Shown one piece after another: positions 1 through 47,307 of a stretch of DNA of 47,307 nucleotides. The stretch is taken from assembly GCA_905234465.1 (NCBI GenBank), contig CAJOHU010000003.1, positions 1 to 47,307 of the forward strand, given 5' to 3'. Position 1 is the stretch's first letter; every line of letters begins with the position of its first letter. Below the pieces are notes generated by a model. The model was not told where the DNA came from and searched no databases. It was given only the letters and a program-made list of their open reading frames with translations. This DNA comes from an uncultured Alphaproteobacteria bacterium (GTDB taxonomy: Bacteria; Pseudomonadota; Alphaproteobacteria; Rs-D84). A program made the translations under genes and the position numbers.

Positions 1-1
1 T

Positions 2-1051
2 GTGACCAGCAAGAAATATGTAGATGACCTGATGTCTGGATACCAGGGTAAATTACCTGGTTCCGGCGCAAATAAACTTATGATATATGATGATGAAACT
101 GGTATTGGTGAAAAATCCATTGAGGCAACACTTGTGTCAAATGCCACCGGTGTACCGACGGTTGGTGCGGTTAAGACGGGTTTGGACGGAAAACAAGATA
201 CGATTAATGGTACCCCGGGTTATGTGATGACGGGTACGGGAACCCCTGGCGATGTTGGTGAACGCGCGATTTACGGAACGGCGGTGTACAGTAATTCACT
301 TGTGACCGCTGAAACAGTCAACACCAGTGTCACGGATGCGGTAAACAGTTCTTTGATTCGTGTAGACGAAAATGGCGCGCCAAGCGATACTGGCACACTG
401 TGGGAAATTAATACTGATGTGTTTGCACTTGGTGTCTTGCCGTCAGGGTATACTCAGTTGGAATATATTGAATCAACAGGAACACAGTATATTGATACAG
501 GATTAAAATTAAATCAAAATAATATCGTTGAAGTAGATTGGATGTATTATACCGAATCTACTATAACCACTTCTGGTCGTATGTTTGGCGCAAGGTATAC
601 ATCTGGTTCAAGAAACTCGTTTTCAATTGGTTCAAATTCTGGTAAGGCTTCGATAGAAACTTATACTTTTGCTCAATTTGGTGATAATTCTGCACGTGCA
701 TTAAATAATATTGTAATTGGTCAATGGAATACTTATAAGGTGTCGGCTGATGGTTTTTATGTTAGCGGAGTGAAACAAGGTGATTTCCCTGTCGCCACTT
801 TTGAAACTCCTTTTACTGTAAAACTTTTTGCATTTGAGCAAGCATCTAGTTCAGGTGCGACCCCAGCTGTTGGGGGTGGTGTTGGAAGATGTAAGCAGTT
901 TAAGGTTTGGAATGGCGATACATTAGTAATGGATTTAATATCTGCTAAAAACAGTTCAAATGTCGTTGGTATGTATGACCTTGTTTCAGGACAATTCTTT
1001 ACAAACCAAGGTGAGGGCGAATTTATTGAGGGACCGCCAGTCGGAAATTAA
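2..1051 (+). CDS. 5'-truncated fibre/adhesin-like protein: conserved T/G-rich stalk region plus C-terminal 'YTQLEYIESTGTQYIDTG' beta-domain
   Basis: ORF open from the window edge. N-terminal region is closely similar to the inverted copy at 47037-47307. C-terminal domain ends 'GMYDLVSGQFFTN...GPPVGN', like the ORF at 46364-47035. Confidence 0.6.
   Translation: MTSKKYVDDLMSGYQGKLPGSGANKLMIYDDETGIGEKSIEATLVSNATGVPTVGAVKTGLDGKQDTINGTPGYVMTGTGTPGDVGERAIYGTAVYSNSLVTAETVNTSVTDAVNSSLIRVDENGAPSDTGTLWEINTDVFALGVLPSGYTQLEYIESTGTQYIDTGLKLNQNNIVEVDWMYYTESTITTSGRMFGARYTSGSRNSFSIGSNSGKASIETYTFAQFGDNSARALNNIVIGQWNTYKVSADGFYVSGVKQGDFPVATFETPFTVKLFAFEQASSSGATPAVGGGVGRCKQFKVWNGDTLVMDLISAKNSSNVVGMYDLVSGQFFTNQGEGEFIEGPPVGN
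76..346 (+). repeat. Conserved 5' block of the paralogous gene family; inverted repeat partner of 47037-47307
   Basis: Colinear, highly similar ~270-bp sequence (e.g. ACTTATGATATATGATGATGAAAC and GTGTACCGACGGTTGGTGCGGTTAAGACGGGTTTG in both copies). Confidence 0.9.
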
Positions 1052-1106
1052 AGCCGTCATGTAATATCTTGTTCAATTTTTGAAATACGGTTAGTTGTTG
1101 ATATTT

Positions 1107-2324
1107 CTATTCATATCGCAAACTGTCTATTGGATTTAATTTTGCCGCCTTGATTGCGGGCATAACGCCAGACGCCAATCCAACAACAACCGCCACAGAC
1201 ACAGATAAAACAACCGGCCATATACTGAATGGTACATTATATCCTAATATAAATCGTCCAATACCCTGGGACAGACCCACACCAAGCACAAGACCTATCA
1301 TAGAACCGATAAACGATATCATAATAGATTCTGCCAAAAACTGTGTAATAATATGGCGTTCACGCGCGCCGATTGCTTTGCGTATGCCTATTTCACGCGT
1401 GCGTTCTGCAACAGACACCAACATCATATTCATAATTCCGATTGCACCAACCAACAAAGATACTGCCGCAATTGCAATTAACAATAATTTCAGATAACCC
1501 GTAACAGTTGTCATCGTTTCCATAATTTGTTTCATATCCATAACCTGAAAATCGTCTTCATCGCCCGCTTTTAATCTGTGCCTATCGCGGAGCAGGGCGG
1601 ACACTTGGTCAATAACGACGGAATTATCCGCATCTTGGAACAGTTTTAATGCAACCATATTCACCGCATTTGGAAAACGACTGCCTTGGACGCGTTTTTT
1701 TAGGGTTGTTATGGGGATAAATACCATGTCATCTTGTGAACCCATCGCAGAATCGCCTTTTTCTTTTGGTACACCAATAATAACAAACGGAACATTTTGT
1801 ATACGAATAACTTCCCCAACAGGATTTTCACCCATTCCAAGTTCAGCAGCTGTTTTGGGACCGATAACAGCATACGTAGATGCGTTGCGCACTGCCGAAT
1901 TATCAAAAAACGCCCCGTATTCCATTTCTATGTTTTGCACCGTCGTATAATCTGGATACACACCAACCATTGATGTAGACCAATTTTTATTGCCGTAAAC
2001 AACCTGGGCCCCAGATGTTTGTACCGGCGACACAGCCGCCACATCCGGCAATTTTGCAATAACATCGGCATCATCGGTGGTCAAAGTCTGGCGATTGCCA
2101 GTACGTACCCCACCAATTTGTGCCGCCGCTGCACGTATCACAACAGTATTCGTCCCAAGCGATGAAAATTGATCTGTGATTTCTGTCTGAACCGTTTCAC
2201 CAACTGCAACCATTATAACCACAGCCATAACACCAATGATGATACCCAAAACCGTAAGAAAGGAACGTATTTTATTCCCACCAATGGACAGCCATGATTC
2301 TTTTAAAATATCATTCAGTGTCAT
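1107..2324 (-). CDS. MacB-type ABC transporter permease (MacB_PCD + FtsX)
   Basis: 'RSFLTVLGIIIGV', 'GAIGIMNMMLVSVAERTREIGIRKAIGA', C-terminal 'PAIKAAKLNPIDSLRYE'. Confidence 0.93.
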   Translation of the reverse strand: MTLNDILKESWLSIGGNKIRSFLTVLGIIIGVMAVVIMVAVGETVQTEITDQFSSLGTNTVVIRAAAAQIGGVRTGNRQTLTTDDADVIAKLPDVAAVSPVQTSGAQVVYGNKNWSTSMVGVYPDYTTVQNIEMEYGAFFDNSAVRNASTYAVIGPKTAAELGMGENPVGEVIRIQNVPFVIIGVPKEKGDSAMGSQDDMVFIPITTLKKRVQGSRFPNAVNMVALKLFQDADNSVVIDQVSALLRDRHRLKAGDEDDFQVMDMKQIMETMTTVTGYLKLLLIAIAAVSLLVGAIGIMNMMLVSVAERTREIGIRKAIGARERHIITQFLAESIMISFIGSMIGLVLGVGLSQGIGRFILGYNVPFSIWPVVLSVSVAVVVGLASGVMPAIKAAKLNPIDSLRYE

Positions 2325-3064
2325 CTCGTTGCCTTTGTTTTCTTGGTAAGTATCGCTTCGCTTTTTGGAATAGGTCCGTCGTAATTTATTCGCCCATCAT
2401 ATATGTGAATAAGGCGATTCGCATATTGTGCAATATCAAATTCGTGGGTAATCATAACAATAGTTATACCCATGTCTTTATTCAACTGCTTAAAAAACCG
2501 CAAAATCTCGTTCCCCATTTTTGAATCAAGTGCACCGGTTGGTTCATCAGCCAATATCAATTTTGGTTCACCCGCCAATGCGCGCGCAATGGCAACCCGT
2601 TGTTTCATTCCACCCGATAACTGGGTTGGTAAATAAAATTCAAAACTTTCCAAACCAACGCGGTGCAGCATTTCGCGTGCGCGGATAACACGGTCATCTG
2701 GGGTCATGCCACGATACATCAATGGCAACATTACATTGTCCAAGACATTTCTTTTTGGCAACAAATTAAAATTTTGAAACACAAAACCGATATGCTGATT
2801 ACGCACAACCGCCAATTCGTCATCTGTCATATTTGTAATATCGCGACCATAAAGTTCGTATATGCCGGATGTCGGCGTATCCAGCGCCCCAATAATATTC
2901 ATACACGTAGATTTTCCAGACCCAGATGGCCCCATAATCGCAACAAATTCACCCGCATGAATATCAAATGTTATATCAAATAAAACCTGTTGAACACCAC
3001 CAACTTCCAGTGGAAAACTTTTACAGATTTTATTCAGCGATATAATATTTTCTGTTTTTTTCAT
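2321..3064 (-). CDS. MacB/LolD-type ABC transporter ATP-binding protein
   Basis: Walker A GPSGSGKST, signature LSGGMKQR, Walker B ILADEPTGALD, H-loop ITH. ATG start at 3064 chosen. Confidence 0.93.
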   Translation of the reverse strand: MKKTENIISLNKICKSFPLEVGGVQQVLFDITFDIHAGEFVAIMGPSGSGKSTCMNIIGALDTPTSGIYELYGRDITNMTDDELAVVRNQHIGFVFQNFNLLPKRNVLDNVMLPLMYRGMTPDDRVIRAREMLHRVGLESFEFYLPTQLSGGMKQRVAIARALAGEPKLILADEPTGALDSKMGNEILRFFKQLNKDMGITIVMITHEFDIAQYANRLIHIYDGRINYDGPIPKSEAILTKKTKATR

Positions 3065-3077
3065 GGATAACTCTTGA

Positions 3078-4268
3078 TTAAAACGGACCGCGGCGGCGTG
3101 CCTGGGTTGCACTGGAACTGGTTGATTGACCGACACGACCGACTATCACCTTATCCCCAGGAATTATATCATCAGAAACTATTTGGGTTTCTGTTGCTGT
3201 TATCAAACCTTTTGTGTACGGAACAAAGACAACATCATCTTGGCGCATAATTGCCAAGTGGTCAGACGGTTTAATATCTGCGGGTGCATCAACAATTATA
3301 TTCTTAAAATCACGCACCAAGAATGCAGCATTTTGAGATTTCCAAACATCGTGCGCTTCGTCAATAAGTATCGTCACAAATGCGGTCATACCCGGCATAA
3401 GACTTAAATCGGAATTATCTACATCAATAACCACGGTGTAAACAACAACATTTGATGTGGTGGTTGGTGATAAACGAATTTGCCGAACAGTACCGTTAAA
3501 AGTTTTTCGCGGATACGCATCAACAGTAAACGTGACATTTTGTCCTTCTTTGATGACACCGATATCCGCTTCGGATACTGCTGTTTCAATTTGCATTTTT
3601 GATAAATCTTCGGCAATTTCAAACAAATCTGGCGTTTGAAAAGATGCCGCAACAGTTTGACCTTTATCAACCTTGCGAGAGATAACAGTTCCTTCTACTG
3701 GCGATGTAATGGTTGCGTACCCAAGATTTGTGACCGCCCTATCGTATTGAGATTGTGACCGTTTAACTGATTGCACAGCCTGTTCATAATTGGTCTGGGA
3801 CTGCTCCATTTCTGCGCGTGCTATATATCCAGAATCATACAGGGTTTTATTGCGTTCATAATCATTTTTTGCCAATGTTAATTGAGATTTTGCAGAATTT
3901 AGTGCGGCTTCGGCTTCGGCAACCGCCGCTTCCAACACGGACGGTTCTATCTTTAATAACAACTGACCTTTGGTCACGTGGGAATTATAATCAACAAAAA
4001 TATCTTCAATCGTGCCAGAAACTTGGGAACCAACACTTACAGTATTCACAGGATTTATTTCACCAGTCGCGGTCACAACTTGGCGTATATCGCCCCGAAT
4101 AATATTGACCGTCACGTATTCAACCCTGTTAGATTTTAACGTCAACAACCACCACAAACCAGCGCCCACAAACACACATAACACAAGCAAAGACCACCAT
4201 TTATGACGCCAAATCCACGAAAAAAATCTGCGAAACCACGATGGTTTTTTTTCTGGTTCTGTTTTCAT
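3078..4268 (-). CDS. MacA-type periplasmic adaptor (membrane fusion protein)
   Basis: N-terminal TM, 'VSVGSQVSGTIEDIFVDYNSHVTKGQLL', 'ITSPVEGTVISRKVDKGQTVAASFQTPDLF', 'LMPGMTA'. Confidence 0.92.
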   Translation of the reverse strand: MKTEPEKKPSWFRRFFSWIWRHKWWSLLVLCVFVGAGLWWLLTLKSNRVEYVTVNIIRGDIRQVVTATGEINPVNTVSVGSQVSGTIEDIFVDYNSHVTKGQLLLKIEPSVLEAAVAEAEAALNSAKSQLTLAKNDYERNKTLYDSGYIARAEMEQSQTNYEQAVQSVKRSQSQYDRAVTNLGYATITSPVEGTVISRKVDKGQTVAASFQTPDLFEIAEDLSKMQIETAVSEADIGVIKEGQNVTFTVDAYPRKTFNGTVRQIRLSPTTTSNVVVYTVVIDVDNSDLSLMPGMTAFVTILIDEAHDVWKSQNAAFLVRDFKNIIVDAPADIKPSDHLAIMRQDDVVFVPYTKGLITATETQIVSDDIIPGDKVIVGRVGQSTSSSATQARRRGPF

Positions 4269-5597
4269 TTATTCTTCCTTTTCTATTTCTGATTTTATAT
4301 CACCAATCGCCAACGCCAATGCCGCACGTTTTGTAAACAGGTCGTATTTTGCAGCATTGTGTTGCTTTTGCGCAGACACCAATTCTGATTGCGCTGTTTG
4401 CCAATCTAACATCGTTGCGCGTCCGACTTTATACATACCTGCCGTCACTTTTTCTGATTCAGTGGCAGATGCTAACAGTGCTTTTGTTTGTGACAAAACA
4501 GTCTGGGCGGTTTTGTAATTTTGATATGCACTGAATACATCTAATTCGGCATTATCGCTTGCGCTGCGCAGATTTTCAGTTGCACTGTCATACGATGACT
4601 GGGCACTGCGTACATTATACATGTTTGCAAACCCCGCAAATATAGGCATAGATGCCCGGATAGTTATTGTACCACCAACTTTTTCAGAACTTGGACCGAA
4701 CACCCCAGAAAAATTATCATCACCCCAAGACAAAGTGCCCGACGCACTTATACTTGGCAAGTTTCTTAGAAAAGCGCTGTTGCGACGGTGCCACGCCGCA
4801 TCTTTGTTCGCCGATGCGCGCAGCAAATCAGGACGATGTTCGCGTGCGATTTCAATCAATTCATCAATTCCGCGATTTTCACGCGGTGCACCAAAATCAC
4901 CCGACATATCTGCAATAGTTATCTCTTCATCTGCTGGAAAAGATAATTTTGATAACAATGTACCTTTGGCTATTTCACGATTGTTTTTTGCGCGTTCTAA
5001 ATCCAAATCGCGACTTGCCATTGTGGTCTCTGCCTTTAATACATCTGCACGTGCGACAACGCCCGCCTTAAACTTTTTGTTTGCGGTATCAAGTGCTGTT
5101 TGTGCAACCGTGCGCAAAGACCGCGCACTTTCCACATCGGCGTCTGCATTCAATAACGCATAGTAAGCACCGATTATACTGTATATATAGTTCTGAACAC
5201 GTTCATCATAATCAAACCCCGTGGCGCGCCACACCGCAGATAACTGATTCAAATCCGCAAGTCTTCTGCCAAAATCAAAAATCAAATAAGATGCAGAAAT
5301 TGATGCGCCGTAATTCCAATCGCCCCAATCTTTATTTTCATATTTATTTCCCATGGAAACCGTACCATTCACCGATGGTAAATAGTCTGCATAACCGGCG
5401 TTTTTGTTAAATCGCGCAGATTCCAAAGAATAATATGCAGATGCTGTTTGCGGATTCCGACACAACCCTAATTCAATAATTTGGGTCAAATCCAGAACGC
5501 CATCTGGGACATTTTTGCGCGACATACAATCATCTGTTTCGGCAAACGCAATCACCGGCAGCACCGCAAAAATCAAGGAAAAATTCGCTATTTTCAT
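4269..5597 (-). CDS. TolC-family outer membrane efflux protein
   Basis: Signal peptide and two OEP-like repeats ('YLPSV...FDFGRR', 'NLPSIS...PIFAGF'); first gene of the exporter operon. Confidence 0.88.
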   Translation of the reverse strand: MKIANFSLIFAVLPVIAFAETDDCMSRKNVPDGVLDLTQIIELGLCRNPQTASAYYSLESARFNKNAGYADYLPSVNGTVSMGNKYENKDWGDWNYGASISASYLIFDFGRRLADLNQLSAVWRATGFDYDERVQNYIYSIIGAYYALLNADADVESARSLRTVAQTALDTANKKFKAGVVARADVLKAETTMASRDLDLERAKNNREIAKGTLLSKLSFPADEEITIADMSGDFGAPRENRGIDELIEIAREHRPDLLRASANKDAAWHRRNSAFLRNLPSISASGTLSWGDDNFSGVFGPSSEKVGGTITIRASMPIFAGFANMYNVRSAQSSYDSATENLRSASDNAELDVFSAYQNYKTAQTVLSQTKALLASATESEKVTAGMYKVGRATMLDWQTAQSELVSAQKQHNAAKYDLFTKRAALALAIGDIKSEIEKEE

Positions 5598-5685
5598 ACT
5601 CTCGCCCCCATGAATATTTTGATTATATATTTTTTTATATTGAAAAACAATTTTTTTTTGATTAACATCGGCATGTTCATCATAT

Positions 5686-5759
5686 GGCTTGGTGGCAGAG
5701 TGGTTATGCAGAGGACTGCAAATCCTTGTATGCCGGTTCGATTCCGACCCAAGCCTCCA
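5686..5759 (+). tRNA. tRNA-Cys(GCA)
   Basis: Cloverleaf GGCTTGG/CCAAGCC, anticodon arm GAGGA-CTGCAAA-TCCTT, T loop TTCGATT, discriminator U, encoded CCA. Confidence 0.97.
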
Positions 5760-5768
5760 AATTTAAAT

Positions 5769-5786
5769 GCGGCGTGTGCCGCTTTT
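5769..5786 (+). terminator. Probable intrinsic terminator after tRNA-Cys
   Basis: GCGGC-GTGT-GCCGC followed by TTTT. Confidence 0.55.
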
Positions 5787-5828
5787 ATTCTTGAAAAAAC
5801 ACGTTAAAAAATCTAACCTGTGATAGAC

Positions 5829-6896
5829 ATGATTGAAAGCATAACATTAACCGATTTTAGAAATCATAAAACCTGTCGCATTGGAACAGGTGGGCATCGG
5901 AATATAATCATAACCGGTCCAAACGGGGCGGGCAAAACCGCAATACTTGAAGCATTATCTATGCTGTCTGGTGACCGCGGTATGCGTGGTGCACCAATGA
6001 ATGAAGTTGCACGATTTGATGGGGCAGGGGGGTTTTCTGTATACGCGAACCTGCAAGACGACAGTGAAATATGCGTGTATTTCAATCCAACAGATACAAA
6101 CAGACATGCACGTATTGATGGAGAAAATGCAACATTATCAGAACTAAGCAAAAAGATTCGTGCTGTGTGGGTCACACCGCGTGAAGACAGAATATTTACA
6201 GATGCCGCATCTGAACGCCGCGCGTTTTTTGACCGTATGACCGCGTGTTTTGATTCTGCACATGCGGGGCGGGTTGCAAAACATGCCAAATTATTCACAG
6301 AACGCGCAGGTGCATTAAAAATGGGTGCAGACGATAAATGGATGGACGCATTGGATACTCAAATCGCAGCAGTTGCAGTTGCGATTGCGGCGGCGCGCAT
6401 ACAATACGCCGGTGAAGTAAATTATTTTTTGAATGATGCGGCTGTATCTGTGGCGGGTATGGTTGAATCTATGATTATGAATTCTAATGCCGCAGATTCA
6501 GAACGCGAATATTTTGCATATCTGAAAAAAAACAGAATGTTAATCAATGACAAAATGGTTCTGGATGGTGTGAATAAATCTGATTTTGGTGTATTTAATC
6601 AGGTATTAAACTTGCCGTCAAATTTGACCAGCACCGGTCAGCAAAAAACAACATTATTAAACCTTATATTGGCACATGCAAAATTAGTTTTCACAAAAAC
6701 AGGTATGTCACCGATAATACTGTTGGATGAAGCCGCCGCACATTTAGATTCAGACGCACGTGCAAAACTGTTTTCTGAATTGGGAAAAAATAATGCCCAG
6801 GTTTGGGCGACAGGATTAGATGCAGATGTGTTTCGTGATGTGCCTGATGCAGAATTTGTTGCTTGCATAAACGGTGTGGCACATAATATAATTTGA
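5829..6896 (+). CDS. recF: DNA replication and repair protein RecF
   Basis: 'LTDFRNH', Walker A GPNGAGKT, 'STGQQK' signature, 'LLDEAAAHLD'. Confidence 0.92.
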   Translation: MIESITLTDFRNHKTCRIGTGGHRNIIITGPNGAGKTAILEALSMLSGDRGMRGAPMNEVARFDGAGGFSVYANLQDDSEICVYFNPTDTNRHARIDGENATLSELSKKIRAVWVTPREDRIFTDAASERRAFFDRMTACFDSAHAGRVAKHAKLFTERAGALKMGADDKWMDALDTQIAAVAVAIAAARIQYAGEVNYFLNDAAVSVAGMVESMIMNSNAADSEREYFAYLKKNRMLINDKMVLDGVNKSDFGVFNQVLNLPSNLTSTGQQKTTLLNLILAHAKLVFTKTGMSPIILLDEAAAHLDSDARAKLFSELGKNNAQVWATGLDADVFRDVPDAEFVACINGVAHNII

Positions 6897-6916
6897 TGGC
6901 ACGAAAGGAAATAAAA

Positions 6917-7387
6917 ATGGCAACAATAGATTATCAGTCTTTATTAGATACCGCATTAAAATCCGTGGTTCGTGATGCATTGATACATGCCCAGATAAAC
7001 GGACTTGGTGATGGGACACACTTTTTTATAACATTTCGTACACATGATTCAGGTGTTGTGTTGCCCGATTTCTTGCGTATACGGTATCCGGACATTATGA
7101 CGATTGTTTTGCAGTATTCGTACAATAACCTGAATGTTTCGGATAAAGAATTTGGCGTTCAATTAACATTTGATGGCCGACCGTTTTTTATCAGGGTTCC
7201 ATTTTCTGCATTGGTTGAATTCAAAGACCCATCGGTTGATTTTATGCTGTCTTTTCATAAACAGAAAACCCAATCATCACCCGATAATGATATAGAATTA
7301 CCATTGGATGGCACAGGCGACACAATTCCAGATACAGGTCGTGTTGTCTCATTAGATGAATTTAGAAAAAGAAAGAAACACAGTTAA
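6917..7387 (+). CDS. sspB: ClpXP adaptor SspB (alphaproteobacterial type)
   Basis: 'IDYQSL', 'HFFITFRT', 'YPDIMTIVLQY', 'FKDPSVDF', C-terminal 'VVSLDEFRK'. RBS AAGGA upstream. Confidence 0.9.
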   Translation: MATIDYQSLLDTALKSVVRDALIHAQINGLGDGTHFFITFRTHDSGVVLPDFLRIRYPDIMTIVLQYSYNNLNVSDKEFGVQLTFDGRPFFIRVPFSALVEFKDPSVDFMLSFHKQKTQSSPDNDIELPLDGTGDTIPDTGRVVSLDEFRKRKKHS

Positions 7388-7527
7388 TATTAGTAAACCT
7401 ATTGTTGATATAGGCGCAAGGTTTGCACCCATTTTTTGTTATTTTGCAAAGCCCCCTCTGCGCCCCATGGGTACGAAATAAAAAACTGGACAATCAGAAA
7501 AATATAAATTATGATTCTTGATGCTTT

Positions 7528-7604
7528 GGGTGTTTAGCTCAGTTGGCTAGAGCATCTGCTTTACACGCAGAGGGTCAGGGGTTCAAGTCCCTTAACACCC
7601 ACCA
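7528..7604 (+). tRNA. tRNA-Val(TAC)
   Basis: GGGTGTT/AACACCC acceptor, anticodon arm TCTGC-TTTACAC-GCAGA, T loop TTCAAGT, CCA. Confidence 0.97.
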
Positions 7605-7612
7605 GAAATTTT

Positions 7613-7637
7613 AAATGCGCACCACAATGCGCATTTT
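7613..7637. terminator. Terminator between tRNA-Val and the convergent operon
   Basis: AAATGCGCA-CCACAA-TGCGCATTTT. Confidence 0.65.
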
Positions 7638-7647
7638 GTTATTTATA

Positions 7648-8391
7648 TTATCTGTTTTTTATTTGCCACGATAATGCATTGATAATATATAATTCTGCGC
7701 GGGCAACATCAAATTGTTTTGTATCGGGGTCTTTTAATTTGCCTTCGGCATCTATCCATATATCATTGGTGGCGGGTACAACCGCGTTTATCTTGTCCAA
7801 TTCGCAAATGACATTATCGGGTCCCAAACCACCACTGTAGCCCATTTTATGATTCGGCATAACCGGTGCGCGCCACGCACGTGGCGATATTCCGCGTCCA
7901 CCAGACGCATCAAACAACATTGAAAATTCTGCACATGTTTCATTCAATGCTTTTAATCGTCTGCGCTGTTTGGATGTGTATTGGAATATAAATTCTATGT
8001 CTGGATATGCACGAATAATATCGGCGACCCTGTTCGCATAAAATCTGAAACTGTCGTTGCCGCCATTTATATTTATCTGGACGCGTCTAATTACCGGTGT
8101 TCCGTTATTGCGTTGCATATCCCACATTCGCTTAATTTCATACGGAATATTACCGCTACAAATTTCTGTGCGCCAATCTGAATTTATATGCATTGCCAGG
8201 TTTATATTTGTATTACGCGTTGCATGCATCAGGGTTTCAAACCATACATATCGCGGCATCCATCCCGAAAATTTTGATGGATGTGCCTGAATCGCAAATT
8301 CAGCCATTGGATATTTCTTGCCAAGGGCGATAATATCATCTATTTCATTATATTCGCGCATATCACTGCATGTAATTTTTTCCAGAATCAT
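7648..8391 (-). CDS. TrpF/PRAI-like TIM-barrel protein of unknown function
   Basis: 'LFDASGGRG', 'GYSGGLGPDNV' and 'WIDAEGKLK' resemble PRAI phosphate-binding motifs, but the N-terminus is divergent and there is no trp context. Confidence 0.55.
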   Translation of the reverse strand: MILEKITCSDMREYNEIDDIIALGKKYPMAEFAIQAHPSKFSGWMPRYVWFETLMHATRNTNINLAMHINSDWRTEICSGNIPYEIKRMWDMQRNNGTPVIRRVQININGGNDSFRFYANRVADIIRAYPDIEFIFQYTSKQRRRLKALNETCAEFSMLFDASGGRGISPRAWRAPVMPNHKMGYSGGLGPDNVICELDKINAVVPATNDIWIDAEGKLKDPDTKQFDVARAELYIINALSWQIKNR

Positions 8392-9502
8392 CGGTTGCTC
8401 CTTTATTTAACATTCTCGCCTCGCCACTGATTCTTAGTTGCCCACACGCAGACCCAATATCGTTTCCGCGTTCCCGGCGTATGCGTGCATGTACACCATT
8501 TCTGATTAAAATATCTTGGAATCGGTGCACCGCATTGCCTGATGGTGATGTGAATTCGCGTTCAGATACCGCGTTCCACGGTATCAGATTTACCATACAA
8601 TTTTTTCCGCGAACAATTTCTACCAACTGTTCTGCCATATCTGGTGTGGCGTTTAACAGATTGCCGTCTTTATCACCAAGTAATATATATTCTATCATCA
8701 ATTGACGATTATGTTGTTCTGTAAATCGCCATACCGCATTCATGATTTCATTAATAGAATATTTGTTCGCAATAGGCATAATCTTTTTGCGCAATTCATC
8801 ATTTGGTGCGTGTAAAGATATCGCCAAATTTATCGGGCGTCCCCATTCAACAAGCGCATCTATACCCGGCACAATCCCACACGTAGAAACCGTTATGCGA
8901 CGCCATCCGATACCCATATCGCGATTTGCCCGTTCAATAAATCCGATAACATTTTCTGTGTTCTGTAACGGTTCACCCGTGCCCATTACGACAATATGCG
9001 AAACATCGCCATTATTTGCATCACCATTTGGGCGTATCGGTTTGTCGTTGAATTTATCGCCACGCAATTCCCATTGTGCGACCAAAATCTGGGCAAATAT
9101 TTCATTTACGGTCAAATTGCGTTTTAAACCCATCAATGTACTGGCGCAGAATTTACATCCCATTGCACAGCCCGCCTGGGAACTGACACAAACACTGTTG
9201 CCATAACTGGTACGCATTAAAACGCACTCTATACGTTCGCCATCATTCAATTCCAACAAGAATTTTGTTGTCTGCCCATCAGATGATTCTAATTTTTTTA
9301 CAATTCGCACAGGCAAAGTTTGGGCACACGCGTCTAAATCATTGCGCAAATTTGCCGGTAAATTTTTCATAGAATTAAAATCTGGGGCGCCACGCGCCAT
9401 CCATTCAGAAATCTGTTTTGCGCGAAACCGCGGTTGCCCCATATCTGATACAAAATTTTCTAGTTCGGGCGTGGTTAAATCAAACAGAATTGTTTTTGTC
9501 AT
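8363..9502 (-). CDS. rlmN: 23S rRNA/tRNA m2A methyltransferase RlmN
   Basis: Radical SAM CVSSQAGCAMGCKFC, 'MGTGEP', 'AISLHA', 'ACGQL'. Confidence 0.96.
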   Translation of the reverse strand: MTKTILFDLTTPELENFVSDMGQPRFRAKQISEWMARGAPDFNSMKNLPANLRNDLDACAQTLPVRIVKKLESSDGQTTKFLLELNDGERIECVLMRTSYGNSVCVSSQAGCAMGCKFCASTLMGLKRNLTVNEIFAQILVAQWELRGDKFNDKPIRPNGDANNGDVSHIVVMGTGEPLQNTENVIGFIERANRDMGIGWRRITVSTCGIVPGIDALVEWGRPINLAISLHAPNDELRKKIMPIANKYSINEIMNAVWRFTEQHNRQLMIEYILLGDKDGNLLNATPDMAEQLVEIVRGKNCMVNLIPWNAVSEREFTSPSGNAVHRFQDILIRNGVHARIRRERGNDIGSACGQLRISGEARMLNKGATDDSGKNYMQ

Positions 9503-10320
9503 AATTTATACCTGTCATCGTTTATAATCACCACTGCACGGCGGCGCAGTTGTTTTAATTGTTGGTCTGCAACAAACATAGATTGTTTGTAAATCGCGTT
9601 TTGTTTGATTATATCGTCCAATTTTCCGTATTCTTTGGTCTTGGTTGTTTTACATACTAAAAACACAGAATCATTTTTCGGCTTTGACCATGTAAGCAGC
9701 GGCAAACCCGCAATTTGTTCGCGTACATCCGCAGACAGTTCATATTGCATCGCCGTAAATTGTTGTGGCGCACCACCAAGTCTTGTTGCAATGTCAACTG
9801 CGTCATCGCAATTTTTTGGTTTGGTAAGTTTTGACACAACATCATCAGGCACATCAACCAATCGCACCATTGTCATTTCCAATGGCAACCCATGTTCGCG
9901 TTCAAGCGAAACTTTTTCAGCGGCGATATCTTCACGTGAAACATCCACGGTTGGCATAATTGTACGAGCAACGACAACCTGCCATGCAATATTGGCACGC
10001 ATCGCGCTGCGCGCCATTTCTTTTTCAGACGCCGTTAATTCACCCAATTCCATTTTCTGTAATTCTTCATCTGCATCTTTATCGGTAGGTTTCACATTAA
10101 AATTCGCGGCGTATTTTAATTTCACACTGTCATCAATTATGTTTTGCAATGCCAAACGGCGATTATCTGTTGATGTTTTTCCTTGGCGTGCCATTAATTT
10201 AACACGTGCGGTAATATCCGCATCTGTGATTGGTGTTCCATCAACAGTTGCGATAACTGTCGCAGCGTTTGCAGGACATATCATCATAATGATTCCAAAA
10301 GCATAAAGTATTTTTTTCAT
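9499..10320 (-). CDS. surA: SurA-like periplasmic chaperone
   Basis: Signal peptide, 'IATVDGTPITDADITARVKL', C-terminal 'LKQLRRRAVV'; directly downstream of lptD. Confidence 0.75.
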   Translation of the reverse strand: MKKILYAFGIIMMICPANAATVIATVDGTPITDADITARVKLMARQGKTSTDNRRLALQNIIDDSVKLKYAANFNVKPTDKDADEELQKMELGELTASEKEMARSAMRANIAWQVVVARTIMPTVDVSREDIAAEKVSLEREHGLPLEMTMVRLVDVPDDVVSKLTKPKNCDDAVDIATRLGGAPQQFTAMQYELSADVREQIAGLPLLTWSKPKNDSVFLVCKTTKTKEYGKLDDIIKQNAIYKQSMFVADQQLKQLRRRAVVIINDDRYKL

Positions 10321-10334
10321 TTTTTCCTTCTTTT

Positions 10335-12344
10335 TTAATAATGTTGACCGTCAACACTGATTCCGAATCTGAATTGGAAAGTCGTGTCCCCGACATAATC
10401 TGCCTTGACCGCGTTGTCGCGGCGGTATCCGAAACTAAGGTAATAACACGGGTGTTCGTAAAATATTGTGCCTGTGTGTCTTTGGAATTTTTCATTTGTT
10501 GCGTTATATACCGCGGTCCAACGCACCGACCACCGGTCTGTAATTTGTAATCCGACACCGCCCGCATATTCGTGAATAGTTTCTGCCATAGTTTGGGCAT
10601 CATAAAATTGTCTTGACCATATATGCCCGACATTTACAAAGTTTCGTGAATTTCCCAAAACAAAATTTGTTTCTGCATGCCGCAATGCCAAGTTTTCTTG
10701 TGCCAAGCGGAATCGCGAATATATATTAAACCATCTTTGTGTGTATCCGATTCTTCCAACATAATCAGATTGCCCATTACGAAACCCACTGTTTTTATCT
10801 GTATCTTCGCGTTTAGTAAAATCATATGTCTGACCAACGAATGCCTCAATAGTTTTTCCTTTGGCACTGAACGCAGACCAACGCAAACCGTAATCTGCAA
10901 ACGTTCCGTTTTCCCATAAATCTAACCCAGAAAAACGATTGTTTGAAAACAATGTCGCGTCAGATAACAACGCACCCACAGAATCATTGTTTTGTGCAAA
11001 TTGACTGTCTTTTATATGTCGCATAACTGTTAATCGGGCGCGTGGCTCTATGACCTGGTTCCAATTTTTCCCAGGTCTGAACAACGGCAGCCCCCATTCC
11101 AAGTATCCACTTGGTAAAAATCTGTTTTTAAGTCCAGAATATACATCGCCATCTGTCATAACTGTTTTGTTAAAGTTATAAAGGTCATATCGTGTTGCAA
11201 TACTTGCCGTCAAACGATTTCCGCCCCATATTGTCCATGGCGATGTTATGCGGGCTTCACCAATTATTCGTTGCGTTGACGCCTTGTCCCCTGATATGCC
11301 CAATATGTCGCCCATAAATGTTGCGTATGTTGATGCAAACATAGGCGCCGTTTGATATATTCCACGGACATTAGGTAAAATATTACCGTCGGGCACAGCA
11401 TGATTTCGTCCAGGCGTTCGTAAATCTTGGAATATATGCGCATCGGCAACAACATATCCAGACTGACCAAATAATTCAATTTTTCCACCAGAATCAAAAT
11501 AAGGCTGTTCATTATAAAATCCATATTTCTGTAAATATGTTCTGTCTGATGCGCGCGCTAAGAAAACCGTAGCGCGTGCATTATCACCCAATTCAATAAT
11601 ATCATCGTTAAAAATGTGCCAACGATTTTCGCCTTCGCGGTTATGGGTAAATGATGCGCGGGTTCTGAATTCAGAATGTGGTCCATTCAGACGATGTTCT
11701 AACTGGAACAATGGATTTTCTTGGGTCAAATATGAAAAAGTGAATGTCGCGTCATTTGTGTCAGACATATAAACATAAAATGGAACATTTATTTGGGTCC
11801 CCATTTTATTGGTTGATTCAAGGTTAGGCATCAAAAAACCTGTCTTATGTTTAACACCCGGATCAGGCATTGCAAAATATGGCAACCACATCACAGGTAT
11901 ATCATATGTCCAAAACACCATGTTATAGAATTTTAACATGCGTTCTTCCAAATTATGTTTAACCTTTTTTGATGTGATATCCCACGCGTCTCCGAAACTA
12001 TCGCAATTTTTACATGCAGTAAACATAGCATCTTTGGCAATGGTTATATCGCCATCACGGGTAATATTATCAGATTCTAAATAAACATGCGGCCCCAGCC
12101 ATATTTCAATATCATTTCCCGACAAATCTGTACCTTTGCGATTCATATACGAATCTGTTAATGTCATTTTCTGACCAGATTTATTTGTGACTTCGGTCTT
12201 GCCGGTTGTTTTAATTGTTTCAGATTTAAGGTCGTATTCAATTTTGTCCGCCTGGATAAATGCGGGTTCTGTTAAATCAACCGCCACGGCGAACGCCGCG
12301 GACGATACAAATATCGGCAAAAAGGCAAATAAAAACATTCTCAT
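10335..12344 (-). CDS. lptD: LPS assembly protein LptD
   Basis: Signal peptide from ATG 12344 (ATGA overlap with the lptF stop), 'FTACKNC', 'KHKTGFLMP', 'LFSNNRFSGLDLWENG', beta-barrel C-terminus. Confidence 0.9.
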   Translation of the reverse strand: MRMFLFAFLPIFVSSAAFAVAVDLTEPAFIQADKIEYDLKSETIKTTGKTEVTNKSGQKMTLTDSYMNRKGTDLSGNDIEIWLGPHVYLESDNITRDGDITIAKDAMFTACKNCDSFGDAWDITSKKVKHNLEERMLKFYNMVFWTYDIPVMWLPYFAMPDPGVKHKTGFLMPNLESTNKMGTQINVPFYVYMSDTNDATFTFSYLTQENPLFQLEHRLNGPHSEFRTRASFTHNREGENRWHIFNDDIIELGDNARATVFLARASDRTYLQKYGFYNEQPYFDSGGKIELFGQSGYVVADAHIFQDLRTPGRNHAVPDGNILPNVRGIYQTAPMFASTYATFMGDILGISGDKASTQRIIGEARITSPWTIWGGNRLTASIATRYDLYNFNKTVMTDGDVYSGLKNRFLPSGYLEWGLPLFRPGKNWNQVIEPRARLTVMRHIKDSQFAQNNDSVGALLSDATLFSNNRFSGLDLWENGTFADYGLRWSAFSAKGKTIEAFVGQTYDFTKREDTDKNSGFRNGQSDYVGRIGYTQRWFNIYSRFRLAQENLALRHAETNFVLGNSRNFVNVGHIWSRQFYDAQTMAETIHEYAGGVGLQITDRWSVRWTAVYNATNEKFQRHTGTIFYEHPCYYLSFGYRRDNAVKADYVGDTTFQFRFGISVDGQHY

Positions 12345-13399
12345 TTTCTGATTAACAGTATTGTTATTCCCCCAATCAATATGATTTGCGCAAAACACAG
12401 CAGCACCAAATCAGTGACATTATTCAACATACTGGATAAAGACATAAATGAAGCCATAACCCCGGACATTACGATAACCGTTGCGGCGGGCGCAAAACTT
12501 GCACGACGGCGCAGTAAAGACGACCTCAATAATATCGTCACACACAACAGCGCCAAAACAAGATTCATCATCGGTCCCAAGAACCGATTACACAATTCAG
12601 ACATAATCGTTTTGTACTGCTTCTGGGTGATGTTTTGTGAAATTACCTTTAACAAATACGTCGTTGGCATACGACGCGCCCTGAATGAAGATGCACCGCT
12701 TTTTTCTGTGACACTTAAATCCATATCAAAACTGTCAAATGTTCCAATAACATCGCTTTTCCCGCGCATCTGCAAAGAACCATCTGTCATGACAATAGAA
12801 AGCCCGCGCATAGTTGTCACCAATTTGCCAGTGTTTGCAAATATTGCCAGTTGGGTTTTATCGTTGCGTGTATCAGACAACATTACTTGATTCAAATCGT
12901 ACCCAGAAACCTTGTCCACATACACCACCAGACCATGTGACATTTCGGTAAATGCACCTTCTTGTAATTTAAGGTGTGCCAACCCGTATCGCAAATTCCA
13001 TTGTGTATCATAGAATTTAGCCTGGGTTGTGGGCACAATCCATATGTTCAGTACCAGATGTACAATCGTGATTATCCCCGCAAGAATCAATGCGGGTCGC
13101 GCAATGCGTGCCGGTGAAGAACCCGCACCTGCGATAACTACAACTTCGTTATCACCAATCATTTTGTTGTATACAAACAAAATCGCGATAAATGTGACAA
13201 ATGGAACAATAATAGACAAAATAAACGGAACCATCATAATGGTAAGCCCCAAAAAATTGGTCAATTCAACGCCATAATTCATCAAAAATTTCATCATAGA
13301 CATAATCTGGACCATCCATGCCAGTCCAGTTAGAATCAATAACAGCATTATGAAAACACCAATTAATTGTCGTATAAAATATTTATCTATGATTTTCAT
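12341..13399 (-). CDS. lptF: LPS export permease LptF/LptG family
   Basis: 'MKIIDKYFIRQL', multi-TM, 'DNEVVVIAGAGSSP', 'LQEGAFT'; upstream of lptD. Confidence 0.8.
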   Translation of the reverse strand: MKIIDKYFIRQLIGVFIMLLLILTGLAWMVQIMSMMKFLMNYGVELTNFLGLTIMMVPFILSIIVPFVTFIAILFVYNKMIGDNEVVVIAGAGSSPARIARPALILAGIITIVHLVLNIWIVPTTQAKFYDTQWNLRYGLAHLKLQEGAFTEMSHGLVVYVDKVSGYDLNQVMLSDTRNDKTQLAIFANTGKLVTTMRGLSIVMTDGSLQMRGKSDVIGTFDSFDMDLSVTEKSGASSFRARRMPTTYLLKVISQNITQKQYKTIMSELCNRFLGPMMNLVLALLCVTILLRSSLLRRRASFAPAATVIVMSGVMASFMSLSSMLNNVTDLVLLCFAQIILIGGITILLIRK

Positions 13400-13455
13400 T
13401 ATTTGTAAGTATAAAACCCAAAACAACCACCGTCAAATATATTATTAAAAAATAG

Positions 13456-13483
13456 TTGATTTTCACCGATTCGGTGTTATAAT
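13456..13483 (+). promoter_or_regulatory. Putative sigma70 promoter of nusA-infB
   Basis: TTGATT-N16-TATAAT; the spacer contains the small dyad CACCGATTCGGTG. Confidence 0.55.
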
Positions 13484-13509
13484 CAGCATGTTCTTAAAAG
13501 ATTAAATTT

Positions 13510-13538
13510 TAAGGGCGGGGCAAAAAACCCCGCCCTTA
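13510..13538 (+). promoter_or_regulatory. Leader hairpin upstream of nusA (rimP-leader-like attenuator)
   Basis: TAAGGGCGGGG-CAAAAAA-CCCCGCCCTTA with a poor U-tract, between promoter and nusA. NusA-dependent leader terminators are known for this operon. Confidence 0.55.
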
Positions 13539-13583
13539 TAGATAAACAAGACGTAAAATAAAATACCAAGGGAGAAAACACAA

Positions 13584-15128
13584 ATGTCTTTTGTTTCTAT
13601 GCCGCGTCAGGATTTATTGTTGGCCATTGATTCATTGGCTGCGGAAAAGCAAATTGACCGCGAAACGGTTTTTAGTTCATTAGAAGCGGCAATCGCCAAA
13701 ATCGCAAAACATAAATATGGCGAAGAATTTAACATTGTTGCAAATATTGACCGCAAAAACGGCGCAATCCACGTTAAACGTTTATTTGATGTTATTGAAT
13801 CGCCGGAATCTGTGGGCGAAGAATATAACCCATCAACAATGTTGACCGTCCCCCAGGCAAAAAAATATTCTGAAAACCCATCTGTTGGCGATGTTGTTGA
13901 AGACCCATTACCGGAACCTGAATTTGGACGCATGGCATTTCAAACTGCGCGACAAATTATGACTGCGCGCGTTCGCGATGCGGAAAAGGGCCGTCAATAC
14001 GAAGAATTCAAAGACAATATTGGTGATATCGTCAGTGGTGTTGTTAAACGTATAGAGTTTGGAAATGTCTTTGTTGATATTAATGGCAAAGCCGAAGGTT
14101 ATATTAAAAACACAGAACTGATACCGGGCGAAAAGTTGGCGGTTGGTGACCGTGTTCGTGCATTGATTATGGATGTGACGCGTTCAAATTCTGGACCTCA
14201 GATTTTCTTGACGCGCACACACCCGCTGTTTATGGAAAAACTGTTTGTCCAAGAAGTACCGGAAATATACGAAGGTATCATTAAAATTAAATCTGTATCC
14301 CGTGCACCGGGTTCACATGCAAAAATCGCGGTTGAAACCGCAGACCCGTCTATTGATGCGGTTGGTATGACTGTCGGTATCAAAGGTACACGTATTCAAC
14401 CGGTTATAAATGAATGCAATGGCGAAAAGATTGATGTTATTTTATATTCCGAAGACCCTGCGGTATTTATCGTTAATGCAATGCAACCGGCCAAGGTCGC
14501 AAAAATCATTGTTGATGAAGACACACGCACGGCGGTTGTGGTCGTAAACGAAGATCAACAGTCTTTGGCGATTGGTCGCCGCGGACAGAATGTTCGTTTG
14601 GCATCTCAATTAACTGGATGGAAAATTGACGTTGTTAACGAAGCCCAAGAACAAGAACGTCGCGCCAAGGAAGTCAAAGAAAAGACGGAATTATTCATAC
14701 GCGGTCTGGACGTAGATGAAATGATTGCGCACCTGTTGGTATCCGAAGGTTTCCGCACAATTGAAGAAATCGCATTTGTTGAATTGAAAGAATTAGAATC
14801 TATTGAAGGATTCAATACAGAACTTGCGATTGAATTACAGAATCGTGCCAAAGCATATCTTGCCAAGGTTGAACAAGATTACTTTGATGAAGGTCACAAA
14901 TTGGGTATGAGTGACGATTTGTTAAAATTTGATTTTATCAAACGTCCTATTATCATGAAATTGGGCGAATCAGGTATCAAGACTTTGTCTGATTTGGCAG
15001 ATTTGGCGTCTGATGAATTGGTTGAAATATTGGGCGAAGAAACGATGAGTGCGCGTCTTGCAGGTCGTGTGATTATGAAGGCGCGTGAAATCGCATTTGG
15101 TATCACACAAACCGAAGAAGAAGAATAA
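13584..15128 (+). CDS. nusA: Transcription elongation factor NusA
   Basis: 'FGRMAFQTARQ', S1 and KH domains, 'SLAIGRRGQNVRLASQLTGWKIDV', acidic repeats. Confidence 0.98.
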   Translation: MSFVSMPRQDLLLAIDSLAAEKQIDRETVFSSLEAAIAKIAKHKYGEEFNIVANIDRKNGAIHVKRLFDVIESPESVGEEYNPSTMLTVPQAKKYSENPSVGDVVEDPLPEPEFGRMAFQTARQIMTARVRDAEKGRQYEEFKDNIGDIVSGVVKRIEFGNVFVDINGKAEGYIKNTELIPGEKLAVGDRVRALIMDVTRSNSGPQIFLTRTHPLFMEKLFVQEVPEIYEGIIKIKSVSRAPGSHAKIAVETADPSIDAVGMTVGIKGTRIQPVINECNGEKIDVILYSEDPAVFIVNAMQPAKVAKIIVDEDTRTAVVVVNEDQQSLAIGRRGQNVRLASQLTGWKIDVVNEAQEQERRAKEVKEKTELFIRGLDVDEMIAHLLVSEGFRTIEEIAFVELKELESIEGFNTELAIELQNRAKAYLAKVEQDYFDEGHKLGMSDDLLKFDFIKRPIIMKLGESGIKTLSDLADLASDELVEILGEETMSARLAGRVIMKAREIAFGITQTEEEE

Positions 15129-15146
15129 AAAAACAAAGGGTGAAAT

Positions 15147-17555
15147 ATGGCAACATTGACACTTGGAAAATCTGTGACGCTTGACGCGGTGCAAAGCAAA
15201 AAGGGTGATTCCGTTTTTGTTGAACGCCGTCGCCGTGTTCTTGCCCCAGGCAGCAATGAATTGCGTGAAGAACCTGCGGCACCTGTAAAAACCCGGAATA
15301 ATCCGGCGGATGAAAAACTGCGTGCCGTACTTGAAGCGGCGCATGCCCGTGAAGAAGAACGCAGAAAACGCGAAGCAGAAGAAGCCGCTGCGCGTGCCGC
15401 GCGCGAAGCTGAAATTGCCCGCGAAAACAAAGAATACGAACAGGTCAAAGAACAACTGGCTGCCCGTGAAAATGTTGCCACACCCGTTGAAGACGATTCT
15501 GAACAGGTGCAAGAAATTCCATCTGGACGTACATCTCAACAATTTAAAAAATCACAACAGTCGCGTCGCAATGATTCTGATGATGAAGACACCCCGGCAA
15601 ATTCGCGCCGAAATTCTAAATTTGGTGGTGGCAAAAAAGAATTTACCAAAACAGGAAAGATTTCTTTGCACGATATTGTAATGGGTGATGAAGACGATGA
15701 AGATTCTATTGGAATTCGTGGCGCAAATCGCCGCCGATCCGAAGCGTCTTTGAAACGTTTCCGTGAAAAAGCACGCGCTATGTTCAATGCCCCACAAAAA
15801 GTATCGCACGAAGTGACACTGGGTGACACCATCGTCGTCAAAGATTTGGCGGCGGCAATGGCAGAAAAGGTTGGTAATGTAATTAAGAAATTGATGGAAA
15901 TGGGGATGATGGTTTCCCAAAATCAATCTATTGATGCGGATACTGCAGAAATTATCGCAGGTGAATTTGGTGCAACAGTGAAACGCGTAGAAATAAAACC
16001 ATACGCAGACCAAATTGAACGCGCACCAAACCCGGAACATTTGGTTCCGCGCGCACCTATTGTGACGGTTGTTGGGCATGTTGACCATGGAAAAACATCG
16101 TTGCTTGATGCGTTTCGCAATGCGAATGTTGTCGCCGGTGAAGCGGGTGGCATTACCCAGCATATTTCTTCGTATGAAGTAAAAACAAAGTCTGGTGCGA
16201 TAATCACATTCTTGGATACACCGGGACATGAAACATTTACGGCGATGCGTGCACGTGGTGCGCAAATGGCGGATATCGTCGTTTTGGTTGTTGCGGCGAA
16301 TGATTCTATTATGCCCCAAACGATTGAAGCCATAAATCACATCCGTGCTGCCAAGGTTCCTTTTATTGTCGCGATAAATAAAATAGATTTACCCGAAGCC
16401 AATCCTCAACGTGTAAAAACAGATTTATTGCAACAGGAAGTTCAGGTAGAAGAAATGGGTGGTGATGTTCAGTGCGTTGAAATTTCTGCCAAACAGAAAA
16501 TCGGGCTGGATAAGTTAGAAGATGCAATATTATTACAGGCGGCAATGATGGATTTGCGTGCAGACCCAGATATGCCCGCGGTTGCAACGGTGGTAGAGGC
16601 AAAAATGGAACGCGGTTTGGGCGCGGTTGCCACCGTGATTATTCGCCAGGGTACATTAAAGATTGGCGATGTGTTTGTTGTTGGTGAAACATTCGGACGC
16701 GTGCGTGGTCTGATTATGTCAAATGGCGAAAGGGTCAAAATGGTTAAACCAGCGCAACCTGTAATGGTATTGGGACTGGATTCTGTACCGGCGGCGGGTG
16801 ACCAATTAAATGTTATGGAAACAGAATCACAATGTCGTGAAGTTGCGGCATATCGCACCCAACGCGCGCGTGACAAGGCAAATGCGGTTAAACGTTCTTC
16901 ATTGGAAGAATTGTTTGCGCGCCAAACGAATGATGACAAGAAATTGACTTTGCCGATTGTTCTGCGCGCCGATGTTCAAGGCAGCGTTGAGGCGATAACC
17001 GATATGATTCGCGGAATTAATACAGACAAAGTTGGGGTTGATGTGTTGTCTGCGGGCGTTGGTCAAATTACCGAAGGCGATGTGCGTTTGGCAATCGCAT
17101 CTGGGGCGGTTATAATTGCGTTCAATGTACGCGCAGATTCTGCGGTTCGTGACATGGCACGCGCGGGCGGTGTTGATATTCGGTATCACAGCGTTGTGTA
17201 CCGCATTACTGATGAAATCAAAGAAATTTTATCTGGGAAATTGGCTCCTGAAAAGAAAGAAAACTTTATTGGGTATGCAGATGTTATTGCACTGTTCACG
17301 GTGGGCAAGGGCATTCGTGTCGCGGGTTGCCGTATGAGCGAAGGCACCATCAAGAAAGATGCATTTGTACGGTTGTTGCGCAACAACGTTGTTATATATG
17401 ATGGCAAAATTGGCGAATTGCGCCGCGAAAAGAATGAAGTCAAAGAAGTCAGCGGTGGCGTAGAATTCGGAATGAGTTTTGATAAATATAACGACCTGAA
17501 AGAAGGTGACCGCGTAGAATGCTATGAAGTCCAAGAAGTTAAGGCGCAATTATAG
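15147..17555 (+). CDS. infB: Translation initiation factor IF-2
   Basis: [29 protein letters not shown], 'RADVQGS'. Confidence 0.98.
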
Positions 17556-17586
17556 TGATTTGTTAATTATGATTACGGCGAAATAT

Positions 17587-17633
17587 TGGCACGCCCGGCA
17601 GGACTCGAACCTGCAATCCACAGATTAGAAATC
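17587..17633 (-). pseudogene. Displaced 3' half of host tRNA-Arg(TCT), anticodon loop through CCA (left attachment site)
   Basis: Minus strand reads GATTTCTAATCTGTGGATT-GCAGG-TTCGAGT-CCTGC-CGGGCGT-G-CCA. No D arm upstream; it pairs with the 5' half at 32263-32302. Confidence 0.93.
17623..17633 (+). repeat. att core, left copy (GATTAGAAATC)
   Basis: Identical 11-mer at 32263-32273; equals the 7-nt anticodon loop plus 2 stem bp on each side. Confidence 0.9.
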
Positions 17634-17706
17634 GTCTGAATCCAAACCGATTGTTTACCCAATTTCCGCCCCTTTCCGCCATTTTACCCCCGCCCCAACC
17701 ACCACC

Positions 17707-17731
17707 CTATGTAGCAAATATGTAACATTTT
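17707..17731 (+). repeat. Putative integrase arm-type sites (2 x TATGTARCA)
   Basis: CTATGTAGCAAATATGTAACATTTT is repeated exactly at 32113-32137. Confidence 0.8.
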
Positions 17732-17822
17732 TTATAAAAATTGCTGTCGCATCACCCGTTCAAAAAACGCTTTTTCTACAAAAAGTTTGACAAGTTGCTC
17801 TGTTTATACCATCCTCTTGTCA

Positions 17823-17876
17823 GAGGTTCGGCTGAGGGGTTGCTAATGGTGACTCCAACTGCATTACCTCTTTTTT
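17823..17876 (+). other. Structured non-coding segment ending in a T-run (possible small RNA)
   Basis: GAGGT...ACCTC outer stem, inner GGGGTTGC-TAATG-GTGACTCC stem, then TTTTTT; TTGACA upstream at 17787. Confidence 0.35.
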
Positions 17877-17877
17877 C

Positions 17878-17907
17878 TTGACGTATAGGTGGTTTTTATG
17901 ATATAAT
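17878..17907 (+). promoter_or_regulatory. Putative sigma70 promoter
   Basis: TTGACG-N18-TATAAT; the string TTTTTATGATATAAT recurs at 18003-18017. Confidence 0.55.
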
Positions 17908-18071
17908 ACGTCCCGAAAAGAAGGGTGCAAAACCATAATGGTTGTTGCCCATTTTTTTGTTCCTATAGTTAAAAATTGTAAAAACGTATTACGTTTATGC
18001 TTTTTTTATGATATAATCTGCTTGAAAATAGTGTTTTTTGTGCTACTTATTATAAAACCAAGGGTCAAACT

Positions 18072-19403
18072 ATGTATATTAAACTGCAAAATGTTGGTGC
18101 GATCAAAGAAGCAACGGTTGATTTAACCGGACTGTCTGTTATTGCCGGAAAAAATGGGACCGGTAAAAGCACTATTGGCAAAACTGTTTACACAATAATC
18201 AAATCTATTCAGGAACAAGATAAAATTGTGGCAAAAAAACAGAGAGATTTTATTGAGTGGGCATGCAAAAACATCTACTTTCAGTTACAGGGATTTATAT
18301 CAAGAGCAGCTAGTGTCCAACAATCGGTTAATTCCGATACGGAATTGTTAGAATCTTCGTTTCAATATGGGGCATTTGAACAGCAATTAACACAACATGT
18401 TTTTGAAGAAAAAGATTTGAATACGGCATATGCACTTATAGATTCAAGAATAGTGTCTGTCGATAAATTTTCTGAAATAGTTGACGATCCAACTAAATCA
18501 AAAGTAAAAGAAATATTAAAAAGTATAAAAGATAAGTTGGTACCGATAGATACTGGTACTGCATTAAAAGAATCCTTGCTTTTTATGTATCAAAATGTTT
18601 TTGATGGACAGATTAACAATTTAAAATCACACATAACATCCGAAGTCGATTTTAGCGGATTGTTGAAATATTCCGTATCAAATAATGCTGACACTATGTC
18701 TTTCTCTGACAGGCTGAAAATAACTTATGCTGATACACAAATACAACAAAAAGTATTTCAAGACGCAACTTTTATTGAGACCCCTCTGGTATTGCAGATA
18801 GAAAAAATTAGAAATATTGAAGCACTTCCTATCTATTGGAAAGATTTGTTGAGAAAAGTAACAATGCAATCTATTGATGCAACGTTACAAAATGATAATG
18901 TTAAGGAAGTTGTAACAGATGTATCTAATGCTTTAGGCGGTTCTTTAGAATACAACACAAACACAAGAAGGTTTGAGTTTATAAAGAAAGATTTTGGTAA
19001 TGGTGCAAATGTTTCTATTGGTAACGCGGCATCAGGTGAAAAAATCCTTGGCATATTTCAACGGTTAGCATTAAAGGGTTTGTTCGGTCCAGATAAAATT
19101 TTGATTTTAGATGAACCAGAAAATCATTTACACCCAGAGTGGTTAGCTGTTTTAGCAGAGGTGCTGGTAAAATTATCTATTGCTAAATGTCCTATTCTTG
19201 TTACTTCGCATAGTCCGGATCTGTTGCAGGCTATAAGATATTATGCAAAAAAACATGGTTTATCTCAATTAAAGATGTATTTGGCTGATAGTAAAACGCA
19301 AGTCGTTGAAGATAAAACTGGCAGAGAATACGAAATATTTGATAATTTATCAAAACCAATAAATGACATATTTAAGTTTTCTGTTGAAGAAGCATTTGCT
19401 TAA
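18072..19403 (+). CDS. ABC/AAA-family ATPase (AAA_15/AAA_21-like), putative defence component
   Basis: Walker A GKNGTGKST, signature 'AASGEK', Walker B/D-loop 'LILDEPENHLHPEW', H-loop 'TSHSP'. No TM partner; AT-rich. Confidence 0.85.
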   Translation: MYIKLQNVGAIKEATVDLTGLSVIAGKNGTGKSTIGKTVYTIIKSIQEQDKIVAKKQRDFIEWACKNIYFQLQGFISRAASVQQSVNSDTELLESSFQYGAFEQQLTQHVFEEKDLNTAYALIDSRIVSVDKFSEIVDDPTKSKVKEILKSIKDKLVPIDTGTALKESLLFMYQNVFDGQINNLKSHITSEVDFSGLLKYSVSNNADTMSFSDRLKITYADTQIQQKVFQDATFIETPLVLQIEKIRNIEALPIYWKDLLRKVTMQSIDATLQNDNVKEVVTDVSNALGGSLEYNTNTRRFEFIKKDFGNGANVSIGNAASGEKILGIFQRLALKGLFGPDKILILDEPENHLHPEWLAVLAEVLVKLSIAKCPILVTSHSPDLLQAIRYYAKKHGLSQLKMYLADSKTQVVEDKTGREYEIFDNLSKPINDIFKFSVEEAFA

Positions 19404-19406
19404 TGG

Positions 19407-19955
19407 GTGGAATACGGTTTAACTATGCCAGATTATACGCGTTTTAAGAAAAGTTTTTGTGATTGTTGCAAAACCAAGAAAGATGGTAAATGTTTGCTTG
19501 GAATACAGCATTCTCGAACGATTCGTGATCATATTGACTTTATAGATTGGGAAGCCGTTATGGACACAAAAGGCCCCAATGAGCATGATTTGCCGAGATG
19601 CGATTCTGTTTATTTTCGTGATAATATAACATTTTTTATAGAACAAAAAAACGCAAAATGCTTTTTTGTCGATAATAGCTCTGAACCGAAAGATCCAGAG
19701 GATTTTACAGAGATTTTATTTGCAAAATTTGAAACATCTAAACGAATATTTGGGGAAGACGCTAAATTGTCAGATAAGATAGAATATGTTTTTTCTTATG
19801 ATTTTAACGATATTAACGAGCAAAAAAGATCTTTTTTGGAAAGAAATTTAAGGAATATATTTTTTGTGCGTTTAGATCTTAAGGGGATAATATATGGAAC
19901 TTGTGACCAAGTTGCTTATCATACAATACATGGCACAGAAATTGAAACTTTATAA
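19407..19955 (+). CDS. Hypothetical protein, possible PD-(D/E)xK nuclease partner of the ATPase
   Basis: 'PRCDSVYFRDNITFFIEQKN' fits D...ExK spacing; starts 3 bp after the ATPase stop (start codon uncertain). Confidence 0.5.
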   Translation: MEYGLTMPDYTRFKKSFCDCCKTKKDGKCLLGIQHSRTIRDHIDFIDWEAVMDTKGPNEHDLPRCDSVYFRDNITFFIEQKNAKCFFVDNSSEPKDPEDFTEILFAKFETSKRIFGEDAKLSDKIEYVFSYDFNDINEQKRSFLERNLRNIFFVRLDLKGIIYGTCDQVAYHTIHGTEIETL

Positions 19956-19983
19956 AAAACGTGGTCAATTGACCACGTTTTTT
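19954..19983. terminator. Bidirectional terminator / perfect 30-bp palindrome
   Basis: AAAAAACGTGGTCAATTGACCACGTTTTTT between two convergent stop codons. Confidence 0.8.
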
Positions 19984-22517
19984 TACATCATCTCGTAATC
20001 TTCGTGACTTAGGACGGTGTCGAATAAACCAACGCCTTCGCCTTCGTGTTTATTGATACCAGAGTATTCCAAACTTGCGTCTTCATAACGTTTGAATTTG
20101 TATACAGCATCGTTCATCAAGGCGTCGTTAAACACCCCAAGGCTTACCAACAATTCAAAATCTTTCACATCTAAACCGGTAACCTTTTTGAATAACCCTG
20201 GTTCCAATTGCGTAATAACGTCTTTTAACGTGCGTTCACGATAATCGGTCAGATACATAAAGATTGGCACGCGGGTCGCAAACTTTATCAATTTTTCCTG
20301 AATCTGTTTGCGTTTAGATTTGAATTCCTTTTCCTCTTCGGACAATTCTTTCTTTTCTTTTTCGGTCAGCTTACGTTCATTGGCTTTTTGTTTCTTTTCT
20401 TTGATTGCGTTGGATTTGTTGATGATGGTTTCGATATCTTGATTCAGACTGCGGAAACCCTCGATACTCATCAATGCTTTCATTGCTTTTTCGTTGCTCA
20501 TCAAACGCATCAAAGTAGCATTATCCACATTGACCAACAAAGCACTTTCCCAACGGCGTGCTAGCAATGTTGCGCTGGTACCACTCATTGCCATATCAAG
20601 TATTTCACCGGCATTGACCTGACGCATAGCACTGCCGTCATAAGCCAGCACCGGTAAGAAGTTGATAAATTCAGCGACTTTCTTTTCTGGGTCGCTTTCT
20701 TCAACGTTCAAACGGCAACTATAATCCGTTATTTGTCGCAACGCACGATCTGGTGCAAAGTCGAAAATATAGCATTCTTCTTTCATTATTTGCGTGGCAT
20801 TTGGATGTTCGCCATCTGGATTCTTAATAACCCACGGTGTTTGTACGCGAAAAGCGGCTTGGAAATACGTTTCTGGAGTCTTTAAGTTTCTTAACATAAA
20901 GATACCCGACCAAGGTTTAACAGACACGCCAGTGGTCAATTTTCCACACGATAAAGTGATGGTCTTGGTTTCCAATGGGTTGTCCATTGTTTCAAATACT
21001 GGCAATAATGCTTTCTCGCCGATGCCAGCTTCTGTTCCGGCGGCAATGATTATCTTATAGTCATGATAAAACACATTTTGACGACGTTTCAGCAGGTTTG
21101 CCATGGCATAACATGCCGCAACCGATGGCAAGAACCAGAACGTGTGCGACAATATACCCAATAAACGAGTATCTGCGAAAGGCATAGGTGGTTTCTTGGC
21201 CCCCATTTTCAGATTATCAACGGTTGTTTCCATCAAATTGCCACGGATAAGATCCAACCATTTCTGTACTTCATTTTCATATTTGAATTTGGCATTTTTA
21301 CCTTCGCCTTCGGCTTCAAAGAATGTGTTCAGATCAAATTCATCAAATTCGCCACCCAATGCAACATTACGGATGGATTCTGGTAATTGATATGTCATCA
21401 TCACCATGCGCGGCAAAGCAGCATAAGGGTTAGTTTCCGGATCTAGCCATTCTTCTTTGGCGCGTTGTTCATCAGAATAAGTCCAGTTATAAATCTGTTC
21501 TTCAATGAATTCACCACTGTTTATCGCACGGAAAGGTGTACCGGATAAATACAGATAGTGCGATGTTGTAATTGGCATATTTGATTCATCAAAATAATCA
21601 ATCGCCTCGCCATTTGCAGCTTTCTGTTCAGCCTTGGATTCATTCTCAAACAAATCTTTCGCATTTTCACGCCACGCACCATAATGATATTCATCAAATA
21701 TAACGCAATCCCAGTTCGTCCCGTGAACCCATTCATTTTGCGCTTTGATACCACCGGCTTCATTTTTGCCCAGATAATCTTGGAACGACCCAAAACAAAC
21801 AATAGGACGATTTAAATCCAAATGTTTCACAGATTCCATAAACTGTTCTGTGGATTTATCTTTCTTGGAAACAAATTGCCATCCTTCAAAATCTTTGTGT
21901 GTATTCAGGTCAGATTCCCACGCTTGCTGAACGGCCGGTTTGAATGTTAAAACCAAAATCTTACTCCAGCCCATGCGTTTGGCCAGTTGATATGCAGTAA
22001 AAGTTTTTCCAAAACGCATCTTGGCGTTCCACAAAAAGTGAGATGTTTTGCCCGGATTTTCTTTTGCCCATGCCTTAAAATACGCGATGGTTTTATCAAC
22101 GGCTTCCTGTTGTTCCGGTCGCATACCGAAATCTTCGGTGCGCTGGACCTCCAAAGAATCGCCATGTCGCAAAGCAACAATTGCCGCCATAACATCAGCT
22201 TCGGAACATTTGAACCATTCGGTCAATTTATTATCCTTGTCGTGCAACTGAATAAAGCCATGATTGCGTAACAAACGATGGACGTCTTTATCTGTAAACA
22301 CAGAACCATCTTCACGAATGGCCGGTTCATCAATTACAATCTTGTACGGCTTTTCACCGGGTTTCAGTATTGGATATTGTTCGGCAACACGATCAATCGC
22401 GTTTTTGGTGGTATAACCAACCTTTAACATACCCACATATTGCGGATTGTTATCACAATATGCATAGATAGTCGGATTTAAATTCGGCCGTGCCGGAAAT
22501 AATACTTTCTTTGCCAT
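19983..22517 (-). CDS. Restriction endonuclease-like protein: N-terminal GIY-YIG/T5orf172-like domain plus SF2 (ResIII-type) helicase
   Basis: 'IYAY...LKVGYT...RVAEQ...EWF' nuclease pattern; 'NAKMRFGKT', 'FDEYH', 'LSGTP', 'YFQAAFRVQTP'. Confidence 0.82.
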   Translation of the reverse strand: MAKKVLFPARPNLNPTIYAYCDNNPQYVGMLKVGYTTKNAIDRVAEQYPILKPGEKPYKIVIDEPAIREDGSVFTDKDVHRLLRNHGFIQLHDKDNKLTEWFKCSEADVMAAIVALRHGDSLEVQRTEDFGMRPEQQEAVDKTIAYFKAWAKENPGKTSHFLWNAKMRFGKTFTAYQLAKRMGWSKILVLTFKPAVQQAWESDLNTHKDFEGWQFVSKKDKSTEQFMESVKHLDLNRPIVCFGSFQDYLGKNEAGGIKAQNEWVHGTNWDCVIFDEYHYGAWRENAKDLFENESKAEQKAANGEAIDYFDESNMPITTSHYLYLSGTPFRAINSGEFIEEQIYNWTYSDEQRAKEEWLDPETNPYAALPRMVMMTYQLPESIRNVALGGEFDEFDLNTFFEAEGEGKNAKFKYENEVQKWLDLIRGNLMETTVDNLKMGAKKPPMPFADTRLLGILSHTFWFLPSVAACYAMANLLKRRQNVFYHDYKIIIAAGTEAGIGEKALLPVFETMDNPLETKTITLSCGKLTTGVSVKPWSGIFMLRNLKTPETYFQAAFRVQTPWVIKNPDGEHPNATQIMKEECYIFDFAPDRALRQITDYSCRLNVEESDPEKKVAEFINFLPVLAYDGSAMRQVNAGEILDMAMSGTSATLLARRWESALLVNVDNATLMRLMSNEKAMKALMSIEGFRSLNQDIETIINKSNAIKEKKQKANERKLTEKEKKELSEEEKEFKSKRKQIQEKLIKFATRVPIFMYLTDYRERTLKDVITQLEPGLFKKVTGLDVKDFELLVSLGVFNDALMNDAVYKFKRYEDASLEYSGINKHEGEGVGLFDTVLSHEDYEMM

Positions 22518-22520
22518 GAC

Positions 22521-24029
22521 TTACTCCATTGGTCGAACCATAGATTCAATAAACGCAATTTCATCTTTGGTAAGTTTGTATTTCTTGTATAATTTTTCAT
22601 CAGTCCATTCTTCATTGAAATCTTGCATTGGAACAAATGAATACACCCTAGTTGGCGCATCTTGTGTGTTTTTTATTAACAATACTAAAAATCTGAACAG
22701 TTTAGTTTTAACGTAAGAAATGAAGTTTATGGCTTCTTGCTCGGAGTTAAAAGAATTCATTACACGATACGTTGCAGTACTGGCTGTACCTGGTTCTCCT
22801 ATAAAGGGTTTTCCTAGAACAAGGTAAGGGAAATCGCCCCTTTCACCATAAGCTTTTGCAGTAAAAACCTTCCACTTATCAATTAAATCTGCATTATTTA
22901 CAATTTTTGATTTATCAATGTATCCGTTATTGGGATATGCAAATAATTTAATAGAATTTTTGAAGGGCTTTGCAGAAAAATCACGGAAATTTGTATTTAA
23001 TCCAAAAGGATTTTGTGCACTAATAAAATTATCTAATGTTTCGGCTCGATCCTTTAAAACTTTATTTAATATCGGTAATGCCTCATTAAAACGAACAAAT
23101 TTATCGTCCCCGAATTCAGATAATAGTCTGTCTGCCATAACTTGTTTGTTCTTAAGATGAGAAATAAATTTACATTTCCCTGTGTTATCTCTGTCCCACA
23201 AGAAATAGCATACACCGCCAGATATATCTACCCCAGCAAAACATTCGGTTGAATTAAAAAAATCATGTAAGACACGGATTCTCTGATCGTTTAACATCTC
23301 TTTGCGAAAAGAGTCAAGACCACGCCCCCCACTAAACCACCTACTTGGAATAATCATGGTTAAATATCTAGGGTCCATTTTTTTAGCTTGTTGTATAAAT
23401 TTTTGATAGATCGGCATGGCGGCGGATTTCGCCAAACTATCTTCTTTCTGATTAGAATCTTCAAGACTTAATTGATATGGTGGATTTCCGATTATTACGT
23501 CAAATTTCATTTTAAATGCCTCATTACCATGAATAAATTGATATGCGTGTGTTTCCAGAGCTTCATCACGATCGTATTCTGCCTGGGATGCACCACAGAA
23601 TTTACATTTACCATTTTCCCATGTGTGTTCTGTGCGATTAAATACGATGTTTCCGCTTTCGTTTTTGAATTCGTTACAAATTGAATATTTTCCATTGGCG
23701 TATTTAGAACAGTAAACAGAACGTCGTGACAACATTGATGTAAGTTCGGTAATTGCGATACCATATAATTGTTTTGAATAAATATGATTCAGGCGTTCTT
23801 GTAAATCCGGAATCTTTTTTTCCAATCCATCAATTAGGCGTTTTGCAATTTCACGCAAAAAGACACCACTTTTGCAACATGGATCAAGAAACTTTGCGTC
23901 TGGGTTTGACCATAATTCCGCCGGCAACATATCCAGCATTTGGTTGGCAATGGTTGGTGGTGTAAAGACTTCATCATTGCTAAGGTTGGCCAAACAACTT
24001 AATACATCAGGATTATATTTATTCTGCAT
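22521..24029 (-). CDS. Eco57I-like N6-adenine DNA methyltransferase with C-terminal TRD-like region
   Basis: 'EVFTPP', motif I 'FLDPCCKSGVFL', motif IV 'IIGNPPY', 'MIIPSRW'. Confidence 0.88.
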   Translation of the reverse strand: MQNKYNPDVLSCLANLSNDEVFTPPTIANQMLDMLPAELWSNPDAKFLDPCCKSGVFLREIAKRLIDGLEKKIPDLQERLNHIYSKQLYGIAITELTSMLSRRSVYCSKYANGKYSICNEFKNESGNIVFNRTEHTWENGKCKFCGASQAEYDRDEALETHAYQFIHGNEAFKMKFDVIIGNPPYQLSLEDSNQKEDSLAKSAAMPIYQKFIQQAKKMDPRYLTMIIPSRWFSGGRGLDSFRKEMLNDQRIRVLHDFFNSTECFAGVDISGGVCYFLWDRDNTGKCKFISHLKNKQVMADRLLSEFGDDKFVRFNEALPILNKVLKDRAETLDNFISAQNPFGLNTNFRDFSAKPFKNSIKLFAYPNNGYIDKSKIVNNADLIDKWKVFTAKAYGERGDFPYLVLGKPFIGEPGTASTATYRVMNSFNSEQEAINFISYVKTKLFRFLVLLIKNTQDAPTRVYSFVPMQDFNEEWTDEKLYKKYKLTKDEIAFIESMVRPME

Positions 24030-24702
24030 CTTTCAACCTTTTGTAATCAGTTGGTGGAAATTCGCGCACAGAAACAGGCGACCAGTTACCTTCGCCTGTG
24101 TCTGAACTATTAAAAGTCCCGTTAAATTCGGGGTTAACTAAATGGGCAAAATAATAGTCGCGGCGTTTGAATTTACCCAAGACCATCGACCATTCTGAAA
24201 AAACAATTGGTTTATCGCTGCCGTCTGCGTATTTAAGGGTTAATGCATCGCCCAAGACAATGTTTTTACTTAAAATGAAACGGATAGTTTCAACAAAGTC
24301 CGTTGGAATGCAATCGCATTTGCATTTACATGCGTTGGCATAATTTTCAATGCATATTCCCAACAATAAAGCACGACAGTCGGCAACGTTGTCCGGCAAC
24401 AGGTCAATACCATATATACTGGCCACCGCTAATATGGCATAGCGTTCATAATCGGTTGAATTACGGCGATATCGTTCGGAAACAATCGACAGTTTGCGGC
24501 GTAGTATTTCGGTCAGAAAAGCCCCTTTGCCGCATGCGGGTTCTAAAAAGCGGCTATCTATGCGCTGGGTTTCCTGTTTGACCAGGTCAAGCATGGCATT
24601 AACCTCACGCGGGGCTGTAAAAACCTCACCGTGATTTGCTACACGTTGTTTGGAAACAGTCTGTTTGGTTGAATCGCAATCCTTTTTGCCCGAATGAAAC
24701 AT
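24019..24702 (-). CDS. Short methyltransferase-like protein (SAM-binding half, no NPPY)
   Basis: 'HGEVFTAP', 'FLEPACGKGAFL', 'IYGIDL', 'NIVLGDAL'. Overlaps the start of the next MTase. Confidence 0.75.
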   Translation of the reverse strand: MFHSGKKDCDSTKQTVSKQRVANHGEVFTAPREVNAMLDLVKQETQRIDSRFLEPACGKGAFLTEILRRKLSIVSERYRRNSTDYERYAILAVASIYGIDLLPDNVADCRALLLGICIENYANACKCKCDCIPTDFVETIRFILSKNIVLGDALTLKYADGSDKPIVFSEWSMVLGKFKRRDYYFAHLVNPEFNGTFNSSDTGEGNWSPVSVREFPPTDYKRLKDAE

Positions 24703-24753
24703 TTATAGGAACCCTTTATTGTTCCAAAATTGTAAAATAAAAAAGCCCCAAAA

Positions 24754-25392
24754 TCAACTGTTTTCAAAAGACAAATTCCTATAACAGCCAATCCTTCCTT
24801 TTTGTGATTCAAGAAATCGCGAAATTGTGGGCGGACTGACCCGAATAGTTCTGGCAATTTTGCGTTTAGAAATCCCCGCCGAATACATATTCAGTATTAA
24901 GTCTTCATGGCCGTCAATAATATGACACGTGTTCTTTTGACCGCATGGCCGTCCCAATTTAATGCCCTGAATTCGTAATTTGGCCATTGCCTCTCTGGTG
25001 CGCTGAGCAATAAGGTTGCGTTCAATCTCGGCAGACAGGCCAAATGCAAATGCCAAAACCTTTGATTGAATTGTGTCGCCCAACTCATAGGCGTCTTTGA
25101 CGGTATAAAGCCGCGCACCGATTTTCATACAATGCTCCAGTATTCGCATAATCATGAACATTTTTCGCCCCAGGCGTGAAAGTTCACTGCAAATTATAAC
25201 GTCCCCTGGGTTTAATTTGCGCAACATGCCACCCAGGGCGCGTTGTTCTGGTTCTTTGGTGCCAGAAATACCCGCATCTTCGATGTATTTATCAATACTA
25301 AGCCCCAGTGCGTTGGCTTTGGATTCAATGCCCAGTTTTTGATTTTCACAGTCTTGTTTGTCGGTCGAAACCCGAATATAACCATATATCAC
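24754..25392 (-). CDS. Small serine recombinase (resolvase/invertase) with C-terminal HTH
   Basis: 'YGYIRVSTDKQ', 'SELSRLGR', 'AEIERNLIAQRTREAM...KLGRP'. RBS AAGGAG before the GTG start. Confidence 0.93.
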   Translation of the reverse strand: MIYGYIRVSTDKQDCENQKLGIESKANALGLSIDKYIEDAGISGTKEPEQRALGGMLRKLNPGDVIICSELSRLGRKMFMIMRILEHCMKIGARLYTVKDAYELGDTIQSKVLAFAFGLSAEIERNLIAQRTREAMAKLRIQGIKLGRPCGQKNTCHIIDGHEDLILNMYSAGISKRKIARTIRVSPPTISRFLESQKGRIGCYRNLSFENS

Positions 25393-25464
25393 AATAAACT
25401 CCTTTGGTTCGTTGTTCTATATGCCGTATATTTCGTGTTATTCAAGTAATTATAAGGGGTAATT

Positions 25465-25941
25465 TTATCCCACAAACACAATTCCAAACCATTTGCGTAA
25501 AAGAGTTAGATGGGCGTTATATGTCGTTGCGCGGGATTGTTCGCGCTTGAATTCGGCGATTTCTTCGGCTGACAAGCCAAGTTCCCGTATAAGCCGATTA
25601 GCCAGCCCCATAAGATAGAAAACGTTTCCTTGGGGGCTTTTTAGGTCAATAATGATGCCGGTTGGATACTTTGCGTTGGGTATATTCGGTATTTCGTTGC
25701 GCTGGGTGGCTTTAAGACGTGCGACCATTTGAACAAACTTGTTTTGTATGCGGCGGAGTAGCCATGCCTGGCGACAGGTCAATTTGCCACCGTTTGTTCG
25801 GCGAATTGCGGCTTGTAACTCGCGTAGAGACCGACATGCGGCAAAGTATAGCATAACAAAATCTGTGCGATGGTTGGGCAAAATATCGTCAAAATGCGTA
25901 TATTTCATAGACAATCCTTTTAAGGTTGTCGTATTTGGCAT
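25465..25941 (-). CDS. Hypothetical protein
   Basis: 158-aa ORF (start may be ATG 25908), co-oriented with the resolvase; no motif recognised with confidence. Confidence 0.55.
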   Translation of the reverse strand: MPNTTTLKGLSMKYTHFDDILPNHRTDFVMLYFAACRSLRELQAAIRRTNGGKLTCRQAWLLRRIQNKFVQMVARLKATQRNEIPNIPNAKYPTGIIIDLKSPQGNVFYLMGLANRLIRELGLSAEEIAEFKREQSRATTYNAHLTLLRKWFGIVFVG

Positions 25942-26043
25942 AATCTTTCGCCGCTTGTCCAGTTATTTGTTCTAATAAAACAGATTGCAATGCTGGGCTT
26001 GGTTGTGATAAAATCTTAGGGAGTTAGCCACAGGAGAGCCAAT

Positions 26044-26508
26044 ATGAAAAAAATACTTTTTATATCATTATGTTCACTAATATCTTTTGGGGCGTATGCC
26101 GCAGATATGCCAACCCCGCCAACGGATGGTGGACATGGTGGTCATGGGCCAATGAATATGTTCGCCAATTTAACAGACGAACAAAAATCATGTATAGAGG
26201 CCTATGGGTGCAAAATGCCTGAAAAACCAACAAAGGATGAAAACCAATCCAGACCAGAACCCAGAAATATGGCGGATGGGCGTCCTGATAAAAAACCAGA
26301 TAATGCCCCAGAAAAACCGGATGATGAAAAAAGCAATATGAAGGGTTCTAATCCACCAGAAATGGGAACGGAGCAAAAAGAGTCCATGGATTGTATGCGA
26401 AAGGCAATGGAATCTTGCGGGATTGAAATGCCACAAAGACCCGAAAAACCATCTGGCGAACGTTTTGATGAACAACGTCAATCGGAACGCAAAGTTGGCA
26501 CCAGGTAA
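26044..26508 (+). CDS. Secreted low-complexity Pro/Lys-rich protein with two Cys pairs
   Basis: RBS AGGAG, signal peptide 'MKKILFISLCSLISFGAYA', internal repeat EQK..C...GC/CG.MP..P; followed by a terminator. Confidence 0.75.
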   Translation: MKKILFISLCSLISFGAYAADMPTPPTDGGHGGHGPMNMFANLTDEQKSCIEAYGCKMPEKPTKDENQSRPEPRNMADGRPDKKPDNAPEKPDDEKSNMKGSNPPEMGTEQKESMDCMRKAMESCGIEMPQRPEKPSGERFDEQRQSERKVGTR

Positions 26509-26526
26509 AAAATGTTTTATTGAAAT

Positions 26527-26560
26527 AAAAAACATGGGCACTATGATGTCCATGTTTTTT
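26527..26560. terminator. Intrinsic terminator
   Basis: AAAAAACATGGGCA-CTATGA-TGTCCATGTTTTTT. Confidence 0.7.
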
Positions 26561-26658
26561 GTTATATTTGGCATAATGTTTCGCTACTTGTTCAGTCATT
26601 TCTTTTTACTAGCTATTTTGGGTGTTTGCGGCTATACTTTGGGCAAAGGAAAAAAGAA

Positions 26659-27483
26659 ATGACACAATCGACAAGTATAAAATTATTCGAAGACAAAAAC
26701 ATCCGGACACTTTGGGATGAAGACCAAGAACAATGGTATTTTTCGGTTGTGGATGTTATCGCTGTTTTGACCGATAGTGCTAACCCTAGGCATTATTGGA
26801 ACGTATTGAAAGGCAGATTAAAAGAAGAAGGTAACCAGTCGGTCACAAATTGTGACCAACTGAAATTTCAAGCGGCAGACGGTAAATACTACCTGCAAGA
26901 TGCGGCAACGGCGGAACAATTATTGCGTTTGATTCAATCAATCCCAAGTAAGAAAGCAGAACCATTTAAGTTATGGTTGGCACGTGTCGGTTCTGAAAGA
27001 TTAGATGAAATCGCAGATCCAGAATTGGCAATCAATCGTGCGCTGGAAACTTATGCGCGCAAAGGGTATTCGCTGGATTGGATAAATCAACGGTTGAAAA
27101 CGATTGAAGTCCGCAAACTGATGACCGATGAATGGGACAAAGGTGGCATCAAGAAAGGTCTGGAATATGCAATTTTAACGGACGAGATTTACAAAGGTTG
27201 GGCTGGCATGAATAGTCGCGAATATAAAAAGTTAAAAGGTTTGCACAAAGAAAACCTGCGCGACAATATGAGCAATCTTGAACTGGTGCTTAACATGCTG
27301 GCGGAGGCAACAACCACAGAAATCGCGAAGAAGGAAAAACCGCAGGGATTATCTGCGAACATTCGTGTTGCACGCGAGGGTGCAAGCGTTGCCGGCGATG
27401 CCCGCAAGAAAATAGAAGCCAAGACCGGTAAACCAGTTTTGACCGGTCGCAATGCGAAAAGCTTAAAAAAGATAACAAAATAA
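26659..27483 (+). CDS. Bro-N domain (phage antirepressor-like) protein
   Basis: 'IKLFEDKNIRTLWDEDQEQWYFSVVDVI', 'IQSIPSKKAEPFKLWLA', 'ENLRDNMS..ELVLNMLAE'. RBS AAGGA. Confidence 0.85.
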   Translation: MTQSTSIKLFEDKNIRTLWDEDQEQWYFSVVDVIAVLTDSANPRHYWNVLKGRLKEEGNQSVTNCDQLKFQAADGKYYLQDAATAEQLLRLIQSIPSKKAEPFKLWLARVGSERLDEIADPELAINRALETYARKGYSLDWINQRLKTIEVRKLMTDEWDKGGIKKGLEYAILTDEIYKGWAGMNSREYKKLKGLHKENLRDNMSNLELVLNMLAEATTTEIAKKEKPQGLSANIRVAREGASVAGDARKKIEAKTGKPVLTGRNAKSLKKITK

Positions 27484-27541
27484 ATTTCATCATTTTATTG
27501 CTTTTTCTTGATTTTTACGGATTATGCGGTATTGTTTATGT

Positions 27542-28003
27542 ATGAAAAATAATAATCCGCGTATTATTCATGAACGTTTTGATGCAGAATTTGCAGACAA
27601 TACGAAATGGACACGTGCACGCGTCGAAGTAAAAATTGGCTCTGCTGTCATCTTTGCTTTACGGATGGATAAGAACAATACAACATGGCAACAAATGTTA
27701 GCGTCATGGCCAAAGGATTGTTCGATACGATATGAATGGTTTGAATCTGTTATTGCGGATATTAAATTGAACCCAATTATGTGCGGTTGTGATGACACAT
27801 ATGAAAATTTATATAATGTTTTAGTACATTGGTTAGAATCTGTGGACAGTGTCAAGAATCGAAAATTGTTGATTTTGCACTCATGCAGTTTATCAATGAC
27901 TAAAGTCGGGAAATTGACAGGATTGTCGCGTCAGACTGCAAGTCGTCGTTACACTAATGCTCTGGATGCACTGGTTTGGAGCTTGAATCATCCAAAAGAC
28001 TAA
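27542..28003 (+). CDS. Phage regulatory protein with C-terminal sigma70-region-4-like HTH
   Basis: C-terminal 'SMTKVGKLTGLSRQTASRRYTNALDAL' is HTH-like; start uncertain (27524 or 27542). Confidence 0.55.
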   Translation: MKNNNPRIIHERFDAEFADNTKWTRARVEVKIGSAVIFALRMDKNNTTWQQMLASWPKDCSIRYEWFESVIADIKLNPIMCGCDDTYENLYNVLVHWLESVDSVKNRKLLILHSCSLSMTKVGKLTGLSRQTASRRYTNALDALVWSLNHPKD

Positions 28004-28166
28004 CTAACAACTTAAATCATGAGTTGTCGCATATTTGTGCGCAATCAAAAGCCATCAAAAACAATACATATACTGTTTTGTCGCAAAAGCGTGCATTGCG
28101 CACGCGTATTTTTTATGCATATTTTTGTATATAGACACATCAGAACACGAACCAAAAGGACAAATC

Positions 28167-28379
28167 ATGACAACAATATTATCCAAAGACGAATATATGA
28201 CCGAACGTGCGCTGGCTGAAATGTGGGGATTGAAACGCAATACTTTACAAAAATGGCGTTCGTTAGGTGTTGGACCAAAATTTCTAAAACGTGTCGGACG
28301 CATCGTATACCGGAAACAAGATATAGCCGAATTTGAACAAAACAATATATTCCAACGTACTACAAGCGACAAACGATAG
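28167..28379 (+). CDS. Excisionase/AlpA-like helix-turn-helix protein
   Basis: 70 aa: 'YMTERALAEMWGLKRNTLQKWRSLGVGPKFLKRVGRIVYRKQDI'. RBS AAGGA. Confidence 0.85.
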   Translation: MTTILSKDEYMTERALAEMWGLKRNTLQKWRSLGVGPKFLKRVGRIVYRKQDIAEFEQNNIFQRTTSDKR

Positions 28380-28388
28380 GAAACTGTT

Positions 28389-28973
28389 ATGAAACGGCTG
28401 GCCAATCCAAAATGGGCACTTTTATTGGAAAATATATCACGCGAAGAACGTGGCGATATATTTATGGCTGTCTTAAGGTATCCAGATTTGGAATGTTCAA
28501 GTGCTGTGTGGCCATTTATAAAAGCCGAATTAGATGAAGACGATATTAAATACAAAGCCAAATGTGAACGACTGGCCACGAACAGATTGGCACGTTGGGG
28601 CGAACAGAATTCATCAGATATCAAACAGACTTTATCAGATATCGGACAGAAATCAGACGCAATAGCAAATAGCAAGACCAACAATACAAATACAATAGAA
28701 CAAAGCAAGGCAATACAAAGTCGTGCAAATGATATACTTCAAAAATTATCAAACTCTTTCAGCCCATTACGCACGCCTAAATATCATATAGATAATGAAT
28801 TTTCATTGCCAGAAATCATTAAAAGGAACCGTGATTTGTTACCAGTATTCAAAGAATTTACACCAGAACAACTGGAAAAAGGACAATTGTCATTGATACG
28901 CAAGTGTATGGGACAAGACAAAACAATGGCACAAATCATAGGATGGATAAGGAATGAAGGAAAATTCACATAA
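28389..28973 (+). CDS. Putative replication initiator (replisome-organiser-like)
   Basis: N-terminal 'LLENISREERGDIFMAVLRY', followed by a linker containing 21-bp-period DNA repeats and an A-rich tract; position after the Xis-like gene. Confidence 0.5.
   Translation: MKRLANPKWALLLENISREERGDIFMAVLRYPDLECSSAVWPFIKAELDEDDIKYKAKCERLATNRLARWGEQNSSDIKQTLSDIGQKSDAIANSKTNNTNTIEQSKAIQSRANDILQKLSNSFSPLRTPKYHIDNEFSLPEIIKRNRDLLPVFKEFTPEQLEKGQLSLIRKCMGQDKTMAQIIGWIRNEGKFT
28604..28657 (+). repeat. Iteron-like repeats inside the rep-like gene
   Basis: ACAGAATTCATCAGATATC (28604), ACAGACTTTATCAGATATC (28625), partial ACAGAAATCAGA (28646); period 21 bp. Confidence 0.55.
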
Positions 28974-28978
28974 GTAAA

Positions 28979-29040
28979 AGGTACTGTGACGACCTTTCGT
29001 ACTGAGGGTAACGGCGAGCGCGGCATTTGCCTAGCGACAG
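28979..29040 (+). other. Possible cos-like packaging site
   Basis: GC-rich intergenic patch AGGTACT...GGGTAACGGCGAGCGCGG directly upstream of the TerS-like gene; loosely resembles lambda cosQ/cosN. Confidence 0.35.
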
Positions 29041-29087
29041 AAACAAAAAAACGGTGAACGGTGAACACAAAACAAAAAGGAGCAACA

Positions 29088-29564
29088 ATGTTATTATCAA
29101 GAAGAGAATATGCAGCACATCGTGGGGTTGCGGTATCAGCAGTCCAAAAGGCGATTGAAACGGGACGAATAACCCTGACGGACGGAAAGATAGATCCGGA
29201 AAAAGCAGATAAAGAATGGGCAGAAAATACTAACCCCGTCTATAACAGTCCACGTACAGATGACAGTTCTTCAAATCCTTATCAGAAAAGCAAAATAATG
29301 AAGACGACATACGATGCGATGCTGAAGAAACTGGAATATGAAGAACGAGCAGGAAAGTTAGTCTCTAGAGCACAAGTAGAATCTGATATCTTTGCAGCCT
29401 CTCGGGCTACAAGGGATCATTTACTGATGATTCCGAAGCGTGTTGCGCCACGAATTATCGGTCAAAACAGTATTTCCGAGATCGAATATATTTTGACTAA
29501 GGAAATTACAAACTCATTAACGAGTTTGTGCGACTTATTAACAGGAAAAAATAAAGGAGAATAA
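29088..29564 (+). CDS. Terminase small subunit (Nu1)-like protein
   Basis: N-terminal wHTH 'LSRREYAAHRGVAVSAVQKAIETGRI', coiled coil 'LEYEERAGKLVSRAQVE...TRDHLLMIPKRVAPRI'. RBS AAGGAG. Confidence 0.7.
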   Translation: MLLSRREYAAHRGVAVSAVQKAIETGRITLTDGKIDPEKADKEWAENTNPVYNSPRTDDSSSNPYQKSKIMKTTYDAMLKKLEYEERAGKLVSRAQVESDIFAASRATRDHLLMIPKRVAPRIIGQNSISEIEYILTKEITNSLTSLCDLLTGKNKGE

Positions 29565-29565
29565 A

Positions 29566-29784
29566 ATGACACCAAACGCAAAAACATCTCTTGAAAAAAC
29601 GATAGCATTTTTAAGAAAAAAATCAACCAAGCTATCTGAAAAAGCCGCACTTGAGATGATGGGAAAGTCCGAGTATGAAATGCGCATAATTTGGGACAGA
29701 ATAATGACAGATTTTTGTAATATGGGCATGAAATATTTTATACAAGAATACTGCAAAAATATGCCGAAATCACAGAAACTTTAA
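29566..29784 (+). CDS. Hypothetical protein
   Basis: 72 aa; strong RBS AAGGAG; 1 bp after the previous stop. Confidence 0.65.
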   Translation: MTPNAKTSLEKTIAFLRKKSTKLSEKAALEMMGKSEYEMRIIWDRIMTDFCNMGMKYFIQEYCKNMPKSQKL

Positions 29785-29848
29785 TAGCATTATTCACTGG
29801 ACTTGTGCACTTTTATTAGCAATGTTGTGTGTAATAAAGGGCGTTAAA

Positions 29849-31060
29849 ATGCGGGCACTTAAATGTCAAAAGTTGGTTTTAACAACAGGATTCCTGAACA
29901 AGCTGAAATCCGACATTGATTTGCAGATAACAGATGCGGCCATACCGGGGTTACAATGCCGGTATTCGGCCGCAACTGACCGCAAAGTGTTCTATTTGGG
30001 GTATCGTGTTCGTGGTTCATATCAACAAAAGCATATGAAACTGGGATCATTGACAGAGTTTAGTTTGAACGAAATTCGTGCTCGTGCGATAAAGACAAAA
30101 CAAGACATCGCCAATGGACTAGATCCACAGGCAGAACAACGTATGCGCATAAAGCAAAACGAAATGCTTGAGGCGCGACGTAAACAAGTCCAGGAATTAA
30201 CCCCAATATTTATGGAAAAACATTGCCGCGAAAACAATCGGGCGAATACTTATAAATCAAATGAAGCTTTGATGCGTTTGTATATAATTCCATATCTTGG
30301 CGATAAATACATTGCAGATATTGATTTGTGCACAATCCAAGACATGTACGACAAAATCAAAAATACAAAAACCGTTGCGGTTGCACTGCATGTTATGCGG
30401 TTATTGTCTACTTTTCTGAATTGGTGCGAAAAATACAATTATCGCCCAATAAATTCAAATCCGTGCCATTTAGTCCAAAAAGCAAAATCCCCAAAGATGA
30501 CCCATACAATCCTGGATATCAATGGCTATAAACGGTTGTTTGATGCGTTGGACGAAGCATATTGCGCTGGGAAATATGCACCACAGGCTATCTTGGCAAT
30601 CAAAACACTTGCACTGACTGGGTGTCGTTGCAGTGAAATAACAGACCTGGAACGGGACGAGTTAGACCTGGAAAACGGGTATCTGCATTTAAACAAACGC
30701 AAAACAGATGCGTTTAATGTGCCACTGGGCGATCCAGCAATAGAAGTTATAAAACAGGCTTTGAGAATTTGTAAAAGTAAACGATATGTATTTCATTCGC
30801 CAATCGACCATACGCGTCCATTAACAGATTTGCGTAAAGCATTCTGGTGGGCATTGGATCGTGCAGGGTTGCCACGAATGCGCATACACGACTTGCGTCA
30901 TTCCTTTGCAACACTGGCAACCAGTATGGGCGAAGATATAAGAATATTAAAAGACGTACTGGGACATACCAAAATCACCACGACAGAAATCTATGCACAT
31001 GCGTCAAGTAATGCCGCACGTCGCACCGCAAACAATGTTGCAAGCATGATAACAGGATAA
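29849..31060 (+). CDS. int: Tyrosine integrase with N-terminal arm-binding domain
   Basis: 'ITDAAIPGLQCRYSAATDRKVFYLGYR...KLG' arm domain; catalytic R (TGCRCSEI), HDLRH, LGH, Y (TEIYAH). Confidence 0.95.
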   Translation: MRALKCQKLVLTTGFLNKLKSDIDLQITDAAIPGLQCRYSAATDRKVFYLGYRVRGSYQQKHMKLGSLTEFSLNEIRARAIKTKQDIANGLDPQAEQRMRIKQNEMLEARRKQVQELTPIFMEKHCRENNRANTYKSNEALMRLYIIPYLGDKYIADIDLCTIQDMYDKIKNTKTVAVALHVMRLLSTFLNWCEKYNYRPINSNPCHLVQKAKSPKMTHTILDINGYKRLFDALDEAYCAGKYAPQAILAIKTLALTGCRCSEITDLERDELDLENGYLHLNKRKTDAFNVPLGDPAIEVIKQALRICKSKRYVFHSPIDHTRPLTDLRKAFWWALDRAGLPRMRIHDLRHSFATLATSMGEDIRILKDVLGHTKITTTEIYAHASSNAARRTANNVASMITG

Positions 31061-31098
31061 TTTAATAGAGTTATGTTTTACACGCTAACGGCGACTGA

Positions 31099-31650
31099 TT
31101 ATTTATTACGATCTGGCCACCATTTATCTAACACAGCCAATACATCAACTGTACGTGCATACATATAATCGTCATTGGTGGGATACTTTTCAAATAAACC
31201 ACCATATTCTTTTATGTAAAATTTATCACGAACACTTTCATTTATTGGATTTAATAATAAAGCCACACCACAAAAATTGCGAACAACGCGTTCAAACATT
31301 CTCAATGCATACAACATCAATATTCTACTGTATTTCAGTCCGCTCATATGTTGCTGGCTGCAAAATTTGTTATCTATTGCAAAATGCCCCAGTAACACAC
31401 CCGACAACCATTTGCCCATACCCTTAAATTTTCTTTTACGGATACTATGATTATTTGTATTTTTTATGGAATGCGGTAATAACGTGAAAAAGCCGACGAC
31501 ATTATCATCTTGAAACAAAAAATACGCTTTACAGGCACGCACATCTATGTCTGTTTGTAATTGTTCTTTGTAATATCTGTTGATCTGAGAATCTTTACAC
31601 TCAAACTCTGGAATAGAGTTATTGGGCATCCACGCGACAAACTTTAACAT
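31099..31650 (-). CDS. GNAT acetyltransferase resembling AtaT/TacT-type toxins
   Basis: 'FECKDSQINRYY', 'VVGFFTL', 'VLLGHFAIDNKF', 'LLLNPINESVRDKFY'. The acetyl-CoA loop is atypical. Confidence 0.6.
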   Translation of the reverse strand: MLKFVAWMPNNSIPEFECKDSQINRYYKEQLQTDIDVRACKAYFLFQDDNVVGFFTLLPHSIKNTNNHSIRKRKFKGMGKWLSGVLLGHFAIDNKFCSQQHMSGLKYSRILMLYALRMFERVVRNFCGVALLLNPINESVRDKFYIKEYGGLFEKYPTNDDYMYARTVDVLAVLDKWWPDRNK

Positions 31651-31783
31651 TCTCTATGCCCCTAAATATATTCTGTGCGCGTTTAACCATTGTAGCATCA
31701 ACAGGCTTTTTCAGATTACTGAAAAAACTTGCATCAGGTGTACTAACACCCTTAACACCAAAATTATTACGCATATTTTTCAT
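31619..31783 (-). CDS. Small hypothetical protein overlapping the GNAT start (antitoxin candidate)
   Basis: 54 aa from ATG 31783 with AAGGG RBS; overlaps the GNAT gene by 32 bp. Confidence 0.45.
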   Translation of the reverse strand: MKNMRNNFGVKGVSTPDASFFSNLKKPVDATMVKRAQNIFRGIENVKVCRVDAQ

Positions 31784-31950
31784 AGGTTTACCCTTATATC
31801 TGTTTGCACTTTGGCACAAGAAACGTTACGAGTCAAGCAAAGGAATATAAAATTCTCCCTCATCCTTGTCTGCAATTATACCACAAATTGACGCAAAAAT
31901 CAATAGCATTTTATGCTTAACGATTCATTTTAGCACAAGGTTTGAACTTA

Positions 31951-31976
31951 AAAAGCCCCGAACATTCGGGGCTTTT
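31951..31976. terminator. Terminator downstream of the element-borne tRNA-Arg
   Basis: AAAAGCCCCGAA-CA-TTCGGGGCTTTT, 5 bp beyond the CCA. Confidence 0.85.
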
Positions 31977-31981
31977 ATATC

Positions 31982-32058
31982 TGGCGTGCCCAGCAGGATT
32001 CGAACCTGCAACCTATTGCTTAGAAGGCAATTGCTCTATCCAGTTGAGCCATGGGCAC
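31982..32058 (-). tRNA. Intact element-encoded tRNA-Arg(TCT)
   Basis: GTGCCCA-TG-GCTC-AACTGGATA-GAGC-A-ATTGC-CTTCTAA-GCAAT-AGGTT-GCAGG-TTCGAAT-CCTGC-TGGGCAC-G-CCA; 77 nt, all stems paired. Confidence 0.97.
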
Positions 32059-32100
32059 TTAACTGTTTTTAAGGAATCCAACGCACATATCGTCCAATTC

Positions 32101-32137
32101 CTATGTAACATTCTATGTAGCAAATATGTAACATTTT
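32101..32137 (+). repeat. Putative integrase arm-type sites (3 x TATGTARCA)
   Basis: CTATGTAACATT followed by CTATGTAGCAAATATGTAACATTTT, matching 17707-17731. Confidence 0.8.
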
Positions 32138-32262
32138 ACATCCATTTGCATACATTTCAATCAATCTGTATCCAGTTTTATACAGAACTGATTTTTGCGC
32201 ACATCCGCACAAATCAGGCGTTTATGCATTCAGATCCAAATCTATCCATAAAAATTACGGAT

Positions 32263-32302
32263 GATTAGAAATCTGTTGCATTATCCATTGTGCTACGGGC
32301 GC
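32263..32302 (-). pseudogene. 5' half of host tRNA-Arg(TCT), including att core 32263-32273 (right attachment site)
   Basis: Minus strand GCGCCCG-TA-GCACAATGGATAATGC-A-ACAGA-TTTCTAA-TC, then non-tRNA sequence. Confidence 0.93.
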
Positions 32303-32312
32303 ACACGTGTAC

Positions 32313-32340
32313 ATTATAAACAATTTTTTAAAAAAAACAA
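32313..32340 (-). promoter_or_regulatory. Putative host tRNA-Arg promoter, pointing into the element
   Basis: Minus strand TTGTTT-N16-TATAAT, ending 10 bp upstream of the tRNA 5' end. Confidence 0.6.
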
Positions 32341-32379
32341 GCAGAACCAAAATATCATCGCGCCCCACCGCGCGGCGTT

Positions 32380-33147
32380 TTATTGTGCAGTTGGCATATA
32401 TATGTTTCCATATGGCACATATGGTGTCGCAGCCGACCCTTCTTCCATTTGATAGTTTGTTAATGCCATATTTCCCTTTCCCGCGGCAAAATATACGACA
32501 TATGTGGCATTATCTTGGGTGGTAAATGTAAATTGTTTATTGACGCTGCCGCTACCGCCAGATTGTCGAACCCACATATAGTGTCCCCCGTTTGGATAAA
32601 ACACCGTTCCGTCTGGTTTTACCGCACGAATATAGTAATAATAAGAACCAGTATATACAATCGTAGTAGATAAAGTATATGTTTTGTTATTCTCGGTTGG
32701 TAATATCTTTGCGTCATTATAAGATTCGCCATTAATTGTGACGGCGACATATGTTGAATTATCCATAAAAGAATCATCCAATAAATTCTTGGTTTGTTGT
32801 GCGGTTGGACTGAACACAGAAATTAATAAACAATCATTATCATAGCACTGAAATTCGCTGTTTATCGCATTTTGTACGGCGGCGTTTACTGTTTGTGCGT
32901 CAACCAAAGATTTTGGTTGATTGTCAAATGTTGCCGATGTTGTGTATATGTCTTTTTTGCCGTACGTGCCTTCAACCCCGGTATTGGTTAATACTTGGTT
33001 TGCACCGGTTGTTGTTGCTTCTATTTTCGGTTGCTTTTGTGAAACACCTTCATCCACATAACCCATTGATGTCGGAATATTTTCGCCAACCCCAAATGCC
33101 ACGCCAAAACAAAACATCAGATATAAAGACACCAGAATTTTTTTCAT
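32380..33147 (-). CDS. Secreted fibre/adhesin-family protein with C-terminal carbohydrate-binding-like domain
   Basis: Signal peptide; 'GENIPTSMGYVD..VSQKQ.KI...VLTNTG..GT.G.K.IY...SLVDAQTVNAAVQNAIN' module; C-terminal 'QMEEGSAATPYVPY'. Confidence 0.65.
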   Translation of the reverse strand: MKKILVSLYLMFCFGVAFGVGENIPTSMGYVDEGVSQKQPKIEATTTGANQVLTNTGVEGTYGKKDIYTTSATFDNQPKSLVDAQTVNAAVQNAINSEFQCYDNDCLLISVFSPTAQQTKNLLDDSFMDNSTYVAVTINGESYNDAKILPTENNKTYTLSTTIVYTGSYYYYIRAVKPDGTVFYPNGGHYMWVRQSGGSGSVNKQFTFTTQDNATYVVYFAAGKGNMALTNYQMEEGSAATPYVPYGNIYMPTAQ

Positions 33148-33159
33148 AATATTCCGCCT

Positions 33160-33543
33160 TTATTGTGGTAAATAAGTCCCAGATAATTGATGTATGTCCC
33201 ACAAATAACATTCACCGTCCCGGTATTCGTGGCATGTCACGTGTGCGTTCAAACCGTTCTGTATAGCGGTGTTAACCTGGGCGGCTTCAACCAAAGAATC
33301 TGTTTGGGCGTTATATGTATTACCGCCGCCGGTCTGGTATACGCCTTTGGAACCAACCGTTCCCAATTCGCCGGTATTGGTAATAACGGTTCCATTGGTA
33401 CCGCCACCTATTTTTTGTTGTTTTTGGGAAACTTCGGTATCAACATATTGTTTTGATGCGACAATATTTTCGCCTGTGGCAAGTGCAGCAGACATCCCCA
33501 GCATAACCGCCGTTATCGCGACAAATATGTGTTTATATCTCAT
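33160..33543 (-). CDS. Short secreted protein of the same family (stalk module only)
   Basis: ATG 33543 with GGGGAA RBS, signal peptide, 'GENIVASKQYVDTEVSQKQQKI...SLVEAAQVNTAIQNGLN', C-terminal Cys pair. Confidence 0.65.
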   Translation of the reverse strand: MRYKHIFVAITAVMLGMSAALATGENIVASKQYVDTEVSQKQQKIGGGTNGTVITNTGELGTVGSKGVYQTGGGNTYNAQTDSLVEAAQVNTAIQNGLNAHVTCHEYRDGECYLWDIHQLSGTYLPQ

Positions 33544-33582
33544 TTTGATATTCCCCTTTCCCTGGATTTCCAATACTTACAT

Positions 33583-33610
33583 TGTAACAAAAAGGTACCT
33601 TTTTGTTACA
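33583..33610. repeat. Perfect 28-bp palindrome (operator or recombination-site candidate)
   Basis: TGTAACAAAAAGGTACCTTTTTGTTACA. Confidence 0.9.
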
Positions 33611-33719
33611 TCGCGATTCTGGCAAAAATGAACAAACACAAAAACAGGCTGCATGCCACGGAATCTGTGGCATTGCGAGAAAAATTAAAAAAATTAAAAA
33701 AAGTGTAAAAAAAGGGTGG

Positions 33720-33739
33720 ACAAAAAGGTACCTTTTTGT
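33720..33739. repeat. Second copy of the palindrome core (20 bp)
   Basis: ACAAAAAGGTACCTTTTTGT, identical to 33587-33606. Confidence 0.9.
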
Positions 33740-33822
33740 TCCATTCAACTGTGCAGAAAATTCCCATTCGCGGGCGAGGGGGAATAAAAAAAACAGGCGC
33801 GATTTCGCGCCCGTCTTAATCA

Positions 33823-34080
33823 CTATTTCTTTTTGTGTTCTTTGTTAAGATATTCTTCCAACCAATGGTTATCAAAGTTCAATGTGCGGACATCCCGATT
33901 GTTTAATAATTTCTTTTGCAATGGAATCGTTGTTTTTACGCCTTCTATGATAAATTCATCCAATGCGCGTTCCGCACGCATTATACACGCCGAACGAGAC
34001 TGAGCATGAACAATCAACTTCGCAATCATTGAATCATATGTTGGCGGAATAGTATACCCAGCATAAACCGCGCTGTCAGT
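33823..34080 (-). pseudogene. accC: Isolated 3' fragment of acetyl-CoA carboxylase biotin carboxylase
   Basis: Frame reads TDSAVYAGYTIPPTYDSMIAKLIVHAQSRSACIMRAERALDEFIIEGVKTTIPL...; it begins 11 bp after the der stop, and the N-terminal part is missing. Confidence 0.85.
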
Positions 34081-34091
34081 AAATTATAATA

Positions 34092-35429
34092 CTAATCAAA
34101 TGGATTTTCAGACTTTTGGTATTCAATGGTTATTGGCAAATGTTCCCATTTTAACGCTGTTGCAATTCCACGCCGTAAATAACGCGTATAAGATTCTGGA
34201 ATATCCGATGCACCACCAACATTTATCGTTATTCGCATCGGATGATGCCCCGATTGACGCGCAAATTTTATTTTCATTGGGCGCTTTAATCGTGACATAG
34301 GTGGTTGTCTTTGTTCAACCAATTCACCAACAATTTTGTTTATAAGACTGGTCGGGGCGGTGGCATTTGAAATATCCCATTGTTCATAAATACGTTTGAA
34401 CATATTCTGAACACCCGTACCTGTTTCCGCAGAAATTGCCAATATCATCGGCTTTATAATTTGATGAAATGAATTTGTGAAATGATGTTTTAATTTTAAT
34501 AATTTTTCATCGCGCGCATCCGAATCAACCAAATCCCATTTGTTCAGTGCAACACACAATATCTTGCCCGAATCATATACACGCGCCGCAATTCCCAATG
34601 CCTGGTTTTCTATGTCGCGCGTGGCATCCACCACCAATATCACAACATCAGATTTTTCAATCGCATCCAAAGACTTTAACGCAGACAATGTTTCTACATC
34701 ATCGCGAACATTTGATTTGCGCCGCAATCCCGCCGTATCCATCAATAATATATCACGCCCATAAAACCGTACAGGTATTTTGACTGTATCACGCGTTATA
34801 CCGGGTTCGTCTTTTACAATTTGGCGATTTTCACCCAAAACACGATTCACCAATGTAGATTTACCAACATTCGGTTGACCCAAAACAGCAACCCGTACGC
34901 GCCGCGTATCCCCAGATTCAATCGTTTGATGCGGAACATTTTTTTCCAAAAATTCATATATTTTTTCAAACCCATTCTTGTGTTCCGCAGAAATAAGAAC
35001 CGGTTCACCAAAACCCAATTTATAAAAATCGTGAATATCACCCAATCTTTTCACTGATTCAGATTTGTTTACCAACAACAATATTGGCGCATGCGTCTTG
35101 CGGCGAACCATACGCGCCCAATCAATATCTTCGGGGGTTAACCCAACGCGCCCATCAACAACGAACAAAACCGCCCCAGATTCAGAAATCGCATCTATCG
35201 CCATACTGGTTGAATCAGCACCGATGCCAACCCGACCCCGTTCCAACCCCGCTGTATCACACAGTGTACAATCAGGCCGCGCAACCATTTGACCACATAT
35301 TGTGTCACGTGTCACCCCCGGGCGGTCGTGAACCAATGCGTCACGCGTCCCAGTCAGCGCGTTAAACAATGTTGATTTGCCGGTATTCGGACGGCCTGCG
35401 ATAGTTATCTTTGTCATGCGTTTTTCCAT
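34092..35429 (-). CDS. der: Ribosome biogenesis GTPase Der (EngA)
   Basis: Two G domains (GRPNTGKS/DTAG/NKSE; GQPNVGKS/DTAG/NKWD) and a KH-like tail. Start at 35429 or 35417. Confidence 0.95.
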   Translation of the reverse strand: MEKRMTKITIAGRPNTGKSTLFNALTGTRDALVHDRPGVTRDTICGQMVARPDCTLCDTAGLERGRVGIGADSTSMAIDAISESGAVLFVVDGRVGLTPEDIDWARMVRRKTHAPILLLVNKSESVKRLGDIHDFYKLGFGEPVLISAEHKNGFEKIYEFLEKNVPHQTIESGDTRRVRVAVLGQPNVGKSTLVNRVLGENRQIVKDEPGITRDTVKIPVRFYGRDILLMDTAGLRRKSNVRDDVETLSALKSLDAIEKSDVVILVVDATRDIENQALGIAARVYDSGKILCVALNKWDLVDSDARDEKLLKLKHHFTNSFHQIIKPMILAISAETGTGVQNMFKRIYEQWDISNATAPTSLINKIVGELVEQRQPPMSRLKRPMKIKFARQSGHHPMRITINVGGASDIPESYTRYLRRGIATALKWEHLPITIEYQKSENPFD

Positions 35430-35486
35430 TGATTTTTTATCATTATATAGCAAAAATATAAATAATCAAATAAACGGAGGTGCCAA

Positions 35487-36080
35487 ATGCAAAAAATTAA
35501 AAAATGGTTTAAATCTATTCGGGGCATCGTTGTTAATCCGCGCCGATACTTTTCTAAAATCGTTGCCGATGGCGATATAGAAGAATCTATGTTAAAGGCA
35601 TTCATATATGGACTGTTGGGCGGTTTGTTGGTGTTGGCAATACGCCTGATTGGGGGCGCAACAATAACAATTAATTCTGTGTTTACGGCAATAATAATTG
35701 TACCAGTAATTGCCGTTGGGCTGTTGTTTATAGGTGGCGGTTTGATGATGTTGGTGTCAGAAATAACCGGTGGTGAACGCGATTGGGAAATCGCAATTAA
35801 GGGTTTGGCTTCTATATTCTTTATATACCCGGTTATATTGGTACTGAATGCGTTGGCGTTTAATTGTACATCTATGTGGATAATCAGTATAATTTGCGAT
35901 GCGTATGTTTTGTTTCTGTTTTACAACATCGCATTGTATTGTATGCACGGACGACGTGGTGCGGTGATGGTTATCATCGGCATATTCGCAATATTTATGA
36001 TAACTGTGTATTTAACGAATTATCATATTGGATGGTTCTTGTTAAAGAATACTGGGGCGGCATTATCGTGTTTGTTATAA
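35487..36080 (+). CDS. Yip1-like integral membrane protein
   Basis: 'IVVNPRRYF' followed by about 5 TM helices; RBS GGAGG. Confidence 0.65.
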   Translation: MQKIKKWFKSIRGIVVNPRRYFSKIVADGDIEESMLKAFIYGLLGGLLVLAIRLIGGATITINSVFTAIIIVPVIAVGLLFIGGGLMMLVSEITGGERDWEIAIKGLASIFFIYPVILVLNALAFNCTSMWIISIICDAYVLFLFYNIALYCMHGRRGAVMVIIGIFAIFMITVYLTNYHIGWFLLKNTGAALSCLL

Positions 36081-36083
36081 ATA

Positions 36084-36112
36084 AAAAAATCCCGCATAAA
36101 GCGGGATTTTTT
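36084..36112. terminator. Bidirectional terminator
   Basis: AAAAAATCCCGC-ATAAA-GCGGGATTTTTT. Confidence 0.85.
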
Positions 36113-36839
36113 ATTTCAATAATTCGCCTGTTTCGGCACTGAATTGTTCAGACCCAACAATTATCTTTTTATCTTGATATCGGGGTGTGCGCGATTTCTG
36201 AACAGGTTTGCGCCAATATATCGCGCCATCGCGCAGGCGTATCGCATTAAGATTATTTTCTGTATCCAAAACATATGCCACATCATCCGTCAAAACAAAA
36301 GGTTTCTCAACCCCAATACCCGTACACCATGATGCCGTACCGGTTGTGTCTGATACCTTGCAAAATGCATCACCCAATCCACCAACATAAACATATTTAC
36401 CACGAATTTGAATCGGCGCAACAATGTCCAAAACCGAAGACCCGCCTGTCATATTGGTTGGACTGTACACATCTGTAATCCATACAATCCGGCGCGTACG
36501 CGGGTTTAATTTGACCAATTCACCGGTGGACAGCCCCGCGTAAACAAACCCGTTATTACACATTGGTGCGCGTTCGCCTGCAACAGAATTTCCCGTTGCG
36601 AACCCCGCAAATATCTTGCGCGAATCAGCCCAAACCGTATTATCAGATTTTTGTGTATATGGACAATCATCTGCCTTATATTCCAGCAAATTTTCTGGTA
36701 CGTTTGGTACATACGTATTCAACACATTCAGATTAGATGTGTTAAAAATACTGTCGCGGACACCCGGCAAAATTGGGTCATGTTTATCACATCCACCCAA
36801 CACCATCGCACATACAATAAATAATGCAACCTTGCGCAT
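36111..36839 (-). CDS. Short BamB-like PQQ-repeat lipoprotein
   Basis: Lipobox 'LGGC', 'PILPGVR', beta-propeller repeats ('NPRTRRIVW', 'LRDGAIYW'); lies between yfgM-like and der. Confidence 0.65.
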   Translation of the reverse strand: MRKVALFIVCAMVLGGCDKHDPILPGVRDSIFNTSNLNVLNTYVPNVPENLLEYKADDCPYTQKSDNTVWADSRKIFAGFATGNSVAGERAPMCNNGFVYAGLSTGELVKLNPRTRRIVWITDVYSPTNMTGGSSVLDIVAPIQIRGKYVYVGGLGDAFCKVSDTTGTASWCTGIGVEKPFVLTDDVAYVLDTENNLNAIRLRDGAIYWRKPVQKSRTPRYQDKKIIVGSEQFSAETGELLK

Positions 36840-36843
36840 ATCT

Positions 36844-37494
36844 CTACCTTAACATTTCTGCGTCTGCGCGAATAACCGCCGGCGCATCGTTATCGTTTAA
36901 TATTTTATCCAACCATTTATTTGCCGCATCGCGGTTTCCATCAGATATATATTTCTGAGCAATCGTAAGACACGCAGTAAAATAAAATGGTGAACTTTTT
37001 GTATCCATAGGTGATAAAAACTTTTCAACAGATGCCGCATCCATTTCATCGCCACGCAGACCAATAATATGCAAACGCGCCAAATCACGAAATTCACGCG
37101 TATTACCGTCTTGGACCAACTCGTCCAATTTTTTGACATCCCCGTCCAATAAATATGCCTGGAACATCGCCAGATCTGCGGTCGCACCACTTGTGTTTTT
37201 CGCAATTCCAACCAATGCGTTCACATCAGTATTTTGGATTGCAACTTCATAATTTTCAGCAGTCGCCATTTTCGCCGCACGATGGGCACGAACACCAATC
37301 TGAATGGCGGTCACAATTATCATGATAACCAATGCGCCCGCAATAATGTATTTACCATACTTCTTTAAGAATTGTTGCGTTTTTTCATTATTCACATCTT
37401 CCCATACTTCGCGATAAAGGGCGTCTTGGGCGTGTTCTTGATATGTTTTTTGTGGCGCTTTGACTTTTTTGTTTCTTTCCAACATATTTGCCAT
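36844..37494 (-). CDS. YfgM-like TPR membrane protein
   Basis: 'LYREVWEDV...FLKKYG' plus a single TM and helical repeats; conserved synteny. Confidence 0.7.
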   Translation of the reverse strand: MANMLERNKKVKAPQKTYQEHAQDALYREVWEDVNNEKTQQFLKKYGKYIIAGALVIMIIVTAIQIGVRAHRAAKMATAENYEVAIQNTDVNALVGIAKNTSGATADLAMFQAYLLDGDVKKLDELVQDGNTREFRDLARLHIIGLRGDEMDAASVEKFLSPMDTKSSPFYFTACLTIAQKYISDGNRDAANKWLDKILNDNDAPAVIRADAEMLR

Positions 37495-37560
37495 AAATAT
37501 CTCCTGTTTTATATTTTGGTATCTTGATAATTTATATTTTCTTGCTATACTATAAACATA

Positions 37561-38484
37561 ATGACAAAACAAATCAAGAACGCTTTGGTGACAAAATCTG
37601 GTACGGGATTATCGGTTCCGACATTTGGTGAAGACGCATCTTTGGCAGGGTACATCCGCGCAATTTCTGAATTCCCCATTCTGTCCCAGGAACAAGAATA
37701 CGAATACGCATCTAAATGGGTTCGCGACCATGACCAAAGTGCCGCAGAAAAATTACTGGAAAGCCATTTGCGATTGGTTGTATCTGTGGCATATGATTTC
37801 AGAAATTATGGTATACCGGTTGGCGAATTGGTGGCAAGTGGCAACATGGGGCTTATGCAGGCGTTGCAAAAATTTGATCCAGAACGCGGTTTTCGGTTTT
37901 CTACATATGCTATGTTTTGGATTCGGGCAGAAATTTATGAAACTATTTTAAATAATTGGTCTATTGTGAAAATTGGAACATCTGCAAATCAAAAACGGGT
38001 GTTCTTTAACCTTTCGCGGGCAAAACGCGCATTGGGAATTATGGATGGAAATCTGTCCGATGCCCAGGCAGACAAAATTGCAGAATATCTTAGTGTGCCC
38101 GCCGAAGATGTTAAACGCATGTCTACACGAATCGTTGCGCGTGATTTATCACTTAATGCGCCGGCACGCAATACAGACCAAGAAGGCATGGACATGTTGG
38201 CAAATATGCCCGATGACGGAAACGATATTGTTGAAAATGTTGAACGGCATGAAATGATGGTGCGGGGTGGGGCATTGTTAAAGAAACATTTGGCACAATT
38301 GCCTGAACGCGACCGCGAAATATTGCGCGCAAGACGGTTATCAGAACCCGCCGCAACATTGGAAGTTTTGGCAAAAAAATATAACATTTCACGCGAACGC
38401 GTACGACAAATAGAAGAACGCGCATACAATAAACTGCGTGATGCAATTTTGGCAGAAACCACAGGACAATCTGATGACAAATAA
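37561..38484 (+). CDS. rpoH: Heat-shock sigma factor RpoH (sigma32)
   Basis: 'SHLRLVV', 'KFDPERGFRFSTYAMFWIRAEI', RpoH box 'QKRVFFNL', 'SRERVRQIE'. Confidence 0.95.
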   Translation: MTKQIKNALVTKSGTGLSVPTFGEDASLAGYIRAISEFPILSQEQEYEYASKWVRDHDQSAAEKLLESHLRLVVSVAYDFRNYGIPVGELVASGNMGLMQALQKFDPERGFRFSTYAMFWIRAEIYETILNNWSIVKIGTSANQKRVFFNLSRAKRALGIMDGNLSDAQADKIAEYLSVPAEDVKRMSTRIVARDLSLNAPARNTDQEGMDMLANMPDDGNDIVENVERHEMMVRGGALLKKHLAQLPERDREILRARRLSEPAATLEVLAKKYNISRERVRQIEERAYNKLRDAILAETTGQSDDK

Positions 38485-39502
38485 AATTAATGCGATTGGC
38501 ATCGCCACTGTTTTAACGATACTGGCGGGAATGGACGGTTATGCACTGTCTTATAATGTTGGTGATTTTGACTTATCTCTTTCTGGATACGGTACCGCAG
38601 GAATTATTGAACCAAATTTTGATAAACCAGACTTTGTCGGTGATTTTAATATGCGTGCACAAATGAAATATAATGTTTCTAATGACCATGCATTTGGTTT
38701 TGTATACGCCATGGATGAAATTGCATTGAACGAAGATGACTGGTACGATGATTTATTCGGTTTTTGGCAATGGCGCGGTGTTGGCAGAATTGAATTTGGA
38801 TTGACGGATTCTGTGGCACATAAACTTGGGTTGGGTTTGCCAGATGTTGGGGGATTGCGCATAAATCACGATTCTTTGATTTACCGCAAAATGGGTATAT
38901 CAGGTCCAGTAATTGCGAACCCAACAATTACGAATGGAACATCGGCGCCGCGTTTAAATTTAGTTATGACGACAAATCCAAATATGCAATATGGGGTGTC
39001 TGTGTCGGGATTGGGCAAAGATTATGATTTAGGAATTGATGCGGGAATAAAAATAAAACATTCGGCGGCAAAGACAAAATATGCTTTATCGCTTGGGGCG
39101 TCTTTTATGAATAAGCCCGATGATTTTTCAACCGATACTTTTACACCGGGGGTGACCGCAGATTGGCGCGGACAATTATATACCGGATTAAATATTCAAT
39201 ACAACAGTTGGATTTTCGCACTGACAGGGCGATTAGTTTACGATAAAAAACCAATCGGCATTGCAACAGACGGTATTATGGCAGGCACCGGGGTCAGTTA
39301 TGATGTGTTAAATTATACTCTATCATTATCATATATGTTTTCAGATACCGGAATATGGCACAACGAAGACAAACCGTATGATGACCACACAGTTGTCGCA
39401 TCGTTCAGATACAAATACAGTAAATTTGTTGATGGTTGGACATCGGTCGGTATGTCGCGCGAAGACCCATTCTTGGCGGCGGGCATACGTTTAACATTTT
39501 AA
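38474..39502 (+). CDS. Outer membrane porin
   Basis: Signal peptide, amphipathic beta strands, C-terminal 'AGIRLTF'. Confidence 0.75.
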   Translation: MTNKINAIGIATVLTILAGMDGYALSYNVGDFDLSLSGYGTAGIIEPNFDKPDFVGDFNMRAQMKYNVSNDHAFGFVYAMDEIALNEDDWYDDLFGFWQWRGVGRIEFGLTDSVAHKLGLGLPDVGGLRINHDSLIYRKMGISGPVIANPTITNGTSAPRLNLVMTTNPNMQYGVSVSGLGKDYDLGIDAGIKIKHSAAKTKYALSLGASFMNKPDDFSTDTFTPGVTADWRGQLYTGLNIQYNSWIFALTGRLVYDKKPIGIATDGIMAGTGVSYDVLNYTLSLSYMFSDTGIWHNEDKPYDDHTVVASFRYKYSKFVDGWTSVGMSREDPFLAAGIRLTF

Positions 39503-39516
39503 CAAAAAAAAAGCAT

Positions 39517-39546
39517 TAATAAAACCGCCATACGGCGGTTTTATTA
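39517..39546. terminator. Bidirectional terminator
   Basis: TAATAAAACCGCC-ATAC-GGCGGTTTTATTA. Confidence 0.88.
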
Positions 39547-39559
39547 GCATTGATACATT

Positions 39560-40576
39560 TTACTGTTGTAATTCTTCAATTAATTTTTCAAGACGTTCCG
39601 TTGTTTCTGCATCATTCAATGATGCCGCAATTCTGTACGCAGATTCCAAATCTGATTTCGCCCCATCGGTATTACCAATGTTCAAATTCAACGCAGCAGA
39701 TTTTTCAAAATAATTCATCGCGCGCATAGACAGGTCTTCTTTTTGTTCTGGTGTCGTTGCGCCTTGAATCTGTTCAGAAATCACACGAACCGCGGATGTA
39801 TAATCGTCAATCGCGTTTGCATATTCACCCATCGCAGTATATGCTTCGGCACGTTCCGCGTACACAGATGGACTTACAATGCCTTCGGGGCGTGCCAAAG
39901 AATTTGTATAATCAGCAATCGCGCCTTCCCAATTTTTAATCCACAGGTTTAATTGACCGCGTTTTGCATATAAATCACGGAACTGTAAAATATCATTTGG
40001 ATTTGATGCGTATGCCGCCAATGCATTATTTATATCATTTAATGCGGCATCAAAATCTTCCAGTCTTGCGTTTAACAGGGAACGATCATAATACGCAATA
40101 GAATTTTCCGTATCCATCGCCAACACTGTATTAAAATCATCCATTGCGGCACCATAATTACCTGTTTGCAAATATGCTTCACCGCGTAAGATACGCGCAT
40201 CAATCATATTCGCATCCATTTCCAATGCCGCCGTTAAATCCGCAATTGCGCCTTCGGTGTTTCCAACCATAACTTCGCCGCGACCGTGCATGTAATAATC
40301 ATGTGCACTCATTAATTTTTCTTCGGCTTTTTGTGTATCAATAACCTCTATACGTTCATCGGTATTATTGAATACTTCTTTGACTTCTTTATTTACAATA
40401 TGAGAACGACCCAAGATATAAAAAGTCGCCGCAATAAAGAACAAAATAATAAACCAATAAACATAAATTGATAACGACCACGACGATGCGCCACGCGTAC
40501 GCGCCGCAGTTCTTATTTTTACCTGGGGTGCAGATATTGGTCTTACCTGTGGTTTCTTTGTGGTTTGTTTTTTCAT
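39560..40576 (-). CDS. Membrane-anchored TPR-repeat protein
   Basis: Single TM followed by repeats such as 'RGEAYLQTGNYGAAMDDF' and 'RAEAYTAMGEYANAIDDY'. Confidence 0.85.
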   Translation of the reverse strand: MKKQTTKKPQVRPISAPQVKIRTAARTRGASSWSLSIYVYWFIILFFIAATFYILGRSHIVNKEVKEVFNNTDERIEVIDTQKAEEKLMSAHDYYMHGRGEVMVGNTEGAIADLTAALEMDANMIDARILRGEAYLQTGNYGAAMDDFNTVLAMDTENSIAYYDRSLLNARLEDFDAALNDINNALAAYASNPNDILQFRDLYAKRGQLNLWIKNWEGAIADYTNSLARPEGIVSPSVYAERAEAYTAMGEYANAIDDYTSAVRVISEQIQGATTPEQKEDLSMRAMNYFEKSAALNLNIGNTDGAKSDLESAYRIAASLNDAETTERLEKLIEELQQ

Positions 40577-40605
40577 ATGAAATCTCCCTTCCTTTGATAA
40601 TGGAA

Positions 40606-41307
40606 TTATAGAGAAGTTTTCATAAGCGCGTCAATTGTTTTTTCATCTAATTCAATAATTTTTCCCACAGGTATATTTCCTAGGCTGACCGGACCATACA
40701 TAATGCGATGCAATTTCCGTACCGGCAACCCACAATACTTTAACACAAGCCTTACTTCGTTCTTTTTACCTTCGGTCACCGTCACACGCAGACGCCCATC
40801 AGGCATAACATCTATTTTCATTGGTCGGTATTTTATGCCATCTATGGTGACACCGCGACGCGCCTTATCTAACTTTGACATATTGTTTCCTGAAACATCT
40901 GCCAAATATACACGCGGTATATTTGAATCGGGCATTGTTAATTTCCGCGCCAACAACCCGTCATTTGTCATTAACAATAAACCCGTTGTATTAAAATCCA
41001 GGCGCCCGACATAACGCAGATTCCTGTATTTTTGTGGCAATATATCATATATAGTATTGCGCCCGCGCGGATCGTGTGTGGTTGTGACGGTACCATTTGG
41101 TTTATGAAATGCGTACACGCGTGTATCTGCTCGCTTTTTAATTGGTTTGCCATCAATAGTTATTTCATCAGAATCTTCAACAAAATGTACCGGTGTTTTT
41201 ATCACCACACCATTTACCGCAACCGCGCCACGCGCAATCATTTGTTCGGCGCCACGACGCGAAGTGACCCCAGAATCTGCGATAAATTTTGCGATGCGCA
41301 TTTTCAT
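40606..41307 (-). CDS. RsuA/RluB-family rRNA pseudouridine synthase
   Basis: S4 domain, 'HKPNG', catalytic 'VGRLDFNTTGLLLMTNDG', 'EGKKNEVR'. Confidence 0.93.
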   Translation of the reverse strand: MKMRIAKFIADSGVTSRRGAEQMIARGAVAVNGVVIKTPVHFVEDSDEITIDGKPIKKRADTRVYAFHKPNGTVTTTHDPRGRNTIYDILPQKYRNLRYVGRLDFNTTGLLLMTNDGLLARKLTMPDSNIPRVYLADVSGNNMSKLDKARRGVTIDGIKYRPMKIDVMPDGRLRVTVTEGKKNEVRLVLKYCGLPVRKLHRIMYGPVSLGNIPVGKIIELDEKTIDALMKTSL

Positions 41308-41960
41308 TTTAATAATTTTCCTATGGCAATCGCGGCCGCCAATTCCGCACGCAAGATTGTTTTCCCAAGTGATACAGGCACCGCCGATGACGCGTCCAGC
41401 GTCGCAAATTCAGATTCAGAAAAACCACCTTCGGGCCCAATCAATATATTCCTTAGATTTCCATAATCTTTTACAGGTTTATCACTGCACGCGAAACGTT
41501 CATCCGCAAAGCATAAATTTCTTAAATCTAATTCAGAAAATTTAATTGGCGCAGATATTTCAGGCACGCTGTTGCGATTTGATTGTTCGGATGCTTCTGT
41601 GGCGATTTTCTTTACCCGTTCCCAATTTATATGATGCGCGATTGTATGGTCTGTAATTACCGGCACGATTCGCGCAACACCCATCTGGGTTGCCATATTT
41701 ACCAAATCATCTGTGCGTTTAATGGGCGCAAAGTAAAGTGTTATGTCATTTGATGGGTCTGGGTGCTTTGTCATATCCCCAATAATTATACTTTTCCCAT
41801 CGTCAGACAGATGCGCAGAAAATTCGTATCCGCCACCAAACCCCAAAAAATCATGTGTACGCATAACATGCCCTAAATAATGCGCGACAGATTTTTCCGC
41901 CAGAATTGTCATACCAGATTTGACATTATCGCCGATAAAAATTCTTGGAATATTTTTCAT
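41304..41960 (-). CDS. rsmE: 16S rRNA m3U1498 methyltransferase RsmE
   Basis: 'HYLGHVMR', 'EASEQSNR', 'IGPEGGFS', 'SLGKTILRAELA'. Confidence 0.93.
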   Translation of the reverse strand: MKNIPRIFIGDNVKSGMTILAEKSVAHYLGHVMRTHDFLGFGGGYEFSAHLSDDGKSIIIGDMTKHPDPSNDITLYFAPIKRTDDLVNMATQMGVARIVPVITDHTIAHHINWERVKKIATEASEQSNRNSVPEISAPIKFSELDLRNLCFADERFACSDKPVKDYGNLRNILIGPEGGFSESEFATLDASSAVPVSLGKTILRAELAAAIAIGKLLK

Positions 41961-42016
41961 AAAATTTTAATTTCCATATTTATAATTTTTGTTTTTTCTG
42001 ATATAATCATAACACG

Positions 42017-44242
42017 ATGGTTGAAAAGTTCAAGATTTTATCTGCAGGAAAAGACAGCAAGGGTTTGAATATTTTCAAATCCAGTGCGTATAAAGAACAC
42101 GAACGAACCCCCATGGCGCAGACTTTTTGGACATTGCGGTGGTCGGTTGGCGTGTGGCTTATATGCGCGGCGGCATTTTGCGTGTCTTTTATTGGGGAAC
42201 ATATATGGCGGTACGGTTGGGATACGGCAACCATTGATTGGATAAAGATATATGTCACAAATATGGTGACCAGTGGCGGTTTGTCTGTTATCGCGGAAAT
42301 CCCAGATTGGATTGTACGGTGCCTGATGCACCCTGATTTTCCGTGTATTGTGCCGATTTTGCCGTTTGTCGCATACTTCTTGTTATCAGACGATACTTTA
42401 AAAGGCGAATTTAACCCGTACGGCAAAGACAAATTTGATAAAAAATCTTCACGCGAAGCAAACGAGGCGGATGTAAAAGCCATGGGGCTTTTCAATGGAT
42501 TCATGATGGTTCTGGGGTATTTTAAAAAGAAACCTTTAATGTTGCCAAAGACTTTATCAACACTGTGTTTGGCGCCTCCGGGAACCGGTAAAACCGAAGG
42601 TATCGTATTGCCTACGATTTTTGATTGTCCGAATGTTTCAATGATTATCAATGACCCCAAACCCGAATTGGATTTGAAATCCAGTGGTTATCGTGCCACG
42701 ATTGGACCAGTGTTTATTATGGATTGGGGTGGGCAAGATGAACCAGAAAAGGGTATATACTATCCGTCATGGAATCCGTTATCCCCGGGACACATTCCGT
42801 TCAGTTTGGAACAGCGCGAATTATATGTTGATTATATCTGCGATGTTCTTGTCCCCGACGCCGAAGGCAGCAGTGCCGACCCACACTGGACACAATCAGG
42901 GCGTGCCGGTCTTGCAGGATTCATTCAATTTATTGTGTCAAAAATAGAACGTGCCAAGGCGGATGATTATTTCTATGCGCGTCTGCAATCTGGCGAATTT
43001 GATGCCGAAGATGCCGCTGTACTGTCTGATTATTACTTTTCAATGGTAAACGACCCGAACGCTTTTGCCGCCCAGGCACTTATTAAAAATGGTGAATTAA
43101 ATGCGACAAATTATGTTCATATTGGTACATGGGCGAATATTCCGCAAACATGGTTGGGCAAGGAAGCATCTTTCTCCATGATGCTGGATTGGATTACCGA
43201 GGCACAAATTGCCGTAGCCAATGATTTGGCAGAACGCCAAAAACAGGGCGACCAAAGTGTTATGATGGCAGACCCAATGAAAGATTGGTTAACATCAACT
43301 GTTGATGAATGCCGTGCGTTTTCTTATTCAAACCGCGCCATCGCAGAACTTACTAAACTGGCGAACACGCCGGCAACAGAACGTGGGTCAATTCTTTCAA
43401 CAATTTTGACGGGGCTTAACATATTCCGAAATGCAGCAGTACGCAATCGTACATCGCATTCAGATTTTCATTTTTCTGATATGCGTGGCATGATTGACCC
43501 GCGTGACGGCAAAATGAAACCTGTGACAGTATATCTATCAATTAACATGGTTGATGCCAAGGCGTTAAACCCAATTACATCTATGTTTATTGAAACTATG
43601 TCAAATTTCTTGTTGGCGAATCCGCCGGAACATGTTGGGCGCAGCGGTGAAAAGATGGGACCGTATCCGGTGTTATTCTTGCTTGATGAAATGCCAAAAA
43701 TGCAGAAAATGCGCGCGGTTATCCAAGGCCCCGATGTCGGTCGTGGTCAACAGATATCATACCTGTTCATCGGTCAAGATTTACACCAAATTGCTGAAAA
43801 ATATGGTAATGATGCGGCGGCAACAATTATATCAACCACCGCAGCCAAGGTTGTTCTGCGCCAAAATGACCCAGATACAGCAAAACGATTCTCGGACATG
43901 ATGGGAACAAAAATCACAATGAAAAAAGAAAAGGGTGCCGATGGCAAAGAAGTAGAAGTTCCAAAGGCCGAACCGTTATTCAGTGAATTTGATATTATGA
44001 AATTAAAATTTGGTGAAGGATTGGTTTTGTACGAAGGTTGGTATCATCGCCCAATCAAGGCAGAAATCAGAATGTCTTTTAATGACCCGCGTTTGTCATC
44101 TTATGTAAAAATGGGACGTGCATCTCCGTTGCCCGAATTTTTAATACCGATGCATCATGCAATTTTGGAATACAACGGAAACCCGCGATATTACAACCCG
44201 CAAACAAATGAATTAAAAGAATTATCACCCGTGGCAAAATAA
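42017..44242 (+). CDS. virD4: VirD4/TraG-family type IV coupling protein
   Basis: N-terminal TMs, Walker A 'APPGTGKT', 'INDPKPEL', 'WNPL', Walker B 'FLLDEMP', 'QDLHQI..KYG'. Confidence 0.85.
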   Translation: MVEKFKILSAGKDSKGLNIFKSSAYKEHERTPMAQTFWTLRWSVGVWLICAAAFCVSFIGEHIWRYGWDTATIDWIKIYVTNMVTSGGLSVIAEIPDWIVRCLMHPDFPCIVPILPFVAYFLLSDDTLKGEFNPYGKDKFDKKSSREANEADVKAMGLFNGFMMVLGYFKKKPLMLPKTLSTLCLAPPGTGKTEGIVLPTIFDCPNVSMIINDPKPELDLKSSGYRATIGPVFIMDWGGQDEPEKGIYYPSWNPLSPGHIPFSLEQRELYVDYICDVLVPDAEGSSADPHWTQSGRAGLAGFIQFIVSKIERAKADDYFYARLQSGEFDAEDAAVLSDYYFSMVNDPNAFAAQALIKNGELNATNYVHIGTWANIPQTWLGKEASFSMMLDWITEAQIAVANDLAERQKQGDQSVMMADPMKDWLTSTVDECRAFSYSNRAIAELTKLANTPATERGSILSTILTGLNIFRNAAVRNRTSHSDFHFSDMRGMIDPRDGKMKPVTVYLSINMVDAKALNPITSMFIETMSNFLLANPPEHVGRSGEKMGPYPVLFLLDEMPKMQKMRAVIQGPDVGRGQQISYLFIGQDLHQIAEKYGNDAAATIISTTAAKVVLRQNDPDTAKRFSDMMGTKITMKKEKGADGKEVEVPKAEPLFSEFDIMKLKFGEGLVLYEGWYHRPIKAEIRMSFNDPRLSSYVKMGRASPLPEFLIPMHHAILEYNGNPRYYNPQTNELKELSPVAK

Positions 44243-44304
44243 ACCGGCAATCGGATTTTTAACCGATTGGTATACCAAGAATTTCAGAGTATATTTTTTT
44301 CGCT

Positions 44305-44793
44305 ATGGCAGTTCAAGATTCTGTTTGGTCATCACTGGTTTTGGGAATGCATGATGCGTTGGTTTCAACGTTAGGGTTGGTTGTAGGGTTGGCGTTTGCA
44401 GATGCCACGCAATACATAATTGTCCTAACCGGGATTATTGCTGCAACATCTGCTGGGCTTTCTATGATGGCATCAGAATACTTATCGCAAAAGGCGGATG
44501 GCAATGCGCGTGGTGCAACCAAACGCGGTTTTATGACCGGAATCGCATACGTTATGACCGCCGGAATGGTATTAATGCCGTTTCTGTTTATATCAAACAC
44601 CATTACGGCGGTCATAATGACATATACTGTTGCGATATCTGTTATATTTTTCTTTAATTATTTAAAATCTAAACTGAACAATCAACGGTTGTGGCCGGCG
44701 TTTTTTGAAATGACAATTGTATGCTTTTTGGTGACATTGGCATCGTTTATAATTGGCGAAGGAGCAAAAGTATTCTTTGGCATAGTGATATAA
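44305..44793 (+). CDS. VIT1/CCC1-family membrane protein
   Basis: 'VLGMHDALV', 'LSMMASEYLSQK', 5 TMs. Confidence 0.85.
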   Translation: MAVQDSVWSSLVLGMHDALVSTLGLVVGLAFADATQYIIVLTGIIAATSAGLSMMASEYLSQKADGNARGATKRGFMTGIAYVMTAGMVLMPFLFISNTITAVIMTYTVAISVIFFFNYLKSKLNNQRLWPAFFEMTIVCFLVTLASFIIGEGAKVFFGIVI

Positions 44794-44813
44794 AAAAGCA
44801 CCATTGGGGCGTT

Positions 44814-45257
44814 TTATTCAATCTTTGGGTCGTTATCCAACATTGCTGAAAACGTTGCCACCGCCACACGTTTCCCATTCACAAATGCCGTACCATTAAA
44901 TTTGTGCAGTTTCATTTTAGACCCGATTTCTTCTATATGTAATTCCAATGTATCACCCGGGCGCACCATATGTGTGAACCGGGCATTTTCTATGGAAACA
45001 AAGTATCCCAATGCACGACCATTATTGTTGCCAATTTGGCTTAACACCGTAAAGCATGCTGTCTGCGCCAATGCCTCAATAATCAAAACCCCCGGCATCA
45101 CAGGATGTGATGGGAAATGACCTGCACACCAAAATTCATCATCACGAACATATTTGACCCCAATGGCGGTTTTATCTGTGAATTCACGAATTTCGTCCAC
45201 CAAGCGCATATAACCACGATGCGGAATCACCCGTTCTATACCGAATGCATCAACCAT
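44814..45257 (-). CDS. fabZ: 3-hydroxyacyl-ACP dehydratase FabZ
   Basis: 'IPHRGYMRLVD', 'GHFPSHPVMPGVLIIEALAQ', 'VRPGD'; follows lpxD. Confidence 0.93.
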   Translation of the reverse strand: MVDAFGIERVIPHRGYMRLVDEIREFTDKTAIGVKYVRDDEFWCAGHFPSHPVMPGVLIIEALAQTACFTVLSQIGNNNGRALGYFVSIENARFTHMVRPGDTLELHIEEIGSKMKLHKFNGTAFVNGKRVAVATFSAMLDNDPKIE

Positions 45258-45272
45258 ATTTTTATCCTTTGA

Positions 45273-46274
45273 TTAATCGTTATTAACGTGCTTTCTTATC
45301 CACGCATAGTGTCGCAAAAATTCTGTTCCCGGACCGGCGGGATACCCCATATGTTTTTCGCCATCTGGGACATCGCGGAAAACACCACTGTTTGCACCGA
45401 CACTGGCATCATTTCCAATTTTTACACCATTGGCGATACCAACATGTCCACCAAGTAATACCCTGTCGCCTACCTTGACACCGCCGGCAATTCCGACACC
45501 AGATGCCAAGAAACATTCTTTCCCAACAACCACACCATGCGCAATCTGACACAAATTATCTATCTTTGTGCCATCGCCAACTATTGTATCAGTTAATGCC
45601 CCACGATCTATACAGGAATTTGCACCCAATGAAACCCGGTCACCCAAAACCACGCGACCAACATGTGGAATAAAGACATTATGACCATCTTGACGGGTAT
45701 AACCAAAACCATCTTTACCAACAGATGCACCGTTATGAATAACACAATCTGCACCGATTGTTGCATTTTCAATATGCGCACCCGAATGAACAACTGTCCC
45801 ACGCCCGATTGTGACATTACGACCAATATACGCGTTTGGGTATATTTTCACATCTGGTTCAATAACCGCACCACGTTCAATGGTTGCGAATTGCCCGACG
45901 TAATTACTGCGCCGATTACGAAAAAACACACCGCGTTCAATATGTGCATCGTGGGATATGCCGCGGCGTGGCGGTTCACGATATATTTCACCCAAAACCT
46001 TGACGATTTCGCCGCGCGGACTGTCGCATATCAACAGTGTCGCATTTTTTGGTGCATGTTTTACCATATCTGGCTGAATCAATATAACCGACGCACGCGT
46101 ATTTTCCAAAACGCTGACTGGCAACACTTTGAACGCATTACTGTTGGTTTCAGTAGAATAGAATGCGACCTGGCCGGGACGGGCATCAGCAATAGGCGCG
46201 ATACCGTTTATCACCGTATTCGGGTCACCCTGTATTTTCAAACCGAACTTATCCGCCAATTCTTTGGCGGTCAT
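45273..46274 (-). CDS. lpxD: UDP-3-O-acylglucosamine N-acyltransferase LpxD
   Basis: Hexapeptide repeats, 'DGFGY', 'IDRGALTDT', '[11 protein letters not shown]'. Start at 46274 or 46319. Confidence 0.93.
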
Positions 46275-46363
46275 TTTCGCCCCCCGTGGGGTCATCCAAG
46301 ATTTAATAATTTTTAACATAATGGCATTATAATATAAAAAATATGAAATAAAAGGAATTTTTA

Positions 46364-47307
46364 TCAATTCCCCACCGCCGGGCCATCGGCAAATGTACCA
46401 TTGCACGCATTTGGGAAGAACTGGCCAGATACGGTATCATACATACCGATAATATTGGAACTATTCTTGGCCGGGACAAGATTTAATTTCAAACTGTTAT
46501 CAGCACTACGCACAACAAAACTGCTTACTTGTATGTTTGAACCAACAAAAGTTTGCCCATCAGCAGAATACCGCCCAAATAATGTAATTGGGGTGCTTTG
46601 CATTGTTCCGGCATAAGACGGGGTTAAAATCGTTGTTCCGTTGACTTTGAAATTGTTGGCATACAATTCAATATTCAGATCTTGATTAAGTATACTTTCC
46701 GCCCTAGTGTACACGGAACTAAGGGAACTAAAACGAACATACCATGATGGATTACCGCTATTCTGATAATACAATTCAAGCCACATGCCGCCAAGAGTTT
46801 GGTCAAAATTTTGAACACCAAAAAAGAAATTGTCCGCCGGCGACGAAGCAACACTCAGCACTTTAAGCGATGTTTCAATTTTATCCGTTGGGTTAATTTG
46901 ATAGCCCGTATTGATACACTGCGTCCCCGAACTTCTGATCCATTCCAACTGGGTATAACCGGGTGGTAAAACACCAATGGCATATAAATCAGTATTGATT
47001 TCCCATAATGTCCCATTATCACTTGGGTTGCCATTTATTTACCGCGTTTGTGACACCGGTGTTAACTGTTTCCGCGGTGACAAGTGAATTGCTGTACACC
47101 GCCGTTCCATAAATTGCGCGTTCACCAACCGAACCGGCGGTGCCTGTACCCGTCATTACATAACCCGCCGTGCCAGTAATTGTGTCTTGTTTTCCGTTCA
47201 AACCCGTCTTAACCGCACCAACCGTCGGTACACTGGTGGCACCTGAACCAAGTTTTGCCGCAATGGTTTTTTCACCAATACCGGTTTCATCATCATATAT
47301 CATAAGT
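46364..47307 (-). pseudogene. Frameshifted, 5'-truncated paralogue of the gene at 2-1051
   Basis: 5' block in one frame (...VTNAVN) and 3' domain (NGNPSDNGTLWEINTD...GYTQLEW...GPAVGN) in another; 23 nt are missing at ~47036 relative to the left copy. Confidence 0.75.

Follow-up and report, generated by a model that had tools for sequence, protein, structure and literature searches.

A probable case of tRNA-dependent integration: an island of a gut alphaproteobacterium at a split tRNA-Arg(UCU) gene

The closest described counterpart of the locus reported here is tRNA-dependent lysogeny, which was shown by experiment for actinobacteriophages, namely Fionnbharth and other Subcluster K4 and Cluster L phages (Guerrero-Bustamante & Hatfull, mBio 2024, PMC10865867). 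These phages integrate through a core of approximately 10 bp, the host tRNA is not rebuilt, and a phage-borne tRNA complements the loss. How common this strategy is outside actinobacteriophages is a question raised by its definers. A related arrangement is described for the vTRX32-1 group of Rhizobium leguminosarum phages, in which a 12-bp core inside tRNA-Leu bounds the prophage (Ford et al., Front Microbiol 2021, PMC8631192). These phages carry a whole tRNA of the same type without the core, which that article interprets as a substitute for the interrupted gene and a barrier to super-integration. In classical tRNA islands as treated by Islander (PMC4383910), the displaced gene segment is carried by the element, and one junction regenerates the gene.

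The window analyzed here is a stretch of 47,307 nucleotides from an uncultured alphaproteobacterium with a genome of ~0.9 Mb, which belongs to a genus of small-genome gut bacteria. Membership in the candidate phyla radiation was considered and rejected, as close Der homologues (83 to 85% identity) are alphaproteobacterial. The window contains an island of 14,640 bp, bounded by an 11-bp direct repeat at 17623–17633 and 32263–32273. This 11-mer, GATTAGAAATC on the plus strand, is the longest string common to both junction regions, with 11/11 bases identical. On the tRNA strand, the core reads GATTTCTAATC and consists of the anticodon loop (7 nt) flanked by two stem bases on either side. Both parts of the split host tRNA-Arg(UCU) lie on the minus strand: the displaced 3′ part, from the anticodon loop to CCA and including the left core, at 17587–17633, and the right core copy together with the 5′ part (32274–32302) at 32263–32302. 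A previous sequence-only reading had claimed that excision rebuilds a 76-nt tRNA-Arg(UCU) and that neither junction regenerates a whole gene, and both claims hold. After removal in silico of the 14,640 bp between the core copies, ARAGORN calls a tRNA-Arg(tct) of 76 nt whose cloverleaf is normal and has a G1–U72 pair and a 3-bp D stem; in the region of the island as it stands, ARAGORN calls no tRNA at either junction. The rebuilt tRNA is no chance fit because eight related genomes (G102, G063, G100, G070, G116, G068, G139, and G119) have the same tRNA intact. The 3′ half is 94 to 100% identical to these intact tRNAs—100% in the first four—and the 5′ half with its promoter 84 to 93%. The host promoter region (32303–32345, minus strand) was read from the sequence as TTGTTT (32340–32335) and TATAAT (32318–32313) with a 16-nt spacer. 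Of the host promoter proposed at 32313–32340, the motif is conserved upstream of tRNA-Arg in relatives, but the site is not flagged by a consensus promoter scan. No terminator was found 3′ of the displaced 3′ half.

Inside the right end, 204 bp from the core, lies the complete 77-nt tRNA-Arg(UCU) that had been noticed before (31982–32058, minus strand; 73 bits versus the Rfam tRNA model). It is the sole tRNA-Arg(tct) that ARAGORN finds in the region and the sole tct among 41 tRNAs of the 32-contig, 94% complete assembly, where it is thus the only UCU decoder found; a second one may lie outside the assembled part. In five other island-bearing genomes, nine further Arg-like matches were checked and proved to be acg, cct, or ccg. 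In 343 long ORFs, 763 of 8,888 Arg codons are AGA. In tRNA-dependent lysogeny, the disrupted host gene is single-copy and essential, and the cell survives only with the tRNA of the element. The carried tRNA of the island would be expected to be expressed and charged and to be needed for viability. Its anticodon stem is wholly unlike that of the split host tRNA, and differences among its copies are confined to the D and T loops, with none in the stems. On its 3′ side, a terminator-like GC hairpin with a T run was read from the sequence (31950–31972, minus strand); it is not listed by a consensus terminator scan. An Rfam search of the window and two relatives' loci gave no match other than tRNAs.

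The carried tRNA is separated from the right core by the right attP arm (32059–32262, minus strand), which is 204 bp long and contains three arm-type repeats of ~11 bp (32101–32133) and a promoter-like site. The left attP arm (17634–17770, minus strand) holds an arm-type repeat block, a 25-bp sequence at 17707–17731 that is identical to 32113–32137 and hence present in both arms. Next to the core, the left arm is 80 to 90% conserved in 12 other genomes. The promoter-like site of the right arm (32160–32133) is sigma-70-like, consisting of TTGAAA, 16 nt, and TAAAAT; it adjoins the arm-type repeats, and both hexamers are kept in an alignment of 25 right arms. The carried tRNA thus probably has its own conserved promoter and need not rely on a captured host promoter, from which its expression had been proposed to start.

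The integrase gene (29822–31060, plus strand) encodes a full-length tyrosine integrase with all domains present: N-terminal arm-binding (PF13356, Arm-DNA-bind_3, 3.5e-10), SAM-like core-binding (PF14659, SAM_3), and catalytic (PF00589, Phage_integrase, 7e-24). Together with the arm-type repeats flanking the core (17707–17731 and 32101–32137), this fits the arm-binding, lambda/P4-like type, and the enzyme, for which 442 homologues were found, is presumably active. A small MerR/excisionase-like DNA-binding protein (28035–28379, plus strand; weak matches to phrog_66, 8e-6, and phrog_2474, 3e-5) is a candidate directionality factor. A terminase small subunit homologue (29061–29564, plus strand; phrog_57, 1.1e-29) has no Pfam or NCBIfam match. 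The remaining genes include a candidate defense pair at 18072–19955 (plus strand), formed by an AAA_21/AAA_15 ATPase of 443 aa (PADLOC HEC-02A, AriA, PtuA-like) and a 182-aa partner without a family match, as well as a Bro-N domain protein (26626–27483, plus strand; PADLOC candidate PDC-S13, phrog_15286). Type IIG-like restriction-modification genes at 19983–24702 (minus strand; REase_MTase_IIG, 2.9e-34 and 3.1e-47) are in pieces, namely, a T5orf172 and ResIII protein of 844 aa, an Eco57I-type methylase of 502 aa, and a methylase-like ORF of 227 aa. They are followed by a serine recombinase of the resolvase/invertase type (24754–25392, minus strand; Resolvase, 5e-32). Inverted repeats lie at 22897–22925 and 24708–24736, and opposite-strand joints at 24711/24712 occur in contigs from three runs. 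A variable, acetyltransferase-like cargo ORF of 183 aa (31099–31650, minus strand; phrog_1758, 3.8e-13) is missing from the G017 and G028 islands and from a contig of run X5, which shows a joint from 31062 to 31982.

Scans of the island ORFs with Pfam, PHROG, PADLOC, and NCBIfam revealed no capsid, portal, tail, or large-terminase genes. As it combines defense genes with a small-terminase homologue and has no capsid genes, the island looks like a satellite or a defense island and not like a phage. PICIs and related phage satellites measure ~15 kb and combine an integrase, an excisionase-like gene, packaging-redirection genes such as a small terminase, and a replication module with defense cargo; they have no large-terminase, capsid, or other structural genes and are induced by a helper phage. 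The island shares this size as well as the integrase, the excisionase-like gene, the defense cargo, and, in the form of a homologue, the small terminase. It differs in that no helper phage, replication module or replication gene, or packaging site was identified for it.

Compared with the Fionnbharth-type phages (PMC10865867), the island shares an arm-binding tyrosine integrase with arm-type sites on both sides of attP, an attB in a tRNA gene (single-copy there and probably so here), a short core (~10 bp there and 11 bp here) from which no tRNA is rebuilt, and a carried tRNA of the same anticodon that differs from that of the host and has its own promoter, which here is a promoter-like site. 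The promoter of the Fionnbharth tRNA, as described there, overlaps a distant gene, whereas the tRNA of the island is located ~204 bp from the crossover with its promoter next to the arm-type repeats. Further differences are the defense-type cargo, the absence of capsid, portal, and large-terminase genes in the scans, and the host, a gut alphaproteobacterium. Splitting a tRNA gene and supplying a replacement, which had been put forward as a new solution, is hence already known as tRNA-dependent lysogeny. That term presupposes a temperate phage, and the island has a small-terminase homologue with no structural genes found; the mechanism fits, although the name “lysogeny” may not. With the vTRX32-1 group (PMC8631192), it has in common a short core in a tRNA gene and a carried tRNA of the same type. 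For these phages the idea that a core-free carried tRNA blocks super-integration—later raised for the island as well—was already proposed in 2021. They are phages, though, of a different bacterial group and use a different tRNA, and junctions in two relatives of the present host, described below, show the carried type to be recombinable. Classical tRNA islands (PMC4383910) agree in integrase class and in the anticodon loop as target sublocation. They differ in that their displaced segment restores the gene at one junction, whereas the island shares 11 bp with its target and neither junction does so.

The layout is not peculiar to the window. Of the 257 genomes of the genus, 28 have arm matches, and the order of host sequence, core, and ~204-bp arm recurs at 29 right junctions in 27 genomes, i.e., in about one-tenth of the species. 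A tRNA 5′ half is present at 28 of the 29 right junctions and represents four or five different host alleles. In each of the 25 junctions long enough to show it, the full tRNA follows 203 to 205 bp past the core, and arm and core are common to 13 left junctions. When the two halves were joined for 12 genomes, a tRNA-Arg(tct) resulted in 10, with G115 and G028 as exceptions. The island of G035 is 94.7% identical to that of the window over 4.8 kb; the infB end is 77% identical. Judged from these comparisons, the combination of a split gene and a carried tRNA is a conserved design.

Taken together, it is likely that a site-specific integrative island splits the single host tRNA-Arg(UCU) gene and complements it with its carried tRNA, a mechanism that matches tRNA-dependent lysogeny. 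Herein, the tyrosine integrase would recombine the short core with the single tRNA-Arg(UCU) gene of the host. As attP shares only 11 bp with the gene, integration would destroy the tRNA instead of rebuilding it. The loss would be offset by the complete tRNA 204 bp inside the right end, with its own promoter-like site and terminator. Since a whole tRNA is carried and the core is centered on the loop, the island could use hosts whose tRNA-Arg alleles differ elsewhere. Excision would be expected to restore the host gene.

In a first alternative, the island is an immobile remnant whose tRNA-Arg(UCU) allele has in practice taken the place of the host's, and the halves are scars. Both flanks of the window's split tRNA are unlike those in the nearest relatives, and infB, which had been taken as the ancestral neighbor of tRNA-Arg, does not hold this place in the relatives' loci. 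Together with the missing terminator after the displaced 3′ half, the differing flanks indicate a rearranged locus, so that excision may not return a normally expressed gene. The 3′ half is decayed in G115 and the matching 3′ half is lost in G028; their halves no longer rejoin into a tRNA, so that part of the family is fixed. Neither the contigs of the metagenome runs nor the metagenome loci showed an excised form, and no circular-junction joint was among the joints listed. Contigs of runs X2, X3, and X5 have a joint from 17622 to 32263 with ≤36 nt on its shorter side, which was read not as an empty site of this strain but as stemming from intact tRNAs that other organisms contribute to those metagenomes. 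An integrase search found no relative in viral_contigs and six loci in metagenome_contigs, of which the five close ones proved on examination to be either integrated or fragmentary; no free or packaged form of the island was found in either set. Against a fixed remnant speak the full-length integrase with all its domains, the identical core copies, and the much higher similarity between species of the island than of core genes. The 3′ half also points to a recent event, as it has remained 100% identical to its intact counterparts in relatives. On balance, immobility of the window's island is unlikely.

That the tRNA is carried mainly for another purpose, with complementation being secondary, appears more doubtful still. 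Such a purpose could be escape from an anticodon nuclease, of the host or of a rival, that cuts the resident tRNA-Arg, an idea raised in PMC10865867, or AGA decoding for island genes. The wholly different anticodon stem and the defense-type cargo would suit this view. However, the tRNA is coupled to the destructive attP in every right junction that reaches far enough, none of the island genes was recognized as an anticodon nuclease, and the tRNA occurs as a normal chromosomal gene in other species of the genus. G229 has a gene 100% identical to it that is flanked by chromosomal genes, lacks an island arm, and has a promoter of its own, and a 97% allele is native in G012, G103, G195, and others. 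The carried tRNA is thus a captured ordinary allele and not specially adapted. The sequence-only reading had named native occurrence in element-free relatives as evidence against itself; G229 is such a case to the letter, without overturning the carriage by the island in the window. Carried-type and 76-nt-type genes occupy the same intergenic gap in opposite orientations in different species.

The carried type is also not exempt from recombination, and its description as integration-proof was too strong. In G028, an island arm has recombined into the anticodon loop of a carried-type tRNA, the left arm being joined at TTCTAA to its 3′ half; G111 has a similar junction. The integrase gene of G028 is located 23 bp from a full carried-type tRNA, with a duplicated 3′ half of the same type at the far end. 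This arrangement would need two island copies and recombination in the loop of the carried tRNA; the left end of the outer island was not found within 20 kb. The 3′ half in G111 is chimeric, for which no explanation was found. Attempts to derive the G028 and G111 arrangements from a single event failed. In G115 and G028, host halves have decayed or been rearranged, and the altered flanks in the window may be a further instance.

The G028 arrangement and the native occurrence of the tRNA type in some species would also suit classical tRNA-restoring integration, with 31982–32058 as the regenerated host gene and the halves as relics of an older event or a tandem array. This is very improbable: the far end of the window's island has no duplicated 3′ half of the carried tRNA, the 11-bp core is the only repeat, the two halves go together and correspond to the intact gene in the closest relatives, and arm plus tRNA occur with four or five different host alleles. 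That the contig is a metagenome-assembly chimera joining unrelated pieces at the tRNA is hardly credible, for although the genome is in 32 contigs and infB beside the 3′ half is unique to the window among the genomes examined, the same two junction types recur in 27 independent assemblies and a contig of run X1 (759 nt, 96% identical) covers 16889–17647, comprising infB, the 3′ half, and 14 nt of the arm.

With integration into and complementation of tRNA-Arg(UCU) as the preferred reading, the strategy extends to another phylum and, with the island, to what is probably a non-phage element. It is found in roughly one in ten species of a reduced-genome gut genus (27/257 genomes), at split host genes of several alleles. 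Because island finders seek a regenerated tRNA plus a displaced fragment, such islands will be missed or misdrawn, and in tRNA counts of metagenome-assembled genomes the only UCU decoder may be island-borne. From the layout, int-attP-tRNA cassettes might be usable as vectors for integration. The relatives provide natural examples of later fates, namely, lock-in once the host halves have decayed and entry of a further island copy into the carried tRNA by recombination. A more tentative and rather doubtful extension is that the islands drive tRNA gene turnover in a genus that keeps one copy per tRNA: after destructive integration, the host halves would decay or rearrange, and the island allele would become the fixed tRNA-Arg(UCU). 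If true, this would explain the at least four alleles scattered among close relatives as well as the opposite orientations of the two gene types in one intergenic gap, and the island end would act as an addiction module, with any loss except precise excision being lethal.

Three tRNAs are found by ARAGORN in the whole window, and the sole one in the region of the island is a complete 77-nt tRNA-Arg(tct) at 31982–32058 on the minus strand (the carried tRNA). On the minus strand, a host tRNA lies in two parts, of which the 5′ 40 nt stop at 32263 and the 3′ 47 nt begin at 17633. The longest string common to both junction regions is an 11-mer, the core, at 17623–17633 and 32263–32273. In silico deletion of the 14,640 bp between the core copies yields a 76-nt tRNA-Arg(tct) with a normal cloverleaf, so that the split tRNA described in the sequence-only reading is borne out as written; the circularized island ends give the 77-nt tRNA alone. 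An intact 76-nt tRNA-Arg(tct) occurs in eight related genomes of the genus (G102, G063, G100, G070, G116, G068, G139, and G119; herein, G denotes genus genomes, C contigs, L loci, and X public sequencing runs). Their 3′ halves are 94 to 100% identical to 17587–17633, and their 5′ halves with the promoter are 84 to 93% identical to 32263–32341. The rebuilt 76-nt tRNA is a real gene.

The same arrangement recurs across the genus. The 215-bp right arm was matched in 28 of 257 genomes, and the order host sequence, core, arm is seen at 29 junctions in 27 genomes. A tRNA 5′ half, in four or five distinct alleles, precedes the core in 28 of these 29 right junctions, the exception being G181, with 15 nt left. 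The full carried tRNA follows 203 to 205 bp past the core in all 25 right junctions not truncated by the end of a contig, and differences among its copies are confined to the D loop and the T loop. Thirteen left junctions, the window's included, share arm and core, and ten of them run on into host-type 3′ halves of several alleles. When joined, the halves form a tRNA-Arg(tct) in 10 of 12 genomes (ARAGORN); they cannot be rejoined in G115, where the 3′ half is decayed, and in G028. In G035, the island is 94.7% identical over 4.8 kb versus 77% for the end of infB, and between-species similarity of the island is far above that of core genes. Five close metagenome loci have the same island ends with different cargo, and in a contig of run X3, similarity breaks off exactly at the core. 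At the G181 junction (L077 on contig C39, near 1490), core, arm, and carried tRNA are present with the short tRNA-like remnant upstream; either the 5′ half has been deleted here or this is a secondary integration site. G205 (L098, L104) and G115 (L100, L105) have two right junctions apiece, with upstream promoters that differ, and G186 (L089, L136) has two copies of the carried-type tRNA, one linked to the arm and one without it; these doublings could reflect two target genes, two strains per bin, or contamination.

The public runs holding the window's DNA are, by label, animal-gut metagenomes, and close homologues of the Der protein (83–85% identical) bear the NCBI name “Alphaproteobacteria bacterium”; a candidate-phyla-radiation host is thereby rejected. 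At 94% completeness, the assembly totals 904 kb over 32 contigs; throughout it, the carried tRNA is the sole tct among 41 tRNAs detected by ARAGORN. Among the 8,888 arginine codons of 343 long ORFs, 763 are AGA. Nine further Arg-tRNA-like matches, checked in five other island-bearing genomes (G035, G019, G028, G017, and G006), have acg, cct, or ccg anticodons. The carried tRNA would, hence, be essential to the host. Anatomy, conservation, and the experimental precedent of mycobacteriophages suggest that the integrase is active and that the carried tRNA is expressed and needed. No excision or circular form was seen among the joints listed for the run contigs, in the viral contigs, or in the five close metagenome loci.

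An identical 25-bp block lies in both attachment-site arms, at 17707–17731 in the left arm (17634–17770) and at 32113–32137 in the right arm (32059–32262), and the right arm contains three repeats of about 11 bp. These repeats fit the layout expected of arm-type integrase sites on either side of the core. By consensus scan, the right arm also contains a sigma-70–like site (TTGAAA, 16 nt, TAAAAT; 10 of 12 matches), the second hexamer of which directly abuts the first arm-type repeat. Both hexamers are retained, with minor variants, across 25 aligned arms. Because the arm has its own conserved promoter-like site, the carried tRNA need not depend on the captured host promoter that had been proposed to drive it.

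The carried tRNA is no special variant. At 95% identity or more, 47 of 257 genomes have a match; the arm is present in 24 of them and absent from 23, and 14 of the arm-free genomes were inspected. In 12 of these 14, the carried-type tRNA comes with a promoter and a terminator of its own, and a homologue of one or both of the chromosomal genes bordering tRNA-Arg in other species lies at most 1.5 kb away. Element-free relatives thus include native carriers, and the gene of G229 is 100% identical to the carried tRNA. Two arm-free genomes are atypical: in G167, a homologue of the 183-aa cargo ORF183 (31099–31650, minus strand) lies downstream of the carried-type tRNA, and in G033, the flanking-gene homologue is about 1.3 kb off with two other genes intervening. 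Comparison of L060 (G102), L061 (G063), L123 (G229), L135 (G103), and L005 (G012) reveals that the gap between one pair of chromosomal genes is occupied, depending on the species, by either of two tRNA-Arg(UCU) alleles. The two are oppositely oriented: relative to the flanking genes, the 76-nt type is antisense and the carried type is sense.

The carried tRNA is not integration-proof, contrary to its earlier description. Its anticodon arm matches the core at 8 of 11 positions, TTCTAA among them. In G028, TTCTAA joins an island left arm to a carried-type 3′ half, and downstream of that half lie the same terminator and ORF183 homologue that the window has after its carried tRNA; in G111, a left arm is similarly joined to a 3′ half with the carried-type anticodon-stem strand; protection is, therefore, not absolute. 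Yet a carried-type 5′ half is absent from all 29 right junctions, and the island arm is absent from all 23 genomes with the native carried-type allele, counts that carry no statistical weight as the genomes are mutually related. Because of these joined junctions on the one hand and these absences on the other, the core mismatch probably lowers use of the carried-tRNA site without abolishing it. L111 of G111 (contig C4, about 3378–4120) contains an intact native tRNA-Arg(UCU) and, about 520 bp on, an orphan island left arm. The latter adjoins a chimeric 3′ half, which matches the host's own throughout except for the five anticodon-stem bases, and these are of the carried-tRNA type; no single event was found to account for this chimera.

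The ancestral neighbor of tRNA-Arg is not infB, although the sequence-only reading spoke of an infB–tRNA-Arg locus. Most genus genomes with an infB match show it ending at the infB stop codon, with tRNA-Arg located elsewhere, and this holds for all relatives with an inspected locus. The tRNA of G102, G063, and G070 is flanked by homologues of genes that, in this assembly, are found close to or at contig ends (C15 and C28), with no tRNA. The locus has been rearranged. Since almost every examined species has another gene after infB (window 15147–17555; loci L031–L059), the end of infB is a recurrent rearrangement breakpoint in the genus; Der follows in G031, and homologues of window genes 36111–37494 follow in G102. 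The adjacency of infB and the tRNA 3′ half is probably real and not a chimera, since one contig of run X1, 96% identical, bridges the two and enters the arm for 14 nt. The displaced 3′ half lacks a terminator. A 255-aa ORF lies upstream of the host tRNA promoter, and its N-terminal approximately 100 residues belong to a multi-copy family, with copies at 32380–33147, 33160–33573, and 47037–47234 in the window and on contigs C11, C13, C18, C19, C22, C23, C28, C30, and C31. Most copies sit no more than a few hundred bases from a contig end; the family is, therefore, a probable cause of breaks in the assembly and may also promote rearrangements. Its match to a GTA/phage head spike-fiber domain is weak and falls below the cut-off (E 3.6e-4).

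The island encodes a tyrosine integrase with an arm-binding domain (29822–31060; profile match), a MerR/excisionase-like protein (by similarity), a terminase small subunit homologue (phrog_57, 1.1e-29), a Bro-N protein matching the PADLOC candidate PDC-S13, an ABC-type ATPase resembling those of several defense systems, a Type IIG-like restriction-modification system in pieces, and a serine recombinase. As no capsid, portal, tail, or large terminase gene was recognized in it by Pfam, PHROG, PADLOC, and NCBIfam scans, the island looks like a satellite or defense island rather than a prophage. Imperfect inverted repeats (22897–22925 and 24708–24736) adjoin the serine recombinase gene and flank the 3′ part of a methylase gene and a 227-aa methylase-like ORF. 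Contigs of three runs have opposite-strand joints at 24711/24712, that is, at one inverted repeat, and the region 22897–24736 may be an invertible segment switching restriction-modification specificity. In metagenome contigs L147 and L151, about 6.8 kb of added cargo separates the integrase gene of related islands from their ORF183/tRNA module and forms a second variable-cargo slot beside the attachment site.

Destroying a target tRNA and supplying a replacement had been regarded as a different solution from those known; it is already published as tRNA-dependent lysogeny, defined by Guerrero-Bustamante and Hatfull (PMC10865867). As described there, a tyrosine integrase uses an attB in a single-copy tRNA with a core of about 10 bp, no tRNA is rebuilt, and integration is viable only if the phage supplies a tRNA of that isotype, which has its own promoter. 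In the Rhizobium phages of Ford et al. (PMC8631192), the core is 12 bp long and lies in tRNA-Leu; these phages carry a motif-free tRNA-Leu, by which, the authors suggest, super-integration is prevented. Like tRNA-dependent lysogeny, the island combines a tyrosine integrase, a short core, an unrebuilt tRNA, and a carried tRNA of the same anticodon. It is well supported that the island extends tRNA-dependent integration to a probable satellite or defense island of gut Alphaproteobacteria, with comparative evidence from numerous species and several alleles of the host gene, natural instances of lock-in included.
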